Below are positions 1 through 64,000 of a DNA stretch of 64,000 nucleotides, piece by piece. This DNA is from a bacterium. Lineage in GTDB: Bacteria; UBA8248. How positions within the stretch are numbered: position 1 is the first letter of the stretch; every line of letters begins with the position of its first letter. Both the position numbers and the translations under genes were made by a program. The notes below the pieces were generated by a model. It saw only the letters and a program-made list of their open reading frames with translations, did not search any database and was not told the DNA's origin. The stretch covers positions 768,001-832,000 of the forward strand of contig OZ241996.1 of assembly GCA_965204535.1 (NCBI GenBank). The letters run 5' to 3'.

Positions 1-1
1 C

Positions 2-808
2 TGGTTCAAGACGCCCGAAAGCGTTCGCGTCGAGTTCACCGGCGCGCTCGCGCACGGGGTTTTCTCGAAGGACATGGAACTCGTCCTCGCGCGCGAGATG
101 GGCGAGAACGGCGCGAACTACATGGCGGTGGAATACGGAGGCCCTGCACTTGCGGACCTCTCGATGGACGCGCGCTTCACGGTCGCGAACATGTCGGTCG
201 ACATGGGGGCGAAGACGGGGATCATGGAGGTGGACGATAAGGCGCTCGACTGGGCGCGGGCGCACGGGGCGCGGTTCAACACGCCCGTCTCGCCGGACCC
301 GGACGCCGAATACGCCCGGAAAATCCATCTCGACGTCTCCTCGCTCACGCCCGTCGTGGCCGCTCCGCCCGCTACGGGGAACGCGCACCCGATAGAAGAC
401 TACGCGGGCCTGCCCGTCCAGCAGGCGTTCGTGGGCACGTGCACGAACGGACGGCTCGAGGACATCGAAATCGCGGCGAGAATCGTGCGCGGCAAGAAGA
501 TCGCGCCGGGCGTTCGCTTCTACGTCGCGCCCACGAGCAAGAGAATTTACGAGGCCGCCGCCGCGAGCGGGGCCATCGGGGCCTTGGCCGAAGCGGGTGC
601 CGCCGTGCTCACCGCCGCGTGCGGGCCGTGCGCCTCGATGACGGGAAACGGCTGCCTCGCCGACGGGGAACGCGCCATTTCGTCCGCCAACCGCAATTTT
701 CCGGGGAGACTCGGCAGCAAGGAGGCCGAGATATATCTGGGTTCCCCGGCCACGGTGGCGGCGAGCGCGCTGACGGGCCGCATCACCGACCCCAGGGAAT
801 TTCTGTAG
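2..808 (+). CDS. leuC: 3-isopropylmalate dehydratase/homoaconitase-type large subunit (5' truncated by window)
   Basis: Frame open from nt 2 (WFKTPES); GTCTNGR, CGPC and SSANRNFPGRLG aconitase-family motifs. True substrate uncertain. Confidence 0.85.
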   Translation, partial: WFKTPESVRVEFTGALAHGVFSKDMELVLAREMGENGANYMAVEYGGPALADLSMDARFTVANMSVDMGAKTGIMEVDDKALDWARAHGARFNTPVSPDPDAEYARKIHLDVSSLTPVVAAPPATGNAHPIEDYAGLPVQQAFVGTCTNGRLEDIEIAARIVRGKKIAPGVRFYVAPTSKRIYEAAAASGAIGALAEAGAAVLTAACGPCASMTGNGCLADGERAISSANRNFPGRLGSKEAEIYLGSPATVAASALTGRITDPREFL

Positions 809-830
809 GCATGATGAGGGGGATGAAATC

Positions 831-1316
831 GTGGCGATGAAGGGCAAAGTCCACCGCTTCGGGGACGACATCAGCACCGACGTACATCTGTCGGTCAAAT
901 ACCGCCCGCCGGGCACGACGCTCGAAGAACTCAAGCGCGACGCCTTCAGGGAACTGGACCCCGGTTTCTCGAAGAACGTGCAGCCCGGCGACGTGGTGGC
1001 GGCGGGGGAGAACTTCGGGCTCGTCAGCAGCCGTCAGGATGCCGCCGTGGTGCTCAGGGAACTCGGCGTGAGCTGCGTGCTCGCCAGGAGTTTCGGGCAC
1101 ATGTTCTACCGGAACGCGATCAACTCAGGGCTCCCCGTCATCGCGTGCGATACCGACGCGATAAGAGCGGGCGATGAGATAGGGGTCGACCCGGTGAAGG
1201 GCGAGGCCCGCGTAGGCGATGAGACGATCACCTTCGCTCCGTTTCCCGACGGCCTCTGGGCGATGATCGAGGCGGGCGGCCTCATTCCGTATTTACAGGA
1301 GAAGGGCGATTTTTAG
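831..1316 (+). CDS. leuD: Aconitase-family hydro-lyase small subunit
   Basis: GDDISTD, AGENFG..SSR, ARSFGHMFYRNAINSGLP, AGGL; follows the large subunit. Confidence 0.85.
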   Translation: MAMKGKVHRFGDDISTDVHLSVKYRPPGTTLEELKRDAFRELDPGFSKNVQPGDVVAAGENFGLVSSRQDAAVVLRELGVSCVLARSFGHMFYRNAINSGLPVIACDTDAIRAGDEIGVDPVKGEARVGDETITFAPFPDGLWAMIEAGGLIPYLQEKGDF

Positions 1317-1490
1317 GACGCAGTGAGCCCCCGGCCTGGGCGTATGTTTTTTTGCATATTATTTTTGTAATTTATTCGTTTTATGCTATGCTTCTTTACG
1401 ACCTCCACGAGAAATGAGGACCCACCCGGGACGGGACGAGTTGATGGCGTCTCGTATGTTGATTTATTCTCAGGCGTGGGAGAGTGGGAA

Positions 1491-1964
1491 ATGACGGAAT
1501 TCCAGCAGGCGACCTTGCTCGTGGGATGGGTTCAGGCCGGCGTGGCCCTGTTCGTGGGCATGGTGCAATCGGGCTTGTTCTTTTACGGCATCAACCGGAT
1601 GAGCGACGCCTCCGAGAGGCGCGCCCGGCAGACGGACAGGCAGATAGACGCCATGATGAAGCAGATCGAGGTCATGGCGGACGCCTTTGCCAAGCAGCAC
1701 GAAGAGTCCATGAATCGCACGGACGCGCTGACGAGGCTGCAGGAAGAATCCATGAAGCGGACGGAGATCATGGCGGAAAGCATGGCCAGGCAGCACGAAG
1801 AATCCATGAGACGAACGGATATTCTGGCGGATACCATCAGCAAGCAGCTTGAAGAGTCCACGAAACGAACGGAAGTGTTGCTCAAGCAAAGCGAAATCAC
1901 GATGAAGCAAAGCGAGACGGCGATGCTGGCCTTGCGCCGTCTGCTTGAGAGAACCGCCGACTGA
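1491..1964 (+). CDS. Hypothetical membrane-anchored protein with internal QHEESMxRT repeats
   Basis: ATG after GGAG; N-terminal hydrophobic helix; four EES(M/T)xRT(D/E) repeats. Confidence 0.7.
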   Translation: MTEFQQATLLVGWVQAGVALFVGMVQSGLFFYGINRMSDASERRARQTDRQIDAMMKQIEVMADAFAKQHEESMNRTDALTRLQEESMKRTEIMAESMARQHEESMRRTDILADTISKQLEESTKRTEVLLKQSEITMKQSETAMLALRRLLERTAD

Positions 1965-1993
1965 CGCCAGGCAACAGGCCTTCTACCCGATAA

Positions 1994-2470
1994 TCAAGAA
2001 AAGGTCTCCCCCAGAACGCCCTCCAGCACCTCCATCGGCAGGTCGAAATCGCGGTATCCCTGCCGGAGCGTTTCGACGTAGTGCGCCGCCGGGCGCGCCG
2101 TTCTTATGGGATGTCGCATGATGTAGAGCATGGCCCGGATGGGGCCTTCCGCCGTGACGATCTCCACATCCTTCCGGTCGTAGAGCGCCGGGTAGTCCTC
2201 GAAGTGATCCAGCGCGGGCAGGTCGTCGGCGTGGAGGCGAAACAGCGCGCCCGGCACCTGTGCGCCCGCTTCGGGCGTCACGGTCGCCCAGCCGGGCTGG
2301 TTCCCTTGCGCCGTGGTGGGCAGGGCGATGGTGAGGCGGTAGCCTTCCAGGCGCGCGGGACATACGGGCTCGCTCCTGGGGCAGAGGGATTTCATTTGCG
2401 CGACGTGCAGGTTCGCCCCGTAGGCGAAGTAGTCGGACTCAGGCGTAGCCGAGGTTGTCGTCCTCCTCAT
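1994..2470 (-). CDS. Gamma-glutamylcyclotransferase family protein
   Basis: YFAYGANL, LDHFE, Y...GY motifs; start uncertain. Confidence 0.8.
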   Translation of the reverse strand: MRRTTTSATPESDYFAYGANLHVAQMKSLCPRSEPVCPARLEGYRLTIALPTTAQGNQPGWATVTPEAGAQVPGALFRLHADDLPALDHFEDYPALYDRKDVEIVTAEGPIRAMLYIMRHPIRTARPAAHYVETLRQGYRDFDLPMEVLEGVLGETFS

Positions 2471-2834
2471 CGCCCTCCCAGTCGAGGTCGATGACCGGCG
2501 GATCGTCGCCGTCGTTCGGGAAGGCGAGCAGGAGCCTGGCCTTCTCCTCTCCAATCTGGGCTGCGCTGTGGATGGCTTCTTCCCGGATGGTGATCACCTC
2601 GCCCTGCTGAACGAGGACGAGCTCTTCTTCCACGTTGAACTGCATCTGTCCCTCGATGACGATCACGGCTTCTTCTTCATCGTGCGTGTGGTAGGGCACG
2701 AAGGCTCCCGCGGGCTGCTCGACTTCGAATACACGGTAGTCGCGCTCGGCCAGAGCGGAGATGATCTCCTCCTGCTCGGGTTCGCATTGGTACGCTGTGG
2801 CGACGTCTTCTAAGCGGTAGGCCGGCTTCTTCAT
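2439..2834 (-). CDS. Cupin domain protein
   Basis: HTHDEEE...VIEG and G..I.I....IHS cupin motifs; GGAGG RBS. Confidence 0.85.
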   Translation of the reverse strand: MKKPAYRLEDVATAYQCEPEQEEIISALAERDYRVFEVEQPAGAFVPYHTHDEEEAVIVIEGQMQFNVEEELVLVQQGEVITIREEAIHSAAQIGEEKARLLLAFPNDGDDPPVIDLDWEGDEEDDNLGYA

Positions 2835-2853
2835 TTGGAGACCTCCTTCTTGC

Positions 2854-3303
2854 CTAAGTGCCCAGGAGTTTCCGGACCGCCTGGGAAATCCGGGCGCCCG
2901 CAGCGCGCCCGGCCAGTTCTCGTGACAAAATTCCCATTACCTTGCCCATGTCTTTCATCGAGGAGGCCCCGGTTTCCTCGATGACCGCCCGGGCGGCGGC
3001 TTCGATTTCCGCATCTTCCATCTGCGCGGGGAGATAGCCTTCGATGATCCGGATCTCATCGCGTTCCTTCTGGGCCATATCCTCGCGGCCGGCGGCTGCG
3101 TACTGCTCGGCGGCTTCCTCTCGTTTCTTTACCATACTTTGGAGCAGTTTGAGAATATCTTTTTGTGATGTTTCTTCAACGCCTTCCTTGTCCTTGTTCA
3201 AAATCTCGGCGCGCACCATCCTGATGGTGGAGAGCCTGAGCGTCTCCTTGGCGCGCATGGCGGCCTTCATGTCTTCGGTGAGGGCATCCCGGATACTGGA
3301 CAA
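2854..3303 (-). CDS. GatB/YqeY domain protein
   Basis: MKAAMRAKE..RLSTIRM, YLPAQM, KDMGKVMG; TTG start after AGGAG. Confidence 0.9.
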   Translation of the reverse strand: MSSIRDALTEDMKAAMRAKETLRLSTIRMVRAEILNKDKEGVEETSQKDILKLLQSMVKKREEAAEQYAAAGREDMAQKERDEIRIIEGYLPAQMEDAEIEAAARAVIEETGASSMKDMGKVMGILSRELAGRAAGARISQAVRKLLGT

Positions 3304-3314
3304 CGTGTATTCTC

Positions 3315-3707
3315 CTATCCCTGCGTCGTCTTGCGGGGCCTTGTCTTCTCGCGGTGGAGACACCACAAAACGGCGGCCCCGCCCCCCGCTGCGTCCGCCG
3401 CCAGGTCTCCCCACGTCGCGTTCCGGTGGGGGAGAAACAGCTGGTGCAACTCGTCGCCCAGGCCGTTCAGGACGGTGAGGAGCAAGACGAAAGCGGCGGT
3501 CTTCCCCTCGGCCCAGCGGGGGAGCGTTTCCCGCCAGGGCCGCCAGAGCAGCCAGGCGAGGAGTCCAAACTCGCAGAGGTGCACGATTTTGTCCACCCCG
3601 AACGGCATGGGCGAGGAGGGATTCCGCCCGCCCGTCGCCGTCCAGACGTGAATCCCCGCCATATAGGCGAGTGCGAACGCCCAGCGCAGGGTGGTTTTTC
3701 CGCTCAC
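3315..3707 (-). CDS. VanZ family membrane protein
   Basis: DKIVH..EF and DELHQLFLPHR...WGDL.AD motifs. Confidence 0.85.
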   Translation of the reverse strand: MSGKTTLRWAFALAYMAGIHVWTATGGRNPSSPMPFGVDKIVHLCEFGLLAWLLWRPWRETLPRWAEGKTAAFVLLLTVLNGLGDELHQLFLPHRNATWGDLAADAAGGGAAVLWCLHREKTRPRKTTQG

Positions 3708-3719
3708 CGCCTCGTTCCC

Positions 3720-4115
3720 TTATCCGGGCAGGGGGACGATCGCCTCGACCTCGACCAGAAAACCGGGTTCGGCCAGACTGGAGATCACCAGAAACGTGCT
3801 CACCGGCGGATTATCGGGAAAGAACTCGGCCCGCACCTTGCCGACGGCGGCCCTGTAGTCGAGACTCGTCACGAACACCTGGATCTTGGCCGTATCCGCC
3901 ATGCGCCCGCCCGCCGCCTCGACCACCCTCTGGATGTTCCGGTAGCACTGGCGCGCCTGTCCCTCCGGGTCGCCCGGGCAGACGAGGTTGCCGTCCTCAT
4001 CGAGCGGCGTCTGGCCCGCCACGTAGAGTGTGCGCCCGCCCTCGGCGATGACCCCGTGCGAGAAATGCCCGGCCGGTGCGGCCAGCGAATCGGGCGTTAC
4101 CGTTTCGCGCTTCAC
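3720..4115 (-). CDS. RidA/YjgF family protein
   Basis: LYVAGQ, QARQCYRNI, P.ST, LVEVEAI; GTG start after GAGGAGG. Confidence 0.9.
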   Translation of the reverse strand: MKRETVTPDSLAAPAGHFSHGVIAEGGRTLYVAGQTPLDEDGNLVCPGDPEGQARQCYRNIQRVVEAAGGRMADTAKIQVFVTSLDYRAAVGKVRAEFFPDNPPVSTFLVISSLAEPGFLVEVEAIVPLPG

Positions 4116-4144
4116 CTTCTTTCCTCCTCGAACGCTCGCGCGCC

Positions 4145-5473
4145 TCAAAAGGCGAGTTTCGCCTCGCTCAGATTTCCCACCACGGCGAGGGTGGATTGGT
4201 CGAGCCGGATGTGTTTTCTCGCCGCCGCGAGGATTTGTTCTTTCGTGACGGCGCGGATTTTTTTCAGGTATTCATCCGCATATCCCGGCGAGAAGCCCAG
4301 AAGCTCCACCGCGAGGATGTAGTTTGCGATGCGGCCCGACGAGCCGAAGCGTGTGGCGAAGTTCCCGGTGATGAAATCCTTGGCGTCTTGAAGTTCCTCC
4401 TCGCTCACCCCTTTTTCCTGGATGCGCTCCACCTCCCCGATCGCTTCCCGGATGGCCTCGTTCGCCGTCTTGTTCTTCGTCTGGAGCATGAGCCGCCAGT
4501 GGCCGGCAAAGCGGCCTGCGGCGAAATAGCTGTAGACACTATAGACGAGGCCCTTGTCCTCTCTCAGGTTGTCCATGATCCTGCTGGAAAACCCGCCGCC
4601 GCCCAGGATGTAGTTCATCACGCGCGCGGCGTAGAAATCCGGATGCGTGCGCTTGAGCGAGCGGTTGCCAAGAATCACCGTGGCCTGGGAGAGGGGGCGG
4701 TCGATCTTGACCACCTGCATCTTTTTCGGAATCGCAGGGGGCGTCGATTCGGGAATTTCACCTCCCTCCGTCCGCCAGCCCTGGAAGCGGGCCAGAACGA
4801 GTTCTCGGGCGCGCTTGAGCGATACGTCGCCCACGAAGACGAAGATCGTTCCCTTCATGCCGTACCATTTTTTGTGGAAGCGGACGAGGTCTTCTCTGCC
4901 GAGTTTCTTGATCGACGCCTCCGCCCCCTCGACCAGGCGGCCGTAGGGTGTTTCGCCGAAAAGACTCTTCCGGAGCGCCTTGTTCGCGAGATGGCCGGGA
5001 CGCTCGCGCTGTCTGCGCAGGCCGCCCACGATGCGCCTTTTCGTCTTCCCGATCTCCTCCGCCGGGAAGACGGGGTTTCTGAGTACGTCGCTCAGCAGGG
5101 AGAGGCCCTCTTCCATATCCCGCGTGAGCACGCGCATGGAGGCTTCTGCGCGCGCGCGGCCTGCCTCCATGCCCACGCCGCCGCCCAAGGCATCGTTCAA
5201 CTTCTCGACCTCCGAAGCGCTTCTCGTTTTCGTTCCCCGGGTGAGCAGGGCGGCGGTCAGGTTCGCGAGTCCCGCCTGTTCGGGCGCCTCGTGGCGCGCG
5301 CCCGCTGGAATCGAGATGGCGATGCGCACCATGGGCAGTTGCCTGCTTTGCTTGACGAGCAATACGCCGCCGCCCGGCAGTTCTTCGCGCTCGTAGGTGA
5401 TGACGTCCGCCCATGCCAGGGCGGGCAGAAGAAATGCAGCGGCCAGTGTCCAGAGAATGCGGTGGGGCCTCAT
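4145..5473 (-). CDS. M16 (pitrilysin) peptidase, non-catalytic subunit
   Basis: Signal peptide; GLANLTA replaces HxxEH; ILGGGGFSSR..LRE.KGLVYS. Confidence 0.9.
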   Translation of the reverse strand: MRPHRILWTLAAAFLLPALAWADVITYEREELPGGGVLLVKQSRQLPMVRIAISIPAGARHEAPEQAGLANLTAALLTRGTKTRSASEVEKLNDALGGGVGMEAGRARAEASMRVLTRDMEEGLSLLSDVLRNPVFPAEEIGKTKRRIVGGLRRQRERPGHLANKALRKSLFGETPYGRLVEGAEASIKKLGREDLVRFHKKWYGMKGTIFVFVGDVSLKRARELVLARFQGWRTEGGEIPESTPPAIPKKMQVVKIDRPLSQATVILGNRSLKRTHPDFYAARVMNYILGGGGFSSRIMDNLREDKGLVYSVYSYFAAGRFAGHWRLMLQTKNKTANEAIREAIGEVERIQEKGVSEEELQDAKDFITGNFATRFGSSGRIANYILAVELLGFSPGYADEYLKKIRAVTKEQILAAARKHIRLDQSTLAVVGNLSEAKLAF

Positions 5474-5474
5474 G

Positions 5475-6872
5475 CTAGCGTCCTCCCCGGCTTTTGGCGG
5501 TGTTCGCGCGGCGGCTTTTCTTTGTCGGTATGAGTTCGGCGGTGGTCTTGTTCTTGTGGCGCAGGTATTTCCTGGCGACGCGGACCACGTCGGCGGGCGT
5601 CACCTTCCTGAGGGTGGGCAGGTAGCCTTCGAGCAGCCGCCAGTCGCCCGCGATGGCCGCCGAGCCGAGGAGCCTCGCCCGGTAGTAGTGCGAGTCCATG
5701 GCGAAAACCGTGTTCGCCTCGATGTTCCTGAGCGCGCGGCGGAACTCTTCGTCCGTAACGCCTTTTTCGATGAGTTTTTCCACCTCCTCGAGCAGGGCTT
5801 TCTCCGCATCGGCAGCCTTTTTACCGGGCGCCACCCGCGCGTAGAGATAGAAGATCATCGGGTCCACCGAGATGTAGGTGTAATCGGAACCCGCGCCGAG
5901 CGCGAGAGTGTCCTTGCGCACGAGCCTCTGGTGGAGCCGCGAGGTTTCTCCACCACCCAGGATGGCTTCGAGCATCACGAGGGCGGGCGCGTCCTCGCTC
6001 TTCCAGTTGGGGGCGTGATAGCCGATAGCAACATAGGGGAGCTGGGCGTCCGCGCGAACGTACACCCTGCGCTCCGACTTCTGGGGGAACTCGGCGAGCG
6101 CGGGCCTTTTCCGGAAGGTGGGGGATTTGGGGATTTTACCGAAGTGTTTTTCGAGCAGCGCGATGGCTTCATCGACCTTGAAATCGCCCACCAGGACGGC
6201 TGTGGCGTTCTCAGGGCTGTAGTAGCGCCTGTAGAACGCTTCCATGTCCTTGATGGTGATGGCGTCTATATCTTCGGGCCAGCCGATGATCGGGTTCTTG
6301 TAGGGGTGGTTCGTGTAGGCGACGGCCTGGAATTGTTCCCAGAACTTGCCCACCGGCCTGTCATATCGGGTGCGTCTTTCCTCGTGCACCACGTTCTTTT
6401 CCGCGTCGAAGGCCGCCTTTTCGAGCACCATGTTCACCATCCGGTCGGCCTCGAGTTCGATAATCAGTTCGAGCCTGTCCGAGGCGATGCGCTCGTAGTA
6501 CGCGGTGTAGTCGAAGCCCGTGAATGCGTTGTGGGAGCCGCCGTTTTTCTTGATGGTCTCGCTGAATTTCCTGGGGCCGTATTTCTTGGTGCCGCGAAAC
6601 ATCATGTGCTCGAGATAGTGAGCGATGCCCGTGAGGCCGGGCTGCTCGTCGCGGCTGCCGACGGCGTACCAGATCTTCATGACCACCATGGGCGCGCTGT
6701 GGTCGGGCAGCAGCAGGGCGCGCATCCCGTTCTTCATCCTGTGCTCGGTCACCTTCCAGGGAACGCGCAGGGGAGCCCCGGTTTTGGCTCGTGCTCCGGG
6801 GGGCGGCGCGGCCAATAGAAGGAGGAGGCAGGCGACGGCCATGAGTGCGCGCAGTCTGTATGTTTTCCGCAT
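5475..6872 (-). CDS. M16 (pitrilysin) zinc peptidase, catalytic subunit
   Basis: GIAHYLEHMMFRG (HxxEH), NAFT, EERR, HPY..PIIG; signal peptide. Confidence 0.92.
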   Translation of the reverse strand: MRKTYRLRALMAVACLLLLLAAPPPGARAKTGAPLRVPWKVTEHRMKNGMRALLLPDHSAPMVVMKIWYAVGSRDEQPGLTGIAHYLEHMMFRGTKKYGPRKFSETIKKNGGSHNAFTGFDYTAYYERIASDRLELIIELEADRMVNMVLEKAAFDAEKNVVHEERRTRYDRPVGKFWEQFQAVAYTNHPYKNPIIGWPEDIDAITIKDMEAFYRRYYSPENATAVLVGDFKVDEAIALLEKHFGKIPKSPTFRKRPALAEFPQKSERRVYVRADAQLPYVAIGYHAPNWKSEDAPALVMLEAILGGGETSRLHQRLVRKDTLALGAGSDYTYISVDPMIFYLYARVAPGKKAADAEKALLEEVEKLIEKGVTDEEFRRALRNIEANTVFAMDSHYYRARLLGSAAIAGDWRLLEGYLPTLRKVTPADVVRVARKYLRHKNKTTAELIPTKKSRRANTAKSRGGR

Positions 6873-6946
6873 GAATCCATCCTCGTGGCGGCGGCTTGTT
6901 ATGAACGATCCGGGGGTGAGACCCGGCGATAAGGCGACGACCCACT

Positions 6947-7960
6947 CTAGTCCTTGATGCCCGCTTTTTCCAGCACCTCGGGGTTCAGAAGGCCGGCAGG
7001 GCGTCTACCGGCGATGACGTCGAGTGCGGCATCGACGGCGAACTCGAGCGACTGCTCGCACGCATCCTCGCCCAGGCCCGCGATGTGCGGGGTAAGGACG
7101 ACGTTGTCGAGCGAGAAGATGCGGTGGCGGTGGTCCGCAGGCTCGTTCGGGAAAACGTCGAGTGCAGCGCCTTGGATGATCCCGTGCTCCAAGGCCGTGG
7201 CCGCGGCGTCGAGATCCACTACCGGGCCGCGCGAGGTGTTGATGAGATAGGCGCCCGGCTTCATCGAGGAGAGGAATCTCTCGTCCACCATGCCGCGCGT
7301 CGAATCGTTCAGGGGCACGTGGCAGGTGATGAAATCGGCCCGGCGCGTCACCTCCTCGCGGGGTTCAAAGAAAACGCCCACCTCGGCGGCGAATCGCTCG
7401 TCGCGCACGATGTCATGGGCGATGACCTCCATGCCGAAGGCTACGGCGCGCCTCGCCACGCGCTTGCCGATGTTGCCGAGCCCGATGATCCCCAGCGTCT
7501 TGCCCCGGAGCGGCGATATGGGGACTCTTAAGTCCGCCCACTCGCCCGCGCGCATTTTTTTGTCGGAAAGAGCGATATTCCGCGCGATGCACAGCATGAG
7601 GCCTATCGCGTGCTCGGCCACGGAATCGGAATTCTGTCCCGGCGCGTTCGTGACGACCACCCCGTGGCGCGTGGCGGCGTCGAGATCGACGGAGTTGAAG
7701 CCCACCCCCGTTCTGGCGATGTGCTTCAAGTGCGTCGCCGCCGCCAGGGTGCGCTCGTTGTAGGGGTCGTTGCTCGGGAAGGTGACGACCACGTCGGGAA
7801 GGGCGGCGATGAGTTCATCTTCGGTCTTGTCCACCCCGTTCGATTCGATTCTGACTTCGAGACCCGCCTCGGTTTCGAGCCGTTTGAAGTGGCGCATCGG
7901 GTCTTCAAGCCCGCTCAGCCAACTGGTGGTGACCCAGGCGATTCCTTTCGACATGCTCAT
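6947..7960 (-). CDS. D-isomer-specific 2-hydroxyacid dehydrogenase (SerA-like)
   Basis: GIIGLGNIG, INTSRG, ALDVF..EP, TPHIAG. Confidence 0.9.
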   Translation of the reverse strand: MSMSKGIAWVTTSWLSGLEDPMRHFKRLETEAGLEVRIESNGVDKTEDELIAALPDVVVTFPSNDPYNERTLAAATHLKHIARTGVGFNSVDLDAATRHGVVVTNAPGQNSDSVAEHAIGLMLCIARNIALSDKKMRAGEWADLRVPISPLRGKTLGIIGLGNIGKRVARRAVAFGMEVIAHDIVRDERFAAEVGVFFEPREEVTRRADFITCHVPLNDSTRGMVDERFLSSMKPGAYLINTSRGPVVDLDAAATALEHGIIQGAALDVFPNEPADHRHRIFSLDNVVLTPHIAGLGEDACEQSLEFAVDAALDVIAGRRPAGLLNPEVLEKAGIKD

Positions 7961-8000
7961 CCTCTCGTCGGCGGTTCGGTTCGAATATCCGGGGGTTTTG

Positions 8001-8690
8001 CTAGAAAACCTCGTCTTCGGGGTTGTGCACCTCGCCCATGCGCTTGAGCGTTGGAAGCGGCAGCCCCTCGTAAAGCTTGCCCAGCTCCACGTTCGTCTCG
8101 GCGAGCGCCATCTGGTAGAGGCTGTTGCCGCGGGCGTCGCATTCCACGAGAAAGGGGCCGAAGTTCTTCACCTCGAACACCCACATCGCCTGGGCGATGC
8201 CGAGTTCGTCGAGCCAGTAGACGTCCTTGACGCCGGTGATGCCGCGACCGTACTGCGCGCCGATGCCGTAGCCCACCGTGTTCAGGAACACCGCGCCCAG
8301 CCGCTTGAAGTGTTTCTCATAAAATTCCTGCGCCATGCCACCCTTGCCGATGACGCAGCGCACCCCGTGCCCGTCCAACAGGAGGGGCAGGTGTTTCTCG
8401 AATCGAAAGCTCGCCGTGGCCGTCACGGCGGCCACCTCCCACTCGCCCGATTCGTTTTTCCCCACGGCGGGCGAGCAGTGGAACGTCACGTTCGTGAGCG
8501 AGGCGATGTCCACCGGCGGGGGCGCTTTTTCGTCGAAGAGCTTCTTATAGAGGCCGATCCTGCCGGTGAAGACGAGGCCGTCGAAATAGACGACGTCGCC
8601 GAGTTCGAGTTTCGCCAGGTCCTCCGGCGTGGTCGGCGTGGTCAGGTGGTGTTCCTTCATCTCCAGGTCTGCGGTGCCGCTCATATCCAA
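8001..8690 (-). CDS. Class I fumarate hydratase/tartrate dehydratase beta subunit
   Basis: L.LGDVV..G..FTGR, HCSP, TAS.R, IGKGG, GP.LV.CD.RGNSL. Confidence 0.88.
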   Translation of the reverse strand: MDMSGTADLEMKEHHLTTPTTPEDLAKLELGDVVYFDGLVFTGRIGLYKKLFDEKAPPPVDIASLTNVTFHCSPAVGKNESGEWEVAAVTATASFRFEKHLPLLLDGHGVRCVIGKGGMAQEFYEKHFKRLGAVFLNTVGYGIGAQYGRGITGVKDVYWLDELGIAQAMWVFEVKNFGPFLVECDARGNSLYQMALAETNVELGKLYEGLPLPTLKRMGEVHNPEDEVF

Positions 8691-8706
8691 AAGTCTCCCA
8701 AGCCGC

Positions 8707-9657
8707 TCAGGCGACGCCGTCGCGGCGGTAGTAGTCGGTGAACCAGAGGGGGTTTTCGCGGTATTCCACCTGACCGTCGGGGTGGATGCGCGCGGTGGCG
8801 CGCCGGAGCGCGAAGCACTGGTGGTGGATCGAGATGGGCATCCCGCCCGTGTGGGTGTAGGCCACCTCGATGTGGGTGTCCATCACCGCGCCCTCGCCCT
8901 TGAAGCCCATGGGGCCGAGGCTGGTTCTTTTGCCTAAGTCGTTCAAGTCTTCTTCCAGTTTCGCGATCTGGGGGTCCGGGTTCCTGTCCCCCACCACGCG
9001 GAGGCACGCCGCCTCCTTGGCGAGGCGCACGCAGGTGTCCTTCGTGCCGCCGATGCCGATGCCCACGATGGCGGGCTGGCACGAGAGGCCGCGCTTGAAG
9101 AACTCGCTGATCACGTCGAGAAAGAAGCGCTTGATGCCGTCGATGCCGTCGGTGGGGAAGAGCATCCGGTAATCCCCGCCGAAGAGGCCCCCCTTGTGGA
9201 AGCTCGTGAGCTCTATCCAGTCGACGTCCGGCTCCCAGGAATAATCCACCGTGGGGGCGTGGATACCGACGTTGTTGTTGTAGTCGTGCCGGGTGATGGG
9301 GTGCACGCGGTTGGGGCGCAGGGGCACGCGCTCGGTGGCGTCCGCCGTTCCCTGGCGGACCGATCGCTCCAGCGCCACGAAGCCGCCCTCTATGGCCGCG
9401 TCGTTCCCGATCTTCGCGTAGAAGCGCGGAAGCCCCGTGTCGGCGCACATGGGGCGCTGCTCGTCCACGGCGACCTTGTAGTTGTTGACGATTTCCAGCA
9501 AGACGAACTTCGAGAGCTTCTGTGTCTCGCGCTCGGCCATGTCGGCGATGGAATCGCCCACGTCCTTGGGGATTCCGATGGCGGCGCGGCGGTTGAGCTC
9601 GAAGGCCACTTCCCGGATGAGTTCGCTGCTGATGGCGTGCGTTTCGACGGTCGGCAT
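8707..9657 (-). CDS. Class I fumarate hydratase/tartrate dehydratase alpha subunit
   Basis: PMCADTG, LRPN, CQP..VGIGIGG, GPMGF.G, C...RR Fe-S motifs. Confidence 0.88.
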   Translation of the reverse strand: MPTVETHAISSELIREVAFELNRRAAIGIPKDVGDSIADMAERETQKLSKFVLLEIVNNYKVAVDEQRPMCADTGLPRFYAKIGNDAAIEGGFVALERSVRQGTADATERVPLRPNRVHPITRHDYNNNVGIHAPTVDYSWEPDVDWIELTSFHKGGLFGGDYRMLFPTDGIDGIKRFFLDVISEFFKRGLSCQPAIVGIGIGGTKDTCVRLAKEAACLRVVGDRNPDPQIAKLEEDLNDLGKRTSLGPMGFKGEGAVMDTHIEVAYTHTGGMPISIHHQCFALRRATARIHPDGQVEYRENPLWFTDYYRRDGVA

Positions 9658-9676
9658 ATCGTTATCCTCCCCGCTC

Positions 9677-10546
9677 TCACCCGCCGGGCGCGCGGCCCCG
9701 GAAGATGGATGCGGCGAATTGTCTGACGCCGCCGGTTACGGCGCGGCGCTTGAGTCCCTTGATGGCGCCCGTGGGGCTGATGCCCTTGGGGCAGCTCTCC
9801 GTGCAGTTGTATTGCGAGTGGCACCGCCAGGCGCCGTCCTCGGTACAAACCTCCAGAAGCCTCTCCAGTCCCAAGGCGTCGCGGCTGTCGTTCACGAGCG
9901 TGTAGGCGCGGTTGAGCGCCGCGGGCCCCAGGTAGTCACTATCATGCCCTACAATAGAGCAAGAAGCATAGCAGATTCCGCACGTGATGCACTCGATGTG
10001 CGGCTCGATGCGTTTTCGCTCGCGCGAACCCGGCGCGATGAGCGCAGGAGCCTTCTCCGCCGCGCTCGTGGGTTCGAGCCAGCCGCGCGCGCGTTTCATC
10101 TTTTCGAAGAAAGGCGACATGTCGACCGCCAGATCGCGGAGCACCGGGAAATTGGTGAGCGGCTCGAGCGTGATTTCATCGCCAAGTCCTTCGAGTCTTG
10201 TTCTGCAGGCCCATGCGGGGCGTCCGTTGACTTTCAAGGCGCAGGTGCCGCACATGCCCACCCGGCAGGAGTAGCGGAATGAAAGCGCGGGTTCCTGCGC
10301 GCTCTGGACGGCGACCAGGGCGTCGAGCACCGTCATGCGCGGGCCGGTCTCGATTTGGAATGTATCGAAGCGCTCATCGGGGTCGCCCGCAGCGCCGCCC
10401 CGGCGGATCTTCACGCGCATCATGGGGCGTTTTTCCGCCTTTTCTTTCTGTTCTTCTTTTTCCGGGACAGGCTCTTCCTGCGTTTCTTGTTCCTGCGCTC
10501 CTTCGGTGATTTGCGCGTCTTCGCTCACTCGAACTTCTTCGTTCAC
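9677..10546 (-). CDS. Succinate dehydrogenase/fumarate reductase iron-sulfur subunit
   Basis: SCRVGMCGTC, CITCGICYASC, CHSQYNCTESCP; GTG start overlaps upstream stop (GTGA). Confidence 0.92.
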   Translation of the reverse strand: MNEEVRVSEDAQITEGAQEQETQEEPVPEKEEQKEKAEKRPMMRVKIRRGGAAGDPDERFDTFQIETGPRMTVLDALVAVQSAQEPALSFRYSCRVGMCGTCALKVNGRPAWACRTRLEGLGDEITLEPLTNFPVLRDLAVDMSPFFEKMKRARGWLEPTSAAEKAPALIAPGSRERKRIEPHIECITCGICYASCSIVGHDSDYLGPAALNRAYTLVNDSRDALGLERLLEVCTEDGAWRCHSQYNCTESCPKGISPTGAIKGLKRRAVTGGVRQFAASIFRGRAPGG

Positions 10547-10893
10547 GCCATGAACCTCCAGTATTCGGTGTGCATGTAGGCCAGCCAGAAGAACGCGGCT
10601 ATTCCCAAGACGCACAGCACCCAGAAGAGTTTCCGCTGGTGGCGATCGGGAAAGCCGAAATCGGTCAGAATCACTTTTATCCCGTGCATGGCGTGCCAGA
10701 CGACGAGGAGCAGCATCGTGATCCGCACCGAATCGATGTAGGGGTTCATCACGTGGATCGGGAACAGGACGATGAGCGCGAGTGCGGATAGCCTTTGCAG
10801 CACCCAGGACCACATGCCCGGATACATCGAGCGCCATGCGCTGATCTTCCAGACGGGTGGTTTGTTGGTCACGGGGTCTTTCGCTATCGTCAT
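10543..10893 (-). CDS. Sdh/Frd cytochrome b membrane anchor subunit
   Basis: GMWSWVLQRLS, WHAMHGIKVILTDFG; about three TM helices; between flavoprotein and Fe-S genes. Confidence 0.8.
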   Translation of the reverse strand: MTIAKDPVTNKPPVWKISAWRSMYPGMWSWVLQRLSALALIVLFPIHVMNPYIDSVRITMLLLVVWHAMHGIKVILTDFGFPDRHQRKLFWVLCVLGIAAFFWLAYMHTEYWRFMA

Positions 10894-10918
10894 CGTTAAT
10901 CTTCGCTCCGCTCAAATG

Positions 10919-12670
10919 TCAGTCGATGAAATTGGGGTCGGGCTCCAACTGCGCGGCCGGCTCCGCCTGCGGGTGCAGGCGGGGAAACGCGACGGGTTTC
11001 CGTTCGATGACCGCCGCATCGCCCTCTCGCTTGATGTAGACGTTGTAGAGGTCCTCATCCTGAGTCTCGGGGCAATCGTCGCGGTAGTGGCTGCCCCGGC
11101 TCTCGTCGCGCTCAAGCGCTGAAAAGGCGATGAGTTCCGCGACCAGTACCTGGTTTCTCACGTCGAGCGCGTGCTGCCAGGCGAGGTTGTAGGCGGGTCC
11201 GCCTCCCGCACGGGCTTCGGCCGCGCGTCTCTTCAGATCGTGAAGGATACGAACCCCGCTCTGGATGTCTGCGCCGTTTCGTCTCAGGCCCACCTTGTTC
11301 CACATGGTTTCTTTCAGTTCCGCCCGGATGGGGTAGGGGGATTCACCTTCGCCCAGCGCATCCAGCGTTTTCTCCTCAGCAACAGCGAGCGCCTCCGCGT
11401 CATAGGGGAGGAGAGGGGATTCCGCCGCCTCTTCGGCCATGGCTTCGCCCGCAATCTCGCCGAACACCGTGGCGTTCGCCACCCCGTTTCCGCCCAGGCG
11501 GTTCGCGCCGTGCGTGCCGCCCGCGTCTTCGCCGGCGGCGTAAAGCCCCGGTAAATTCGTCCGGCAGGCGGTGTCTATCTTCACGCCGCCCATCATGTAA
11601 TGCGCGGTGGGGGTGACCTCCACGGGGCCGCCGACTAAGTCGTAGCCCAGATCGGCGCAGCGCTCGACCATGCCCTTGAAGTTCTTGCGCACGAAGGATT
11701 TTCCCAGATGGCTCACGTCGATGAACACGCCGCCGCGCTCCGTACCTCGTCCTTCGATGATCTCGGTGTAGCCCGCGCGCGATACCACGTCGCGCGTGGC
11801 GCGCTCCATGCGCTCGGGGTCGTAGCGCTCCATGTAACGCTCGCCCGCCGCGTTCTTGAGGTGCCCGCCCGCGCCGCGCAGGCCTTCTTCGAGCAGCGTG
11901 CCGGTTATCTGGAGGCCGTCTCCCGTCAGGATGCCCGTGGGGTGGAACTGCACCATCTCCATGTCGCAGAACGATGCGCCCGCCTCCCAGGCGACCGCCA
12001 TGCCGTCGGTGGCGAGTTCCTGCGCACAGGCGGAGATTTTATAGAGCGTGGGGCCGCCGCCCGTGGCGAGGAGCGTGCACTTCGCGTTCACGGCGATGAA
12101 TTCGCCGTTCTGGATGTCGAGCAGTAGCGCGCCCGCCACCCGCTCCGGCTCCCTTCTTGCGGGCAGGAGGGCCACGGCCCTGGTTTCTTCGAGCACGTCC
12201 ACCCCGCGCCTGACGAGTTGCTCGGCCACGCGGTTGGTGATCTCGATGCCCGTGAGGTCGCCCTTGTGCACCGTTCTGTCAAAACTCTGGCCCGCGAAGG
12301 CTTTCTGGTGGATCGTGCCGTCCTCGTTTCTGTCGAAAAAGCACCCGCACACGGTTTCGAGCCGCTCCACGCAGCCGGGCGCGCGGCTCACGAGCGTCCA
12401 GGCGAGTTCCTGATCGTTAATCCACGCCCCGCCTTTCAGGGTGTCGAGAAAGTGCTTCTCCACCGAATCGGTCTCGGCGAGCGCGACGTTGTAGCCGCCC
12501 TGCACCATGCGCGTGCAGCCGCTTTTCCCAAACAGACCCTTGACCGCCACGGTGATGTCCAGGGCGGGGTTTTCGGTGTGCGCGGCGAGTGCGGCAAGCA
12601 GGCCCGCGCCGCCCGAACCCAAGATGAGGATGTCCGTTTTCATCGTGCGCAAGAGAGCGTTTCCCCACAT
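10919..12670 (-). CDS. SdhA/FrdA/NadB-family flavoprotein
   Basis: GSGGAG, QFHPTG, TRDVVSR, HYMMGG, HGANRLGGN, R.ESRGSH; start may be 12643. Confidence 0.92.
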   Translation of the reverse strand: MWGNALLRTMKTDILILGSGGAGLLAALAAHTENPALDITVAVKGLFGKSGCTRMVQGGYNVALAETDSVEKHFLDTLKGGAWINDQELAWTLVSRAPGCVERLETVCGCFFDRNEDGTIHQKAFAGQSFDRTVHKGDLTGIEITNRVAEQLVRRGVDVLEETRAVALLPARREPERVAGALLLDIQNGEFIAVNAKCTLLATGGGPTLYKISACAQELATDGMAVAWEAGASFCDMEMVQFHPTGILTGDGLQITGTLLEEGLRGAGGHLKNAAGERYMERYDPERMERATRDVVSRAGYTEIIEGRGTERGGVFIDVSHLGKSFVRKNFKGMVERCADLGYDLVGGPVEVTPTAHYMMGGVKIDTACRTNLPGLYAAGEDAGGTHGANRLGGNGVANATVFGEIAGEAMAEEAAESPLLPYDAEALAVAEEKTLDALGEGESPYPIRAELKETMWNKVGLRRNGADIQSGVRILHDLKRRAAEARAGGGPAYNLAWQHALDVRNQVLVAELIAFSALERDESRGSHYRDDCPETQDEDLYNVYIKREGDAAVIERKPVAFPRLHPQAEPAAQLEPDPNFID

Positions 12671-12790
12671 GAATCAAGAGGTTTCTTCACCACGGGCAAG
12701 AATGCCACACCGGATGGGAGCGAACAAGTAATCTTAAAAACAGGGTGCGTGGGTGGGCGTATGGGGATAATTATTCCGGGCGGCGGCTTC

Positions 12791-13091
12791 GGGGTTGTTG
12801 AAGAAGCCCGAGGAGAGAGGAATCACTCCCCCCTTGAGGGGGAGTCGAAGAGCTAAGGGCGTAAGCCCGCAAGCGATTCGGTGGGGGGTATAATCCGGAA
12901 TGGCGATAAAACGCATTTTACCCCCCACCGAGTCAGCCTTCGCACAAACCGCTCGGCTTCCTCGACTCCCCCTCAAGGGGGGAGTGAATTTCACCTCTCT
13001 TTGGGTAGGAATGACCCTCAAGGAGGGGTGTTTCTCATGATTCTTGTCGGTCGCGTCGAACCCTGATTCATCGGGATTTTTCAACAACCCC
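12791..13091. mobile_element. MITE-like element with IS1182-type ends carrying paired palindromes
   Basis: Ends GGGGTTGTTGAAGAA / TTTTTCAACAACCCC; internal inverted pair TCACTCCCCCCTTGAGGGGGAGTCGA ... TCGACTCCCCCTCAAGGGGGGAGTGA. Confidence 0.75.
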
Positions 13092-13137
13092 AATCGCCCG
13101 CCTCATATTTTGAGAGAGCAATCAGAGTCCGGCCGTA

Positions 13138-13821
13138 TTACAACTTCTCCAGAATGATGACGCGGCGCTCATCCGTCCAGCGGCACGCGAAGCCGAAATG
13201 CTCCTGAATCCACGCGAAACTCTCGGGCCGATAGAAGCAAAGGTGGGTGAAGTCGCGCCTGTAGTGCCAGTTATTGGCGAATAAGGCCTCGTCCCAGAAT
13301 GCCGTCATGACGCCCAGGAGTCCGCCCGATTTCAAGTTTTCATAAATCCGCCCGATTTCTTCTCTCGGATGCCTCAGATGCTCGAAGGTCTCGCTCGCGG
13401 CGATGAAATCGAACGGGCCGTCCGGCATCTCCGGGAAGAAATACGGATCGTAGGGCAGGCACTCGAAGCCTTCCGCCCGGAGCAGCTCACACAAGACGAG
13501 GCGTCCGTCGGCCGAAGGTCCCGCGCCGAAATCAAGCCCCCGCGCGCCCCGGGGGAGCATCCTCGTCAAGGGCTCGCTCAACTGCTTTAGAAAGGAGACG
13601 TAGCCCGCATCGGAAGCGGAATTGCGGTGCTGTTCGTATCTCTCTTTCTCGACCTGGGGCGCGGGCCAGAACCCGGGCGGTACGAAAACGAGGCGGCAGA
13701 CGGGACACTGAAAATAATCCCTCCCATCGGCGTGAAGATAGAGCACAGCCTCGCCCGACCCGCATAGGGGGCAGATTTCATACTTCTCATCCGGCGAGTG
13801 TTCTGGTCGGGTACCGGCCAT
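13138..13821 (-). CDS. Class I SAM-dependent methyltransferase with N-terminal Zn ribbon
   Basis: CPLC...CPVC, LDFGAG, YDPYF, ETFEHL, WHYRRDFTH. Confidence 0.88.
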   Translation of the reverse strand: MAGTRPEHSPDEKYEICPLCGSGEAVLYLHADGRDYFQCPVCRLVFVPPGFWPAPQVEKERYEQHRNSASDAGYVSFLKQLSEPLTRMLPRGARGLDFGAGPSADGRLVLCELLRAEGFECLPYDPYFFPEMPDGPFDFIAASETFEHLRHPREEIGRIYENLKSGGLLGVMTAFWDEALFANNWHYRRDFTHLCFYRPESFAWIQEHFGFACRWTDERRVIILEKL

Positions 13822-14036
13822 TCAGATAGCCCATCCTGGGGTGGGGGCGTTTTGCAGGGATCAAACACATCGGGAAAAGTGTAATCTTTATGTATGCCCT
13901 CAACAACGGGGTTGATGAAAAAGCCCCCTCCCCAGGGGATAAAGGCAACCCCCCTACCCCCCTTGTCAGGGGGGCAAGAAAAAACAAAAGCACCTCTACC
14001 GGCGGCGGGCGCCGCCTTTTCATACCCCCCTGACAA

Positions 14037-15549
14037 GGGGCTGTTGAAAAACCCTGTTTTGAAGCAGGGGGTATGGCGGCTCACGCGGCTTGGGATAGGA
14101 AGCCCAATCGGCGCGTGAGGCCGCGATATGCGCGCAGACGGCGTCTCCGGGCGGCCCAGGCCCTCCACAGAGCGAATATATCCGCCGCAAAAGCGGCGGC
14201 CAGCCGCTTGAGGTTCACCGCAGTCGCCGTCAGGTAGGCCTGGATCCTCATGTTCGCAAGGCCCCGGCGCACCGCCCGCCCCAGTCCGTGCCGACTCTTC
14301 GCTTCGCCGTGGTAGCCCTCCGAACGCGACATGTGGCGGCGCCACAGCCGGCCCTCCTCCTCCCCCCGGCGCGCGTGCCGCCGGCGCGCGCGCAACAGCG
14401 CCGGATATTCATGCGGAATCAGCACCGTCCTGCTCGTGTGCGACTTGGGCAGACAATCCGACCTCAGCGCGCAGCCCGCGCAATCGCGCGTCCTCGAACC
14501 ATAGTAGCGCCCCCGCTCCGTCTCCTTCCGGGGACGCAGCGTCTTGCCGCCCGGACACTTCACCACCTTGTGCCGCTCGTCGTAGCGGAACAACTGCAGC
14601 GGAACACGGCTCTGGGAAGGCTCCTTCTTCGCCGGTATCAGCGCATCAACACCCCGCCGCTCCAATCCCGCATACACCTTCGAGTACGCATAACCACTAT
14701 CCGCCGTCACCACCGCGGGCGCGCGACCCGTGAGCTCGCAAACCGCATCCAACTGCGGCTCCATCATCTCCCGCTCGTTCAACGTCCCCGCCGTCACCTC
14801 TACGTCGAGGACAACGCCCCGCTCGTCGTCCACCACCGCGTGGTGCTTGTAGCTCGGCTCGAACCCCGCCCGAGCGCTCTTGCGCGCCAGGCGCGCGTCG
14901 GGGTCCGTACGGCTCACCGGACCCGAACCCCCGCCGCCCTTCTTCCCCGCCTCATCCGCCGAGTCGTTCTCCCGCACCACCTTCTCCGCGTGGCGCGCCG
15001 CCAGACTCTCCCAACTCACGTCCGCGCGTATCAAAGACGCGTCCATGTGAACCACTTCCCCCTTCGCCACCTGCGCCTCCAGGCACGCCTGAACCGTGCG
15101 GCGCAATATTTCCTTGAACCGCGCCTCCCCCCACCGCTGGCGAATCCGCGTCAGGCTCGAATGATCCGGCAACTCCTCGTGCAGCTCGTAACCGATGAAC
15201 CACCGGATCGCCAGGTTCACCTGCGCCTCGCGAAGCAGATGCCGGTCGTGCACGTGGCCCAGCAGAAGACCCGCCAGCATCAACCGCACCACCACTTCCG
15301 GGTCGATCCCCGGTCGACCGTTGTCCGCGCAATAGCACTCCGCCACCTCCTCGCGAAGCCAACTCAAATCCAGTACGCGGTTCACCCGGAACAATATGTA
15401 ATCTTCGGGAATCAACTGCTCCAGCGAACCGGCCACGAACAATTCCATCTGCCCGCGCCTCTTGCGGTCCAACATCGGGGAATCTCCCATCTCGGGCGAG
15501 GGGGGATAACTCCATACGATCACAAAACCAGGGGTTTTTCAACAGGCCC
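14037..15549 (-). mobile_element. IS1182-family insertion sequence
   Basis: TIRs GGGGCTGTTGAAAAACCC / GGGTTTTTCAACAGGCCC; imperfect 5-bp flanks GACAA/GTCAA; one transposase. Confidence 0.88.
14081..15475 (-). CDS. IS1182-family DDE transposase
   Basis: GRPGIDP, PDHSSL, MDASLIRA, TDPDA, ADSGY, C-terminal CPGG / CAGCALR..C module. Confidence 0.92.
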   Translation of the reverse strand: MLDRKRRGQMELFVAGSLEQLIPEDYILFRVNRVLDLSWLREEVAECYCADNGRPGIDPEVVVRLMLAGLLLGHVHDRHLLREAQVNLAIRWFIGYELHEELPDHSSLTRIRQRWGEARFKEILRRTVQACLEAQVAKGEVVHMDASLIRADVSWESLAARHAEKVVRENDSADEAGKKGGGGSGPVSRTDPDARLARKSARAGFEPSYKHHAVVDDERGVVLDVEVTAGTLNEREMMEPQLDAVCELTGRAPAVVTADSGYAYSKVYAGLERRGVDALIPAKKEPSQSRVPLQLFRYDERHKVVKCPGGKTLRPRKETERGRYYGSRTRDCAGCALRSDCLPKSHTSRTVLIPHEYPALLRARRRHARRGEEEGRLWRRHMSRSEGYHGEAKSRHGLGRAVRRGLANMRIQAYLTATAVNLKRLAAAFAADIFALWRAWAARRRRLRAYRGLTRRLGFLSQAA

Positions 15550-15791
15550 GTCAAGGGGGGGTAGGGGGGGTTGGTTTTCAAGGCGAGAGCCTGCGCCGCC
15601 GCTACTCAGGATGAGGCGGAGAGGGGTTTTTCGACAAACCCACTACGAAATACGTTCCACCATGCTCTCGTCTCGGGTCCAAACATCGCCCCTCATATTG
15701 ACACCCCATGCGCCATCCCCTAGCTTGGGGCGCTTTTACGGGAACGGCGCGAACTATCTCACCATGATTCATCATCGAAAAGGATTTTGCC

Positions 15792-16556
15792 TTGATACTC
15801 GATAAATTTCGTCTGGACGGAAAGGCGGCCCTGGTGACGGGCGCGGGTACGGGCCTGGGCGAGGCGATGGCGCTGGGTCTGGCCGAAGCCGGCGCGGACG
15901 TGGCTGTTTTGGGCAGGAGAGAGAACCTGGTGGTCGAAACGGCTCGCCGGGTCGAGGCCCTGGGGCGCCGCGCGCTGGTGGTCGCGGCGGACGTGACGAA
16001 GGCGGACGAGGTGGCCCGCGCCGTGGAGCGGACCGAAGAGGCCCTGGGCGGTATCGGCATCCTGATAAACGGAGCGGGCGTGATAAACGCCGACCCGAGC
16101 GTGGACGTGAGCCCGGAGGATTTTCGCTTTGTGGTCGACGTGAACCTGACGGGCGCTTTTCTGTGCGCGCAGGCCGCAGGACGCGGGATGCTCGAGCGAG
16201 GTTCCGGCAGCATCGTGAGCATCGGCACGTTCCTGGGCGAACGGGGCCACCGGCCCGCGCGCGCGGCCTATAACGCGAGCAAATACGGCGTGGTGGGCCT
16301 GACGAAATCGCTCGCGATGGAGTGGGGCGGGCGCGGCGTTCGCGTGAACTGCATCTGCCCGGGGGTGCACAGAACGCCCATGCTCGCACCCGCGCTCACA
16401 GACCCTGAAGTGGAAGCGGGTTTAAACGAGAGGACGATACTCGGCCGTGTGGGCGAGCCCGAAGATATCGTGGGTCTCGCGGTTTTTCTGGCGTCCGACG
16501 CATCGGCCTACATCACGGGCGAGAGCATATTCGAAGACGGGGGAGGGTGGCTGTAA
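15792..16556 (+). CDS. SDR family oxidoreductase
   Basis: TGAGTGLG, NGAG, YNASK, VRVNCICPG. Confidence 0.92.
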   Translation: MILDKFRLDGKAALVTGAGTGLGEAMALGLAEAGADVAVLGRRENLVVETARRVEALGRRALVVAADVTKADEVARAVERTEEALGGIGILINGAGVINADPSVDVSPEDFRFVVDVNLTGAFLCAQAAGRGMLERGSGSIVSIGTFLGERGHRPARAAYNASKYGVVGLTKSLAMEWGGRGVRVNCICPGVHRTPMLAPALTDPEVEAGLNERTILGRVGEPEDIVGLAVFLASDASAYITGESIFEDGGGWL

Positions 16557-16644
16557 GGCCCGGTAAAAAAGATGGCGGATGGCGTGCGGCGGCAAGGCGG
16601 AGGCTTCCATCGGGGCGTCGCCGCAATGGATACGGAGAGAGAGA

Positions 16645-17361
16645 ATGCCGGAATTACAAGCGATCATTTTTGATTTCGACGGCACCATCGCGGACAGCGA
16701 GCCGCTGCATCTGGCGGCGTTCCAGGCGGTGCTCTCGGAAGAGCTGGACCTGGACCTGACCGAAGAGGAATACGCCGAGCGCTACCTCGCCTTCGACGAC
16801 AGGCTCCTGTTCACGCACGTGCTGAACGATCGCGGCGTGGGCGTAGAGCCCGACCGCTTCGAGCAGCTCCTGGAGTTGAAAGAGGCGCGCTACCAGGAAA
16901 TCGCGCTGGCGCCCCAGATTCTCCCCGGTGCCGCCGAGATGATCCGCGCCGCCGCCGCGCACTGGCCCCTCGCCATTGCGAGCGGCGCCCTGGGCCACGA
17001 GGTGCGTCCCGTGCTGGAGCGGGTGGGCTTGATCGATTGTTTCCCGATCATCGTGACGGCGGAGATGGTGAGCCGGGGAAAGCCGGACCCGGAGAGTTTC
17101 CTGACGGCGCTTGCGCGGATAAATGAGGGCCGCGCCGAACTTATTCCGCCGGGGTCGTGCCTCGTGGTGGAGGATTCCGTCGCGGGCGTGCGCTCGGGAG
17201 GTGCCGCCGGGATGCGGACGCTCGCGGTGACGACGAGCTACCCCGCCGATAAGCTGACCGAGGCCGACCGCGTCGTGGATTCACTGGAGGAGACCGTCGA
17301 CCCCGGCGGTCTGGCCGCCTGGTTCGCCGCCCTGCCGTCTGCCTCGTCTCGGAGTGGATAG
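16645..17361 (+). CDS. HAD family phosphatase
   Basis: FDFDGT, KPDP, VEDS..G motifs. Confidence 0.9.
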   Translation: MPELQAIIFDFDGTIADSEPLHLAAFQAVLSEELDLDLTEEEYAERYLAFDDRLLFTHVLNDRGVGVEPDRFEQLLELKEARYQEIALAPQILPGAAEMIRAAAAHWPLAIASGALGHEVRPVLERVGLIDCFPIIVTAEMVSRGKPDPESFLTALARINEGRAELIPPGSCLVVEDSVAGVRSGGAAGMRTLAVTTSYPADKLTEADRVVDSLEETVDPGGLAAWFAALPSASSRSG

Positions 17362-17370
17362 GAGAGGGAT

Positions 17371-17898
17371 ATGCCCATATTAAAGGTCGCGCGCATGGGC
17401 CACCCCGTCCTGCGCCGGAAGGCGAGCGAGGTCGAGCCCGAGTATCTTGGGGGGCCCGAACTTGCGGAAATCATCGAGGACATGTTCGAGACGATGGTGG
17501 AATACGCGGGCGTGGGTCTGGCGGCACCCCAGGTGCACTTGGGGATCAGGCTGTTCGTCATGCAATTTGACCCCGACGATGAGGAAACGCTGCGTTTTGC
17601 CGTGAACCCGAAGCTCACGGCCTTAGGCGACGAGGGCTGGGAGGAATGGGAGGGTTGTCTCAGCATCCCCGACATACATGGCCGCGTGCCGCGCAACGAC
17701 CGGGTGCGTCTGGAAGCGCAGGACCTGGAGGGACGCGTCTATGCCGAGGAGTTGGAGGGTTTCGCCGCGCGCGTCTGCCAGCATGAATACGATCATCTCG
17801 ACGGATTGATGTTTATCGACAGGATGCGCGATTTCACGACGCTTTGTTTCGGGGAGGAATACCGCAGGTATCACGCTCCGCGGCCCAAGGAGGATTGA
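17371..17898 (+). CDS. def: Peptide deformylase
   Basis: GVGLAAPQ, EGCLS, QHEYDHLDG. Confidence 0.97.
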   Translation: MPILKVARMGHPVLRRKASEVEPEYLGGPELAEIIEDMFETMVEYAGVGLAAPQVHLGIRLFVMQFDPDDEETLRFAVNPKLTALGDEGWEEWEGCLSIPDIHGRVPRNDRVRLEAQDLEGRVYAEELEGFAARVCQHEYDHLDGLMFIDRMRDFTTLCFGEEYRRYHAPRPKED

Positions 17899-17989
17899 GG
17901 GGCAGGAGGGGCGGTCTACTCGATCTCTCCCATATGGTCTGGTCGATACGGCGAGTCATAGAATGCAGGGGAAACGGAGGAATCAAAAC

Positions 17990-18568
17990 ATGACAATCAT
18001 CCTGGCTACAGGCACCCGCCGCCGTTCAGGATTTGGCGGCCGTCTCGGTTATTTGGCGCTTCTCCTGCTGTTGGGTCTCCCGGCAGCGGCGTTTGCTGCG
18101 CCGCCCTACCTCAAGACTCCGGCGCCGGTCATCTACCTGGCGGACAATCTGGACGAGCAGGATGGGCTTGGGTGGTGTATCGATACCCGCGGACGAGGAT
18201 TCAGCGATAGGCTGCATACGCACTCGTGCAAGCCGAGGGGCGGCGACGTGCAGTTCCGCTACGATGAGGTGGCGCGGCGGATAGCTTCGGCCACGTTTTC
18301 CGGGAAGTGCGCGGCGCTCCTGGCGCCGGCAGCCGCCGGGGTAACGCTTGGGCTGTTGGATTGCGCGAAGAATGCCACAGGCCAGGTCTTCGATTACGAC
18401 GACGCGGCGATGGAGTTCCGCCCCGGTGCCGACCGGTCGCTTTGCCTCGTCGCGGGCGCCGCAAGCAGGTCGGCCGGGCCGTACATGTCGCGCGACCTCG
18501 CGCTCGCGCCGTGCGCATCCACCGGGGCGAAGTTCAAGCAGTGGCGCATCAAGAAAGCCCGGCCCTGA
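17990..18568 (+). CDS. Secreted ricin-B/beta-trefoil lectin-like protein
   Basis: Signal peptide; paired Cys with CID / C..Q.F / KQW repeats; GGAGG RBS; start 17963 or 17990. Confidence 0.65.
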   Translation: MTIILATGTRRRSGFGGRLGYLALLLLLGLPAAAFAAPPYLKTPAPVIYLADNLDEQDGLGWCIDTRGRGFSDRLHTHSCKPRGGDVQFRYDEVARRIASATFSGKCAALLAPAAAGVTLGLLDCAKNATGQVFDYDDAAMEFRPGADRSLCLVAGAASRSAGPYMSRDLALAPCASTGAKFKQWRIKKARP

Positions 18569-18609
18569 GTGGTTGAGGCGAAAGTCAAAGAGGCCATCCG
18601 TCTGCTTTC

Positions 18610-18639
18610 TTGACAATTCATGATGTTTCATGATAGATT
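18610..18639 (+). promoter_or_regulatory. Sigma70-like promoter with tandem TCATGA palindromes (probable TA operator)
   Basis: TTGACA-18 nt-TAGATT; spacer has TTCATGA twice; directly upstream of the antitoxin. Confidence 0.6.
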
Positions 18640-18662
18640 TCGCCTAAGAATGGAGGTGCCCT

Positions 18663-18893
18663 ATGGCGACCCTAGAGCGAGAGAAGTTCGCAACCCAGGT
18701 GAATTCGGAAATTCTGGCCGCCGTCCGCAGCCTTGCGCGGAGCGAGGGGCGGCAGCTTCAGACCCTGGTGGATGAGGCTCTGGCCGACCTGATCGAGAAG
18801 CGCAAGGGAAGCAGGCCGCGCCCCCACGTCATGGCGGTCTATCAGGCGAGTCACGAGAGATACGCGCCGCTTTACAAAAAACTCGCTGAATGA
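18663..18893 (+). CDS. Putative RHH-type antitoxin
   Basis: 76 aa, beta-helix-helix pattern, ATGA overlap with Doc toxin. Confidence 0.8.
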   Translation: MATLEREKFATQVNSEILAAVRSLARSEGRQLQTLVDEALADLIEKRKGSRPRPHVMAVYQASHERYAPLYKKLAE

Positions 18894-19273
18894 CGGACTA
18901 TCCGACCCTCGTTGAAGTTCTTGCAATCCACCAAGACCAGATTGAGCGATACGGCGGGGCCGAAGGCGTGCGTGATGCGGGTCTGCTCGAAGCCGCACTG
19001 TTTCGGCCACAGACGGGCTACTACGCCGATCTGATTGAGGAGGCTGCCGCGCTCTGGGAGAGTATGGAGAGCAATCACCCGTTCGTCGACGGAAACAAGC
19101 GCACGGCTTTCGCCGTCACCTATACGTTTCTCGCGATCAACGGGGTGTGGATTACGGCGGACGCCGAGAATACCTATAACTTCATCATCGGCCTGCATGA
19201 AACGGATTCGTTCATCTTCGAGCGATTGAGAGATTGGCTCCGCGAGAATGTCCGTCTCGATGCTCCGGAATGA
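18890..19273 (+). CDS. doc: Death-on-curing (Doc/Fic) toxin
   Basis: HPFVDGNKRTA; GVRD.GLLE.AL.RP. Confidence 0.92.
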   Translation: MTDYPTLVEVLAIHQDQIERYGGAEGVRDAGLLEAALFRPQTGYYADLIEEAAALWESMESNHPFVDGNKRTAFAVTYTFLAINGVWITADAENTYNFIIGLHETDSFIFERLRDWLRENVRLDAPE

Positions 19274-19381
19274 TTGCGACCACTCAGGCGGGCCGAGCTT
19301 CTTCGCGGATATGCGGGATTTCACTTCTCTTTGCTTCGGTGAGAAATACCGGGGGTATCACGCCCTGCGCGACCCAAGGAA
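19263..19381 (+). repeat. Degenerate copy of def 3' end (D2)
   Basis: Translates LRNDCDHSGGPSFFADMRDFTSLCFGEKYRGYHA versus Def CQHEYDHLDGLMFIDRMRDFTTLCFGEEYRRYHA. Confidence 0.85.
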
Positions 19382-19626
19382 GAGGCCGAGTAGAGCACCC
19401 GGTCCACGCTCGGGCTCACACGATGTCTAGGCACAGGGCTTGTCCAAACCCGGACTTCACGCCATCACATCAAGGGAAAGGTCCGTACACAATACTAGGG
19501 TGCAAGAGCAGCATGAAGGGGGCGACGCTAATATGGCTATCACAGGAACGGCTCGTCCATAAGATCGCCGTCGCCCACGGGCGCGGATTCAAGACTTGCG
19601 ATCAACTGGTTTATCTTCACGACTTG

Positions 19627-20421
19627 CTACTCGTAAAACATTTTTCTAATGAGGGCAGGTACTCGAACCGAATCAGAGTCATTGCATTTCAAACACTTTT
19701 CCCATGAATTCAAATAGTCTTCAAAAGTTTTGTCGTTTTCAGCATTCCAATAATTGATAAATCCGCAGTCCGCCCAAAGAGAAGGATCACTCCGAAAATG
19801 ATCTAGGAGGGCAAGGGCTACAACTGCATTGCGGCAGCGAAGATAAGGATTGTTTTGCATATCCTCAAGATTTAATGATAACCATCCTGGTAAGTTTTTG
19901 CATTCTGGTGTCAGGTGTTTGTCTGCGAAATCCTCACAGTATTTTGCGTGGCTAGGTGCAAATTCGGCAGCTCCACTGACATTCACAGGCGGGTTGGTTT
20001 TCCAAGTCTCCGATAATCTAGACAAAACGAACAATGACGCCATTTCGCAAAGACTTTCCTCAAACCAAGTATGGCGATGTCCTTTGTTGCGATTGTAGTT
20101 CGTCATTACATGGCACAGTTTGTGCGAGAACTGATAGACGTATTCGCACCAATTCCTATTTTGAGCATTAATACGGATTTGATAAGGACCGGAATCTGAA
20201 AGGACTCTGGATAAATCTTTCCACCAAGAGACTTCAATTCGTTCGTCAGGTAACTTACCGAAAGCACCTACCAGCGCGCAGAAGACAGACTCCAAGACAG
20301 AAGGAATTGCAACATCCAGATACGGTTTCTCGTTTCCTTTATGGGTTGGCCAACTATCCACATCCACTATTAGATATTGCGACATTTTTTGTGCCTCCAA
20401 TTTGTCTGCGTAGTTCGTCAC
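19627..20421 (-). CDS. Low-GC hypothetical protein, zincin-like with degenerate HExxH
   Basis: YQFSHKLCH ... WFEESLCE; markedly AT-richer than flanks. Confidence 0.7.
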   Translation of the reverse strand: MTNYADKLEAQKMSQYLIVDVDSWPTHKGNEKPYLDVAIPSVLESVFCALVGAFGKLPDERIEVSWWKDLSRVLSDSGPYQIRINAQNRNWCEYVYQFSHKLCHVMTNYNRNKGHRHTWFEESLCEMASLFVLSRLSETWKTNPPVNVSGAAEFAPSHAKYCEDFADKHLTPECKNLPGWLSLNLEDMQNNPYLRCRNAVVALALLDHFRSDPSLWADCGFINYWNAENDKTFEDYLNSWEKCLKCNDSDSVRVPALIRKMFYE

Positions 20422-20707
20422 TCACCCCTCCGAAGTGTGCCCTATCGGCAAGCGGCGGCGGTGCCATCAGCGGCCCATGCGCCGTTATCATCCGGGCGAG
20501 ATCATATCATGCCCGCCCGGCCATGTAATGAAATTGACGGCGCGCATAAAAAAATCCCTTTCCGCTTTCGGCATGGAGCATGAAGCCCTGTTTTGCCGAT
20601 TTCCCCCGATGAAGGGGAGCGGAAAAAAATTTTCTCCCCGCCGCGTAGTCGGTTCCCTTTCCCCGCCACCCATCGAGGCCGCGCCGGATTCATCAAGCCC
20701 GCCGCGC

Positions 20708-20748
20708 CGCAGGCATCACGCTCCGCAGCCCTAGGCGGGGTGAGGGGC
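20708..20748 (+). repeat. Short copy of def 3' end (D3)
   Basis: CGCAGGCATCACGCTCCGCAGCCCTAGGCGGGGTGAGGGGC versus def CGCAGGTATCACGCTCCGCGGCCCAAGGAGGATTGAGGGGC. Confidence 0.75.
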
Positions 20749-20767
20749 TTAAGATAGGAGGCGTCAC

Positions 20768-20998
20768 ATGGCGACCCGCCGACGAGAGAAATTCACAACC
20801 CGGGTGGATTCGGAGATTCTGGCCGCCGTCCGCAGTCTTGCGCGCAGTGAGGGGCGGCAGCTTCAAACCCTGGTGGATGAAGCTCTGGCCGACCCGATCG
20901 AGAAGCGCAGGGGGAGCAGGCCGCGCCCCCACGTCATGGCGGTGTATCAGGCGAGCCACGAGAGATACGCACCGCTCTACAATAAACTCGCTGAATGA
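20768..20998 (+). CDS. Second (orphan) copy of the RHH-type antitoxin
   Basis: Near-identical to 18663-18893; followed by only five codons of doc (ATGACGGACTATCCG). Confidence 0.8.
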   Translation: MATRRREKFTTRVDSEILAAVRSLARSEGRQLQTLVDEALADPIEKRRGSRPRPHVMAVYQASHERYAPLYNKLAE

Positions 20999-21009
20999 CG
21001 GACTATCCG

Positions 21010-21096
21010 GTATTTAGACAGGATTCGTGATTTCACACCTTTGCTACGACGAGGAATACCGGGGGCATCGCGCCCTGCGGCCTTAGGCGGGGTGAG
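21010..21096 (+). repeat. Degenerate copy of def 3' end (D4)
   Basis: GACAGGATTCGTGATTTCAC...GAGGAATACCGGGGGCATCGCGCCCTGCGGCC matches def 17818-17886. Confidence 0.8.
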
Positions 21097-21286
21097 TCGC
21101 GCGGACCTGCTTCCCGCGGTTCCGTTCCTTTAACGCAGACTCATCCGCCGCATCCCCTCCGGGCGCGAATTCCAGTTCCACGCAGCAGGCGTTGCAGATG
21201 GGGCCGGTCCCGTAGGTGCCCTCATCGAAGACGTGTCCCTGAAACCGGTGGCGGCAGTTCGGGCAAATCCAGATGTATTGGCTCAT
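21083..21286 (-). CDS. Small Zn-ribbon hypothetical protein
   Basis: CPNC...CNAC; GAGGAG RBS before ATG. Confidence 0.6.
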   Translation of the reverse strand: MSQYIWICPNCRHRFQGHVFDEGTYGTGPICNACCVELEFAPGGDAADESALKERNRGKQVRATHPA

Positions 21287-21470
21287 GCCGGTCTCCTCAG
21301 GCGGCTTTGCCTTCCGAGCGAGATGTACCGCCCTCTTATATTCTCAATATAGGTTGCAAGGCGAAGATTTCGCCACAGAAAAAGCGCTGATTGTTTTCGG
21401 CGGGATTTCAGGATGGGTGGAGGGGCGATACGGGCGGGTTTGCGTGGGTCACGAATAATGCAAGATATAG

Positions 21471-21557
21471 TGGTGCCCAAGGCCGGACTCGAACCGACAC
21501 GGGGTTGCCCCCACTAGCCCCTCAAGCTAGCGTGTCTACCAATTCCACCACTTGGGC
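21471..21557 (-). tRNA. tRNA-Leu(GAG)
   Basis: GCCCAAG/CTTGGGC acceptor stem, CTAGC-TTGAGGG-GCTAG anticodon arm, long variable arm, GGTTCGAGTCC, encoded CCA. Confidence 0.97.
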
Positions 21558-21665
21558 ATGAAGCCTGAGAATTTTCATCCGGGGCAACGCTCAGGCCAAG
21601 AGGCTATATAGCGTCGCGCGCGCCGCGCTGTCAACGCCTCCCGTTCCAGACAATACGTGTTACCG

Positions 21666-23168
21666 CTACCTGTTGTTCGCCCTCGGGTTCATGGCGTCGC
21701 GCAGGCCCTCGCCGAAGAGGTTGAAGGCGAGCATGACGATGAGTATCGCCGAGCCCGGGATGAAGGTGAGCCACGGGGCGTCGAAGATGTATTTCTTGCC
21801 GTCGGAGAAGATGTTCCCCCAGCTCGCCTGGGGCGGCGGCACGCCGAATCCCAGAAAGCTCAGGCTCGCCTCGGTGAGAATCGCGCCCGCGATGCCGATG
21901 GTGGCCGAGACCAGCACGGGCGCCAGCGAATTGGGGATGAGGTAGCGGAAGATGATGAGCCTGTCCGAGCCGCCCGAGGCGCGCGCGGACTCCACGAAGG
22001 GCTGCTCCCTGAGCGAGAGGATCTCCGCGCGCACGAAACGCGCGGGCCCCACCCAGCCGAGCACGCCGATGACCACCATGATGATCCAGATGTTGGGCGT
22101 CACGAGGGCGAGGATGGTGAGCAGCACGAAAAACGAGGGGAACGAGAGCTGCACGTCCACGACCGTGGTGTAGATGACGTCCACCTTGGGCAGCCGGAAT
22201 CTTTGAAGAAGCGCGGTGACCTCGAATCGCTGGTAGAGATACACGAAAACCGCCGCCCCCGCGATGCTCGTCCAGGCGTGCGACGCATGGCCCGGGTAGG
22301 CGATATACAGGCCTGCGAGGAACAAGAGGAAATAGGTGAGGCCTCCGCCGAAAACGGCGCTCAGGGAGAAGCCGTCCGCCGCGCTTTCCTCCGCGTTCCG
22401 CCCCTGCGCCCCGCCGAAGGCGGCGAGTGTTACGAGGCAGGCCGCGCCCAGGAATCCCTCGCGCCAGTAGGGCGTGCGCACCAGGAGGCCTGAGTCGGAG
22501 GTGAAGCCGCTGAACCCGAACGGCTCGAACGGCCCGAACGCCAGTCCCAGCAGCGCGCCGAAGGCCATGCCTTCCAGGAACAGGGAGCGGCCGTCGCGGC
22601 GCACCGATAGCCCCAGACCTGCGCCCGCCATGGCGAACAGGAGCGCCAGAAAACCCAGCTCGTTCCAGACGGCGTAGCCCGTGAGGCCCGCGCCGATGAA
22701 GCCGAAAAGGGGCGCGCCGCTCGGCTTGATCTCTCCGTAGAACCCGGCGATCCCGCCTATCGCGACGCCCAGCAGGGTGGCGATGCCGATGGCCACGAAG
22801 CCCACCGACATCGAGATGAAGGTGCCCTCCAGCATCCGGGCGAACACGTCGCGGCCCAGATCGTCGGTGCCGAACACGTATATCCCCAGGCGCGGCAGGT
22901 TTTCTTTGGGCACCTGACTCTCGTTCGGGGCGGAGAAGGGGGCCATCAGCTTGTCCGGCAGGCGCACGACGTTCGCGTCGAACATCGGCTCGCTCATGAG
23001 GGCGGAATTGACGAAGCCAATCGCCGCCAGGACGAAGAAGACCACCAGCACGACGCCGCCCGCCATCGCCATGCGGTTTTTCTGCAGATGCCGCCAAACG
23101 CGCTGGCCGGGGGTGAGTTCTTCCCCCATCTCCTCGATCATCTCGCGCATATCGAGCGTCTCGTTCAT
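21666..23168 (-). CDS. Peptide ABC transporter permease (OppC/DppC-like) with large hydrophobic insertion
   Basis: FGTDDLGRDV, FVESARASG, EASLSFLGFG, GEGLRDAMNP. Confidence 0.9.
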   Translation of the reverse strand: MNETLDMREMIEEMGEELTPGQRVWRHLQKNRMAMAGGVVLVVFFVLAAIGFVNSALMSEPMFDANVVRLPDKLMAPFSAPNESQVPKENLPRLGIYVFGTDDLGRDVFARMLEGTFISMSVGFVAIGIATLLGVAIGGIAGFYGEIKPSGAPLFGFIGAGLTGYAVWNELGFLALLFAMAGAGLGLSVRRDGRSLFLEGMAFGALLGLAFGPFEPFGFSGFTSDSGLLVRTPYWREGFLGAACLVTLAAFGGAQGRNAEESAADGFSLSAVFGGGLTYFLLFLAGLYIAYPGHASHAWTSIAGAAVFVYLYQRFEVTALLQRFRLPKVDVIYTTVVDVQLSFPSFFVLLTILALVTPNIWIIMVVIGVLGWVGPARFVRAEILSLREQPFVESARASGGSDRLIIFRYLIPNSLAPVLVSATIGIAGAILTEASLSFLGFGVPPPQASWGNIFSDGKKYIFDAPWLTFIPGSAILIVMLAFNLFGEGLRDAMNPRANNR

Positions 23169-24160
23169 AGGCGGATCCTCGGGTCGACGACGACGAGCAG
23201 GACGTCCGAGATGAAGGTGCCGATGACGACCAGGATGGCGGAGATGAAGTTGAGACTTAATATCACCGGGTAGTCCCGCGCCAGCACGGCCTCGAAGCCC
23301 AGCCGCCCCATGCCGGGCCACGCGAAGATGTTCTCGATGATGACCGAGCCGCCGATCAGCCCCGGCAGGATGAGGCCGAACATGGTGACGAAGGGAAGGG
23401 CCGCGTTTCTGAGCGCATGGACATAGTTCACGGTGTCCTCATCCAGGCCCTTCGAGTGGGCGGTGCGGATGAAGTCCGAATCCACCACCTCTATCATCTG
23501 GCCGCGCACGTAGCGCGAGAGCACGGCGATGCCCCCTATCGCGCCCACGAGGCTGGGCAGCACCAGGTGCCAGACGCGGTCGTTGATCCGGAACAGGGGA
23601 GAGACCTCGCCGCGTCCGAAAGTCTCGATGCCCAGCACGGAGACTTCCAGGCCCGGCACGCGGTAGTCGGTGAAGGGCAGCGTGAACCCCTGGACGACGG
23701 CGATGATGAGGATGTAGGCCAGAAAGAAGCTCGGCATCGATATCATGAGGTAGCTCATGAAGGTGGTGGAGCGGTCGAAAACGCTGTAGCGCCGCAATGC
23801 GCCCGCGATTCCCAGCGGAAACGAGAGGCACCAGGTGATGATGGTGCCCACGATGAACAGCGGCAGGCTGATGAGGAAGCGCCGCCATATCTTCCCGAAA
23901 ACCGGCTGGTTGTCCTTGAGACTCGTGAGTTCGCCGGTGAAGAATTTCTTGTAGAAGAGCCAGTATTGCACCGGAAGCGGCTTGTCGAGGTCGAAGGCGG
24001 CGCGGTAGCGCGCGAGGTCTTCCTGGGTGAAGCGCGGGTTCAGGGGGTCGATCTGGCTCGGCTCGCCGGGGGCGAGATGGATGATGAGAAAGCTCACGAC
24101 CGAGATGACGAAGAGCGTCACCAGCTTGAACAGCGACGTTCGGATGACGTAGGCGCCCAC
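23165..24160 (-). CDS. Peptide ABC transporter permease (OppB/DppB-like)
   Basis: LDKPLPVQY, FIRTAHSKGL, HALRNA, IENIFAWPGMG, DPRI. Confidence 0.93.
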   Translation of the reverse strand: MGAYVIRTSLFKLVTLFVISVVSFLIIHLAPGEPSQIDPLNPRFTQEDLARYRAAFDLDKPLPVQYWLFYKKFFTGELTSLKDNQPVFGKIWRRFLISLPLFIVGTIITWCLSFPLGIAGALRRYSVFDRSTTFMSYLMISMPSFFLAYILIIAVVQGFTLPFTDYRVPGLEVSVLGIETFGRGEVSPLFRINDRVWHLVLPSLVGAIGGIAVLSRYVRGQMIEVVDSDFIRTAHSKGLDEDTVNYVHALRNAALPFVTMFGLILPGLIGGSVIIENIFAWPGMGRLGFEAVLARDYPVILSLNFISAILVVIGTFISDVLLVVVDPRIRL

Positions 24161-24161
24161 G

Positions 24162-26240
24162 TTAGTTCTCGAACCGGGGGATTTGGGGAAATTTCAGCCA
24201 CTCGTTGAAGTCGAACGAATAGTTGCCCGTGATGGTGGGGCGGATTTTTTCGGGCCGTAATTTGCCGCTCTTTAAGCGCCTGGCGAGGGCGATTTTCCGG
24301 TCCAGCAGCGCCGTCCACTTGCCGACGTAGAGGAACGTGTAGGGCTGATCCGCCGCGATGATGCGGTGGAGCTTATGCGCGTAGCGGACCTGTGTCGGGA
24401 GGTCGTATTCCTGGCGGATCTTGATGATGAGGTCATCCGCCTTGGGGTTCTTGTAGCCCACGAAATTGAGCTGGCCCTTGTTCGTCTGGCTCGAGTGCCA
24501 GATCTGGTAGAGGTCGGGGTCGAGACCCATGCTCCAGCCGAGGACGACCGCGTCGAAATTGAGCTGGTTGACGTGCTTTCGGATGAAGACGGCCCACTCG
24601 ACCTGGGAGAAGGTGATCTTGACGCCGATCTTCTTCCAGGCGTCCTGCACCACGGTGCCGACGGCGCGCCTGATCTCGTTGCCGTGGTTCGTCATGAGGT
24701 TAAAGGCGAGGGGCTTGCCGTCTTTCATCAGGATTCCGTCTTTTTTCCGGAACCCCGCCTCGTGCAGCAGCCGCACCGCGCCTTCGGGGTCGTAGGGCAC
24801 GGGCTTGATTTTTTTGTTGTAGTGCGGGCTTTGCTTCACGAAGGGACCCGTGATGTCCTCGGCCTCGCCGTTCAGCACGTAGCGGTGAATCTGAGCGGTG
24901 TTCACCGCCATGCCCAGCGCCCGGCGCACGCGCGCGTCCTGAAACGGCCAGCGCCGCTGGTTGTAGCCGACATAGGTGTAACCGAAGCCGAGGCCCGAGA
25001 ATACCTGGAACCTCGGGTCCTTCTTGAGGCGCTCGACCTGGTGCGCGCCCGCCCCGTAGCGGTCCACCGTGCCCGCGTAGAAGGTGATCTCCTGCGTGAG
25101 GGGGTCCGGCAGGATTCGGTAGACGTATTCGTGGTACTCGGGCGGCCCCTCCCAGTAGTGCTCGTTCCGCCCGAGGCGGATGAGTTCGTCCGAGCGCCAT
25201 TCCTTGAAGACGAAAGGCCCCGTGCCGACGGGTTTTCGGTTGAACGCGCTGTCTCGCAGGCTGAACGCCTTCGGAGCCTTGCCCTTTTTCTTCGCTTCTT
25301 CGGCGAGTTTTTTCTCGTTCAGCAAATGTTCGGGCAGCATCCCCATGCCCCAGGAGCCGAAAGCGGGGGAGTAGAGCCGCTTGTAGGTGATCTTGACGGT
25401 GTACCTGTCGGGCGTCTCCACGCGCTTGACGGGTTCGTAGTCCGGCACCCTCGGGGAGAGGTTCTTGCGATTCATGATGGATTCGTAGGTGAAGCGCACG
25501 TCGCCCGAGTCGAACTCGTGGCCGTCGTGGAAGCGCACGCCGCGCCTGAGCGTGAAGATGATGATCGGGTTGTGCTCGGTGAGCTTGACGCGCCGCTTGG
25601 CGAGTGGGAGCAGTTTATCGGGCATCTCGGTCTTGATGTAGGGAGCGGGGTCTTTGGCGAGGCCGCTCTTGCCCAGCAATTTTTCAAGATGCTTGAAGAG
25701 GTCCTGATCCACGCTCTTGAGCGTCACCTTCACCCGCGCGGGATAGGCGATGACGACGGCCTTTCGCCCAGGCGCTTTCCCGCCCTTGGGAGGCGGGGTG
25801 CGGATGGCGGTTTTCTCCTCGACGGGAGCGATGGTTTCGGCTTTTTCGACGTTTTTCAGCCATTCCGCGCCGCCTGCGGCGCGCGCCCGCTCGATGCGCG
25901 CCGCCAGGGCCTTCGCGCCGGGCCCCTCGGGATGGGGCACGAAGAACGCCTCTTCATAGATTTTCCACGAGGCGGCCAGACGGCCCCGGTAGGAGAGGTC
26001 GCGGTCTCTGTCGATGAGGCCCTCGAATATCTGATCGACGATGGCCCCGCTCGCCGTGTCGGCGTGAAGGATGGGGTTCAGGATTTGCGCGTCGCCGATG
26101 GAGCCGGTGATGAACTGGCGGAGGCGCTCGTCGCTGCCGCCTTTTGTCTGATCGGAGAACGTCGGCACCCAGAAGTAGGACTGGAACAACGCGGCCGCGA
26201 TGAGAAAGGGGAGCAGCAGCAGGATGCGCTTGATCAGCAT
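24162..26240 (-). CDS. Peptide ABC transporter substrate-binding protein (family 5)
   Basis: LNPI, IFEGL, LRRGVRFHDG, PVGTGPF, VRRAL..AVN. Confidence 0.92.
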   Translation of the reverse strand: MLIKRILLLLPFLIAAALFQSYFWVPTFSDQTKGGSDERLRQFITGSIGDAQILNPILHADTASGAIVDQIFEGLIDRDRDLSYRGRLAASWKIYEEAFFVPHPEGPGAKALAARIERARAAGGAEWLKNVEKAETIAPVEEKTAIRTPPPKGGKAPGRKAVVIAYPARVKVTLKSVDQDLFKHLEKLLGKSGLAKDPAPYIKTEMPDKLLPLAKRRVKLTEHNPIIIFTLRRGVRFHDGHEFDSGDVRFTYESIMNRKNLSPRVPDYEPVKRVETPDRYTVKITYKRLYSPAFGSWGMGMLPEHLLNEKKLAEEAKKKGKAPKAFSLRDSAFNRKPVGTGPFVFKEWRSDELIRLGRNEHYWEGPPEYHEYVYRILPDPLTQEITFYAGTVDRYGAGAHQVERLKKDPRFQVFSGLGFGYTYVGYNQRRWPFQDARVRRALGMAVNTAQIHRYVLNGEAEDITGPFVKQSPHYNKKIKPVPYDPEGAVRLLHEAGFRKKDGILMKDGKPLAFNLMTNHGNEIRRAVGTVVQDAWKKIGVKITFSQVEWAVFIRKHVNQLNFDAVVLGWSMGLDPDLYQIWHSSQTNKGQLNFVGYKNPKADDLIIKIRQEYDLPTQVRYAHKLHRIIAADQPYTFLYVGKWTALLDRKIALARRLKSGKLRPEKIRPTITGNYSFDFNEWLKFPQIPRFEN

Positions 26241-26282
26241 CGTCGGCCCTTAGAACGCTTGAATAGAGGAGTCGGCCTCGCT

Positions 26283-26591
26283 CTATTTCTTTTCCGGGGC
26301 GGCAGGTGTTGTCGGTGCTCCTTGTACCGGCGCGCTGGGCACTATCGATCCGCCCTGGTTGGCGTTGTGCGAGCCGATGTAGGTGAGCAGAAGCGAGGTC
26401 ACCATGAAGAGGACGGCGGCGCCGGTCGTGACTTTGCTCAGAAAGTTCACCGGCCCCCGCGTCCCGAACATCGTATCGCTCGATCCGCCGAAGGCGGCGC
26501 CCATGCCGCCGCCTTTGCCCGCCTGGAGAAGCACGGAGAGGATCAGGCAAATCGCAACGGCTACGTGCAAAACGGTCAAGACTATCGTCAT
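26283..26591 (-). CDS. secG: Preprotein translocase subunit SecG
   Basis: VLLQAGKGGGMGAAFGG, FLSKVT; downstream of tpiA. Confidence 0.95.
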   Translation of the reverse strand: MTIVLTVLHVAVAICLILSVLLQAGKGGGMGAAFGGSSDTMFGTRGPVNFLSKVTTGAAVLFMVTSLLLTYIGSHNANQGGSIVPSAPVQGAPTTPAAPEKK

Positions 26592-26604
26592 TTTCTCACT
26601 CTTC

Positions 26605-27387
26605 TCATGTCTGTGCGGAACCCGGCCCCGCGGAGCGGATGATTTTCATAAAATCTGCGCCGTTCAGGCTCGCCCCGCCGATGAGGCCGCCGTCGATGTC
26701 GGGCCCGGCGAACAAATCCGCGGCGTTATCCGGTTTCACGCTGCCTCCGTATAAGATACGCGTTTCCTGCGCGCATTCCAAGCCAAAAATGTGCTCGAGC
26801 CGCTCGCGGATGAACGCGTGCGCCTCCTGGGCCTCTTGGGGCGTGGCCGTGAGGCCCGTGCCGATGGCCCAAACGGGTTCATACGCGACGATGAAACCCC
26901 CCGGAGGAGAGGAGGCGAACGCGCCCTGAATCGAGTGCTCTATCTGGTGGGCGAGGCGGGAGAGCGTCTTGCCGGCTTTTCTCGTCGTAAACGGTTCTCC
27001 GAGGCAGATGATGGGTGTGAGGCCGCCCGCGCTCGCCGCCTGCGCCTTGCGGGCGATGAGGCCGTCGCCTTCTCCCATCAATTCGCGCCTCTCGCTGTGT
27101 CCGAGGATGACGTGGGTGGCGCCTGCGTCCCTGAGCATCGAGACGCTCACCTCGCCGGTATATGCGCCGTCCGGATGATGGGAGCAGTTCTGCCCGGCGA
27201 CGCCGACGACGCTCCCCGAGACCGCCTCCGCAACCGCCGGAAGGGCGAGATAGGGCGGTCCCAGCAGGACGTCCACGCCTGTGAGCCCATCCTCCGCGAC
27301 GCCCCCGGCCACCTCGCGCGCGAGGGTTCTCGCCTCCTCAATCGTCTTGTTCATCTTCCAGTTGCCGGCCACGAGGGCGCGCCGCAT
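26605..27387 (-). CDS. tpiA: Triosephosphate isomerase
   Basis: AGNWKMN, GHSERR, AYEPVWAIGTG, YGGSVK, GGASL. Confidence 0.97.
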   Translation of the reverse strand: MRRALVAGNWKMNKTIEEARTLAREVAGGVAEDGLTGVDVLLGPPYLALPAVAEAVSGSVVGVAGQNCSHHPDGAYTGEVSVSMLRDAGATHVILGHSERRELMGEGDGLIARKAQAASAGGLTPIICLGEPFTTRKAGKTLSRLAHQIEHSIQGAFASSPPGGFIVAYEPVWAIGTGLTATPQEAQEAHAFIRERLEHIFGLECAQETRILYGGSVKPDNAADLFAGPDIDGGLIGGASLNGADFMKIIRSAGPGSAQT

Positions 27388-27417
27388 CGTGAGTTCCTCT
27401 TTATCTTTTCGGGGTTT

Positions 27418-28641
27418 TCAGGTTTTGTCCGTCAGGCAGGCCAGGCCGGGGAGTTCTTTCCCCTCGAGCAGTTCCAGGAAGGCGCCGCCGCCCGTGCTGA
27501 TGTAGGAGATGCGGCGCGATTCCCCCGCCGCGTGAACGGCCACGTCGGTATCGCCGCCGCCCACGATGGTCAGCGCGTAGGAGTTCGCCACGTGGTTCAC
27601 CATCGCGTAGGTGCCGCGCGAGAAGGCGTCCACCTCGAACACGCCCATCGGCCCGTTCCAGATGATGGTTTTCGCGTCCTGGAGCACCTCGCCGAACAGA
27701 GTCGTGCTCGCCGGTCCGATGTCGAGCGCATACCATTCCTCGGGCACTTCCTGGGCCGGCACCACCTTGGTCTCCGCCGAGGCCTCGAACTTGTCCGCGA
27801 TCACGTAGTCGCTGGGGAGGTAGAACTTCACCTCCAGCTCCTGCGCCTTGTTCATGATGGATCGCGCCGTATCCACCATGTGCTCCTCGACGAGGCTGTT
27901 GCCCATCTCGTAGCCCAGCGCGCGGTGGAAGGTGCCCGCCATGCCGCCCCCGATGACGATCTTGTCCATCTTGGGGAGAATCCGCTCGACGATGCCGATT
28001 TTCGCGCTCGCCTTCGCGCCGCCCACGATCGCCACCACGGGGCGCATCGGGTTGTTCACCGCGCCGCTCAGGTAGCTGACCTCCTTGATCATCAGGAACC
28101 CGGCGACGGCGGGGTTCAGGAATTTCGTGATCGCCGACATCGAGGCGTGGTTTCTGTGGGCGTTGCCGAACGCGTCGCCGATGTAGATATCGGCCAGGGA
28201 GGCGAGTTCGCGGGCGAACTTGTCGTCGTTTTTCTCCTCGCCCGGATGAAACCGGAGGTTCTCCAGCAGGAGCACCTGGCCGGGCCGCATCTCCTCCGCC
28301 ATGCTCCGGGTATCCGCTCCCGTGGGGGCGGGGGCCAGGGGGCATTCCTTCTCCAGAAGCCGGGCCAGGCGCTTTGCGACGGGGCCAAGGGAGTTTCTGA
28401 GGTCGGGCTTTCCCTTGGGCCGGCCGATGTGGGAGCCGATGACGACCCGCGCGCCCTCGTCCAGCAGATAGTTGATGGTGGGCAGGGCCGCCCGGATGCG
28501 GGCGTCGTCCGTGATGTGTCCCTGATCGTCGAGCGGCACGTTGAAGTCGACGCGCAGGAAAACGCGCTTGCCCGCGACGTCGACGTCCTCGACGCCGAGT
28601 TTCGGGTCGCCGTTCTCAATCGTGCTCGTGATCGTCGCCAT
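27418..28641 (-). CDS. pgk: Phosphoglycerate kinase
   Basis: RVDFNVP, LLENLRF, DAFG.AHR, WNGPMGVFE, STGGGA. Confidence 0.97.
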   Translation of the reverse strand: MATITSTIENGDPKLGVEDVDVAGKRVFLRVDFNVPLDDQGHITDDARIRAALPTINYLLDEGARVVIGSHIGRPKGKPDLRNSLGPVAKRLARLLEKECPLAPAPTGADTRSMAEEMRPGQVLLLENLRFHPGEEKNDDKFARELASLADIYIGDAFGNAHRNHASMSAITKFLNPAVAGFLMIKEVSYLSGAVNNPMRPVVAIVGGAKASAKIGIVERILPKMDKIVIGGGMAGTFHRALGYEMGNSLVEEHMVDTARSIMNKAQELEVKFYLPSDYVIADKFEASAETKVVPAQEVPEEWYALDIGPASTTLFGEVLQDAKTIIWNGPMGVFEVDAFSRGTYAMVNHVANSYALTIVGGGDTDVAVHAAGESRRISYISTGGGAFLELLEGKELPGLACLTDKT

Positions 28642-28655
28642 TGATTCTGGGCCTC

Positions 28656-29687
<1,032 letters not shown>

Positions 29688-29840
29688 TTAGGGGATATGA
29701 AAAACTGTTTCGTTATGGGCGCTCCACGACTCCTGCGCGGGCGGATTCTACCCGATACGATGGGCGGCTCCAAGTGCGGCGGAGGGTTTTTATCCCCCTT
29801 TGCGCCTTGAATCCGCTGCATCGAGGGAGAAAGTGCGAAT

Positions 29841-31553
29841 TTATTTTCCCTGCCTGCGTTTTCGGGTCGCGTCCGCATCGATTTGAAAGCCCGGCGCGCC
29901 GCCCAGCACCACGCCGTAGGCCGCCTCCGCCGCCTTGGGGGAGACGAAGCCGCGCAGAACGTCGGCGCGCACGTCCTCGGGGTCGCGTTCTTTGGGGTCG
30001 CCCCACCCGCCGCCGCCGGGGGTGGAGACGCGAATCGAATCGCCGCTCACAAACGCCGTGGACGCGCCGACGGCGGGCGCCTGCGCGCTCTTTTTGCCGG
30101 AGCGCCGGCGCATCTCGTAGGGCTTTCCGGACGATGCGCCCGGCCCGCCCGCGGGGCCGGCTTCGGCGTTTCCCGCCGCGCTCGCCGATACGCCGTCGAT
30201 GAGCATCCGGTACTCCCGGAACACGCCCAGGCCGCCGCGCCGCGCGCCAGCACCGCCTGAATCCTGCGCCAGCCCCATCGACTCGACCCGCACCGGATAG
30301 CGCGCCTCCATCACCTCGACGGGCATGCCGCCGGTCGCGCCGAGTGGGGAAACGGCGGACGCCCCGTCTCCCGTCATGTGCGCGCCCGCGCCTGCGCCCA
30401 GGGCTTCTCTGAGCAGGTGGAAGCCGCCTTTTTCGTCGTGTCCCCAGAAGCTGAGCGTCCTCAGGTTGTCAAAGCCGGTGGGCGTGCGCCCGCCGGAGGC
30501 CTCGAAGAGCGCCTCGCCGAACGCCGAGAGCAGCTTGCCGAGCGTGAGCGCTCTCAGGCCCGTCGGGGCGGGGAATCGGGGGGTGAGTATCGTGCCGGGT
30601 TCCGGCAATTTTATCTGAAACCCCCGCAAGGCCCCGTCGTTCAGGGGAGTCTCATTCATATCGTCCTGAAGGTGGAGCAGCATGGGAGCGAGGAGGCGGG
30701 TCAGGAACTGCGCGCCCTCTCCCTCCAGGGGGCAGTTGATGGGGCCGCGCGCCTGGGGGGCCGCGTCCAGTTCGATATGGAGAGCGTCCTTTTGCCGCGT
30801 GAGCGTGAGCGCGAGTTCATGCGGACCGTTCAAGCCATCCGTTTCGACGGCGGTGTGCGCCGTCCAGCTTTTTTCGGGGAGTTGCGGGATGAGCTGGCCG
30901 CGGAACGCGAGTTCGCATTCTCTGAGCAGATCGGCGAAGCACGCCGTGAGGTTCTCCGCCCCGTACCGCCGCGTCAAATCCTTGAGCCGCGCCGCGCCGA
31001 CCCGGAGCGCGCCGAGCTGGGCGTCGATGTCATCCCCCAGGTGATGGGCCTGGCGGCTGTTCCTGAGGAGCAGGGTCTTGATGTCATCGACCGTCTCATC
31101 GCCGCGCGCGATGCGCACCGGCGGGATGAGGACCCCTTCGTGGTAGCTCTCGCGCGAGCCGACGCTCGCCCCGCCGGGCAGCGCGCCGCCCAGATCGTCG
31201 TGACGGCCCCTGATCTGCAAAAAAGCGATGAGCGCGCCCTCTGCGAACAAAGGCCGGGTGAGGCATAGCTCCGCGGCCTCGCCCAGACCGGCGGGGGGCA
31301 TGTAGGGGTCGTTGTGGAGGAAAACGTCGCCCTCGGCCGGATCGGGATACGCGCGGATGACGGGCGCCGGGCCGGTGGCGAGCACCCGCCCGGTGAGCGC
31401 GCGCCCGAAGCGGTCGAACAGGCAGACGGAGAAATCGCCCGCGTCGCGCAGGGACGGGCTTCGCCAGATGCGCGCGAGGAGGTCCTCGACTTCCTCCTCG
31501 ACCGCGCGAAGCGCGCCCGCCAGGATTTCGCTGACAATCGGGTTCGCGTTCAT
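29841..31553 (-). CDS. Hydantoinase B/oxoprolinase family protein
   Basis: NDPY, D.GG..PG, EG..IPP, SGGAG.RRGG.G, TPGGGGWGDP. Confidence 0.88.
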   Translation of the reverse strand: MNANPIVSEILAGALRAVEEEVEDLLARIWRSPSLRDAGDFSVCLFDRFGRALTGRVLATGPAPVIRAYPDPAEGDVFLHNDPYMPPAGLGEAAELCLTRPLFAEGALIAFLQIRGRHDDLGGALPGGASVGSRESYHEGVLIPPVRIARGDETVDDIKTLLLRNSRQAHHLGDDIDAQLGALRVGAARLKDLTRRYGAENLTACFADLLRECELAFRGQLIPQLPEKSWTAHTAVETDGLNGPHELALTLTRQKDALHIELDAAPQARGPINCPLEGEGAQFLTRLLAPMLLHLQDDMNETPLNDGALRGFQIKLPEPGTILTPRFPAPTGLRALTLGKLLSAFGEALFEASGGRTPTGFDNLRTLSFWGHDEKGGFHLLREALGAGAGAHMTGDGASAVSPLGATGGMPVEVMEARYPVRVESMGLAQDSGGAGARRGGLGVFREYRMLIDGVSASAAGNAEAGPAGGPGASSGKPYEMRRRSGKKSAQAPAVGASTAFVSGDSIRVSTPGGGGWGDPKERDPEDVRADVLRGFVSPKAAEAAYGVVLGGAPGFQIDADATRKRRQGK

Positions 31554-33697
31554 CCCCAGGCCGCTCCCACGCCGTGATCGCCCGTCGGCCTGCCGGCGCG
31601 CTCGTCGCGCTCGAAGACTTCCGAGCGGAAGCGCATCACCAGGTTCCCATACCTGTCCACGCGGGCTTCCTGCCGGGGGAAGATGGCCGTCGTGCTGCCG
31701 AAGCTCTCGACGATGGCCGGTCCGGGGATGTAGTTGCCCTCCAGCAGCCTCTCCCGGTAGTAGACCGGCGTATCGTGAAACCCGCCCAGTTCCTTGAACC
31801 AGACGAGGCGCGCGCCCTTGTAAGCCTCCTCGGGGCTTTCGTCGCCCGCGGGGATGAGGGGCAGGTTGGGCGGTTCCGTCATGCCGATTCCCGTGACGCG
31901 CAGGTGCACGATCTCGACCGGGCGGCTGCTTTTGTGGTTGTAGGTGTAGCGTCGCTGGTAGAGGGCGTGGAAGCGTTCGAAGGCCTCCGCCAGCACCGGC
32001 GGGGTGATGTAGCCGCCGGGCACGTCGACCTCGATCTCGGTGGCCTCTCCCTGGTAGCGCATCTCGGCGGTCCTTCGCATCATCCGCCGGTGGGCGGGAA
32101 CCCCCTCGCTTTCGAGGCCCGCCGCCGCCTGCGCTTCGAGTTTCTCATACGCGTCGCCCAGGGCTTCGGGCTGGACGTTTTCTTCCGATTGATAGTGCGC
32201 CGCCGCGTGATCGTTCACCAGGTCGACGACCTCCAGCCCGAACGCGCTCGTCATGCCCGCGAAGGGCGGGACGATGACGGTGTCGATTTCCAGGAGTTCG
32301 GCCACCAGGCCCGCCGTCAGGGGACCGGAGCCGCCAAAGGCCATCAGAGCGAAGTTTTTGGGAGAAATCCCCCGCTGCACCGTCGCGCGGCGCACGGCGT
32401 GCGTCTGGTTCCAGGCGGCGATCTCAACCACGCCCGAGGCCATCTCGTGGGGGTTCATGTCGAACCCGCGCGCCAAGTCGCGCATGGCCTTCATGGCGAG
32501 CGCCTTGTTGAGCTTCACCTCGCCGCCCGCCAGATGGAGCGGGCTGCGCGCGAGGAGCAGGTTCGCGTCGGTGAGGGTGGGTTCCTCCCCGCCCTTGCCG
32601 TAGCAGATGGGTCCCGGGTCCGCGCCCGCGCTCCGGGGGCCGACGCGCAGCCGCCCCTCGGGGCTTCGCCAGGCGACCGACCCGCCGCCGGTGCCGATGG
32701 TGACGACGTCGATCATCGGCATCCTCAGGTGAAACTCATCGAGCTGGTGTCTGGTGGCGCGCTTCGCCTCGCCGCCCTCGACCACGGCGATGTCGGTCGA
32801 TGTGCCGCCCCCGTCCAGGGTGATGAGCTGCTCATGGCCCGAGAGTTTTCCGAGAAAGGCGGCGGAGAGCGCGCCCGCGGCCGGCCCCGAGAGCACGGTG
32901 CCGATGGGCCGCTTGGCGATCTCGCGTGCGGTGGAGACCCCGCCGTTGCTCTTCATGATCATGAACGGCGCGCCGCCCAGGGTGTCCTCGATTTTCCTGG
33001 AAGCGCTCTCGACATAGTCCTTGATGCGCGGCTTGATGCACGCATCGAGAAGCGTTGTGATGGCGCGCTCGTATTCGCCGGGTTCGGGGATCACCTCGCT
33101 CGATATGCTCACGAAACATTCGGGGTATTCGCGCTCGAAGGCCTCTAATATCAATTCCTCGTGCGCCGGGTTGGCGTAGGCGTGGAGCAGACAGACCCCG
33201 ACGGAGCCGATACGCTGCCCCTTGAACCACCTGGCGAGTTTTAAGGCGTCCTGTTCATTCAGGGATTCCAGGACCTCGCCGGATGCGGAGATTCTCTCTT
33301 TGGCTTCGCGGACACGCTCGGGGGGAACCAGCGCGTCGCGGGGTTTTGCGAGCAGGGGAGCGGCGTAATTGGCCTTCGACGCGCCGTTCGCTCCCCCGAT
33401 CTCCAAAAGATGGCGGAACCCGCCCGTGACGATGAAGCCCAGATCCTCGAAGCGGCGCTCCAGGATGGCGTTCGTCGCCACCGTCGTGCCGTGGAAGACG
33501 CCGTTCACCATGGCGGGGCGGATCTTGGTCTCGGAGAGAATTTTCCGGATGCCCTGGATGAGGCCCTCGCTGAAATCGGCGGGCGTCGTCGGCGTCTTGG
33601 TGGTGAAGACCTCGCCGGAGTCGGAGCGCACGCCGACCACGTCGGTGAACGTGCCGCCCGTGTCGATGCCGATGCGAAGTCCGCGTTTGGAAGTCAT
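31550..33697 (-). CDS. Hydantoinase A/oxoprolinase family protein (ATP-binding)
   Basis: IGIDTGGTFTD, HGTTVATNA, SGPAAG, DGGGTSTD, GP.SAGADPGP.CYG. Confidence 0.92.
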   Translation of the reverse strand: MTSKRGLRIGIDTGGTFTDVVGVRSDSGEVFTTKTPTTPADFSEGLIQGIRKILSETKIRPAMVNGVFHGTTVATNAILERRFEDLGFIVTGGFRHLLEIGGANGASKANYAAPLLAKPRDALVPPERVREAKERISASGEVLESLNEQDALKLARWFKGQRIGSVGVCLLHAYANPAHEELILEAFEREYPECFVSISSEVIPEPGEYERAITTLLDACIKPRIKDYVESASRKIEDTLGGAPFMIMKSNGGVSTAREIAKRPIGTVLSGPAAGALSAAFLGKLSGHEQLITLDGGGTSTDIAVVEGGEAKRATRHQLDEFHLRMPMIDVVTIGTGGGSVAWRSPEGRLRVGPRSAGADPGPICYGKGGEEPTLTDANLLLARSPLHLAGGEVKLNKALAMKAMRDLARGFDMNPHEMASGVVEIAAWNQTHAVRRATVQRGISPKNFALMAFGGSGPLTAGLVAELLEIDTVIVPPFAGMTSAFGLEVVDLVNDHAAAHYQSEENVQPEALGDAYEKLEAQAAAGLESEGVPAHRRMMRRTAEMRYQGEATEIEVDVPGGYITPPVLAEAFERFHALYQRRYTYNHKSSRPVEIVHLRVTGIGMTEPPNLPLIPAGDESPEEAYKGARLVWFKELGGFHDTPVYYRERLLEGNYIPGPAIVESFGSTTAIFPRQEARVDRYGNLVMRFRSEVFERDERAGRPTGDHGVGAAWG

Positions 33698-33714
33698 GGC
33701 TTGAGGGTTCCCAC

Positions 33715-34137
33715 CTAGCGCGTGAACAGGAATGCGGCCAGTGCGGCGCAGACGAGCCCGCCCACCTTGGCGGGCGTGAAGCCCTCGCCCAGGAACAGCG
33801 CCGCCAGAATCGCCGTGACGCCCGGATACAGCGCCGAAAGCGCCACCACGCCCGCCGTCTGGCCTTCCGCCTTCGACAGCGCCAGCACCAAAAAGAGCAT
33901 GGCCAGCAGGGTGGCCACCGTGGCGACCACGGGCAGCCACATGACCTCCATACGCATCGGCGGGAGCGGGAACTGTCTGCTCAAGACGGCGATCACCACG
34001 ACGACCGCGGTCGTGACGCCCATGCCCATCAGGTGGGGCATCGCGCCCAGGCGCTCCTGGCCCATCTTCATGAAGAATCCCCAGACGCCGAAGCACAGGA
34101 CGGCGAGCAGGGTGAGACTCAAGGCGGTCGTGTTCAT
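33715..34137 (-). CDS. Single-domain EamA/DMT transporter
   Basis: About five TM helices; YP.VT..LA..FLGE. Confidence 0.8.
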   Translation of the reverse strand: MNTTALSLTLLAVLCFGVWGFFMKMGQERLGAMPHLMGMGVTTAVVVVIAVLSRQFPLPPMRMEVMWLPVVATVATLLAMLFLVLALSKAEGQTAGVVALSALYPGVTAILAALFLGEGFTPAKVGGLVCAALAAFLFTR

Positions 34138-34357
34138 CGTCTTCTCCAGAGAAAATGTTCTCCGCAGGCGGCCGGCCGTTCGCTCGAAGGCCGAGGTTTT
34201 TTGGCCAACGCGCCGCAAAGCGGCTTTATACAGCAAGTTAAGGGCGAGGAAAAGATGAGGATTTCGTGATTTTGTGATTCCACTTATGGAGCCGATCATG
34301 GAGGGATGAAACTTTACTCCTCGCTTGCAGAGCGTGAACTAACCACTCCCCCCTCAA

Positions 34358-34526
34358 GGGGCTGTTGAAAAAGTCCTGATGAACGAGGGTTTTGCGCGAC
34401 CGGGGAGGGGCGGTTTTGTAGGGGCCGCATACATGCGGCCCTTGTAGTGGACAAAAAAATCAGGGTCGCATATATGCGACCCCTACACACAAACAAATTT
34501 TCTTCTCGGGGTTTATCAACAAGCCC
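34358..34526. mobile_element. MITE with IS1182-type TIRs carrying a GTAG-REP pair
   Basis: GGGGCTGTTGAAAAA / TTTATCAACAAGCCC; perfect 5-bp duplication CTCAA; internal GTAGGGGCCGCATACATGCGGCCC ... GGGTCGCATATATGCGACCCCTAC. Confidence 0.85.
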
Positions 34527-34608
34527 CTCAAGGGAGGAGTGATTTATTTCCTTTCGGACTTTTTCAACAACCCCGTTTCGCGCAGCTTGCGGTTTTGGTA
34601 GATTTCCG

Positions 34609-35514
34609 GTGTCGGATGAACCGATGACCTTTCCGCCACCCATAACGGATGATTCCATGCAGATCACGCCGCACGTGCATTGCCTCTGGCTGGAATTCGA
34701 GATCAAAACACCGGCTGGTGAGCGAATTCCAAGGTTCGTCACGTCCTATATTCTGGCGGGCGATACGCTCACCCTGATAGACACGGGCGTCGCCTCAACA
34801 GCCCCGGATATCTTCGCCTACATCGAATCCATCGGCAGGAAGCCCGAGGAGATAGCGCACGTCCTGCTCACGCACTCTCATTTCGACCACATCGGCGGAA
34901 ACGGTCTTATCGCGGAAAGGGCTGCGCCTGAATTTTTTGGACCCGAGGCGGAGCGGCGGATGATCGAGGACCTGGACTATCAGCACAGCGTCCGTCCGGT
35001 GGGCAGAATGCGCGATGCGGTGTCCGGCCCCGTAAAGCTCGCGGGTTTTCTCGCGGAAGGCGATGAGATATCCCCGGGCGGCGTCAAAGTCCGGGTGATT
35101 CACACGCCGGGGCATTCGGCGGGGAGCCTCTCTTTCTTCATGCCTGAGGAGGGCGTGCTCATCTCAGGCGACGTGCTGCCCGAACCGGGGGCGTTGCCGA
35201 TCTATGAGAGCGTGGGGGACACGCTGGCGAGCCTGGAGAAGTTGAAGGCGCTTCCAGGGGTGAGCGTCCTGCTCTCCGCCATGAGCCGGGCGGTCTCGCG
35301 GAATGAGGCAGTCTCCGCCCACATCGAGAGCGGGGCAGGGTACATGAGAGAGATCGACGGACTGGTGCGGGAGGCCGTAGCCGGGAAGGGGAGGGATGTT
35401 CCGCCCGGAGAGGCGGCCGAGCACGTCTTCGAGCGGTTGAAACTCCCGCGCGCGGGCCTCATCCCCATCGTCCTGCGCAGCATGAAGGCCCATCTGGACG
35501 AGGGGCCGATATAA
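34609..35514 (+). CDS. Metallo-beta-lactamase fold hydrolase
   Basis: LIDTG, THSHFDHIGG, HTPGHS, SGD; start may be 34657. Confidence 0.9.
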   Translation: MSDEPMTFPPPITDDSMQITPHVHCLWLEFEIKTPAGERIPRFVTSYILAGDTLTLIDTGVASTAPDIFAYIESIGRKPEEIAHVLLTHSHFDHIGGNGLIAERAAPEFFGPEAERRMIEDLDYQHSVRPVGRMRDAVSGPVKLAGFLAEGDEISPGGVKVRVIHTPGHSAGSLSFFMPEEGVLISGDVLPEPGALPIYESVGDTLASLEKLKALPGVSVLLSAMSRAVSRNEAVSAHIESGAGYMREIDGLVREAVAGKGRDVPPGEAAEHVFERLKLPRAGLIPIVLRSMKAHLDEGPI

Positions 35515-35556
35515 TACGATGCATTTTCCGACACCTTACGAACGAGGAGCTTCCGC

Positions 35557-36846
35557 TTGAGCCTGCACCTGTACTTGAGGAGTTTCGAGGCCCCGCTCGG
35601 CGAGAGGGGAAAGGACGATCTCTGGCGCGAGAAAAAAGATTTGCTGGACGATCCCGCGAAATGCGCCGAACTGATAGCGGGATATCAGGCAGGTCCCGGA
35701 GAGCCGTATTTCGCCACCGAGCGGGCGGACGTAGCGGGCATGGCGGCGAAACTCGGCGCGGCGGAGGGAAAAGAACATATCGTCGTTATCGGGAACGGCG
35801 GGTCGATACGAAACGTGTGGGCGCTCTATCTGGCGCTTTCAGGTCGTGGGTTTGCCCGAAAGCTGCACCTGCTCGACGGCACGGACATGAGCGGACTGCT
35901 CGGAGAGTTGCTGCGCGAAGGCGGCGCGTTCCATCCCGGGAACACGCTCATCGTTCCGGTGAGCAAGTCGGGCGAAACGGAAAACGTGATTCAGGAGACC
36001 GCGCTTTTGATGGAGCGCGGCTATCCGGCGCTGGCGATCACCTCATCCGGCCCGAGCAAGCTGGCCTCGATGGTCGCCGAGGCGAATCTCGATACCTTCC
36101 CGCATCCCGACGAGGTGGGCGGGCGCTTCACCGCCGCCCAGAACAACGCGCTCCTGCCCCTGGCGATGCTGGAGGGAAATACGAAGCTGGCCGGAGAGAT
36201 TGATGCCGCCTTCGCCGACGCCCACGAAAAACTAAAGGCCGCTGCGCCCTTGAGCGAGAATATGGCGAAGCGTCTGGCCCTCGAACTCTGGCGCGCCGAG
36301 AGGGCCGGCTACACGGAGGTCTTCATGCCGATTTACGCTCATGCGCTATCAGGCGTCGGCGAGCTGATCGTGCAACTCGTCCATGAGAGCTACTGCAAGG
36401 CCGGGCGCGGGCAGACGATTCTCGCAGCAGGCGCGCCCGAGAGCCAGCACCACACGAACCAGAGATATTTCGGGGGGCGGGAGAACATCGTGGGGCTGTC
36501 GCTGTGCGTTGGAAGTTTTGAGGAGGATGAGGCTCTCGCGGGCGGGGTGAGTTGCACGGAGTTTTTACACTTAGAGCACGCGGGCGTCGCCGCAGAAGCC
36601 GAGAGCAGGGGGACGCCCCACATGGTGCTCACGCTCGATTCCCTGGCAGTCGCCGACGTGTGCGGCCTCATCGCGCTCTGGCAGTGGGCGGCGGTCTACG
36701 GCGGCCTGCTTCGCGGGGTGAACCCTTTCGATCAGCCGGCCGTGGAGGGCAGCAAGAAAGCGACGCTCGAGATGTTCGAGAGCTTCGGGGAGGAGACGAA
36801 GGCGAGTCTCGCGAGATTCGTTCGGGATGCGGGGTATAGGTTGTGA
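35557..36846 (+). CDS. pgi: Glucose-6-phosphate isomerase (divergent)
   Basis: GNGGS, SKSGET.E, VGGRF, ES..K, NPFDQPAVE.SK. Confidence 0.8.
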   Translation: MSLHLYLRSFEAPLGERGKDDLWREKKDLLDDPAKCAELIAGYQAGPGEPYFATERADVAGMAAKLGAAEGKEHIVVIGNGGSIRNVWALYLALSGRGFARKLHLLDGTDMSGLLGELLREGGAFHPGNTLIVPVSKSGETENVIQETALLMERGYPALAITSSGPSKLASMVAEANLDTFPHPDEVGGRFTAAQNNALLPLAMLEGNTKLAGEIDAAFADAHEKLKAAAPLSENMAKRLALELWRAERAGYTEVFMPIYAHALSGVGELIVQLVHESYCKAGRGQTILAAGAPESQHHTNQRYFGGRENIVGLSLCVGSFEEDEALAGGVSCTEFLHLEHAGVAAEAESRGTPHMVLTLDSLAVADVCGLIALWQWAAVYGGLLRGVNPFDQPAVEGSKKATLEMFESFGEETKASLARFVRDAGYRL

Positions 36847-36867
36847 GAGGCGGAATCGAGAACCGAA

Positions 36868-37312
36868 GTAGGGACAGGCCCCCGTGCCTATCCGAGGTTG
36901 CTCCTCCTCACTCCGAATTCACCACCGCCGTCATTCCGGCGAAAGCCGGAATCCATTCTAAAGCAGAATGACAATGCTCCGGCTTTTCATCTCCCCGTCA
37001 TTGGGGGGAAGCAATCAGGAAATAAAAAACAAAGGCAAAACAAATGGATTCCGGCTTTCGCCGGAATGACGATCAAAAGCACATTTGCCCGTAGGGGCGA
37101 CCCCCTGTGGATGCCCACATCGTATATGTTCATCCCCGTGGCTACCTTCGCAGGGACAGGCACGGGGGCCTGTCCCTACAAACCCTCTATTTACAAGGCC
37201 CTGTGCGGGGTTTTTCAACACCCCAAATGCGACCCTTACAATACGGGTGGCGACCTCTCCGCCCGGCATCTTCGATTCAAGGACTGCAGGGGCGGTTCGC
37301 GAACCGCCCCTA
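36868..37312. repeat. Mosaic cluster of REP-like palindromes (GTAG and CGTC types) with an orphan TIR
   Basis: CGTCATTCCGGCGAAAGCCGGAATCCA (36929-36955) and its inverse (37045-37071); GTAGGGACAGGCCCCCGTG and inverse; GGGGCGGTTCGCGAACCGCCCCTAC; GGGGTTTTTCAACACCCC near 37207. Confidence 0.8.
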
Positions 37313-37316
37313 CGCT

Positions 37317-38264
37317 CTAGGGCGCCTCCTCCCCCCGCTTGGGCGCCTTCAAGGGCAGCCCCAGGACGCGGGCGGGGTTCTTGTGGAGCATCGTCTCGAT
37401 CTCGCGCGGTTTGATTCCGTTCTCCAGCATCAACTGAACGAACACGCGCAGGCCCTCCCAGGGGGGCGCGTTGTGGAGCTGGCCCAGGTCGGTGGAGAGG
37501 ATCGTCTTCGCCGCGCCCACAGCCTTCACCATCTTCGCCTGCTCCCTGACGGAGATGGGCGGCGCGTTTTCATCGGTCGGATAGGCCCCCCAGTGGGTGA
37601 AGCAGAAGATCGCCAGATGCTCGATGTAGGCCCCCATCTTGGCGAATTCGACCTGCTCCTCGATAGATGCGTCCACGATGTACTCGGGGTGCTGCACGAT
37701 GATGTGCTTCACCCCCTCTTCTTTCGCGAGGGGGATCAGGGCGCGCACCTCGTCCACGTCCAGGTGTCCCGTGCTCAGGCAGATGCCCGCATCGGCGATG
37801 AGCTTGCAGATGGTTCGGACTTCCCCGTGTATTTTCGTTCGCCTCTTGTCGGAGAAGATGGTGAGGCCCTCTTCTTTAAGCTTCACGCCCCTGGTCTGCT
37901 TCATGCCCGGAAAATGCGGCGCGCCGAGTTTTTCCAGGTGGTTCAGCGAACTGATGGTGGGCATCCACACCATCTTCGCCCCCATCTTGATGGCGGTGTC
38001 CACCGCGAAGGGGTTGAACCCGCCCACCGGGCTGTTGAGGGTGATGCCTCCGTAGATCTCGATGGCGTCGCCCATCACCTCGCGCACGATGGGGATGCGG
38101 CCCGACGTGTCGCCGTGGTGAATCTTGAACACCACGCCGCGCATGCCGACCGACGCCGCCCCGCGCGCGCACTCGATGTGGTCGCAGACGCGCGGGAACA
38201 GGCTGGGCGATGCGTGGATGTGGGTGTCGATTGCGCCGTGAAGCAGCCTCTGGTCTTCTCTCAT
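37317..38264 (-). CDS. Amidohydrolase-superfamily TIM-barrel protein (DUF6282-like)
   Basis: GAIDTHIH.SP, K.H, GG.NP.AV, VWMPT, TGH, HPE, STDLGQ, NPA. Confidence 0.8.
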   Translation of the reverse strand: MREDQRLLHGAIDTHIHASPSLFPRVCDHIECARGAASVGMRGVVFKIHHGDTSGRIPIVREVMGDAIEIYGGITLNSPVGGFNPFAVDTAIKMGAKMVWMPTISSLNHLEKLGAPHFPGMKQTRGVKLKEEGLTIFSDKRRTKIHGEVRTICKLIADAGICLSTGHLDVDEVRALIPLAKEEGVKHIIVQHPEYIVDASIEEQVEFAKMGAYIEHLAIFCFTHWGAYPTDENAPPISVREQAKMVKAVGAAKTILSTDLGQLHNAPPWEGLRVFVQLMLENGIKPREIETMLHKNPARVLGLPLKAPKRGEEAP

Positions 38265-38460
38265 GCCGTTCCTCTCCGGGTTTGGTGTGGTATCGGATAC
38301 CTGTTTATGAAAGCTACAGAATCGCCGCCGTTCGGGCAACGCATCTTCCTCTTTCGCCGCCGCCGAGTTGCGGCTATAGTGTCGCCGCACCCGCAGCAAA
38401 ACGAGAACTGTATGCGTATTGAAATTTGGTGAAACGATTGCGTGAAAGGAGCAGTGCAGA

Positions 38461-39270
38461 ATGAAAATCGGTTATGTGGTCGCAACGCCCGACGTGACGA
38501 CGCCGCTCATGCCCGCGGTGCGTGGCGCGTTCCGGGATAATCTGATGTTCCTGAAAGACTTAGGATTCGACGGTGTGGAACTCGCGACGCGCGACGCGGG
38601 CGCTTTCGACAAGGACGAGTTGCGCCGCACGATAGAGGAAACCGGCCTCGAAGTCTCCTTGATCGGCACGGCGCCGATCTCCTATCAGGACGAGATCGAA
38701 ATCTGCCACGCAGACGCCGACGTGCGCGCCAAGGCTATCGAGCGTCTTTTCGGCCACATCGACTTCGCGGGCGAGCTGGGATGTCCCGTGAATATCGGCC
38801 GCTTCCGGGGGAATTTCCTGGAAGACGAGCGGAGGGCGGAGTCCGAAGGCTGGATGTGGGACGGACTGCGCGCGGGCGCAGACAGGGCGGGGGAGCGCGG
38901 CATCAAAATGCTCTTCGAGCCGCACCACCGCTTCAACACGAACTTCGTGCGCTCCACACGCGAGGGCCTGGAATTTCTCGACGAGATGAACCACGAGGCG
39001 GTGGGTTTCCTGATCGACAGCTTCCACATGAACATCGAGGATGCCTCTTTCTCCGGCGCAATCCGCGAGGCGGGCGACAGGCTCGACTATTTCCACATCG
39101 CCGACAACATGCGCACCTACCCGGGTTCGGGCCACATTCCCTTCGATGAGATTATCGGCGCGCTCAAGGAGGTGGGCTATGCGGGCTATCTCTCCGCACA
39201 ACTCGCCCAGAAGCCCGACTTCGAGACGGCGGCGACCAAGACGGTCGAATATCTCAGGCCGCGCCTGTGA
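38461..39270 (+). CDS. Sugar phosphate isomerase/epimerase family (IolO-like)
   Basis: GFDGVEL, FEP, DSFHMNIED, H.AD..R..PG.GH. Confidence 0.88.
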   Translation: MKIGYVVATPDVTTPLMPAVRGAFRDNLMFLKDLGFDGVELATRDAGAFDKDELRRTIEETGLEVSLIGTAPISYQDEIEICHADADVRAKAIERLFGHIDFAGELGCPVNIGRFRGNFLEDERRAESEGWMWDGLRAGADRAGERGIKMLFEPHHRFNTNFVRSTREGLEFLDEMNHEAVGFLIDSFHMNIEDASFSGAIREAGDRLDYFHIADNMRTYPGSGHIPFDEIIGALKEVGYAGYLSAQLAQKPDFETAATKTVEYLRPRL

Positions 39271-39289
39271 GTAGCAGCCTTTCGGAGGT

Positions 39290-40063
39290 GTGGGGATGAT
39301 AAAACAATTCAGGATGGACGGCCGCGTCGCTATCGTCACGGGCGGCACGTCCGGCATCGGCCTGGCGATTGCGAAGGCGCTCGCCGACGCGGGCGCGCGG
39401 GTCATCATCGCCGGTCGCTCGAAGGAGCGGGGAGACGAAGCGCTCGAAGCCTTCCGGGCGGATGATATGGATGCGCAGTTTCTCTCCTGCGACGTGGGGG
39501 ACGCAGCCTCGGTTTCCTCGATGGTAGGGGAGGTGGTTTCCAGCCACGGGGGGCTGAACGTCCTGGTGAACAGCGCCGCGATCAACATCGTGAAGCCCGC
39601 GCTCGACCACGCGCCCGAAGACGTGGACGCGCTCCTGGCCTCGAACGTGCGCGGTGCCTTTCTCTGCGCGCAGGAAGCCGCGAGAGCGATGGTCGACGGT
39701 GGCGGCGGCGGGAAAATCATTCTGCTCACTTCGATGGTCGCCGAGCGCGCAGTCCCCAACCAGGCCGTCTACGTCGCGACCAAGGGCGCTGTCGTCTCCC
39801 TGACGCGCGCGCTCGCGCTCGAGTGGGCGCCGCACAATATCCAGGTGAACGCCCTGGGGCCGCAACTCACCAAGACGCCCATGACGGGGGGGCTGTTCGC
39901 CAATCCCGAGAAGATGGCGGAAGTCCATGCGCGCACGCCCGCGGGCCGCGCGGGCGCGCCTGAGGATCTGACGGGAGCGGCGCTTTTCCTGTGCTCCTCG
40001 GCTTCCGATTACCTCACCGGACAGCACATCGTCGTCGACGGCGGCCGCGGCGCCGCGGGGTGA
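39290..40063 (+). CDS. SDR family oxidoreductase
   Basis: TGGTSGIG, YVATK, VNALGP, VDGG. Confidence 0.92.
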   Translation: MGMIKQFRMDGRVAIVTGGTSGIGLAIAKALADAGARVIIAGRSKERGDEALEAFRADDMDAQFLSCDVGDAASVSSMVGEVVSSHGGLNVLVNSAAINIVKPALDHAPEDVDALLASNVRGAFLCAQEAARAMVDGGGGGKIILLTSMVAERAVPNQAVYVATKGAVVSLTRALALEWAPHNIQVNALGPQLTKTPMTGGLFANPEKMAEVHARTPAGRAGAPEDLTGAALFLCSSASDYLTGQHIVVDGGRGAAG

Positions 40064-40079
40064 TGGAGTAGGAAACTCG

Positions 40080-40268
40080 TAGGGACAGGCCCTTGCCTGT
40101 CCTCCATGCGCCATCCTGACAATGGACAACCACAGGGGCAAGACAAACCCGAGGAGGGATTGTCCCTACCGCCCCGTTCGGCATTCCGCCTCGTGTAGGG
40201 GTCGCATATCATGCGACCCGGATTTTCGCGCCTCCCACGAACGGGCCGCATGATATGCGGCCCCTACA
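40080..40268. repeat. Two GTAG-type REP pairs between convergent genes
   Basis: GTAGGGACAGG...TGTCCCTAC and GTAGGGGTCGCATATCATGCGACCC ... GGGCCGCATGATATGCGGCCCCTAC. Confidence 0.8.
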
Positions 40269-40302
40269 AACAATCCAGCTTCACGTCCGAATCAGCTCTT
40301 AC

Positions 40303-42072
40303 CTACTCCCCCTCTTTCGGCGGGATGATGGGCAGCAGCAGGTACGGGTCGCGGCCGGAGCTGGCGTGCAGGGTCACCTTGTTGTCGAAGACGGCAGGCG
40401 GCCTGTCGTCGGGGTCGTTGTGCGTCATGCCGCCCGTGCCCTTGGTGGAGTAGTGGAACTGCTTGCCGAACTCGCTGAGCTCGCCCGTGTATTCATAGTC
40501 CTTCCCGCGCACGGTGAACGCCACCTGCCAGCCGGCGGGCACGACGATGCACGAGGTGACGATCTCCACGTCGCATTCGTACACATCGCCGGGCGTGAGC
40601 TTCTCCGCCTTGTCATGGGGATGATAGGGCCGGTAGAAGGTGCTCTTCTCGGGGTCGAGGGCGCGGTGCGAGACGCGCAGCCAGCCGTTCGCTATCGGCG
40701 TGTGCGGGTCGGTGGAGCCCATGAAGGTGAGTTCTTTCCCCTCGGGGTCGAACACGCGCACGATGAGGAAGAGGTCCGCATCCTCGGTGGATGAGGAGAC
40801 GAACAGCTTCGCCGCCATGGGGCCCGTGATCTCGGTTTCCTCTTCCATCGGCGGCATCCGGAACGTCACGCCGTCTCCCAGCCCCGCGTATTCGAGGGTT
40901 GCTTCTCCGGCGACGGGTTCTCTCGCGAGCGCCTTGTTCTCCAGATCGAGATAGAACTTCGTCCACTGCGTGCGCGCCAGGGGCCACTCGTTCTCGTAGC
41001 GGTGGACGAATTTCGGACCCGGATGGCGGACGTTGAGCGCGACCGGCGGGGTCTTCTCCCAGCCGTTGTCGATTCCTTTCAGGAAATGGTCGAAAAAGCG
41101 CTTCTGGAGGTCCAGCCCGTAGGCGCTCGAAAACAGCGACCAGTGCGAATCCCCGTGGGCTTCGAGCCACTTCTGCTCGGAGGGCGATTCGATGTAGCCG
41201 TTGAAGTTCCCGCGCGGGTGGATGCCCTGTCCGCCCCAGTTGGCGCAGGTCAGAAGCGGCAGCGTGACTTTCGAGAGGTCGGCGGAGCGCTCCCGGTGCC
41301 ACGGGCCGTCGAAGGGGTGTTTCTTGAGTTCCTCGAAGGCGTTCACGCGGTTCGCCGCGAGTTCCTCTTCCGTGAGGGTGATGGGGCCTGCGACGGACTC
41401 TCCCGTCACGGGATGTTTCCGCGCGTTCTCCCCGCGTCCGTACTGGACGTTCATCACCTGGACTTTCGACCACTGCTCCTGGAACTGGCTTAAAATTCCC
41501 CCGTGGTAGCCTGAGTCGCGGTAGGTGTCGTTACCCCCCTCCCAGGGGATGATGGCGGTCAGGTGCGGGGGTTTTCGGCCCGCGATGCGCCACTGGTTGC
41601 GCGCGTAGTAGGAGATGCCCAGCATCCCGACTTTCCCGTTGCTCCACTCCTGTACGCCCGCCCACTCGATGCACTCGTAGAGGTCGTCGATCTCCCGAGG
41701 GGAGTTGGGCGCCATGAAGCCGGGCGACCAGCCCGCCCCGCGCGAGTCCACGCGGATGCAGACGTAGCCGTGCGGGATCCAGCATTCGGGGTCCGTCACC
41801 TCCCAGTTCTGGTACTTGTTGGTGGACATTGCGAGAATTTCGGGGTAATCCGCCACCATCTTGTTCCACTGGTGGTGATAGCCCTCCTGGTAGGCCACCC
41901 CCTTGGCGTAGATGCCGTACGTCAGGATGACGGGGTATTTCCCCTCCTCGATGGGCCGGAACACGTCGGCGCGAAGCACGAGGCCGTCGTCCATCTCGAT
42001 GGGCTGGTGCCAGGTGATCCGCATGCCGTCGCGGTCTTCTGTTCTCGTGTTGACTCGGGGGGCCTCACTCAT
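40303..42072 (-). CDS. CocE/NonD family hydrolase
   Basis: LRADVFRP, DSRGAG.S.G, W.NGKVGM.GISY, GWLR.SHR. Confidence 0.92.
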   Translation of the reverse strand: MSEAPRVNTRTEDRDGMRITWHQPIEMDDGLVLRADVFRPIEEGKYPVILTYGIYAKGVAYQEGYHHQWNKMVADYPEILAMSTNKYQNWEVTDPECWIPHGYVCIRVDSRGAGWSPGFMAPNSPREIDDLYECIEWAGVQEWSNGKVGMLGISYYARNQWRIAGRKPPHLTAIIPWEGGNDTYRDSGYHGGILSQFQEQWSKVQVMNVQYGRGENARKHPVTGESVAGPITLTEEELAANRVNAFEELKKHPFDGPWHRERSADLSKVTLPLLTCANWGGQGIHPRGNFNGYIESPSEQKWLEAHGDSHWSLFSSAYGLDLQKRFFDHFLKGIDNGWEKTPPVALNVRHPGPKFVHRYENEWPLARTQWTKFYLDLENKALAREPVAGEATLEYAGLGDGVTFRMPPMEEETEITGPMAAKLFVSSSTEDADLFLIVRVFDPEGKELTFMGSTDPHTPIANGWLRVSHRALDPEKSTFYRPYHPHDKAEKLTPGDVYECDVEIVTSCIVVPAGWQVAFTVRGKDYEYTGELSEFGKQFHYSTKGTGGMTHNDPDDRPPAVFDNKVTLHASSGRDPYLLLPIIPPKEGE

Positions 42073-42200
42073 GCGTGGTTCCTTTCATTTGGCGTTGATA
42101 ACGAATTCTTGTTTTACCGTTTCTTCGGCGCTTGCGTTCGGGAATCATATGTTTCAGTTGGAGACTTGTTTTTTACACCTGCGTTTTTCACTCCTCTTTG

Positions 42201-42442
42201 AGGGGCAATGAAAAGTCCCCCTTCTCAGAGGATCAAGGCAACCCCCCCTACCCCCCCTTAACAGGGGGGCAAGAAAAAACAAAAGCTCCTCTATCGGCGG
42301 CGGGTGTCGCCTTTTCACACCCCCCTTGTTAGGGGGGCTTTTCTATAACCTCCTCGTCGGGGGGGCATCGCCTTTTTTTACCCCCCTGACAAGGGGGGGT
42401 AGGGGGGGGTGCTCCTATGACAAAGGCTTTTTCAACAACCCC
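42201..42442. mobile_element. MITE-like element, IS-free homologue of 13908-15641
   Basis: Ends AGGGGCAATGAAAAG / TTTTTCAACAACCCC; shares AAGGCAACCCCCC..AGGGGGGCAAGAAAAAACAAAAGC..; retains intact CCCCCCTGACAAGGGGGGG. Confidence 0.7.
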
Positions 42443-42509
42443 TCAAGGGGCGAGCATTCCCATCCGGAGCCCGGAATCTACCGTCGAGTGATATATCATT
42501 TCCCTGCGT

Positions 42510-43220
42510 TTACACGCTGATGGAATCGCCCGGCTCCATCACGGTGATTTCGGGCTTAAGCCCGCGCGCCGCGACCTCTTCCGCGAACTGCTCGGGCGTG
42601 CCCGTGAGCGGCGGGAAGGTCGAGTGGTGGATGGGCACGACCCGGCTCGCGCCCAGAAGCTCGACGGCGAGGGCCGCCTCGCGCGGGTCCATCGTGAACC
42701 GGCTGCCGATGGGCAGGAGGCACAGATCAGGCTGATACAACTCGCCGATGATCTTCATGTCGCCGAAAACGGCGGTATCCCCCGCGTGGTAGACGCGTTT
42801 CCCGTCCTCGAAGGTCATGACGAGGCCGGCGGGCTCGCCCGCGTAGACGCCCGGGTCGTTATAGCTCGAACTGTGCATGGCGTGGGTGAGGGTGACGCCG
42901 ACCCCGCCGAAATCCACCGTGCCGCCCTTGCCCATCGCGCCCGCGTGCTCTTCCGCGAAGCCCTCGTTCTGGGCGATGAGGTTCACCAGCTCATAGGGCC
43001 CCGCCACCGGGCATCCGCCCTGGCCGTAGACGTCCATGACGGCGGCGATGTGGTCGAAGTGGCCGTGGGTCAAGGCGATCAGGTCGGCTTTCTGCGGGCT
43101 GGTGTGGCCTTCGGGGCAGCGCGGATTCCCCTCGAGCCAGGGGTCGATGTAGAAGGTCTTGCCTCCGCCTGACTGACCGACGAAAGTGGAATGTCCCAGA
43201 TAAGTAAGAGTTGCGCCCAT
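42510..43220 (-). CDS. Metal-dependent hydrolase (UPF0173, MBL fold)
   Basis: YLGHS, IDPW..GNP, THGHFDH, A.HSS, YHAGDT, P.HH.TFP. Confidence 0.9.
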   Translation of the reverse strand: MGATLTYLGHSTFVGQSGGGKTFYIDPWLEGNPRCPEGHTSPQKADLIALTHGHFDHIAAVMDVYGQGGCPVAGPYELVNLIAQNEGFAEEHAGAMGKGGTVDFGGVGVTLTHAMHSSSYNDPGVYAGEPAGLVMTFEDGKRVYHAGDTAVFGDMKIIGELYQPDLCLLPIGSRFTMDPREAALAVELLGASRVVPIHHSTFPPLTGTPEQFAEEVAARGLKPEITVMEPGDSISV

Positions 43221-43408
43221 GATGATCCTCCGTATCGGTTTTCGGGTTTTCGCTCGACCGCAAACGCGCTACGTTTGCCGCATCGGTTTGTGTTCAAATG
43301 TTCTGAAGTTCGGTCGGCGCATTATAGTCCCGAAAACTCCGGGGCGAAAGAGTTTCAGGGGATTTCGCTTCATTCGCCGATTCCGGCTGCGTGAGAGGAT
43401 GAAAAGCC

Positions 43409-43861
43409 GTGAAGACGAGGCCCATGAGAGTAGAAGACGTCGAGCAGGTGCTCGACATCGAGCGCCTCTCCTTCCCGCTTCCGTGGTCGCGGGAGAGTTT
43501 TATCCGCGAGATTTGCGAGATCGACAATTCCCACCTCCGGGTCGTGGCGGAGGATGAGGAGGCTCGGGCCGGCGTCATGGGCTACGCCTGCTGGTGGGAG
43601 GTGGCGGATGAGTGCCACATCACGAATTTTGCCGTCGCGCCCGCCCACAGGCGCAAGGGGGTGGCCGATTTTCTGCTGGGGAGGGTTCTCGAGGACGCGA
43701 AGGGCAGGGGCCTCCTCCGCGCCACCTTGGAGGTGCGCCTCGGCAACGCCGCCGCCATCGCCTTGTATGAGAAGTGGGGGTTCACGGCGGCGGCCATGCG
43801 TCCGCGCTATTACCCCGACAACCGCGAAGACGCCCTCGTGATGTGGAAGGAAAAAATTTGA
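43409..43861 (+). CDS. rimI: Ribosomal protein S18 alanine N-acetyltransferase
   Basis: IE..SF..PWS, HITNFAV, R.KG, LEVR..N..AI.LY, YY...EDA.VM. Confidence 0.9.
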   Translation: MKTRPMRVEDVEQVLDIERLSFPLPWSRESFIREICEIDNSHLRVVAEDEEARAGVMGYACWWEVADECHITNFAVAPAHRRKGVADFLLGRVLEDAKGRGLLRATLEVRLGNAAAIALYEKWGFTAAAMRPRYYPDNREDALVMWKEKI

Positions 43862-43965
43862 ACCGGCGCTTAAGTATCTAGTGACAAACGCATTGTTATT
43901 TGCTAGATTATGCCCGCTCTATCACGATGCCCTGCAGTTTCCGTCCGTAGAGACCCGGTATTTCG

Positions 43966-44592
43966 ATGATTTCCTTCACGTTTCCCGACATCGTCATCGC
44001 CGTATTCGTCGGCGCGTTCCTCATCCGCGGCTGCGTGCGCGGTTTTTTCCGCGAGACTTTTTCCGTGGTCGCGCTCGGAATCGCGGTTCTCGTCACCATG
44101 CAGTTCACCGACCTCACGCGCTCCTACCTCGCCTATCTCCTGGGCGAGGGCGACCGGCTCGATTCGCTCGTCAAGCCGCTTCTCTTCTTGAGCGTATGGG
44201 TGCTCGCCGCCTGGTTCTTCCGCATGATGTTCGGCGTCTTGTCGATCGCCACGCCCGGGCTGTTCTCCAGGCTCGGCGGCGGCCTCATCGGGGGCGCCAA
44301 GGGCGTGTTCTTCTTCGCCCTGGGGCTGGCGGTCTTCGGGAGCCATGTGTCCGGCTTTTTGCCTGCGGGCGGCGGGGACAGGCTCCTCCCGTATGTGCGG
44401 GGGGTGAGCGCCTACATCGAGGGGTTCGACAAGGCGGACATCGAGGAAGGCCTGAACGCCGCTAAAGAGAAATTCGGCGACAAGCTCGACTCGGCCAAAG
44501 AGGGCGTCGGCGCGGGGAAGGAGAAGCTCCAGGGCATGACGGGCGGGGAGAAGGAAGAGGGCGAGATCGAAACGCGGGAGATGAGGAGGTAG
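43966..44592 (+). CDS. cvpA: CvpA family membrane protein
   Basis: D...RG..RGFFRE, R.GG...G..KG; four TM helices. Confidence 0.8.
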   Translation: MISFTFPDIVIAVFVGAFLIRGCVRGFFRETFSVVALGIAVLVTMQFTDLTRSYLAYLLGEGDRLDSLVKPLLFLSVWVLAAWFFRMMFGVLSIATPGLFSRLGGGLIGGAKGVFFFALGLAVFGSHVSGFLPAGGGDRLLPYVRGVSAYIEGFDKADIEEGLNAAKEKFGDKLDSAKEGVGAGKEKLQGMTGGEKEEGEIETREMRR

Positions 44593-44638
44593 GGTTGAGA
44601 ATGTTCTTTGCAACCAGAAAATGTTTAGCTTTCTTCCA

Positions 44639-47600
44639 TTACTGATTCGGCCCGATTCTTCGGATTTGGATTTTCTCCTTATCTAAATCTATTTTTGCAT
44701 AGGTTACTGAATTGGGTACTACATCAATTGGAACATCAAGTCGCCCGACGATCCGAAAATCTGGTGTTGACAGCCATGTGTCTTCCCCAACCGCGTTGGG
44801 TTCGACACGAAGCATGGCAATATCTGATGGAATGCCACCATTCACTTCGGTAAAATTAATCATGACACTCACATCGCACCACTTCTTGTCCTTACTACTC
44901 AGAATATCGTCCCTGAAACGTCGCCATAAGGATACTGTTGACTTGTTTGGCCAATTATCTCGTAACGACAACTCAGCAACGATTTCACTGGCTAGCCATT
45001 GACGCATGTCGCTACCGTCAAAAAAGCTAGGGTCGAGTTCGCTCACCACATCGAGTGCGGCCTGCCGGGAAGTAAGGCCAGCGCGTACTAGCAATGACAT
45101 GCGGTAGTCTGGCAATCCTGTATCAAGGCAAGCCGCCGCCGCACCGGGGATAGTTCCGATTTCTGGTTCCCAGCCGCCAGCAAGACGTCGCGAACGCACC
45201 GCCTCTAGCGCCCAGACAAGCCGATATGTAAACGTATTTTCAATCATTCCGACACGGTTTGCACCTATGGCGCTTAGTGGTGCGCCCTCAATCCAATCGC
45301 GCAAGACCCCTTGCCAATTGCCGACGAGAGCGTTTTGGGTGTCCGGAATAAATGGCCGAATAGTTAGTAGCTTTTCCGCTAGTTGAATGAGTGTCGCATG
45401 TAAAGTATCAACATCGGCTTGTAATGCGGCGAGGTCGGCGCGATCCAGAACCTCTGCTAAAAAATCTGCCATCTCGTCTACCTGAATACCGGTTTCCAAA
45501 CCGACACCCATGGCGAAATGTCCACGACGCTGTTGAGCAGTCGTGTTGTTCCATATAAGACGTGCCCGTGTTTTCAGAACAACCATTTGCATCTTTTTGA
45601 TATTGGGGTCTAAGCGATCCAACTGCCTTGACCACAAAGACCCTGACAAAGCTTCTTCAAGGAGTGTGGGTAAATCTTCAGTATCTGCATCTAGTGCCTC
45701 AATTAAACCGAAAACGATCGCATCTAGTTTTGGGATTAATTCTTCAAGTGGATCGCCGTCGATTTCTTCTGGTTCTTCCAGCCATGCTTCGCGGGCGTTG
45801 GCTAGATACTCGTACCCATCCTCATTTCGGGCAACACCACGCTTGGCGAGGCGCTTTATGATTTGATCGATTACAATCAGAAAACCACTTTTCAGCGACC
45901 GTTCCTTCACATTATGCACAAGTCGACGCCAATCTATCCTGCGTTTGCTAAATTTGTCTTTCATCACATGTAGAATCAGCCCTTCGGTATCCACAAATGC
46001 GCGGCCAACACGCCCGGCAACATTTGCGAATTCATCGCTCGAAATCTGGTAGCCTGAGCGAGTCAGATAGGGCGCTAGTAACACAGCCGCATTAAGGTTT
46101 AATCCCTGCGCGAGGGTTGGGGACGCCACTGTCACTTTAATAGCGCCCGAGGTAAGCAGACGCTCAACCTCGCGAAGAAAAGGACTTGGCAATTTCCCGT
46201 GATGCACCGCGACTCCAAAATTTAAACATTTAACTGCAGGATGATCAGGTCCAAGCCATTCAGCGCCAATGGCCAATGCCGTCTTGATGGCGGACTGTTC
46301 CTCCAGTAAGGGTGGGAGATAGCCTTTTTTGACCAATGCTGTGGCGCGTTTGCCATAGCCTTCCACCCAATTAGCCTGAGTGATGAAAATCAAACAGCTT
46401 TTTCCCTCCTTGGCGAAGCGCCACGCGCCCATTAAAGTGACATCTTTGAGGTCTCGTGGTAAGGCTTTTTGATCCCTGCCGCGAGGAAGGAGTTCTTCGA
46501 TGAAGCGGGGCACAAAAGGACCGTTGTTTTTAAGATCGTAGTTTAACCTTCCTGCACTACTACGCCATTCGAGCGTGCCAAAGCGTTGACGCGTCGGTCG
46601 CCAATCGGATCTGATAGGATCGCCTTCGACATCTGAGCGAATCCACGAGGTCATATCGTCAAGGTCTTTTCCTGTTGGGAGAACTGCGGAAAGGCAAACA
46701 ATGCGCCGTTCGGGTGCATCCCTCCGGCACAAGAGTCGCTGAACGAGGATTTCATAATGGATTTCTCGTTCTCCAGGTCCAATAAGGTGACCTTCATCCA
46801 AAATGATAAGGCCAATATCGTCGATAACGGTCGGATCATTTCGGAGGGCAAAATCGAGTTTTTCAGGTGTTGAGACGACGATTCGGTGATTACGGAGAGC
46901 ATCCGCATCGCCTGCTGACAAGCCGCTTTTCCCATAAAGTGAGGATACAGTCGCACCGTGCGGGGCAAAACATGTACGAAAAGATCGCTCAGTTTGTGCC
47001 GACAAGGCGCGAAGAGGCGTTACGATTAGTACGCGTTTGCCCATTGACAGAGAAGTAAGTGTTGCTAGTTCCGCGATACGTGTTTTTCCTGCGCTGGTGG
47101 GCAACGTGACAACAAGATCATCTTCGGGATCGACCGCGCGCCGGGCCGCATCAATCTGTGACGGCCAGAGTTCTACCTGCGCCGTATCGCGCGCCAAAAG
47201 TGAAGCAATGAAAATGGTTCTATGTTGACTGTAAACATAATTGTCGCCCTCTGGAGGATTTGCAGGAAGCACCTCATGCAATGATTGATCCCAGAGATCG
47301 CCCAATAACTGCCCTGTTAGTCGAATTACCCACCAGAGCGATGAAAGTCCAGATTCGGCGGCTAATTTAAGAGCTGTCTTGAGTATTTGATGAGTAACTG
47401 TGGTATAGCCTGAATCTCCTGTCTGCAAAGCGAACTCGTAATACGCTAAAGCTCGACAGACTGCACTAATCAGGATGAGAGCAATTTCAGCGTCCGTATC
47501 GCCGCCAGGGTTTTGTAATCGCTCCAAGATAGCGCTATCCTGGTGTTGAGGATCACGAAGCCAATCTTGCGCCACATCTCGCACCCCATCCAAATCGCGT

Positions 47601-48046
47601 AGCAAAAGCTTTACGAGACAAACCTCAGCGGTATTCAGGTTTTGGTCTGTCACATCCACCGGAGAAAAAAGGGAATAAGCAATCGCTGCATAGCTCCCAA
47701 GATGATAGGCTGCTGCTGCCACTACACGGTGAAATCCGCGCCGAAAATCGGCAGGTTCGCCATTTCTTACTAGTGCTTCAAGGACCCTACCGGACACATA
47801 AAACGCTTTTCGAGCGATTGGGTGGCCACGTTCCAGTGAATTTAAGGCAAGTCCCGCATCCAGCAAAGCGAATCCGTATTCTGCGAGATCGGCGTCCAAC
47901 GTAGCGCGGAATGAGGGTGCATGCTCTTGAAGCTTACCGTCACGTCGGATGATCGACCAAGCCTCACCAGTATCAACAATGCGATCCCTTCCGTCGCTTG
48001 CTAACGAGCCTTCCAGAAAAGCAACTAATTCCTCAACTGTCTCCAA
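44639..48046 (-). CDS. hamB: Hachiman defence Ski2-like helicase HamB
   Basis: PTSAGKT, TPEK, DEGH, LSA, HHG, TLAQGLN, N.AGR.GR; overlaps upstream DUF1837-like gene; low GC; TTG start after GGAGG. Confidence 0.85.
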   Translation of the reverse strand: METVEELVAFLEGSLASDGRDRIVDTGEAWSIIRRDGKLQEHAPSFRATLDADLAEYGFALLDAGLALNSLERGHPIARKAFYVSGRVLEALVRNGEPADFRRGFHRVVAAAAYHLGSYAAIAYSLFSPVDVTDQNLNTAEVCLVKLLLRDLDGVRDVAQDWLRDPQHQDSAILERLQNPGGDTDAEIALILISAVCRALAYYEFALQTGDSGYTTVTHQILKTALKLAAESGLSSLWWVIRLTGQLLGDLWDQSLHEVLPANPPEGDNYVYSQHRTIFIASLLARDTAQVELWPSQIDAARRAVDPEDDLVVTLPTSAGKTRIAELATLTSLSMGKRVLIVTPLRALSAQTERSFRTCFAPHGATVSSLYGKSGLSAGDADALRNHRIVVSTPEKLDFALRNDPTVIDDIGLIILDEGHLIGPGEREIHYEILVQRLLCRRDAPERRIVCLSAVLPTGKDLDDMTSWIRSDVEGDPIRSDWRPTRQRFGTLEWRSSAGRLNYDLKNNGPFVPRFIEELLPRGRDQKALPRDLKDVTLMGAWRFAKEGKSCLIFITQANWVEGYGKRATALVKKGYLPPLLEEQSAIKTALAIGAEWLGPDHPAVKCLNFGVAVHHGKLPSPFLREVERLLTSGAIKVTVASPTLAQGLNLNAAVLLAPYLTRSGYQISSDEFANVAGRVGRAFVDTEGLILHVMKDKFSKRRIDWRRLVHNVKERSLKSGFLIVIDQIIKRLAKRGVARNEDGYEYLANAREAWLEEPEEIDGDPLEELIPKLDAIVFGLIEALDADTEDLPTLLEEALSGSLWSRQLDRLDPNIKKMQMVVLKTRARLIWNNTTAQQRRGHFAMGVGLETGIQVDEMADFLAEVLDRADLAALQADVDTLHATLIQLAEKLLTIRPFIPDTQNALVGNWQGVLRDWIEGAPLSAIGANRVGMIENTFTYRLVWALEAVRSRRLAGGWEPEIGTIPGAAAACLDTGLPDYRMSLLVRAGLTSRQAALDVVSELDPSFFDGSDMRQWLASEIVAELSLRDNWPNKSTVSLWRRFRDDILSSKDKKWCDVSVMINFTEVNGGIPSDIAMLRVEPNAVGEDTWLSTPDFRIVGRLDVPIDVVPNSVTYAKIDLDKEKIQIRRIGPNQ

Positions 48047-48815
48047 ACGATGACACCTCCTCAAAGACCGTGAATACGAACTCCTTGTGATCCTTTATTC
48101 TTAGGTTGACGGAATGTTGTGTGCGACCGTCATCAGCGGCATCGAGGTCTTCTCTAATAGTTTTCGTTGCAGGGTTACCGCTCAGGGTAAACATAAGATG
48201 AGTTAGCCGACTATTTGGGGTTGTACGAGTCGTTCCTTCTTTGATGAGATCAATTCCCATCTCTTTCATATTGGAATCCTGACTTTCGATAAGCCGACGA
48301 GCAATGAAAATTAATGAGTGTGCGGATGGTCGCCCATAGTCAGTCTCTAGTGCTTTTCTAGCTTTTTTCACAGTTACATTAGTTAGATTCCTAGCGCTTT
48401 TCGCTTCACCCTTCAGAAGTTTTATTTGATTTTTTTTGTCATAAGCCACAGCGATAACGTCCACACCGCGCATCGGCATATCTCGGTGATCCTTGTACCT
48501 AAGTTTTTTCACAGGAACTTTGAAATCGAGTTGTTCTTCAATGAATTCTGCGGCGAGAATCTCGCCTAGTTCGCCTGATTTGATATTTCGCTTTTGGGGT
48601 AGGAGAGTTCTAATAAGTTCTGCTACTTGGGAACATTCTAATTCAGCGAGAAGTCGTGCGATTTCTTCATGAGCGATGTAGTGGTCAAGGATTCGATCAG
48701 TCAATTCTTCGAATATAGCTTCTCGTCCACCCTCACGTTCGCTTAGGTGCCACAGCGTTTTCTTCTTTGCTTTAGTAGTTTTGCAATGACACCAGGTTTT
48801 GTACAGGCTAGACAT
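48033..48815 (-). CDS. hamA: Hachiman defence nuclease HamA (DUF1837-like)
   Basis: SGELGEIL, G.DV, GEAK (PD-(D/E)xK); directly upstream of the helicase. Confidence 0.85.
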   Translation of the reverse strand: MSSLYKTWCHCKTTKAKKKTLWHLSEREGGREAIFEELTDRILDHYIAHEEIARLLAELECSQVAELIRTLLPQKRNIKSGELGEILAAEFIEEQLDFKVPVKKLRYKDHRDMPMRGVDVIAVAYDKKNQIKLLKGEAKSARNLTNVTVKKARKALETDYGRPSAHSLIFIARRLIESQDSNMKEMGIDLIKEGTTRTTPNSRLTHLMFTLSGNPATKTIREDLDAADDGRTQHSVNLRIKDHKEFVFTVFEEVSSFGDS

Positions 48816-48987
48816 TTGTTCTCGAAAATCTCCTGTTTTGTGGATTATACTTGGGTGTACTTAACTAATAGGCATTACTATGGATATTTTTTTCAACCGT
48901 TTTTGTTCCTTAGTGAAAGCAAAGCGGTCTTCGTAGCAGCCCCTCTACACCTCACCACCCGTGCATGCCCCTGCTCGCTGAATTCAT

Positions 48988-49419
48988 CTAGAGCGAAATC
49001 TCTCTCCCCTGCGGCAAGAATTTATCCCCCACCAACGCCACCCCCTCCATCTGCGCTGCTCGCCTGTCGAAGGTGTAGAGGGGATGTGCGCCGCTTCGGT
49101 TCGCGGCGGCTGCGATCATGAGGTCGGAAAAGCCGGCCCCGCCGCGCCGGTAATGGAAGGCGGCGCGGGCCACGTCGTCCGCCGCCTCGATTTCGAGTTC
49201 TTCGGTAGCTACGAGTTCTTCCAGCACCTCTGCGATTCGTTCTCGGGAAAACCGATAGGTTCGGTCAAGCACCCAGACGAGTTCGACAGTCACCTCGCGG
49301 CAAATAAAGCCGGGCCGCTCGGCAGTCAGCCCTGCTATCAGACCTTGGGCCGCTTCTGTCTGGGACGCATCATCCGCGACCAGACATCGAACTAGGACGT
49401 TCGTGTCGAGCGCGATCAC
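48988..49419 (-). CDS. vapC: VapC/PIN domain toxin
   Basis: ALDTNVLVR, E..WVL, FSD.MI, TFD. Confidence 0.9.
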   Translation of the reverse strand: MIALDTNVLVRCLVADDASQTEAAQGLIAGLTAERPGFICREVTVELVWVLDRTYRFSRERIAEVLEELVATEELEIEAADDVARAAFHYRRGGAGFSDLMIAAAANRSGAHPLYTFDRRAAQMEGVALVGDKFLPQGREISL

Positions 49420-49649
49420 TCCTCACTCGCCCCCTCAGCGATAGCGCGCTCCATATCTTCGAGCGTTTTTGGAGGGCCTTCGTATTTGAGCATGCCGAAC
49501 AGCCGGGCGATGGGCCGCATCGGGATGATGCGCACCTCATCGCCCAGGATGATATAGCGCACGCGATCGCCCGGCCGCACGCCGAGGGCTTCGCGTACCG
49601 GCTTGGGCAGCGTCGTCTGGCCCTTTGAGGTAATCGTGGATTCGACCAT
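49416..49649 (-). CDS. AbrB/MazE-type antitoxin
   Basis: STITSKGQTTLPK.VRE.LG..PGD; GTGA overlap with vapC. Confidence 0.9.
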   Translation of the reverse strand: MVESTITSKGQTTLPKPVREALGVRPGDRVRYIILGDEVRIIPMRPIARLFGMLKYEGPPKTLEDMERAIAEGASEE

Positions 49650-49795
49650 GTGGAACCCCCCCCTGTTCCTTACTTAATATAATAATGCCTTACTTTTGCA
49701 GGTTAAGCAAGGACAAAATTACCGTGTTTATACGGAATTTAGCCGGTTTATGAAATCCATATAATTCTCCCAAGAAACGCATAACTCCTTTTCAC

Positions 49796-49825
49796 TTGAC
49801 GGGGGAAACGCAGTTCCCCTATCTT
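49796..49825 (+). promoter_or_regulatory. Sigma70-like promoter with palindromic spacer upstream of XRE gene
   Basis: TTGACG-18 nt-TATCTT; GGGGAA...TTCCCC inside. Confidence 0.45.
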
Positions 49826-49876
49826 TTATGATGATTTTAACCAACATATAACTCTTATATGATGGATATTTTCAAC

Positions 49877-50218
49877 ATGATGAATGAAAGCAGGATTACA
49901 CGGACGCCGCCGGCCGCCGTCGAAGACGCCATCCGGCGTCTGGGTCGCAACATACGCACGGCGCGCCTGCGCCGGAGGCTGCGCATCGAGGATGTGGCGA
50001 ACCGCATCGGCGCTTCGCGCTTCACGGTCGCGGACCTCGAGAAGGGCAAGCCGGGCGCGTCGATGGCCGCCTACGCGGGCGCGCTGTGGGCGCTCGGCCT
50101 GCTGGAGGACATGAGCGAGGTGGCCGACCCCGACAGGGATGAAGAGGGCAAGACGCTCGAAAGCGCCAGAAGCCCGAAGTCCGCGCCGCGCCGCAGGAGG
50201 CTCGACAATGACTTCTGA
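49877..50218 (+). CDS. XRE-family HTH protein (HipB-like antitoxin)
   Basis: LGRNIR.AR.RR, VA.RIG.SR.TV..LEKG.P; overlaps hipA fragment. Confidence 0.85.
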   Translation: MMNESRITRTPPAAVEDAIRRLGRNIRTARLRRRLRIEDVANRIGASRFTVADLEKGKPGASMAAYAGALWALGLLEDMSEVADPDRDEEGKTLESARSPKSAPRRRRLDNDF

Positions 50219-50333
50219 GGGCGAGTGCTTCGTCTATATCGTCCTCCCCGGAGAGTGCGAGTTCGTGACGGCGGGCCGCTTTCGGGTTGAGAAGACGCGA
50301 GACGGTGCGGCCATCGGGCGGTTTTCCAATTGA
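50208..50333 (+). pseudogene. Truncated HipA-like toxin (N-terminal 41 codons)
   Basis: MTSEGECFVYIVLPG..EFVTAGRF resembles HipA N-termini; stops exactly where GC drops. Confidence 0.7.
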
Positions 50334-50391
50334 GCATATATCCTCCCTGTGCTATCTACTCGGCGACTAACAAATAAATGGGGAGGGAGCC

Positions 50392-52293
50392 ATGGACGCT
50401 CTTGTTCGTTCTCTTGATTCAGTTCTGCGTGAAAATCATCAATGGGTTGTTCCTGTTTACCAGAGACACTATGAGTGGGAAACGAAAGAAGACAGACAAC
50501 TCCCGAAATTCTGGGATGATCTGAAAGATAAGACGATTGAGCGTTTGGAGAAGAGAAACCCTTTCCCACACTATTTCGGAGCTATTATCTTTTCCGAACC
50601 GCCCAATCAGACTTTCGGCACTGTCCGCCAGCGACTCTTAGTTGATGGTCAGCAAAGAATCACGACATTCCAACTAACGCTAGCAGCCATCAGAGAAGTA
50701 GCTCGCGACTACGAGGTCTCCCGCCTATTGGATGCAACTGATGCCTATCTTTATAACAAAGAGAGCCCTGGTATGGTCGAGCCGGATCGGGAACGCTTCA
50801 AACTTTGGCCCTCAAGCTATGATCGTTCACTTTATCAAAAGATCGTTGAAAATACCCCGGATAACCTCAGTATTATCTATGAGACGATTTACTTCTATAA
50901 AAACGGTAGGTTGATTAAAGGCCGTGCGCCCAACTCGCTTCGCGCTTTCTGGTACCTTTATGAAGAGATTAAAGCATTTGTCCAGGAGCGAGGGGAGGAT
51001 GAAGAAAGCCCTGAACAGGTGCTCGACGCGCTAATCGCCGGTTTCTTAGACGGTTTTCGAGTTGTCCTGATCCAACTTGATCAACATGATGACGCGCAAG
51101 AAATTTTCGCCTCGCTTAATGGATTGGGAAAACCACTATCCCCATTCGATCTTATCCGGAACGATGTTTTTCATAGAGCGCAAAAAACAGGCGAAGACAC
51201 TGAAAGGCTTTTTGAAGAGCAGTGGAAGAAATTTGAAGATGACTTTTGGAATGAGGAAGTGCGGCAGGGGCGATTGAAACGCGCGAGAGCTAACCATTTG
51301 ATAGCGCATGCTGTTGTTGCCGAGACTGCGCGGGAAGTTAATGTCGGCAAGATCGCAACTGAATACCAGCATTACGCACAAGATCAAAAATTTAAGACTG
51401 TTGCTGAAGAACTCGATGTGCTGCTCAATCATGCCGCTACATATCGTGCCATGGAGGAAAGGGATGAAAACGTGGTCTTTGCGAAAATTGCGAATGTCCT
51501 CCGAATTTGGGATATGTCAACTTTTCACCCATTGATTCTGTGGGTCAATGCGCAACCGCTTGAAGACGAAGATAAAGTTAGACTTTTCAGCGTTATTGAA
51601 AGTTATATTGTTCGACGTGAAATCTGCGGCCTCACAACCAAGAACTATAACAAAGTAGTTACCGGAATGATTAGGAATACTTCGGAGCAGGACGATTTAG
51701 TGTTGGTCTTTTTTGACTATCTTTCCAGCTTGACTGGGGATGCTGCGAGAATGCCAACGGACGCCGAGGTCGAAGAGGCGTTTGCGTCTCGAGAGGTGTA
51801 TGGTCGCTGGGCACACGGTGGGACTCCTTCTCGACGCCTTAAGTACATTCTGCGTGAAATCGAATATGCTAAGCATAATAAGTTTCACGAGACAATGATA
51901 TCTTCGGAGAATTTAGAGATTGAGCATGTTATGCCACAATCCTGGGCCGAGCACTGGCCGTTGCCCAATGGTCTAACTGCTCCATGCGAATCTACATGGG
52001 AAGCTGCCTACAATGGGCATAGCCTTGATGACGAAACAAAAACGCTTATGGATGAACGTCAGCAGGCTGTCGGTACCTTGGGAAATCTCACTTTGTTAAC
52101 AAAACCATTAAATGCGGGTATTAGGAACGCGGCTTGGGAAATTAAACGCGAACGTTTAGCTGACGATTCCCTGCTACTTCTTAATCGCGAAATTGCTTCA
52201 AATGAAATGTGGGATGAAGCGGCGATAGAGCGAAGAGCCGATGACTTAGCTAAGGTGGCGAACAGTATTTGGAAAGCGCAAGACATTCAATAG
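50392..52293 (+). CDS. GmrSD-like DUF262-DUF1524 protein (putative modification-dependent nuclease)
   Basis: PVYQRHYEW, VDGQQR.TT, F..LN..G, EHVMPQ, GNLTLL...N; low GC. Confidence 0.88.
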   Translation: MDALVRSLDSVLRENHQWVVPVYQRHYEWETKEDRQLPKFWDDLKDKTIERLEKRNPFPHYFGAIIFSEPPNQTFGTVRQRLLVDGQQRITTFQLTLAAIREVARDYEVSRLLDATDAYLYNKESPGMVEPDRERFKLWPSSYDRSLYQKIVENTPDNLSIIYETIYFYKNGRLIKGRAPNSLRAFWYLYEEIKAFVQERGEDEESPEQVLDALIAGFLDGFRVVLIQLDQHDDAQEIFASLNGLGKPLSPFDLIRNDVFHRAQKTGEDTERLFEEQWKKFEDDFWNEEVRQGRLKRARANHLIAHAVVAETAREVNVGKIATEYQHYAQDQKFKTVAEELDVLLNHAATYRAMEERDENVVFAKIANVLRIWDMSTFHPLILWVNAQPLEDEDKVRLFSVIESYIVRREICGLTTKNYNKVVTGMIRNTSEQDDLVLVFFDYLSSLTGDAARMPTDAEVEEAFASREVYGRWAHGGTPSRRLKYILREIEYAKHNKFHETMISSENLEIEHVMPQSWAEHWPLPNGLTAPCESTWEAAYNGHSLDDETKTLMDERQQAVGTLGNLTLLTKPLNAGIRNAAWEIKRERLADDSLLLLNREIASNEMWDEAAIERRADDLAKVANSIWKAQDIQ

Positions 52294-52326
52294 TGTTTTC
52301 GCGCTAGTTCCTTCAGCCTTACCTCC

Positions 52327-52445
52327 TCAACACCCCATCACCCGCGCATGACCTTCCTCGCCGTATTCGAGCAGGTGCCCGTCGCGCGTAACCAGCGTGT
52401 ATCCAAACCCCCGCGTCGTGGCGAGGAGAATGCGGGCAGCGCGGG
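52327..52445 (-). pseudogene. C-terminal remnant of a second VapC toxin
   Basis: PAARILLATTRGFGYTLVTRD..LLEY resembles the PIN DPxDRxxxAT...LVTRD tail; no start. Confidence 0.65.
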
Positions 52446-52763
52446 CTATCGCTCGGCGTCCCAATCCGCTTCGGCGGGTGAAGTCAGGTCCGTATCCTTC
52501 GGGACCGTCACCGTGCCCTTCAGCGCGCCGTAGGTGCGTGAGAAACAACCTGTGGTCGCGCGCTCCATCTCTTCGAGCGTTTTCGGGGGGCCTTCGTATT
52601 TGAGCATGCCGAACAGCCGGGCGAGGGGTCGCATCGGGATGATGCGCACCTCATCGCCGAAGATGATATAGCGCACGCGGTCGCCGGGCCGCACGCCGAG
52701 GGCTTCGCGCACCGGCTTGGGCAGCGTCGTCCGGCCCTTCGAGGTAATCGTGGATTCGAACAT
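52446..52763 (-). CDS. Chimeric AbrB-type antitoxin copy
   Basis: First ~68 aa near-identical to 49416-49649; tail YGALKGTVTV..DLT.P...W resembles a different VapB. Confidence 0.65.
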   Translation of the reverse strand: MFESTITSKGRTTLPKPVREALGVRPGDRVRYIIFGDEVRIIPMRPLARLFGMLKYEGPPKTLEEMERATTGCFSRTYGALKGTVTVPKDTDLTSPAEADWDAER

Positions 52764-52893
52764 GGTGCAACCCTCCTGTTCCTCGCTTTATAGAATAATG
52801 TATTACTTTCTAATTTCAAGCAAAGATAAGACTTGCGCGTTCATATTAAATTTACCCCCTTGTCGGGGCAGTAACCCCCCAACCCCCCTTATC

Positions 52894-53084
52894 AGGGCTG
52901 TTGAAAAAGTCCTGCAATGCCGGAATGATGGCAATGGGATTCCGCCTTGGCGAAGGGAGTGTAGGGGCCGCATATATGCGGCCCGTCGTTGGAAGGCAAA
53001 AAAGCCGGGTCGCATATATGTCGGACATATATGTCCGACCTACACACAAGAGCTCCGCCCGATCAAGGGTTTTTCAACAACCCC
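52894..53084. mobile_element. MITE with IS1182-type TIRs carrying a GTAG-REP pair
   Basis: AGGGCTGTTGAAAAAGTCC / TTTTTCAACAACCCC; TATC duplication inside CCCCCCTTATCAGGGGGG; same REP cargo as 34358-34526. Confidence 0.85.
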
Positions 53085-53574
53085 TATCAGGGGGGCTTTT
53101 TTGTTTTTACGCCCCTGTCAAGGGGGGGTAGGGGGGGGTGGTTTTCAGGGCGAGGAGGACGAGCGGGGTCCGCGCCCGCATTTTCCCGCATTTGGCGTTA
53201 CCGGGCTTGCGCCCGCGCGGGGCAGAATCGGGCGCACGAACGGGAGGAGTTCCGATGGACCTGGAAAAAGCGAAAAAAGCGAAGCGAACGGATCCGGCGT
53301 TTTCCGCGCGACGGGAATTCCTGAAAATATCGATAAATTCACGGGGTTTTTCGATAAATTGCTGAAAATTTCTGATCCCTTAACCGGTTGTAATCAAATG
53401 AGTTATCATTCAAATCTGAGCGCAGGCCACTCAAATATAGCGAGAAAAAAAGTTTTTCAGGCATCCGCGCATTTGTCCGCAACAGCCCGCATTTCCTCCC
53501 GCACCGCATCACGCCGGCAAAGCCTCATTCATCAATCGGCTTTGACCCCCGCATTGGCGATGTATCCAGCGGGG

Positions 53575-54099
53575 TTACGCGCGCCAGCAGCGCGGGTCGT
53601 GGGGCGCGGGTATCCGGCCCACGCTCTCGAGGTAGGCTTCGGCGATCTTGGGCCCCATGAAGACGAATTCCGCGCGGAAAATCTTTTGCAGCGCGGGCAG
53701 GTCGTCCGGCAGGGAGGCGAGGTAGCGGTTGAACGAGCCGTGTTTCTTCTGGATGGCGAGGAACCTTTTGGCGTTCTCGACCGCCGCCTCGATCTTCTTG
53801 CGGTTACGCACGACGCCCGGGTTTCCGAGGATGCGCAGTATATCCTTCTCGGTGAATCGGGCGACTTTCTCGGGTGCGAACCCCATGAATTCCTTTCGGA
53901 ACGCCTCGCGCTTGTGGAGAATCGTGCGCCAGGAGAGGCCCGCCTGAAAGATTTCGAGGGTGAGTTGCTCGAAGTGTTTCCGGGTCGTGCGGACGGGGAA
54001 CCCCCATTCCTCGTCGTGGTATTTCTCCATCACCGGGTCGCCCTCGGCCCACGTGCACCGCGTCGGGTTGGGGATGTCTTTTCGCGTCCGGGGGGCCAT
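53575..54099 (-). CDS. tag: DNA-3-methyladenine glycosylase I
   Basis: RC.W, YHDEEWG, LEIFQAGLSW.TIL.KRE.FR, RN..KI.A, H...C. Confidence 0.92.
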   Translation of the reverse strand: MAPRTRKDIPNPTRCTWAEGDPVMEKYHDEEWGFPVRTTRKHFEQLTLEIFQAGLSWRTILHKREAFRKEFMGFAPEKVARFTEKDILRILGNPGVVRNRKKIEAAVENAKRFLAIQKKHGSFNRYLASLPDDLPALQKIFRAEFVFMGPKIAEAYLESVGRIPAPHDPRCWRA

Positions 54100-54123
54100 G
54101 CGTTCTCCAGGCGGGGTTCGGGG

Positions 54124-54804
54124 CTAGAAGGGCCACGCCTCCATCTTCCAGCTCATGTCCCAGAAGAGGTATTCATACCGCGTGCCCAGCAGGAAATGCG
54201 CGCGCATGCGCGCCCGCTCGGCGGGGCCCGCCGCCGCCGCGGCTTCGTCGAGCACGTCGCGCAGTCCCCGGGCGAGCGCGGCGAACTCCTCGGACGCGTA
54301 GGTCTCTATCCACTCGGCGTGGAGCGGGGCGTTCTCGGGAATCCCTTTGGCGGCGAGCATCTCGCCGATGACCGCGTAGTCCCACTGGCAGGGGAGCATG
54401 GCGGCGGCGACCTCACCGAACGTGCCCGAGTAGGCCGCTTCGAGCAGGAAGTCGGTGTAGCCCTTGCAAGTCGGCGCAGGTCTAGTCGCCTCTATCTCGT
54501 CCGCCGAGATGCCGAATTTCGCCGCGAACCCCCGGTGGAGTTCCATCTCGGTGTTCAGCGTGGCGTTCAGGAGATCGGCGAAACGCCCCATCTCCGCCAG
54601 TTCGGGGGCCTTCACGACGGCCAGGGCGATGACGCGGCCGTATTCCTTCAGGAAAACGTAGTCCTGGCACATGTAGAAGCGGAACTGCGCGAGCGGCAGC
54701 GTGCCGTCCCCGATGCCGCGGACGAAGGGGTGCGCGTGAATTTTTTCCCAGAGCGGCTCCGCTTCCGCGCGGAGCGCCTCGCTCATCTTCTGTTCGGTGC
54801 TCAA
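54124..54804 (-). CDS. tenA: Thiaminase II
   Basis: HPFV, Y..QDY.FL, PC.W.Y, WI..Y, E..FWDM. Confidence 0.92.
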   Translation of the reverse strand: MSTEQKMSEALRAEAEPLWEKIHAHPFVRGIGDGTLPLAQFRFYMCQDYVFLKEYGRVIALAVVKAPELAEMGRFADLLNATLNTEMELHRGFAAKFGISADEIEATRPAPTCKGYTDFLLEAAYSGTFGEVAAAMLPCQWDYAVIGEMLAAKGIPENAPLHAEWIETYASEEFAALARGLRDVLDEAAAAAGPAERARMRAHFLLGTRYEYLFWDMSWKMEAWPF

Positions 54805-54811
54805 CGTGGCC

Positions 54812-55144
54812 TCACAGGTTGTCGAGAATTTTTTTCGAGCGCCCCTTCTCCAGGGTCTCGCCGAAAGAATCGCCCAGGTCGACGCCCAACTGCTGGGCGC
54901 GCTTCTGGGCCCATAGCCCGATGTTGCGGTCGTCCTTGTAGAAGGAGCTGTCCTGCGGCTTCGATGGGTCGAACGAATCGAGCCGCTGGGCTTCGGTCTG
55001 GTGCGAGGAGAAGCGCGACATGATTTTCCGGAGTCTCCTGTGTCCGCAGGCGCGGCAGGCGAGTTTCCTCCTGTCCGAGGGCTTCATGACCAGATGGCCG
55101 GAGACGAAGCCGCACGCCCTGCACTCGTATTCATAGATCGGCAT
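54812..55144 (-). CDS. FmdB-family zinc ribbon protein
   Basis: MPIYEYEC..CG ... C..CG...L.K..S.F. Confidence 0.85.
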   Translation of the reverse strand: MPIYEYECRACGFVSGHLVMKPSDRRKLACRACGHRRLRKIMSRFSSHQTEAQRLDSFDPSKPQDSSFYKDDRNIGLWAQKRAQQLGVDLGDSFGETLEKGRSKKILDNL

Positions 55145-56420
55145 CGGTTGAACCCCTCGTCTCCATCTCCGCGCCCAGCGACGCCATGCGCTCGCAAAAA
55201 TCAGGGAATGTTACCGCCATCGCCTCCGCCGTGTCGACCGATACGCCCCCGGGCGCCGCGAGTCCGGCGACGGCGGCGGACATGACGATCCGGTGGTCGC
55301 CGAACCCGTGGGCCGCCCCGCCCCTGAGGCCGCCACCTGTGACGACGATGCCGTCCGCCAGTTCCCTCGCTTCCCCGCCCAGCGATTCGATGACTTCGCG
55401 CACCGCGGAGATTCTGTCCGTCTCCTTGATGCGGGCCTGGGGCGTGTTGACGAGCCGGGTCTCTCCCTCCCCGAACGCGCCGAGCACGGCCATGACGGGC
55501 AGCAGGTCGGGCGTGGCGTTCAGGTCGAATTCCCCGCCGCGCAGCGCTTTTCCGCGTATTCGAATGCCGTCCTCCGATACGAGAACATCCGCCCCCATTT
55601 CCTCGACGAAGCGGAGAATCTCCTTGTCGCCCTGCGAGTCGTCGAGGTCCAGACCCTCGAGCGTCACGTCGCCGCCCGGCAGCGCGCCGGCCGCCACCAG
55701 GAAGGCGGCGGAACTCCAGTCGGCGGGCACGGTGACCTCGAACCCCGAGAGCGCCTGTCCACCCGGAACGGTGAAGCGGCGGTACTCGTCGCGCTCGTAT
55801 TCCAGTCCCAGGCGATCCAGCCACCAGAGCGTCATCTCGACGTAGGGGCGTTCGTTCAGGTCGACCGGCTCGATGGTGGTCGTCTCCTCGCCGAAGGGCG
55901 CGTTCAGGAGCAAAGAAGACGTGAACTGGCTGGTCGTCCCGTCGACTTTCGTCCGCCCGCCGCGCCACGGGCCGCCCACTGCGACGGGGAGATAACCGTC
56001 CTTGCCCGATTGCGCCCTTGCGCCCAGATTCGAGAGCGCATCGAGCAGCGGCCCCATCGGGCGTTTCTTGGTCTGGGCGTCGCCGTCGAAGCGGGCCTGG
56101 CCCCCCCGCATGAGCGCGGCGGTGCCGAGCGCCATCCGGCAGGTGGTTCCCGAATTCCCCACGTCGAGGACATCGTGCGGCGTTTCAGGACGAGCGCCGA
56201 AGCCCGCCACCGACCAGACGTCTTTTTCTTTATGGATCTCCGCGCCGAAGCTCCCGTAGACGCTCGCCGCCGAGAGGCCGTCCGAAGAATCGAGGGGATT
56301 CCGAATGGTGCTCCTCCCGGAAGCGAGGGACGCGAACGCGACGGCGCGGATGGAGTGGGATTTCGAGCCGGGAACGCCGGTGGTTCCCCTGGCGACGGAT
56401 GGCCTGACCGAGAGTATCAT
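55131..56420 (-). CDS. aroA: 3-phosphoshikimate 1-carboxyvinyltransferase
   Basis: PGSKS, GNSGTT.R, RPM, SQF.S, D.SSA, R.KETDR, DHRI.M. Confidence 0.95.
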   Translation of the reverse strand: MILSVRPSVARGTTGVPGSKSHSIRAVAFASLASGRSTIRNPLDSSDGLSAASVYGSFGAEIHKEKDVWSVAGFGARPETPHDVLDVGNSGTTCRMALGTAALMRGGQARFDGDAQTKKRPMGPLLDALSNLGARAQSGKDGYLPVAVGGPWRGGRTKVDGTTSQFTSSLLLNAPFGEETTTIEPVDLNERPYVEMTLWWLDRLGLEYERDEYRRFTVPGGQALSGFEVTVPADWSSAAFLVAAGALPGGDVTLEGLDLDDSQGDKEILRFVEEMGADVLVSEDGIRIRGKALRGGEFDLNATPDLLPVMAVLGAFGEGETRLVNTPQARIKETDRISAVREVIESLGGEARELADGIVVTGGGLRGGAAHGFGDHRIVMSAAVAGLAAPGGVSVDTAEAMAVTFPDFCERMASLGAEMETRGSTDADL

Positions 56421-56447
56421 GATGATGGGCGTGTCTGGCAGCGGTTT

Positions 56448-56810
56448 CTAGCGGTCATCGCTCAGGTAGCGGCCCAGCATGTCGCGGGAGTGTTCGTCCT
56501 CGTGGCAGTCCACGCACAGGTTCTCCCAGTTGCTGCCGTCGGGCGGGTTGTTCTTGTGGTTGCCGTCGCGGTGGTGGACCGTCAGGATGTGGAGGTTGTT
56601 CTCATCGAAATCCCGGCCGCATTTCGCGCAGAACCAGCCGTGGATATCGAGCGACTTGCGCCGGTAATCCTGCGCATTCCTGCCCACGCTCGCCGAGGAT
56701 TTCAGGCGCGCGGCGATTTGTTTTGCGCTTTCGCCGGTGGGGGCGGCCGGTTTTGGAGCGCTTCTTCTCCCCGGGCGGCGTCTGTTTGCGCTGAATCTCG
56801 TTCTGGCCAT
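56448..56810 (-). CDS. YajD-family HNH nuclease
   Basis: YR..SL, C..CGR.F, LTVHH.D.NH.NNPPDGSNWE.LC..CH..EH. Confidence 0.88.
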   Translation of the reverse strand: MARTRFSANRRRPGRRSAPKPAAPTGESAKQIAARLKSSASVGRNAQDYRRKSLDIHGWFCAKCGRDFDENNLHILTVHHRDGNHKNNPPDGSNWENLCVDCHEDEHSRDMLGRYLSDDR

Positions 56811-56944
56811 CGAATCAACCTCCCGTATTCAGGAGCCATCCTAGCAAATCGCGCTATAATGAGGAAGAGATGGATTTGGTGGCGGTTATCATCCTGGCGG
56901 ATCAAAGAGTGGAAAATGACATGCTTGTGCCGAGGAGAAACTGA

Positions 56945-57568
56945 ATGCGAAGCGCCCGGAGACGCTGGCGGCGATGGCTGATCCTGCTCGTCTTGCTGTC
57001 CCCCCTGCTCGGGGTCGGCAGTCTGTACGGGATTCGCGCCGTGGAGTCTTATGATCCGTTTTGCACGGTCTGCCACTTGCAGGACCACCAGGATTATCTC
57101 GACGACGGCGCGCGCGCGGAGAACATGGTGCAGACGCTGGGCGGGTGGCACAAGAGCGCGGGCGGGGTGCGGTGCATCTCCTGTCACGGGGAGGAGGGCA
57201 TCACGGGGATGATCCGCACGACGATTCTGGCGAACAAGGACCTCTATAAATTCATCATCGGCGATTACGAGCAGCCCTCGCGCGTCTTCCATCCCATCCT
57301 CGATAAGGACTGCCTGAAGTGTCACGACGAGGAGCGCCTCCTGGAATTGGCCGACGACGCCTTCCACGCCATCAGCGACCACGCGGAGCTCAAGGCGGAC
57401 TGCGTTCAGTGCCACAACGGCCACCGCACGAGCGGGGAGAGGGCGAAAGGGTTCATGGTGGCGGCGACGGCGCAGCCGCGCTGTGACGCCTGCCACGACG
57501 AGCTGGAGCAGAAAGTGGATTTGAAGGAGCTTGAGCCGTTTCCCAAGAAAAGAGAATCTGATAGCTAG
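56945..57568 (+). CDS. Membrane-anchored pentaheme c-type cytochrome (NapC/NirT-like)
   Basis: N-terminal TM; CTVCH, CISCH, CLKCH, CVQCH, CDACH. Confidence 0.88.
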   Translation: MRSARRRWRRWLILLVLLSPLLGVGSLYGIRAVESYDPFCTVCHLQDHQDYLDDGARAENMVQTLGGWHKSAGGVRCISCHGEEGITGMIRTTILANKDLYKFIIGDYEQPSRVFHPILDKDCLKCHDEERLLELADDAFHAISDHAELKADCVQCHNGHRTSGERAKGFMVAATAQPRCDACHDELEQKVDLKELEPFPKKRESDS

Positions 57569-57643
57569 GGGCGTGCTTCCCCGGATTTCACCCGCCGCGT
57601 GATTCCCGGTACAGAGCGGATTCGCTGAAAGGACAGGCAGGAC

Positions 57644-58522
57644 TTGCGATTTTTCGTCTTGATATTCACCGTCACCTTTCTGTGGGGACTGAGTTTTCCG
57701 GCGGCCAAGATAGGCCTGCGCGGCGTGGAGCCCTTCACCTTCCTCTGGCTGAGGGGCATCATCTCCTCGGCGAGCGTTTTTCTGATCATGTTCGCCCGAA
57801 AAATGCCGGTCCTGCCGCCGCGCCCGTCCTGGCGGGGGGAGAGCCGCGATTTCTGGATCAACGCCTGCCTGCACAATCTGATGTTCATCACCTATTATCA
57901 CGGCGTGGACCACACCACGGCGGGGCGCGCCTCGTTGTTCCTCTACTCCCAGCCCCTGCTCCTGACGGCGCTGGCGGCATGGATTCTGCCCCATGAGCGG
58001 GTGGGCGTCCGCGCGGTTTCGGGCTTCATCGCCGCGAGCCTGGGCATGGTGTTCCTCTTCGGCGACAAGCTCTCCTCGGCGGGCGGCTCCACCTGGTACG
58101 GGGACTCGATCGTCGTCCTGGCGGCCGTGATATGGGCGGTGCAGTCGATCTTCCTGAAACTGAAGCTCAGAAGCTTCGACGCCTTCAGGATCACCGCCTG
58201 GACGCAGCTTCTGGCCGTGCTCCCGTTCTTCATCGTCGCCTCGTTTCTGGGCGAACCTTGGCCCGACTTGACGGATACCAACGTGCTCACCGGCGTGGGT
58301 TACAGCGGCCTCATCGGCACCGGCCTCGCCATGATTCCCTGGCTGTGGCTGCTGACGGACTACCCGGCGAGCCGCGTGGGCGTGTTCATGTTCCTGACGC
58401 CCGTGTTCGGGGTCCTGACGGGCGCCTTGCTGCTCGCGGAGCCGCTCACATCCCTCATGCTCGGCGGGGCGGTACTGGTATCGGCGGGGATATATTTCGT
58501 GAATTCCGAATCCAAGAAATGA
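57644..58522 (+). CDS. DMT/EamA family transporter
   Basis: About ten TM helices; LWG..F...K, P......R, TPVFG...G...L.E. Confidence 0.9.
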   Translation: MRFFVLIFTVTFLWGLSFPAAKIGLRGVEPFTFLWLRGIISSASVFLIMFARKMPVLPPRPSWRGESRDFWINACLHNLMFITYYHGVDHTTAGRASLFLYSQPLLLTALAAWILPHERVGVRAVSGFIAASLGMVFLFGDKLSSAGGSTWYGDSIVVLAAVIWAVQSIFLKLKLRSFDAFRITAWTQLLAVLPFFIVASFLGEPWPDLTDTNVLTGVGYSGLIGTGLAMIPWLWLLTDYPASRVGVFMFLTPVFGVLTGALLLAEPLTSLMLGGAVLVSAGIYFVNSESKK

Positions 58523-58539
58523 ATCATGTATATATATAA

Positions 58540-58552
58540 TATCAATAAGTTA
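58540..58552 (+). promoter_or_regulatory. IHF consensus site at probable element boundary
   Basis: TATCAATAAGTTA matches WATCAANNNNTTR exactly, in an AT-rich tract upstream of the integrases. Confidence 0.55.
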
Positions 58553-58729
58553 CGACGTAAAGTTCATGTGTGATATCGCTCTTGTTGATTTTCAGAAATG
58601 CCCCTTTAATTTATCGAAAGACACGTTTATGTTTCCGTCCCACCGACAATCGTACGACTGAATACCCATAAGCACGATAAAGTGTTGTATTAAAAGCGAT
58701 AATTATTATACTTTCCTTTTCCTCCTCCC

Positions 58730-58758
58730 TTGCGTTTACGCCATATTTACGCTATAAT
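58730..58758 (+). promoter_or_regulatory. Sigma70 promoter of integrase pair
   Basis: TTGCGT-17 nt-TATAAT, about 90 bp before the first integrase ATG. Confidence 0.65.
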
Positions 58759-58845
58759 AGTCGTGTATTTGATGCCGGACGTATGCGTTTTGATTACGGA
58801 TCGCCCATATCCTCCGGCTTGTGACACGATTTCCGGGGAGCGCCC

Positions 58846-60024
58846 ATGCCCAAAAGAAGCAATATCAAGCTTACCAAACGAGTCGTCGACGCGCTATCCG
58901 TCGAGAAGGAAGACGCCGTCTTCTGGGACCGGGAGCTGGCGGGCTTTGGGGTGCGGGTCTACGCCACGGGCCGGAAGGTCTACGTGGTGCAATCGAGAGG
59001 GCCGTGGGGTCCCAAACGCGTGACGTTGGGCAAACACGGCGAGATGTCCACTGATGAGGCGAGGAAACAGGCCGCACTCGTCATCGACCGCATCAAGCGG
59101 GGCGAGGAGCCAGAGCCCAGGCCGCCCGAGGCCACGCCCACGGTGGCGGGCCTTTGCGAGCGCTTCATGCGCGACCATGCCGAAACGCACTGCAAGCCCG
59201 GCACCGCCAGGACGTACCGCTCCTATATCGGGAACCACATCCTTCCGGCGCTGGGCAGGAAGGCGGTGGCCCAAGTCGGCCGGGCGGAGGTATCGGCGTT
59301 TCATCACGGCCTGCGCGCGACGCCCGGCGCGGCCAACGCGGTCCTGGGACTGCTCTCCAGCATGTTCAAGATGGCCGAGGCGTGGGGCCTGGTTCCTCCC
59401 GGGAGCAACCCGTGCCGGGCGGTGCGCCGCTACCGGACGCGCAAGTGCGAGCGGTTCCTGACACAGGATGAATTCCGCCGCCTCGGACGTGCGCTCCGTG
59501 ACCTGGAGACGGAGGGGAAGGCATGGCCGTCCGCGGTGGCGGCGATCAGGCTCCTGGCGCTGACCGGTTGCAGGCGGAGCGAGATACTGGACTTGCACTG
59601 GGACGACGTGGACCGCACGGCGGGGGAGCTCAGGCTCAGGGACGCCAAGGCGGGCCCGCGCATGGTGCCCCTGACCAAACCCGTATTGAGAGTGCTGGAG
59701 GGGATTCCCCGCTCGCCGGACAATCCCTGGGTGTTTCCCGCAAGGCACGGGGAGGGCCGCCTGACGGACCTCCACCACTACTGGGAGGCCGTGAGGGAGC
59801 GGGCGGGGCTTCATGACGTCCGCATTCACGACCTCCGGCATTCGTACGCCAGCCGGGCGCTCGCGCTCGGCGAGAGTCTCTCGGCGATCGGCAGGCTGCT
59901 CGGCCACCGTCACGTGGTGAGCACGGCGCGCTACGCGCACCTGATGCGCGATGCCGAAAAGGCGGCGGCCGCCCGTGTGGGCGAGAGCATCGGCGTCCAC
60001 GTCACGAACGGGAGGGTCGAGTGA
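58846..60024 (+). CDS. Tyrosine recombinase with arm-binding domain (Int1)
   Basis: FWD..L.GFGVRV arm domain; TGCRRSE, DAK, HDLRH, LLGH, TARY. Confidence 0.95.
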   Translation: MPKRSNIKLTKRVVDALSVEKEDAVFWDRELAGFGVRVYATGRKVYVVQSRGPWGPKRVTLGKHGEMSTDEARKQAALVIDRIKRGEEPEPRPPEATPTVAGLCERFMRDHAETHCKPGTARTYRSYIGNHILPALGRKAVAQVGRAEVSAFHHGLRATPGAANAVLGLLSSMFKMAEAWGLVPPGSNPCRAVRRYRTRKCERFLTQDEFRRLGRALRDLETEGKAWPSAVAAIRLLALTGCRRSEILDLHWDDVDRTAGELRLRDAKAGPRMVPLTKPVLRVLEGIPRSPDNPWVFPARHGEGRLTDLHHYWEAVRERAGLHDVRIHDLRHSYASRALALGESLSAIGRLLGHRHVVSTARYAHLMRDAEKAAAARVGESIGVHVTNGRVE

Positions 60025-61190
60025 TGACGAAGCCCGCGATGAAAACGCTCTCGAACCGGCTGGTCGCGAAACTCACTGTCGAGAAGGACACGGTCTTCTG
60101 GGACCGGGATCTCACCGGCTTCGGTGTCAGAATCTATCCCACCGGCTCAAAAGTCTACATCGCCCAGGCGCGCGGACCCGAAGGACCGAAACGGGTGGCG
60201 GTGGGCCGCCACGGCGTGATCCACGCCGATCAGGCGCGCAAGCGCGCGGCGCTCGTCATCGCGCGCATCAAGGCGGGCGAGGAGGCGGTTCCCGAACCGA
60301 GCAAGCCCGCAGGCGGTCCCACGGTGGCAGAGCTCGCGAAGCGCTATCTCACCGAATACGTCTCCGTGCGCTGTAAGCCGCGCACCGTGAAGACGCTCCA
60401 CTCCGTGGTTTTGAGGCACATCGTCCCGGCGCTGGGAAAGCTGCCGCTCACGGCGGTCGGGCGCGCCCACGTCTTGGGGCTGCATCAAAGCCTCCATGAG
60501 ACGCCCGCTATCGCCAACCAGGCTGTCCGCACGCTGTCCGCGATGTACCGCTTGGCAGAGGAGTGGGGCATGGTTCCAGAGAGGACGAACCCGTGTCGTG
60601 CCATCGCCGAATATCCGGTCGGCCGCCGGGAACGGTTCCTCACCGAGGCGGAATTCAACCGCCTGGGACGCGCGCTCGACCGGATCGAGACGGAGGGCGG
60701 CGCGTCGGCGAGCGCGGTGGCGGCGATCAGGCTCCTGATCCTGACCGGGTGCCGGAAGTCGGAGATCCTCACGCTGCGCTGGGAGGAGGTGGCGCTCGAT
60801 CAAGCGGAGTTCAGGCTCTCAGACTCCAAGACGGGCGCGCGGGTCGTTTCGCTCTCAGGGCCCGCGGTCAAACTCCTCGCGGGACTGCCGCGCCTGCCTG
60901 GGGTCCCCTGGGTGCTCCCCGGCAGGAAGCCGGGTACGCACCTCCGGAAGCTCGATGACGCCTGGCAGGCCGTCCGCTCTCGCGCGGGACTTCACGACGT
61001 GCGCTTGCACGATCTCCGTCATTCGTTCGCCTCGCGCGCCCTGGCGCTGGGCGAGGGACTCACCGTGATAGGCAAGCTCCTGGGCCACGCACGGATCGAG
61101 ACCACCTCGCGCTACGCGCATCTCGCGCGCGATTCGGTGCACGAGTCCGCCGAGCGGGTCGCCGCGAGCATCGCCGAAGACCTGCTGTAG
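60021..61190 (+). CDS. Tyrosine recombinase with arm-binding domain (Int2)
   Basis: Paralogue of Int1 overlapping its stop; TGCRKSE, DSK, HDLRH, LLGH, TSRY. Confidence 0.95.
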   Translation: MMTKPAMKTLSNRLVAKLTVEKDTVFWDRDLTGFGVRIYPTGSKVYIAQARGPEGPKRVAVGRHGVIHADQARKRAALVIARIKAGEEAVPEPSKPAGGPTVAELAKRYLTEYVSVRCKPRTVKTLHSVVLRHIVPALGKLPLTAVGRAHVLGLHQSLHETPAIANQAVRTLSAMYRLAEEWGMVPERTNPCRAIAEYPVGRRERFLTEAEFNRLGRALDRIETEGGASASAVAAIRLLILTGCRKSEILTLRWEEVALDQAEFRLSDSKTGARVVSLSGPAVKLLAGLPRLPGVPWVLPGRKPGTHLRKLDDAWQAVRSRAGLHDVRLHDLRHSFASRALALGEGLTVIGKLLGHARIETTSRYAHLARDSVHESAERVAASIAEDLL

Positions 61191-61249
61191 GGCGCCGGTC
61201 GCAACTACCGGGAAACCCGGTCGATGATGAATGCGATCGAAGCCCGCAC

Positions 61250-61560
61250 CGAAGATCAGCCACGTCCATATCGTCTCGTGGCCGAGCCACGACGCGAACG
61301 GCCGCGGCAAGTACGACACCTGCATTCGGGGCGACACGGTGCTGCGCTTCGCGTACACGGTCTCGGCCGGGGTGTGGGTGCAGACGGGGGCGACGCGGAG
61401 ACAGGGAGCGGCCTGGAGGTGGGCGGCTCGCTGCGCTGGACGTCCGGAAACCTCACGATCGAGGTCGCCGCGCGCGGCCTCATGGCCCATTCCGAGGACG
61501 ACTACGAGGAGTGGGGGGTGAGCGGCTCGGTGCAGTATGCGCAGGCTCCCGGCGCTGGTA
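61250..61560 (+). pseudogene. Collapsed remnant of a large surface protein/autotransporter
   Basis: DGGDAETGSGLEVGGSLRW...RGLMAH...YEEWGVSGSV reads like beta-barrel strands; another frame gives IVSWPSHD.NG.GKYDT.IRGD / LRFAYTV. Confidence 0.5.
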
Positions 61561-61671
61561 GCACACATCCTTCCCCCGGTGCGGGGCTCCGCGCCGGGGG
61601 GATTTCTAATCTTCAACTGAAAATATCGTAGACACGGTTTTTCAGGAACATTGTGAGGAGGTTGATCGGCC

Positions 61672-62394
61672 ATGAATTTTCGTTTTTTGTTTGCTCAGAT
61701 GACCACAAACGACACCGAAGTGACGCTGGACGAGCGCCTCAGGCGGGCGGTCGCCGCCTGGTGCTGGCGGCGCGGGGTGAGCGAGCGCGGCTTCGGCGCG
61801 GACATGCTGGGGAACCCCGGATTCGCCGCCACGCTGGCGCGGGGCCGCTCGCTGCGTCTCCCGACGGCCGACCGGGTGCTCGCCTTCATCGGCTACCCAC
61901 CGCTGGGCCCCGCCTTCCGGCTGGAGCTCGATACCTACCTGGCGGTGAGCGGGACCAAGATATCGATCCTGGGCGAGATGGCCCTGGGCGACCCCTCCTT
62001 CGTGGGGCGGTTCCGCCGGGGCGTATCGCCGCAGCTCGCCACGGTCGACCGCGTGCGCGCCTGGACGGCGGTGAACGCGAACGAGGAGGAGATACGGACC
62101 ATCCGGGCGCGGCTGGCCGAGGCGGCGCCGGCGATACATCCCCTCGCCCGGCCTGGGGCCGAAGGCATGAACGGACGCGCCGAAGACTGCCTGAGCGAGC
62201 GGGAGGCGGCCGCCCGGCTGTGCATCTCACCGGGGGTGCTGGGAAGCTGCCGCATGCGCCGCGAGGGGCCGGCATTCCGCCGCATAGGCAACCGGTTGCG
62301 CTACCTGCCCGAGGATATCGACGCGTGGGCACGGGCGCAGCGCTGGACCTCCCTATCCGAGGAGAGTAATGCGCGGAAGAGGAAGGAGAGCTAG
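61672..62394 (+). CDS. Multi-HTH protein: two Cro-like domains plus C-terminal excisionase/AlpA-like HTH (copy 1)
   Basis: Internal repeat G..(M/A)LG(N/D)P.F......G.S..L.T.DRV.A; C-terminal L.EREAAARL.IS...L...R...EGP.F.RIG...RY...DIDAW. Confidence 0.8.
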   Translation: MNFRFLFAQMTTNDTEVTLDERLRRAVAAWCWRRGVSERGFGADMLGNPGFAATLARGRSLRLPTADRVLAFIGYPPLGPAFRLELDTYLAVSGTKISILGEMALGDPSFVGRFRRGVSPQLATVDRVRAWTAVNANEEEIRTIRARLAEAAPAIHPLARPGAEGMNGRAEDCLSEREAAARLCISPGVLGSCRMRREGPAFRRIGNRLRYLPEDIDAWARAQRWTSLSEESNARKRKES

Positions 62395-62535
62395 AGGACT
62401 GCGCCGGGGGAACGCCAGAACGCATCGATGCGTGTTTTTAGACGGGGGGGAGCCTGCGGCCCCGGGTTTTTTTTCTTCTAGTGAAAATATCGTAGACATT
62501 GGAATTCACGAATATTGTCAAGGAGATCATCCATC

Positions 62536-63264
62536 ATGAACTTTCGTCTTTTATTTGCTCAGATGACCACAAACGACACCGAAGTGACTCTGGACGAGCG
62601 CCTTGGGCGGGCGATCGCCGCCTGGTGCTGGCGGCGGGGCGTGAGCGGGCTCCGCTTCGGCGTGGACGCGCTGGGGGACCGCGGCTTCATCTCCAGGCTG
62701 GCGCGGGGCCGCTCGGTGCAGCTCCCGACGGCCGACCGGATCCTGGCCTTCATCGGCTACCCGCCGCTGGGTCCCGCCTTCCGGCTGGAGCTCGATACCT
62801 ACCTGGCCGTGAGCGGGACCAAGATATCGATCCTGGGCGAGTTGGCTCTGGGCGACCCCTCCTTCGTGGGGCGGTTCCGCCGGGGCTCATCGCCGCATCT
62901 CGCCACGGTCGACCGCGTGCGCGCCTGGGCGGCGGCCAATGCGAACGAGGAGGAGATACGGGCCATCCGGGCGCTCCTGGCCGAGGCGGCGCCGGGGGTA
63001 CATCCCCTCGCCAGGCCTGAGGCCGAAGTGGAAGGCATGAACGGACGCGCCGAAGACAGCCTGAACGAGCGGGAGGCGGCCGCCCGGCTGGGCATCTCGC
63101 GGGGGGTGCTGGTGAGCTGCCGCGCCCGCGGCGAGGGGCCGGCCTTCCGCCGCATAGGCAACCGGTTGCGCTACCTGCCCGAGGATATCGATGCGTGGGC
63201 ACGGGCGCAGCGCTGGACCTCCCTATCCGAGGAGAGTAATGCGCGGAAGAGGAAGGAGCGCTAG
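62536..63264 (+). CDS. Multi-HTH protein (copy 2)
   Basis: Paralogue of 61672-62394; AAGGAG RBS. Confidence 0.8.
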   Translation: MNFRLLFAQMTTNDTEVTLDERLGRAIAAWCWRRGVSGLRFGVDALGDRGFISRLARGRSVQLPTADRILAFIGYPPLGPAFRLELDTYLAVSGTKISILGELALGDPSFVGRFRRGSSPHLATVDRVRAWAAANANEEEIRAIRALLAEAAPGVHPLARPEAEVEGMNGRAEDSLNEREAAARLGISRGVLVSCRARGEGPAFRRIGNRLRYLPEDIDAWARAQRWTSLSEESNARKRKER

Positions 63265-63612
63265 AGGACCGCACTCGGGGAAACGCCTCTGCGCGAGGCG
63301 GGCGGACACGGACGCAGAAGCGCATCCTTCGCGTGTTTTCAGACGTTCGTTCATTGTCGGCAGCCGTGAAATCGCATTATCTCATGGATGCCACCGGGGA
63401 CCATGAATTTCGCCCGGGTCTCGTTCGGAATCCCCCTCCCGCAACAAACAACCAAAACGCAAACGAGGGGAATCAAACCCCTGCGTTCATACGCGCCTCC
63501 CCCAGGCACAGCACCTCGAAGAGGCCGAGGCGGGTTGTCAGGGGGCGGCGGAAGGGCGTCCGGGAGAGGACGTTCTCTGCCTTCCCGACCACCCACAGCA
63601 AGGAGGCGCGCG

Positions 63613-63927
63613 ATGCGGACGACCATGCGAGAGTCGAACACTTTCCTCACCCACACCTTCGGCCGCGGGCTCGAAGACGAGCGATACGCCGTGGAACGGT
63701 TCAAGTCCGCGATGGACGGCGAGATCCGTCCCATGCCCGCTGCGGAAGCGAAGAACGGAAGCGGGCGCAGGATGAAGAGAGCTACGGCCACCCGGAAAGC
63801 CGTCCGGGAGATGCGGCCCGCACGGGACGAGATCATCGTCTGCACGGGCCTGCGCACCAGGGACAGCGGGGTTCAATACTGGGGGGCGTACGCCACGGGA
63901 TTTTTTGCCCAAAGCAGTCGGCGCTGA
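63613..63927 (+). CDS. Hypothetical protein
   Basis: AGGAGG RBS and ATG; 104 aa; no recognisable motif. Confidence 0.5.
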   Translation: MRTTMRESNTFLTHTFGRGLEDERYAVERFKSAMDGEIRPMPAAEAKNGSGRRMKRATATRKAVREMRPARDEIIVCTGLRTRDSGVQYWGAYATGFFAQSSRR

Positions 63928-63940
63928 GGGGGGGAGACGG

Positions 63941-64000
63941 ATGCCGTACAAGGACCCCGAGGAGGCACGAAAGAAAGAGCGCGAACGCCACCGCCGTCGC
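63941..64000 (+). CDS. Hypothetical protein (3' truncated by window)
   Basis: GGAG RBS; MPYKDPEEARKKERERHRRR. Confidence 0.5.
   Translation, partial: MPYKDPEEARKKERERHRRR

What the first reader, a model, noticed from the sequence alone, without database searches (positions are those of the whole stretch)
12791..53084. IS1182-ended MITE family that carries REP palindromes and inserts into other palindromes
Seen: at least five short elements (12791-13091, 13908-15641, 34358-34526, 42201-42442, 52894-53084) and two orphan ends (near 34556-34574 and 37207) share the TIR core GGGG(C/T)TGTTGAAAAA with the autonomous IS. Their interiors are not transposase remnants but three unrelated palindrome families. 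Two have clean duplications (CTCAA; TATC) at the loop of C-run/G-run hairpins. Inference: a DDE transposase spreads REP-like repeats that are usually attributed to RAYT/HUH enzymes, and some cargo hairpins are the preferred target, so the system seeds its own landing sites.
Basis: partly seen in the sequence, partly recalled or inferred. Interest (0 to 1): 0.7.

Follow-up and report, generated by a model that had tools for sequence, protein, structure and literature searches.

The report
Jumping shells that swap hairpin cargo
Hundreds of short, gene-less DNA elements in this bacterium have the ends of an IS1182 transposon and are filled with small hairpin repeats, and in close relatives the same end often sits at the same spot next to a different hairpin, likely because new elements land inside old ones and recombination then replaces the contents.

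Summary
Largely confirmed, and bigger than reported. The genome holds 647 copies of the 19-bp end (control 4), 26 IS1182 copies and 198 short end-pairs; 184 of 198 contain REP-type hairpins of five families. All 26 IS copies sit at C-run/G-run hairpins, 23 inside short elements. Exact duplications flank only 41 of 194 short pairs, far above chance; three clean empty alleles were found. The main new result: against a relative with 96% identical flanks, 25 of 49 ends kept at the same base have a different interior starting at the end's inner edge, while the end keeps its local variants. Ends stay, cargo turns over; nested insertion followed by collapse is my preferred mechanism, ectopic gene conversion the rival. 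No transposition was tested.

The parts
12791..13091 (.). Short element: two convergent IS-type ends around a C-run/G-run hairpin doublet (family F1, 12824-12986); no exact duplication
   Evidence: same left junction holds other cargo in G002 and G014; the doublet matches the two flanks of a DUF559 gene in L282
13908..15641 (.). Outer short element (about 216 bp without the IS): F2 hairpin doublet plus part of a CCTC-type (F5) hairpin at about 15602-15620
   Evidence: G012 has the 215-bp element without the IS
14037..15549 (-). Complete 1513-bp IS1182-family element inserted at the loop of an F2 hairpin; flanking 5-mers differ at one base
   Evidence: one of 26 copies in the genome
14081..15475 (-). 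IS1182-family DDE transposase gene, 464 aa from the ATG
   Evidence: Pfam DUF772 + DDE_Tnp_1_6; NCBIfam NF033551 342.9 bits, cut-off 270
34358..34526 (.). 169-bp short element with a GTAG-type doublet (34418-34486), 5-bp duplication CTCAA at an F1 hairpin loop; member of a 7-copy subfamily
34556..34574 (-). Right end of an older element that encloses 34358-34526; its left end near 34240-34260 is decayed
   Evidence: same junction in G002, G011, G012, G014, G016 with three different inner sequences, absent in G010
36868..37225 (.). GTAG and CGTC repeat mosaic (CGTC doublet 36929-37071) closed by a right end at 37207-37225; left end lost
   Evidence: G002, G012, G016 have the same right junction with an F2 doublet and an intact left end
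42202..42442 (.). Short element with F2 hairpins, decayed left end, inner decayed right end at 42334-42352, intact right end 42424-42442
   Evidence: right end has a different inner sequence in G002
52894..53084 (.). 191-bp short element with a GTAG-type doublet, duplication TATC at an F2 hairpin loop; member of a 4-copy subfamily (94% mean identity)

Best explanation
These are short non-coding elements bounded by the 19-bp ends of a resident IS1182 and filled with hairpin repeats of five families; the transposase likely moves them, and their contents are likely replaced in place when a new element lands inside an old one and recombination between the two like-facing ends deletes the stretch between them. 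Shown: shared ends, hairpin-loop targets, nesting, a minority with duplications, three empty alleles, different interiors behind the same end in relatives. Inferred steps: (1) the repeats came with their own enzyme cassettes (RAYT for GTAG, Ssn-like GIY-YIG for CGTC, DUF559 for the C-run/G-run hairpins); (2) IS ends captured them, possibly by deletions joining the C-run at the inner edge of an end to the C-run of a hairpin; (3) the transposase copies or moves such units to new sites, mostly hairpin loops; (4) because the cargo, and often the first bases inside the end, form C-run/loop/G-run targets, later insertions fall inside earlier ones; (5) deletion between like-facing ends or shared repeats collapses the nest, leaving the old outer junction with new contents.
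For: Ends: 647 versus 4 in control. Targets: 26 of 26 IS copies have a C-run next to both ends, 19 of 26 an exact duplication, 23 of 26 an inward-facing short end within 450 bp. Duplications at non-C-run sites: 20 of 101 versus 1.1 expected. Empty alleles: 3 of 73. Swaps: 25 different, 4 partly different, 20 same of 49 matched ends against G002; 8, 1 and 6 of 15 against G011. The resident end is kept: base 5 agrees in 21 of 25 swaps against about 0.47 by chance (p 1.5e-4), 7 shared rare variants versus 1.07 expected, identity falls to background at bases 16-17. Intermediates: 106 like-facing neighbours within 450 bp; the inner short end is at a C-run hairpin in 43 of 74 cases versus 117 of 559 for other short ends. 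At C1:501281 G000 has the nested form and G002 the collapsed form at the same flank. 180 of 633 short ends begin inside with C-run/loop/G-run versus 56 expected.
Against: Only 1 of 25 swaps shows the nested intermediate in the other genome; in 21 the other interior is absent from the locus and 3 look inverted. One-sided swaps with no leftover inner end (C1:467061) need two deletions under this model but one event under gene conversion. 121 of 194 short pairs have no duplication and 35 of 84 ends found no matching junction in G002, which this model does not explain without extra deletions. The search for in-place footprints of capture was negative (9 versus 6.9 expected). Whether turnover is higher at loci with ends than at repeat loci without them is unresolved (15 of 47 versus 1 of 14 with no shared family, p 0.09). 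No transposition assay exists.
Confidence: 0.55

Rival explanations
1. The elements moved by transposition, but interiors are swapped by ectopic gene conversion: a nick or break at a hairpin (possibly from the RAYT, GIY-YIG or DUF559 enzyme, or cruciform cleavage) is repaired from another copy, with the shared end as the outermost homology.
For: One-sided swaps that rejoin inside a shared repeat (C1:467061, C2:1152225); 21 of 25 swaps leave no trace of the other interior; several IS copies have flanks from two different hairpins; G007 builds variable CGTC/GTAG mosaics without the ends.
Against: 15-19 bp is short for RecA-type pairing (own knowledge); nested forms are abundant and one nested/collapsed pair was seen.
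Confidence: 0.25
2. The transposase itself exchanges interiors by a targeted reaction between two like ends followed by branch migration, as IS26 does in targeted conservative cointegration.
For: Breakpoints fall in the ends; precedent in another family (PMC7885326, abstract read).
Against: That abstract says extended identity at the reacting end is needed; here only about 19 bp are shared. Ends with inner mutations are also swapped. Nothing comparable was found for IS1182 in my searches.
Confidence: 0.08
3. The ends are dead remains; repeats entered them through their own enzymes and are not moved by the DDE transposase.
For: Each repeat class has a candidate enzyme locus; 16-47% of copies per family lie more than 500 bp from any end; G007 spreads CGTC without ends.
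Against: Same-size, 84-95% identical end-to-end subfamilies at unrelated sites with their own duplications; clean empty alleles lacking ends and repeat together.
Confidence: 0.07
4. Different elements inserted independently at the same base in each lineage (hot spots), some with target deletion as described for IS1272.
For: Strong target preference; IS1272 deletes part of its hairpin target and leaves no duplication (PMC4923244, passages), which could explain pairs without duplication.
Against: 20 of 25 swaps are at non-C-run flanks, and the end keeps locus-specific variants, which a fresh insertion would not.
Confidence: 0.05

Closest known systems
IS1272 / TnSha1 (IS1182 family; PMC4923244, passages read)
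   Same: IS1182-family element that targets hairpins and can mobilise foreign DNA with an IS-like second end.
   Different: IS1272 deletes part of the stem and makes no duplication; here 19 of 26 IS copies duplicate 4-6 bp at the loop, the targets are dispersed repeats, and the passengers are repeats, not a gene.
Bacterial MITEs such as Correia elements (PMC3184786, PMC10969869, PMC3898611, passages read)
   Same: Short, non-coding, ends shared with a resident IS, duplications, intergenic.
   Different: Interior is not one conserved or IS-derived sequence: 168 end-adjacent groups, five repeat families, and it is replaced at fixed ends.
REPs as IS targets (IS1397, IS621 and others; PMC3184786, passage read)
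   Same: IS inserts into repeated palindromes.
   Different: Here the targets are themselves carried between the IS's own ends.
REPIN/RAYT (PMC3116915, PMC3733652, passages read)
   Same: Inverted GTAG doublets and a GTAG-flanked RAYT gene are present.
   Different: The doublets are often wrapped in DDE-type ends with duplications.
Neisserial intergenic mosaic elements, dRS3 + RS (PMC3898611, passages read) and NTS/SsnA (PMC11893778, passages read)
   Same: Conserved short terminal repeats around varied cores, proposed recombination sites; CGTC repeats flanking a small GIY-YIG gene.
   Different: The fixed boundary here is a transposon end with an active-looking transposase, and CGTC repeats are cargo, not boundary.
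BoxC / PIT / TM triplex motifs (PMC4666352, passages read)
   Same: The F2 repeat has two C-runs and a G-run and marks unstable loci.
   Different: It does not match the printed TMECO consensus by eye; triplex formation not tested; that paper found no link to mobile elements.

Membership tests
IS1182 (autonomous element) | Transposase scores above the family cut-off | tested here: met
   NF033551 342.9 bits versus 270
IS1182 (autonomous element) | Single ORF between terminal inverted repeats, dispersed copies | tested here: met
   26 copies, 24 intact at 1510-1516 bp
IS1182 (autonomous element) | Short duplication and/or palindromic target | tested here: met
   19 of 26 exact duplications; 17 of 17 rebuilt sites fold with the insertion point enclosed by a stem
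IS1182 (autonomous element) | DDE catalytic triad | tested here: inconclusive
   candidate residues seen in three motifs; assignment rests on recalled motifs, no structure or alignment made
MITE | Short, non-coding, ends shared with a resident IS | tested here: met
   198 pairs, median 257 bp; 11 of 198 overlap a crude gene call by more than half
MITE | Target duplication | tested here: inconclusive
   41 exact and 28 near-exact of 194, far above null, but 121 have none
MITE | Empty alleles in relatives | tested here: met
   3 of 73 short pairs
MITE | Multi-copy families of one size | tested here: met
   subfamilies of 3-7 copies, 81-95% mean identity; most end combinations are unique (125 combinations among 197 pairs)
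MITE of the internal-deletion type | Interior derived from the parent IS | tested here: not met
   only one group of 6 ends clearly IS-like
MITE | Mobilised in trans by the transposase | not testable with these tools
   needs an assay; ends occur in 16 of 22 genus relatives and the 6 without ends lack the transposase, but kin are not independent
REPIN | Inverted GTAG doublet with a cognate RAYT in the genome | tested here: met
   RAYT scores 63.3 bits, under the NF047646 cut-off of 80
REPIN | Unit ends at the REPs, no outer transposon ends | tested here: not met
   the composite unit ends in IS1182 ends; its cargo alone is REPIN-like
Ssn/NTS system (cargo F4) | Small GIY-YIG gene flanked by CGTC repeats | tested here: met
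   15 of 15 loci examined, 2 fragment loci left out
Ssn/NTS system (cargo F4) | Member of cd10448 and cleaves its single-stranded repeat | not testable with these tools
   no CDD library; no NCBIfam hit
BoxC/PIT/TM triplex motif (cargo F2) | Fits the motif definition and forms a triplex | not tested
   only compared by eye with the consensus in PMC4666352
NIME | Boundaries are dRS3 repeats | tested here: not met
   boundaries are IS ends

The most novel reading that the evidence does not exclude
A self-renewing cassette system: IS1182 ends act as fixed sockets at hundreds of intergenic sites, the transposase delivers repeat cassettes taken from three unrelated enzyme-repeat partnerships (RAYT-GTAG, GIY-YIG-CGTC, DUF559-C/G-run), those cassettes supply its next targets, and the sockets are refilled many times faster than neighbouring DNA mutates, perhaps by a transposase-driven exchange at the ends.
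Probability: 0.3. Interest if true: 0.75.

Novelty: new variant of a known kind. Interest (0 to 1): 0.58.

Why it matters
It gives a second, DDE-based route by which REP-type repeats spread, including CGTC repeats, for which a 2013 survey found no dedicated transposase (PMC3733652), and it shows that a MITE 'family' can be a set of long-lived ends with short-lived contents, which would mislead dating and classification by interior sequence. Half of the conserved ends changed contents while flanking genes diverged by 4%, so intergenic hairpins (possible terminators or RNA stabilisers; untested) are being reshuffled genome-wide. The 19-bp ends and defined hairpin targets make the system easy to test in a laboratory strain.

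Tried and rejected
Interior inversion as the cause of swaps: 3 of 25 only. Interiors as IS deletion derivatives: rejected for nearly all groups. In-place footprints of capture: 9 versus 6.9 expected, no support. Hairpin context at non-C-run duplicated sites: 15 of 20 versus 63 of 140 random non-coding sites, suggestive only. End-dependence of turnover: p 0.09, unresolved. Public run contigs as a test for empty or swapped alleles: contigs break in the repeats, and the joints listed are short and repeat-derived, so not used; runs with small shares that I did not lay were not used. A variant end in five end-free relatives: 0-3 matches each at 2 mismatches, like the control. Co-occurrence across the genus is not counted as proof because the end-free genomes are the more distant ones. 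The non-coding background comes from my own crude gene caller (77.6% coding), which misses AT-rich genes and inflates fold-enrichments. The comparison with relatives covers 1.68 of 4.39 Mb of G002 and 0.48 of 4.28 Mb of G011, so counts are samples. A review I recalled on IS families was not held. Earlier-finding look-up by place returned nothing.
Full report
Setting. The window is G000:C1:768001-832000 of a 4.56-Mb, 60% G+C genome in two contigs. A record that carries a 72% identical transposase (L194) is titled Nitrospinota bacterium, and runs labelled sponge metagenome that I laid hold related DNA (X1, X3), so the host is probably a sponge-associated Nitrospinota; this is inference.

Observation. 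The end motif matches 13 times in the window against 0.17 expected and 242, 503 and 678 times in the genome at 0, 1 and 2 mismatches. A 19-position profile finds 647 ends at score 16 (reversed-genome control 4) and 685 at score 14 (control 7). The end is quasi-palindromic: a G-run, an 11-base core, then a C-rich inner edge.

The autonomous element. ORF 14081-15475 is an IS1182-family transposase. There are 26 copies, two interrupted by another IS. All 26 have a C-run next to both ends, 19 have an exact 4-6 bp duplication, and 23 have an inward-facing short-element end within 450 bp. The targets are two hairpin families, F1 and F2. Seven copies have mismatched flanks, some made of two outer halves of an F1 doublet or of one F1 and one F2 half, which points to later recombination or target deletion. 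Copies in relatives mostly use the same targets, but the 75-76% identical variant in L196-L206 uses other repeats, so target choice has shifted within the genus.

The short elements. Convergent neighbours cluster at 150-500 bp. Nested pairing gives 198 short pairs (median 257 bp) and 241 unpaired ends. 184 of 198 contain at least one of five motif families: F1, F2, GTAG (F3), CGTC (F4), CCTC-type (F5). For eight of ten motif sets, 27-39% of all copies lie in these pairs, which make up 5% of my estimate of non-coding DNA (7-12-fold; the other two sets 2.0 and 4.7-fold); 430 motif hits lie inward of unpaired ends and 71 outward, though outward DNA is more often coding. By locus, 86 of 91 orthologous intergenic regions with an end in either genome contain a repeat, against 18 of 771 without. 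Of 194 pairs over 60 bp, 41 have an exact duplication, 28 a one-mismatch one, 4 an inverted one and 121 none; where neither flank is a C-run, 20 of 101 are exact against 1.1 expected. End-adjacent sequences fall into 168 groups, 100 of them single. Some left-right combinations recur at fixed size: 7 copies of about 170 bp with GTAG cargo (5 with 5-bp duplications, 89% mean identity), 6 of about 218 bp with F5 cargo (1 with a duplication), and others with F2 cargo. Three of 73 short pairs in compared loci have a clean empty allele in the other genome, among them C2:2843988-2844288 (F2 cargo) and C1:463126-463319 (F5 cargo). Movement of repeat cargo by the ends is therefore well supported, by inference.

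Cargo replacement at fixed ends. I compared 862 orthologous intergenic regions (of 3336 in G000) with 1.68 Mb of G002; flanks are 95.8% identical. In the 49 regions with ends in both genomes, 49 of 84 G000 ends have the same outer junction in G002; the interior is the same in 20, partly different in 4 and unrelated in 25, and 20 of those 25 are at non-C-run flanks. G011 (292 regions, 91.6%) gives 6 same, 1 partly, 8 different; 39 ends had no match. In swapped cases the end itself is largely inherited: base 5 agrees in 21 of 25 (p 1.5e-4 at an assumed 0.47), 7 of 27 rare variants are shared against 1.07 expected (13 of 21 at unswapped ends), and identity drops to background at bases 16-17. So the crossover lies within the end. 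The window shows it too: the left end at 12791 faces F1 in G000 and G011, GTAG in G014, GTAG plus CGTC in G002; the right end at 37225 faces CGTC/GTAG in G000 and G011 and an F2 doublet in G002, G012 and G016; G010, which lacks ends and transposase, has short repeat-free spacers at the five sites that could be compared.

Mechanism. 106 like-facing ends lie within 450 bp of each other; inner short ends sit at C-run hairpins in 43 of 74 cases against 117 of 559 for other short ends, and several lie only 24-28 bp inside an older end. 180 of 633 short ends begin inside with C-run/loop/G-run (56 expected), and the commonest such start matches the first hairpin of the F2 array beside the DUF559 gene, fused at its C-run. 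At C1:501281 G000 has end-spacer-end-cargo and G002 has end-cargo at the same flank. This favours nesting and collapse. Against it, 21 of 25 swaps keep no trace of the other interior, some one-sided swaps rejoin inside a shared repeat, and the footprint test for capture was null. Gene conversion remains a serious rival and both may operate.

Where the cargo comes from. One RAYT-like gene (C1:983506-984099) is flanked by GTAG repeats, one small GIY-YIG gene (C2:927520-927834) by CGTC doublets and one DUF559 gene (C2:1233578-1233967) by F2 doublets. CGTC motifs adjoin 15 of 15 GIY-YIG loci examined in the genus, as described for Ssn nucleases (PMC11893778). Of 10 stand-alone DUF559 loci in relatives, 6 have F1, 3 have F2 and 1 has neither (5 weak hits in long proteins left out); in L282 the gene lies between the two halves of the F1 doublet. 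Among 80 metagenome DUF559 loci a C5-loop-G5 hairpin lies upstream in 12, downstream in 13 and on both sides in 6 (0.1 expected), while only 1 has the IS end; most loci lack this particular hairpin. Across the genus the ends occur in 16 of 22 relatives, the transposase in 13, and F1 and F2 in the same 16 (F2 only 1-2 times in four of them); the 6 without ends have no transposase match. G007 has 109 CGTC and 11 GTAG matches and RAYT genes but no ends. The repeats thus have an existence of their own.

Literature. Searches for IS1182 with MITE and palindrome, REP/MITE/REPIN terms, IS1182 targets, DUF559 with palindromes, replaced MITE interiors, GIY-YIG with REP, nested MITE with gene conversion, Nitrospinota repeats and targeted exchange found no description of IS-ended elements whose REP cargo is replaced in place; the library omits most subscription papers. 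I read passages of PMC4923244, PMC3733652, PMC3184786, PMC11893778, PMC10969869, PMC3898611, PMC3116915 and PMC4666352 and the abstract of PMC7885326; no supplements. Hairpin targeting by IS1182 members and REPs as IS targets are known. Earlier notes of this scan describe REP-carrying nested MITEs in three other genomes and the DUF559-hairpin pairing in 48 findings; these are unchecked and not counted as support.

Verdict. A real IS1182-dependent family of short elements with foreign hairpin cargo, a new variant of known kinds. The in-place turnover of contents at fixed ends is shown by comparison; its mechanism and trans-mobilisation are inferred. Interest 0.58.

Noticed in passing
G000:C2:1233578-1233967; L281-L286, L289, L290, L293; L313-L392: Stand-alone DUF559 nuclease genes flanked by C-run/G-run hairpin doublets, in two clades matching F1 and F2; the F1 doublet looks like the cassette without its gene (L282).
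   Followed up: partly
G000:C2:927520-927834; L296-L310: Small GIY-YIG gene flanked by CGTC doublets, Ssn-like; several relatives' matches show one in-frame TGA in the tool's read-through, not examined.
   Followed up: partly
G000:C1:983506-984099 (L001, L207): RAYT-like gene with GTAG repeats on both sides and one inside the coding sequence; a short tandem array lies just downstream.
   Followed up: partly
G000:C1:743920-745236 and 14 further places: A second, distantly related IS (about 498-aa transposase, 25% identity, different ends, copies look identical); two copies interrupt the first IS at the same position.
   Followed up: no
L196-L206: A 75-76% identical variant of the IS inserts into other repeats than F1/F2, with 5-bp duplications: a target shift within one genus.
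   Followed up: partly
L133, L134, L156, L159, L160, L162-L165, L169, L185; G000:C2:2568977: IS copies with an extra A, or with a 5-mer typical of another hairpin family, at the upstream junction, as if a few bases of donor flank were carried along or converted.
   Followed up: no
window 44639-52293: AT-richer island with a helicase/ResIII-type gene (44639-48064) and a GmrSD-type restriction gene (50392-52293), not covered by contigs of runs X1 and X2.
   Followed up: no
G007 (L231-L260): Dense CGTC/GTAG mosaic clusters in a relative without the IS ends.
   Followed up: partly
window 42250-42420 versus G002 L033: In G002 another 1.4-kb IS-like element with different ends is inserted inside the F2 doublet of this element.
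   Followed up: no

What the first reader, a model, noticed from the sequence alone, without database searches (positions are those of the whole stretch)
17780..21096. Integrase-free cassette array punctuated by four copies of the def 3' end
Seen: order is def end (D1), lectin-like gene, antitoxin-doc, D2 (19263-19381), low-GC zincin-like gene, D3 (20708-20748), antitoxin-doc stub, D4 (21010-21096). D2 still translates to a decayed Def C-terminus back to the HExxH region. D3 and D4 also share TAGGCGGGGTGAG, the end of the convergent Zn-ribbon gene. No recombinase is in the array. Established: elements integrating into a gene's 3' end duplicate that end. Inference: repeated integration at an essential protein-coding gene, each event replacing the Def tail and leaving an integron-like array of TA and cargo cassettes, driven by a distant integrase or by homologous recombination.
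Basis: partly seen in the sequence, partly recalled or inferred. Interest (0 to 1): 0.75.

Follow-up and report, generated by a model that had tools for sequence, protein, structure and literature searches.

The report
Displaced deformylase tails at recombination hotspot
A sponge-associated bacterium carries three leftover copies of the end of a spare peptide deformylase gene among toxin-antitoxin and other imported genes, likely left by the cell's own recombination rather than by an integrase; similar leftovers follow about 25 other genes in this genome and occur at a similar rate in samples of more distant genomes, so this is an ordinary kind of scar.

Summary
The repeats are real: D2-D4 are decayed copies of the def 3' end, and two runs hold one identical contig across the array. 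The def-to-tRNA-Leu interval varies widely: 14 of 22 genus relatives have at least one extra tail, 6 have none, 2 are unresolved. No relative has a def-linked integrase; there is no attC fold and no IntI. This def is a second paralogue; the fmt-linked copy lies elsewhere. Long tails share one junction, where the doc stop codon overlaps def by ATGA. D2 is a chimera ending in another lineage's tail plus a zincin segment that is 99-100% identical between species. The pattern is genome-wide: 26 genes have a 3' end copied downstream against 3 upstream. Control genomes give 1-4 per 400 kb against 2.1 here. Best reading: one-sided homologous recombination displaces the resident tail, and later crossovers in old tails lengthen the array. 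This is a known kind (rhs/T6SS displacement arrays), and this scan noted it before on other DNA.

The parts
17371..17898 (+). Peptide deformylase gene, second paralogue (the fmt-adjacent copy is on contig C2); anchor of the array
   Evidence: PF01327 and TIGR00079; second def C2:1363848-1364297 next to fmt C2:1364442
17783..17898 (+). D1: live def tail, from the ATGA in the His-Glu codons of HExxH to the stop
   Evidence: alignment
17990..18568 (+). Ricin-B lectin domain gene (start uncertain, 17963 possible); no tail copy behind it
   Evidence: PF00652 E 2e-8; absent in G004, G006, G008, G022
18607..18893 (+). Promoter-like site and RHH-like antitoxin copy 1 (ORF 18663-18893)
   Evidence: sigma-70-like site 18610-18639 (at chance count for the region); weak PF20605; 74% DNA identity to a plasmid TA module over 18607-19248
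18890..19273 (+). Doc-family toxin of a bacterial type II toxin-antitoxin pair; its stop codon overlaps the first bases of D2
   Evidence: PF02661, TIGR01550; junction
19270..19393 (+). D2: chimeric def tail, decayed on the left, with the right end of the G004/G008 copy
   Evidence: 28/47 left, 44/54 middle, 36/37 right against G004/G008 D
19394..20706 (.). Segment X: low-GC zincin-like gene (19627-20385, minus) with non-coding flanks nearly identical between species
   Evidence: flanks 99-100% in six relatives whose HAD gene is 87-94% identical; only at this locus in 9 of 50 class genomes; Atlas neighbours 0.97-0.98, one named putative M64 metallopeptidase
20707..20748 (+). D3: short def tail (last 36 nt plus 5), also in G002
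20747..21009 (+). Antitoxin copy 2 (89% to copy 1, no promoter-like site found) and 15-nt doc stub
21010..21096 (+). D4: def tail shortened on the left by the doc deletion; its minus strand supplies the last codons and stop of the Zn-ribbon ORF
21083..21286 (-). Conserved small Zn-ribbon ORF convergent with def
   Evidence: open reading frame in 11 genomes listed, besides G000; weak zinc-finger Pfam hits
21471..21557 (-). tRNA-Leu(GAG); right-hand conserved flank; separately targeted by an integrase island in G002

Best explanation
The three extra def ends are likely scars of integrase-free recombination: DNA from a related species likely paired with one conserved flank, was joined at its other end through a few matching bases inside the resident gene end, and so left that end duplicated behind the imported genes. 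Shown: D2-D4 are def tails; all nine long copies start at one junction, doc stop codon over def ATGA; the interval differs among relatives; D2 is a chimera; segment X moved recently between species; the same layout follows many other genes. Inferred history: (1) def and the Zn-ribbon gene overlapped end to end; (2) a plasmid-type antitoxin-doc module entered behind def and pushed about 116 nt of tail downstream, which kept both overlapping genes intact; (3) X entered behind a def end in another lineage, leaving the short D3; (4) doc was deleted in some lineages between short GACGG matches, leaving an orphan antitoxin and the short D4 form; (5) a crossover between an old tail (D2) and a donor's tail added X-D3-antitoxin-D4 behind the resident module. 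The vehicle is probably natural transformation (comEC and dprA are present; uptake untested). Whether the first junction forms by homology-facilitated illegitimate recombination or by re-circularisation plus a single crossover cannot be told from sequence.
For: Empty and filled states in relatives. One shared junction with short homology. D2 36/37 identical on the right but 28/47 on the left to G004/G008 D. X flanks 99-100% against 87-94% for HAD. In L366 the repeat is an 832-nt, 82%-identical block (tail end, Zn-ribbon gene, 3' part of a different gene), so X and a tail arrived with no def tail at X's left edge. Antitoxin copies differ by 11%, within the between-species range 86-98%. Genome-wide: 40 genes with a non-genic 3'-end copy downstream against 5 upstream, mid-gene control 9 and 3; independent scan 26 against 3, p 1.5e-5. 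In 24 anchors kept, left edges run from -20 to -250, 6 have two or more copies with different left edges, and two cargo genes became anchors themselves. At the AbiE and YafQ loci the copy plus what follows matches the empty site of relatives. At thiolase, G014 holds a 74%-identical MNT-HepT pair with a longer repeat, -152 against -104. comEC and dprA present. Experimental precedent: in E. coli conjugation 56 of 60 clones had a duplication of the homologous end, 109-950 bp in 14 sequenced (PMC3240628, passages).
Against: No event was observed; the order of steps is reconstructed. Textbook HFIR mostly deletes resident DNA and is rare (PMC3240628, PMC5361080 passages). At thiolase the live gene keeps the empty-site downstream sequence and the copy looks foreign, the opposite polarity. 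At def the tails are too decayed to show that the live tail came from a donor. The genome has 39 tyrosine-recombinase matches over cut-off, so action in trans is not excluded. Three junctions (Doc, AbiEii, the protein behind methylmalonyl-CoA mutase) lie within 4 nt of the cargo stop codon, which random joining does not predict without later trimming. Left edges can be shifted by decay, and the right-edge clustering (24 of 31 within -10..+22 of the stop) is partly built into the search. The species tree is poorly resolved (4 of 19 branches starred).
Confidence: 0.72

Rival explanations
1. Site-specific accretion: integrase-bearing elements targeted the def 3' end in tandem and decayed into cis-mobilizable elements (CIMEs), as at fda, rpsI and rpmG of Streptococcus salivarius; the tails are att sites.
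For: Tandem arrays with integrase-free CIMEs at 3' ends of protein genes are documented (PMC7563491, passages). The long tails start in the conserved HExxH codons. Many tyrosine recombinases exist in the genome.
Against: No integrase hit among the ORFs scanned between def and tRNA in relatives except G002, whose integrase abuts tRNA-Leu with a 19-nt tRNA-end repeat. No separate def-tail copy in 19 genomes of other genera of the family, none in viral contigs (one exact pattern) or plasmids. Left edges differ (-115, -36). At least 24 unrelated anchors, including cargo genes, would each need an integrase. In at most 5 of 66 Doc loci from other taxa does a gene-end repeat bracket the toxin.
Confidence: 0.12
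2. Internal tandem duplication: the antitoxin-doc-tail unit duplicated inside one chromosome by microhomology, X inserted between, and the copies decayed; no foreign anchor DNA was needed.
For: The unit antitoxin-(doc)-tail occurs twice; comM shows tail plus next gene duplicated.
Against: It does not explain the first tail, since relatives have empty sites with no cargo. X flanks are 99-100% identical across species while the duplicated units differ by 6-18%. D2's right end belongs to another lineage.
Confidence: 0.1
3. A dedicated, undescribed capture system moves gene-sized units and joins them at the cargo stop codon into gene ends.
For: Cargo stops within 4 nt of the tail's left edge at three loci; strong 3'-downstream polarity.
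Against: Most junctions lie tens to hundreds of bases from a stop; no shared motif seen at the 31 junctions by eye; the rate is similar in other families; no candidate enzyme is linked.
Confidence: 0.05
4. Assembly artefact.
For: Metagenome-assembled genome; the two full holders may be the source sample.
Against: Copies are 77-89% identical, not collapsed repeats; one contig with 0 differences spans the array in two runs; G002, G011 and G012 have nearly the same layout.
Confidence: 0.01

Closest known systems
C-terminal displacement at rhs loci (PMC2935791, passages) and sequential displacement of T6SS effector-immunity modules in Vibrio cholerae (PMC5361080, passages)
   Same: Intact gene followed by repeats of its own 3' part of varying length, interleaved with low-GC imported genes and orphan protective genes; proposed to form by anchored recombination without an integrase.
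   Different: Here the anchor is a metabolic gene whose tail is replaced by an equivalent tail, so its product barely changes; cargo lies after the stop codon; the pattern is spread over many unrelated genes rather than one toxin family.
Homology-facilitated illegitimate recombination, and single-crossover insertion of re-circularised linear DNA (PMC3240628, passages)
   Same: One homologous end, a short or absent homology at the other joint; the circle route duplicates part of the homologous end.
   Different: HFIR as described usually deletes about as much as it inserts; repeats here (20-250 nt) are shorter than most of the 109-950 bp seen in E. coli; nothing was tested experimentally here.
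Integrase-free HGT hotspots with recombination at flanking core genes (PMC5635113, passages)
   Same: High turnover between conserved flanks, next to a tRNA, no integrase; X spreads between species only at this locus.
   Different: That model is a double crossover that replaces content and leaves no duplicated gene end; the passages read do not describe tail scars.
CIME / ICE tandem accretion at 3' ends of fda, rpsI, rpmG (PMC7563491, passages)
   Same: Tandem integrase-free units with cargo behind a protein-coding gene's 3' end.
   Different: CIMEs derive from and sit with ICEs or IMEs that carry the cognate integrase and share att sites; none was found for def.
Integrons / CALIN cassette arrays (defining features from my own knowledge)
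   Same: Small cassettes with TA pairs separated by related repeats.
   Different: Repeats are coding tails with no hairpin, no attC motif, no IntI.

Membership tests
Terminal-displacement array (rhs/T6SS type) | Intact upstream gene with downstream partial copies of its own 3' end, of varying length | tested here: met
   D2 about 120 nt, D3 42 nt, D4 about 85 nt
Terminal-displacement array (rhs/T6SS type) | Content varies among relatives, with empty and filled states | tested here: met
   14 of 22 with tails, 6 without, 2 unresolved
Terminal-displacement array (rhs/T6SS type) | Live tail comes from the donor and the downstream copy is the former resident end | tested here: inconclusive
   Supported at AbiE (copy closer to relatives' tails in 10 of 10) and by downstream sequence at YafQ; reversed at thiolase; too decayed at def
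Terminal-displacement array (rhs/T6SS type) | Anchor is a polymorphic toxin whose C-terminal domain changes | tested here: not met
   Anchor is a deformylase with near-constant tail; so it works like, but is not, an rhs/T6SS locus
HFIR / single-crossover insertion | One homologous anchor and a short-homology joint at the other end | tested here: met
   ATGA shared by the doc stop and def; short matches at AbiE and MCM joints
HFIR / single-crossover insertion | RecA dependence and DNA uptake | not testable with these tools
   comEC and dprA present but these ring in 10 of 14 control genomes too
CIME / site-specific accretion | Cognate integrase-bearing element at the same gene in relatives | tested here: not met
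   G002's integrase is tied to tRNA-Leu
CIME / site-specific accretion | One fixed crossover core shared by all att copies | tested here: inconclusive
   Left edges -115 and -36 at def, and differ at five other multi-copy loci, but decay can move edges
Integron / CALIN | Integron integrase | tested here: not met
   0 of 33 TIGR02249 matches over cut-off (genome 95.7% complete)
Integron / CALIN | attC sites: inverse core and core boxes on a folded bottom strand | tested here: not met
   No motif pair in 17300-21600; fold z-scores 0.00, 0.84, 0.14, -0.07; no Rfam match but the tRNA

The most novel reading that the evidence does not exclude
Integrase-free insertion with duplication of a gene's last 20-250 bases is a general, countable route of bacterial gene gain (about five scars per megabase), and its joint is steered to the stop codon of the last imported gene, so that whole toxin-antitoxin units are captured behind almost any gene and old tails then seed further accretion.
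Probability: 0.15. Interest if true: 0.7.

Novelty: new member of a known kind. Interest (0 to 1): 0.3.

Why it matters
It is a well-resolved example of how a variable region can grow without any mobile-element enzyme: an old gene tail becomes the crossover site for the next import, and a convergent overlapping gene gives the last tail a reason to persist. It also warns that a duplicated gene 3' end is not by itself evidence of an att site. The census (about 2 per 400 kb here and in controls) suggests the scar is common background, which makes the rate and joint rules measurable across genomes, but lowers the surprise of this locus.

Tried and rejected
Def-specific element: rejected, the pattern is genome-wide. 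Lineage-specific mechanism: rejected, controls give 2 (G032), 2 (G028), 1 (G007), 4 (G022) per 400 kb and 5 in 698 kb of Doc neighbourhoods against 23 in 11 x 400 kb of G000 (small samples, control hits not curated, some G022 hits belong to a repeat family). The TA module as a gene-end-targeting element: at most 5 of 66 loci bracketed, 14 of 80 skipped for short flanks. attP search: exact 23-mer pattern found 0 in viral contigs and 2 chromosomal def loci in metagenome contigs; plasmids matched only the TA module. Serine recombinase PF07508: none. D-D excision joints: none in X1 and X2, but contigs drop rare variants; joints in X3 and X4 (17803 to 19311, 18896 to 21016) come from mixed related strains at 85% likeness and are not evidence of excision. 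I first read G006, G020 and L366 as three independent non-tail junctions of X; one search showed one junction with later deletions. Excess of convergent neighbours behind the last tail: 10 of 22 against 29% background, p 0.08, not established. Cargo at the same sites without any tail copy exists (6 of the fetched AbiE-site and 5 of the fetched YafQ-site relatives), so not every insertion leaves or keeps a scar. The primary HFIR papers PMC122324 and PMC122325 were not held. Literature: ten searches found no paper on def as an integration target or on a genome-wide census of such tails; the library lacks most subscription papers and no supplements were read.
Full report
Observation. The array is as described. 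def (17371-17898) is followed by a ricin-B lectin gene, an RHH-like antitoxin and a Doc toxin, tail copy D2 (19270-19393), a low-GC zincin-like gene, D3 (20707-20748), a second antitoxin with a 15-nt doc stub, D4 (21010-21096), a convergent Zn-ribbon ORF and tRNA-Leu. The tail copies are 77-86% identical to the def end and occur nowhere else in the 4.56-Mb genome; D3 scores 36 of 42 against a shuffle maximum of 23. Two runs each hold a single contig over 17200-21539 with no difference and flat depth; they may be the source sample. Related sequence lies mostly in runs labelled sponge metagenome (X3 was laid). The organism's name was not determined.

The genome has a second def directly upstream of fmt, so the window's gene is not shown to be essential. 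The 13-mer shared by D3 and D4 is a decayed def tail. It also ends the Zn-ribbon ORF because the two genes overlap end to end in G009, which has no insertion; in tail-bearing genomes the Zn-ribbon ORF ends inside the last tail. That likely explains why the last copy persists (inference).

Relatives. Of 22 genus genomes, 14 have at least one extra tail, 6 have none (G001, G007, G009, G010, G015, G019) and 2 are unresolved (G017, G018). Layouts include def-tRNA, def-Zn ribbon, def-lectin-D, def-AT-doc-D, def-X-AT-D and def-lectin-AT-doc-D-X-AT-D. All nine long copies begin where the doc stop codon overlaps the ATGA of the def His-Glu codons, even in G013 where the antitoxin and most of doc are gone, so they descend from one founding joint. 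The short copies follow a doc deletion between the doc start and a GACGG in the tail. The antitoxin-doc module is 74% identical, from promoter to near the stop, to a TA module of an alphaproteobacterial plasmid. In Doc loci of other taxa at most 5 of 66 are bracketed by a gene-end repeat, so the module is not itself a gene-end-targeting element.

Growth by crossover in old tails. Segment X (19394-20706) has non-coding flanks 99-100% identical in six relatives whose HAD gene is 87-94% identical, and it occurs only at this locus, in 9 of 50 class genomes searched. D2 of G000, G011 and G012 matches the G004/G008 copy at 36-37 of 37 bases on the right but 27-29 of 47 on the left: a crossover between a decayed resident tail and a donor tail followed by X. 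In L366, G020 and G006, X arrived without a tail at its left edge; in L366 the duplicated block is 832 nt at 82% identity and includes the 3' part of a different gene on the tRNA side. These three share one junction with later deletions.

No integrase. Among ORFs scanned from the extra DNA of relatives (38 of 47 called) the only integrase is in G002, adjacent to tRNA-Leu, with a 19-nt tRNA-end repeat 35 kb away. No separate def-tail copy was found in 19 genomes of other genera of the family, viral contigs or plasmids. G000 has 42 tyrosine-recombinase matches, 39 over cut-off, the nearest about 21 kb before and 38 kb after the array, no IntI over cut-off and no PF07508. The tails do not fold and carry no attC motif.

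Genome-wide context. From 3618 crude gene calls (those of 300 nt or more were queried), 40 genes have a non-genic same-strand copy of their last 150 nt within 10 kb downstream and 5 upstream; mid-gene pieces give 9 and 3; starts give 28 and 26 with unrefined starts. An independent self-repeat scan with refined starts gave 3' ends 26 downstream against 3 upstream (p 1.5e-5), 5' ends 9 upstream against 2 downstream (p 0.065), internal pieces 12 and 8. Of the 40, I set aside 9 tandem paralogues or repeats, and fetched 30 genes in 27 loci besides def. Pfam on 149 of 153 ORFs found tyrosine recombinases in 3 loci and Mutator transposases in 2. I then dropped 7 of the 30 (three recombinase loci, one transposase anchor, three small or doubtful anchors) and kept 24 anchors with def. 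They include thiolase (MNT-HepT), two MFS genes (AbiE; RelB-YafQ), comM, methylmalonyl-CoA mutase, ZnuA, a pyruvate-dehydrogenase-like gene and arginase. Six have two or more copies with different left edges, and two cargo genes (asparaginase, NYN) have tails of their own. Three loci were compared across the genus: all have empty relatives. At AbiE the copy is closer than the live tail to relatives' tails in 10 of 10 comparisons and continues into the empty-site sequence; YafQ agrees in its downstream sequence; thiolase shows the reverse. Many relatives carry other cargo at these sites with no tail.

Controls. With one pipeline, G000 gives 23 cases in 11 x 400 kb (0-5 per set), G032 and G028 (same class, another family) 2 each, G007 1, G022 4, and Doc neighbourhoods from many phyla 5 in 698 kb. 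The samples are small and uncurated, but they give no sign that this lineage is special.

Mechanism. I favour one-sided homologous recombination (0.72): donor DNA pairs at one conserved flank, the other end joins by a few matching bases inside the resident gene end, and the duplicated end later serves as a crossover site. comEC and dprA are present; uptake and RecA dependence are untested. A laboratory precedent exists: in E. coli conjugation 56 of 60 clones carried a duplication of the homologous end, ascribed to re-circularisation and a single crossover (PMC3240628, passages). Against: classical HFIR mostly deletes; thiolase has reversed polarity; three joints sit within 4 nt of the cargo stop, which needs trimming or an unknown rule. 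Site-specific accretion of CIMEs (PMC7563491, passages) gets 0.12, internal duplication 0.10, a dedicated capture system 0.05.

Comparison and novelty. It works like C-terminal displacement at rhs loci (PMC2935791, passages) and V. cholerae T6SS arrays (PMC5361080, passages), inside an integrase-free hotspot of the kind in PMC5635113 (passages); it is not an rhs locus, a CIME array or an integron by the tests above. Ten literature searches found no report on def or a genome-wide census, within a library lacking most subscription papers. Earlier notes of this scan describe the same scar in other genomes, one at genome scale; they are unchecked and not counted as support. Verdict: real, well resolved, new member of a known kind; interest 0.3.

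Noticed in passing
G002:C1:588480-623926 (L071, L072, L052): About 35-kb island at the tRNA-Leu 3' end with a tyrosine integrase next to the tRNA, a 19-nt tRNA-end repeat, OLD-like TOPRIM/AAA plus UvrD pair, RelE-like Gp49 with HTH and a Mutator transposase.
   Followed up: partly
L062:4832-9034, L067:1365-5525, L059:2471-6163: Single ORFs of 1230-1400 aa fill the gap next to tRNA-Leu in G012, G019 and G009; no Pfam hit, two with a partial sacsin-like ATP-binding match; possibly defence genes.
   Followed up: partly
L095 (G000:C2:837087-841820): comM is followed by a luciferase-like monooxygenase, a comM tail and a second monooxygenase copy; tail plus neighbour were added rather than swapped.
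   Followed up: partly
L091 (G000:C2:197747-207893): A 7-kb cluster with two CobW proteins, a flavin oxidoreductase and a WD40 protein sits between znuA and a copy of its last 77 nt.
   Followed up: partly
L089 (G000:C1:1459109-1462202): A second ricin-B lectin gene lies between a small ORF with a weak integrase fragment and a 31-nt copy of its end.
   Followed up: no
L056, L058, L068, L070 (right flank of X, after window 20484): About 370 nt are inserted in X's right flank in G006, G008, G020 and G022 with a roughly 10-nt target repeat, probably a small non-autonomous element.
   Followed up: no
L102:2700-3000 (G000:C2, about 2574340-2574640): A 170-300-nt intergenic repeat with many copies across genus genomes; a related-looking stem-loop family also shows at L090.
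   Followed up: no
window 14023-15563: Insertion sequence with a 480-aa DDE transposase (DUF772) and 32-nt terminal inverted repeats, 2 kb before def.
   Followed up: no
window 59455-61127 (G000:C1:827455-829127): Pair of adjacent tyrosine recombinase domains, one of several such pairs in the genome.
   Followed up: no
G000 genome-wide: Mirror class: 9 genes have a copy of their 5' end upstream against 2 downstream; three dprA-like matches over cut-off, two with identical scores.
   Followed up: partly
L261:1332-7034: A 1900-aa fused methyltransferase and BPTD_3080-family restriction protein fills the thiolase site in G015, without a tail copy.
   Followed up: partly

Follow-up and report, generated by a model that had tools for sequence, protein, structure and literature searches.

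Characterised arm-type integrases act as homotetramers, as established for lambda. Paralogous tyrosine recombinases also occur in twos: XerC and XerD form a heteromer at the asymmetric site dif, and FimB and FimE are tandem paralogues that act with the invertible promoter fimS. The Xer proteins have no arm domains, are housekeeping proteins encoded at unlinked loci and act at a single site; the Fim recombinases likewise have no arm domains, are encoded outside the invertible segment and belong to no mobile-element family.

According to the available portion of PMC8138268, ICE and IME integrases with DUF4102 (IntSXT subgroup) carry this arm domain at the N terminus and accompany relaxase and T4SS modules, and the arm sites of KplE1 intS overlap its promoter (available portion of PMC2951348). 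Operons with several tyrosine recombinases are described, in the portions of the sources at hand, as four genes in the SE module (IntA, Tfp, IntB and Srap; PMC10214605), three integrase-like genes plus GinD in the GInt module (GinABCD; PMC5385486), three overlapping recombinase genes in RIT and one normal and one abnormally long recombinase with TnpC in Tn554 (PMC3414803), and an int1-int2-hp3 operon with an essential third gene in IME8 (PMC13239906).

Here, a 64,000-nt stretch of DNA (the window) from source genome G000 was analysed. Its region 58523-64000 is the left end of a 94.5-kb relaxase-bearing integrative mobile element with two paralogous integrase genes, int1 and int2 (Table 1).

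Comparison with described systems

The element shares with the DUF4102 ICEs and IMEs, as presented in the available text of PMC8138268 and PMC2951348, a DUF4102 arm domain with intact catalytic residues, an attL overlapping the int promoter, an arm array with an IHF site, direct-repeat ends with a short overlap and an empty site, and relaxase or T4SS modules. Those elements have a single integrase beside a tRNA or conserved gene and end at tRNA, guaA or prfC, whereas here two paralogues were found (in 49/49 loci) and dispersed repeats or other multicopy sequences are occupied.

SE, GInt, RIT, Tn554 and IME8 similarly place a multi-recombinase operon at the left end, with all genes required where tested; they were set apart by published descriptions of gene content (available portions), not by protein sequence. 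They have three or four genes, whereas exactly two arm-domain paralogues of the same length (392 and 388 aa) and a lambda-type att are present here. There is no gene between int1 and int2 as in SE, no third integrase gene as in GInt or RIT (a separate recombinase trio lies in the cargo, at C1:863200-866386), no abnormally long protein as in Tn554, and no conserved third gene of the IME8 type was seen after int2 in the loci examined. The initial annotation had distinguished the pair from known multi-recombinase elements; the distinction extends to SE, GInt and IME8, modules which its comparison had missed. No description of the integrase-pair family was found in the literature searched, which left out supplements and most subscription journals. 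The datasets of PMC8138268 and PMC3414803, going by the available text, could hold family members.

Table 1 Positions of features in the window
Feature	Position	Strand	Basis
Unoccupied copy of the target repeat	53312..53372	-	Overlap motif begins 53359, minus strand
Host-side flank, left part of target repeat, outside element	58523..58608	+	Precedes empty site in G002
IHF-consensus site, host side of junction	58540-58552		IHF consensus match; present also in G002 empty site
attL 7-bp overlap ATTTATC	58609..58615	+	Copy at attR; empty site in G002 L014
Element-side right core half-site (GAAAGACACG), resembles target's right half (GAAWDAC)	58616..58625	+	Sequence comparison
Candidate int-operon promoter TTGCGT-17-TATAAT	58730..58758	+	Read from sequence; below scan threshold
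Array of ~10-bp-phased units ending TTGATTAC, predicted arm-type integrase sites	58769..58799	+	Inferred
int1, arm-type tyrosine recombinase, clade 1, 392 aa	58846..60024	+	ORF, domains, catalytic residues
int2, arm-type tyrosine recombinase, clade 2, 388 aa	60024..61190	+	ORF, domains, catalytic residues
HTH gene copy 1, with N-terminal repeated unit and HTH_17 at the C terminus; candidate regulator or directionality factor	61672..62394	+	Domain match
HTH gene copy 2, recent tandem duplicate of copy 1	62536..63264	+	85% aa identity
Start of element backbone, small ORFs found elsewhere in element too	63613..64000	+	Sequence; element continues to G000:C1:921073

The integrase pair

Two full-length, coupled arm-type tyrosine recombinases had been annotated, and ORFs and domains bear this out: each protein has Arm-DNA-bind_3 (DUF4102), SAM-like and Phage_integrase domains and the residues R, K, HxxR, H and Y, and int1 and int2 overlap at stop and start (TGATG). 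Int1 and Int2 are 54% identical, and 7/9 clade-diagnostic residues lie in the arm domain and C-terminal helix.

Eleven pairs were found in G000. Int2 sequence lay directly downstream in all 49 loci found with Int1, and the pair was seen in 22/25 loci found with Int2, the other three being short or distant matches. Among five near-complete relatives, 79 of 87 matches (counted by hand) fell in 39 adjacent pairs. The order, Int1 then Int2, was fixed, and pairs occurred in three bacterial groups. A test for two clades had been suggested, and the two proteins formed separate ones (SH-aLRT 100, tree made with a quick method), with invariant catalytic residues in 50/50 and 45/45 sequences and median dN/dS of 0.34 and 0.26. 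Distances were congruent between the clades (correlation 0.93; 0.96 within G000), although linked genes travel together and this correlation is no sign of interaction.

Homologues are thus not mostly solitary, and the Int1-Int2 pair is real. That it arose as a chance tandem of two independent islands would fit an element that is a mosaic of nested pieces with a third, distant integrase, but across >100 loci the order is fixed, the genes overlap or nearly adjoin, and the two clades have congruent distances, all of which speaks against such an origin; the pairing counts rule it out, and its probability is negligible. G000 has one copy with a single gene, an Int1/Int2 chimera whose attL lacks 3 bases of the core, and a near-full-length Int2-like gene at G013:C4:3512200 has no Int1 within 2 kb upstream.

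By 50%-cluster search the family is compact and stands out from a broad background at about 40% identity. Ruegeria and Paracoccus have single integrases with 44-47% identity, so the wider integrase lineage works with one gene. The nearest recognisable relatives (~32% identity) are single integrases which we take, from the gene order int-radC-DUF932-ParB, to be Tn4371-family-like; their backbone differs from that found here, with its pair, TrwC relaxase and F-type transfer genes. Short AT-rich att repeats are a common feature (available text of PMC11448139).

Attachment sites and target

The element starts at the attL overlap and not, as annotated initially, at 58523. Its attR repeats ATTTATC at G000:C1:921067-921073. 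No att duplication had been visible within the window, and the partner indeed lies outside it, 94 kb away; a duplication nevertheless exists, of 7 bp, or 11 bp counting the right flank common to both ends. Mapping of the right end and empty site had been suggested, and in the relative G002 (locus L014) an empty site was found with the same flank before the junction as left of the element. Ends, empty site and pairing counts support an integrative element with a conserved integrase pair. The IHF site noted at the boundary is real but belongs to the host side of the junction, and the G002 empty site has it too. The strong promoter reported there was not recovered: the scan returned 0 sites, and the candidate in Table 1 matches only 3/6 positions at -35.

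When left and right ends were paired by position, overlaps at the two ends were identical in 28/32 elements (shuffle mean 17.1; 0/20000 shuffles as high) and differed in 4/32. In element E, the overlaps of the two ends mismatch. Array units ending TTGATTAC occur near attR too, and array-to-core spacing was 96-98 or 114-116 bp. An IHF-like site lay 52, 53, 61 or 62 bp from the overlap in 14/14 attR arms, vs 5.5% in shuffles. Rfam searches of six att or empty-site loci gave 0 matches.

An asymmetric recombination site had been postulated, and comparison of half-sites agreed: identity was 0.27 for P vs reverse-complement P' and 0.20 for B vs reverse-complement B', against 0.64 for P' vs B'. The right core half-site was conserved in 13/13 alpha attL sites scored, whereas the left half-sites of attP and attB were unlike each other (0.22).

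The target is a dispersed host repeat (~70 copies per genome), and sister subfamilies insert into other repeats. Dozens of intergenic target copies account for the presence of about ten such elements in one genome. Because the sequence after the same repeat copy differs among relatives, the elements may drive rearrangement. A tRNA was rejected as target: there is none at the window's junction, where the target repeat lies instead, and tRNA was present in only 3/51 related loci scanned. The right ends L139 and L171 in relatives adjoin tRNA-like sequence.

Proposed recombination mechanism

Because the core site is asymmetric, the best inference from these comparisons is that Int1 and Int2 act together as one two-subunit (heteromeric) arm-type recombinase that inserts the element into the dispersed repeat (probability roughly 0.55). 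Both would be made from one operon in roughly equal amounts. On either arm of the site, the TTGATTAC array would be contacted by their arm domains, and IHF would bend the stretch that separates array from core. The two subunits would divide the core, one on the conserved right half-site and its partner on the left half-site, which is unrelated, with a lambda-type exchange of strands over the 7-bp overlap. Direction may be set by an HTH protein, either of the window's HTH family or from the small HTH_17 gene heading the transfer operon, and a helper element could mobilise the excised circle. Subfamilies using other repeats would have arisen as the pair diverged. Since attP and attB also differ from each other in the left half-site, that half may be weakly specified and tolerable to a homomer.

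Two intact paralogues on different halves of an asymmetric core would resemble XerC/XerD. In a stronger form, to which we give even odds, an obligate heteromer with a lambda-like intasome and XerCD-like core division would let subfamilies re-target many multicopy sequences, among them REP-like palindromes, a repeat built of 11-bp units (used on either strand) and even the int2 catalytic box of a different element, and would have been domesticated at least 2 times as a promoter switch for outer-membrane proteins. If true, this would be a natural two-subunit arm-type integrase with a mapped 7-bp overlap and several differently aimed subfamilies; it would allow a direct test of how half-site specificity is divided and re-targeted, and would bear on engineering recombinases for asymmetric sites.

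One cut-down cassette, at C2:2697490-2700580, keeps both integrase genes and is located between two outer-membrane genes; such cassettes probably invert the promoter between these genes. No HTH gene was seen in them. Tandem paralogues with an invertible promoter recall FimB/FimE, as does the roughly half identity of the two proteins, and the main rival reading, possible though less likely, is that each integrase is a homomer specialised for direction, one integrating and the other excising (or one per cassette orientation). Both genes are intact and always kept, no HTH gene was seen in the cassettes, and their retention of both integrase genes fits this equally well. Each homomer would however have to bind two unrelated half-sites, the overlapping stop/start suggests co-expression rather than alternate expression, and the excisionase-type HTH genes in the family could set direction instead.

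Cutting by one paralogue, with the other serving structure or regulation (by bridging arms, repressing its own promoter in attL or capturing the target), appears improbable. In its favour, array and int promoter are neighbours here, much as the KplE1 intS promoter is overlapped by arm sites (available part of PMC2951348), but the catalytic residues are invariant in both clades and three bacterial groups, where loss would be expected.

HTH genes

Two tandem genes with a C-terminal HTH had been noted, and HTH_17 was found in both; they match phrog_66 (excisionase/regulator). For the N-terminal part, an atlas search gave only sub-0.9 leads, to small phage proteins. The initial annotation had also considered two Int/directionality-factor pairs controlling two separate reactions. 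Two HTH_17 genes do follow two integrase genes in the window, and a single HTH gene, or a fragment of one, lies after int2 at a few further loci (L040, L092, L095; two in G002). The window's copies, however, are 85% identical in amino acids and 89% in nucleotides over 814 bp, vs 54% for the integrases, which indicates a recent local duplication and no second Int/Xis pair. No tandem copy was present among 24 matches in five relatives, of the 12 HTH copies in G000, 8 had a right-end array within 2 kb and 2 others were beside transfer operons, each end yielded a single att core, and the cassettes show no HTH gene. The two-reaction reading is largely refuted and very improbable.

Element content

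Neither a full-length coupling protein nor TraC/VirB4 was found in the window's element, which encodes a TrwC relaxase, and the VirB4 family PF03135 was not found in G000. Sister element F carries an F-type transfer operon (TraL, E, K, C, W, U, TrbC, TraF, H), and a small HTH_17 gene heads the transfer operon. The elements of one genome span 34-104 kb, with defence genes and ankyrin/Sel1 cargo.

Conservation and phylogeny of the integrase pair

The two arm-type tyrosine recombinases, Int1 and Int2, are 54% identical in the window (G000:C1:768001-832000) and are encoded by genes in which the int1 stop overlaps the int2 start (Table). The source genome (G000) carries 11 pairs in the order int1 then int2, as well as one lone gene that starts like int1, has a body of the Int2 type, and adjoins an attL without three core bases. 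The initial annotation had called for further copies, and these were abundant. Integrase matches were obtained in 21 of 41 genomes searched. Every one of the 49 loci that Int1 retrieved from the genome collection (record titles include Nitrospinota, Alphaproteobacteria, and Gammaproteobacteria) had Int2 sequence directly 3' of Int1, partial or broken in some cases. Among 25 metagenome loci retrieved with Int2, 22 displayed the pair, and the other three were short or distant matches. A hand count in five near-complete relatives assigned 79 of 87 matches to 39 adjacent pairs. The remainder comprised three parts of two further pairs with a broken member, four partial or distant matches, and one near-full-length Int2-like gene whose 2 kb of upstream sequence lacked Int1. 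Int1 and Int2 thus form a conserved unit, and a chance tandem is an exceedingly improbable account of them.

Coordinates of features in the window
Feature	Position	Strand	Description
Low-GC stretch	44500-52300		Large restriction-type gene (50392-52293) and small toxin-antitoxin-like genes
Target-repeat copy	53312-53372		Empty
IHF consensus	58540-58552		Outside the element
Candidate promoter	58730-58758		TTGCGT-17-TATAAT
int1	58846-60024	+	Int1, 392 aa; Arm-DNA-bind_3, SAM-like, and Phage_integrase domains
int2	60024-61190	+	Int2, 388 aa; Arm-DNA-bind_3, SAM-like, and Phage_integrase domains
Short frame	61374-61631		Between int2 and the HTH genes; probably a relic

A quick tree of 97 rows separated 50 Int1 from 45 Int2 sequences (SH-aLRT 100), a division into two clades for which the initial annotation had proposed a test. 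The R, K, HxxR, H, and Y residues were invariant in both clades alike; that one protein cuts while the other serves as a scaffold is unlikely. Across 42 distinct intact pairs, median dN/dS was 0.34 for Int1 and 0.26 for Int2, and both genes are under selection. Int1 and Int2 distances correlated at 0.93 over these pairs and at 0.96 among the G000 copies, values that linkage alone could produce.

The closest relatives outside the family were single integrases at 44-47% identity (Ruegeria, Paracoccus), followed at about 32% by single integrases that we take to be Tn4371-like. Tandem pairs on three plasmids (Aurantiacibacter, Leisingera, and Shewanella; L244, L245, and L249) were 35-40% identical and formed a separate clade. 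These plasmids come from cultured bacteria, one of the pairs adjoins a MobF relaxase, and all three are possible bench-accessible analogues.

Element ends, targets, and movement

In the relative G002, a flank 96% identical to the left flank in the window runs directly into sequence matching G000:C1:921067 onward. The element therefore spans C1:826609-921073 (94,465 bp), with ATTTATC at each end, which supplied the right end and the empty site that the initial annotation had left to be mapped.

Subfamilies were distinguished by target. Alpha elements, including that of the window, have the 7-bp overlap ATTTAYC within a dispersed repeat of about 11-bp units; beta elements use the same repeat on the opposite strand (WWWCGAT), delta elements the end of a REP-like palindrome (GACGRRC), and phi elements a G-rich palindrome. 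When the ends of 32 elements were matched up by position, 28 had one 7-mer in common between left and right (alpha 10/11, beta 8/11, delta 8/8, phi 2/2). Shuffling within subfamilies gave a mean of 17.1, and 0 of 20,000 shuffles reached 28.

The alpha target repeat had 71 profile matches in G000 (63 with E below 1e-5) and none in the reversed genome. Nearly all copies fall between called genes, and 11 adjoin the right end of an element. Pattern matches in 23 genomes of the genus numbered 36-77 in 16 and six in one, all of which carried integrases; the six genomes with 0-1 gave no integrase match or one weak match, a co-occurrence among kin genomes that is not independent evidence. Integrase pairs were also numerous in two genomes of another family, which lacked the window-type repeat.

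Inverted tandem decamers (GCATTTGCCC units) often flank the repeat (window 53170-53480 and roughly 70 further sites in G000), forming with it a MITE-like unit whose left and right flanks are interchangeable. At a given locus this unit is present in some relatives and absent in others. Because the genes beyond the same unit vary among relatives, the sequences suggest that these units are rearrangement breakpoints. One and the same repeat copy can be occupied by different elements (alpha, beta, or other) depending on the genome (L019 in G013, L025 in G022, L222, L223, L228); some copies are therefore hot spots.

For each of four other elements (H, I, F, and D), one or more of five relatives showed the two flanks side by side. 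Elements B and K, the latter crossing a contig break, were 99.3-99.9% identical over their main blocks with differing flanks, consistent with recent movement.

Nested arrangements were also observed. At G022:C1:3742400-3811550 (L199, L039), a pair element with overlap GCCAYTC has split the int2 of another element by inserting into its HxxRH codons; an alphaproteobacterial int2 (L067) is cut at the same codon by the same kind of right end. Pair junctions occurred at the same point of a reading frame in three copies (L057, L059, L063 (G030)) and in another gene at L073; from their motifs, we presume these to be transposase-like and secretin-like, respectively. The last 60 integrase codons are often duplicated directly 3' of int2 (L049, L054, L055, L075, L084). 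Right-end arrays in G000 gave 31 matches versus 11 pairs; many of these arrays end in other 7-mers and may be remnants of elements that were nested or accreted.

Attachment sites and proposed synapse

In alpha elements, arrays that end in TTGATTAC occur about 180 bp inside attL and 96-98 or 114-116 bp inside attR. All 14 of 14 alpha right ends have an IHF-like site whose distance to the overlap is 52-53 or 61-62 bp (shuffles 5.5%). These spacings shift by helical turns, which would fit an arm-bridged intasome, and the arrays could possibly be both arm-type integrase sites and control sites. The IHF consensus first reported at the element boundary is real and sits outside the element. The strong promoter claimed upstream of int1 was not recovered by a promoter scan, and a candidate is readable there by eye. 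In KplE1, according to the available part of its description (PMC2951348), attL overlaps the int promoter, as in the window's element.

The core lacks inverted symmetry: similarity was 0.27 between element-side half-site P and reversed P' and 0.20 between target-side B and reversed B'. P' and B' scored 0.64, and P versus B 0.22. We place at slightly over one half (about 0.55) the probability that Int1 and Int2 build a single synapse, in which each protein would take one half of this asymmetric core. That each enzyme instead serves one direction is a doubtful alternative, though the leading one.

Two HTH_17 genes follow int2 in the window, with copies 85% identical (89% at the DNA level over 814 bp). 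Twelve near-full-length copies of this family occur in G000, eight of them no farther than 2 kb from a right-end array and two near transfer operons, and one member may be a directionality factor or regulator. Two Int/Xis pairs, as the doubled genes had suggested initially, are very improbable, since the doubling is incidental and no tandem was present among 24 matches in five relatives. The short frame upstream of these genes resembles, we presume, the C-terminal end of an autotransporter barrel.

In the portions available, DUF4102-integrase ICE/IMEs (PMC8138268) work like the window's element but have a single integrase and a conserved-gene target, neither of which is a feature of this family. 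By gene content, as far as those excerpts describe it, the window's element is none of SE (PMC10214605), GInt (PMC5385486), and RIT and Tn554 (PMC3414803). A two-integrase operon can be jointly essential in IME8, which requires a third gene (PMC13239906, in part). No description of this paired-integrase family was found in the literature searched.

Mobility and cargo

The window's element encodes a TrwC relaxase and SSB. Because a full-length coupling protein and a TraC/VirB4 gene were not found in it, its sequence reads as mobilizable or decayed. Element F has an F-type transfer operon with a small HTH_17 gene first, and pair G is followed downstream by a second TraC-like gene. Proteins encoded as cargo in the window's element include type I restriction-modification, GmrSD, SIR2, Hsp70/AAA, ankyrin, and Sel1 proteins. 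Also part of this cargo are IS elements, a trio of recombinases, and a distant arm-type integrase, the third in the element. The window also contains a separate low-GC stretch (Table).

A putative porin switch

Two divergent outer-membrane-protein-like genes, which match alginate-export/porin-like clusters at an Atlas score of 0.98, flank a segment of about 3 kb that carries pair J (C2:2697778-2700125). The segment is bounded by inverted sites and contains TTGACA (a -35 box); a hexamer resembling a -10 box is part of the repeat. Relative to serC, its promoter end faces one gene in 6/7 genomes and the other gene in G020. We regard the cassette as a domesticated, putative invertible promoter segment. 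The same arrangement recurs at a Defluviicoccus locus, there between two Porin_4 genes; in the tree this locus branches separately from J. The cassette locus lies at serC (G000:C2:2695914-2702127), with related loci L251-L260 and L072, and its arm array is duplicated upstream of int1.
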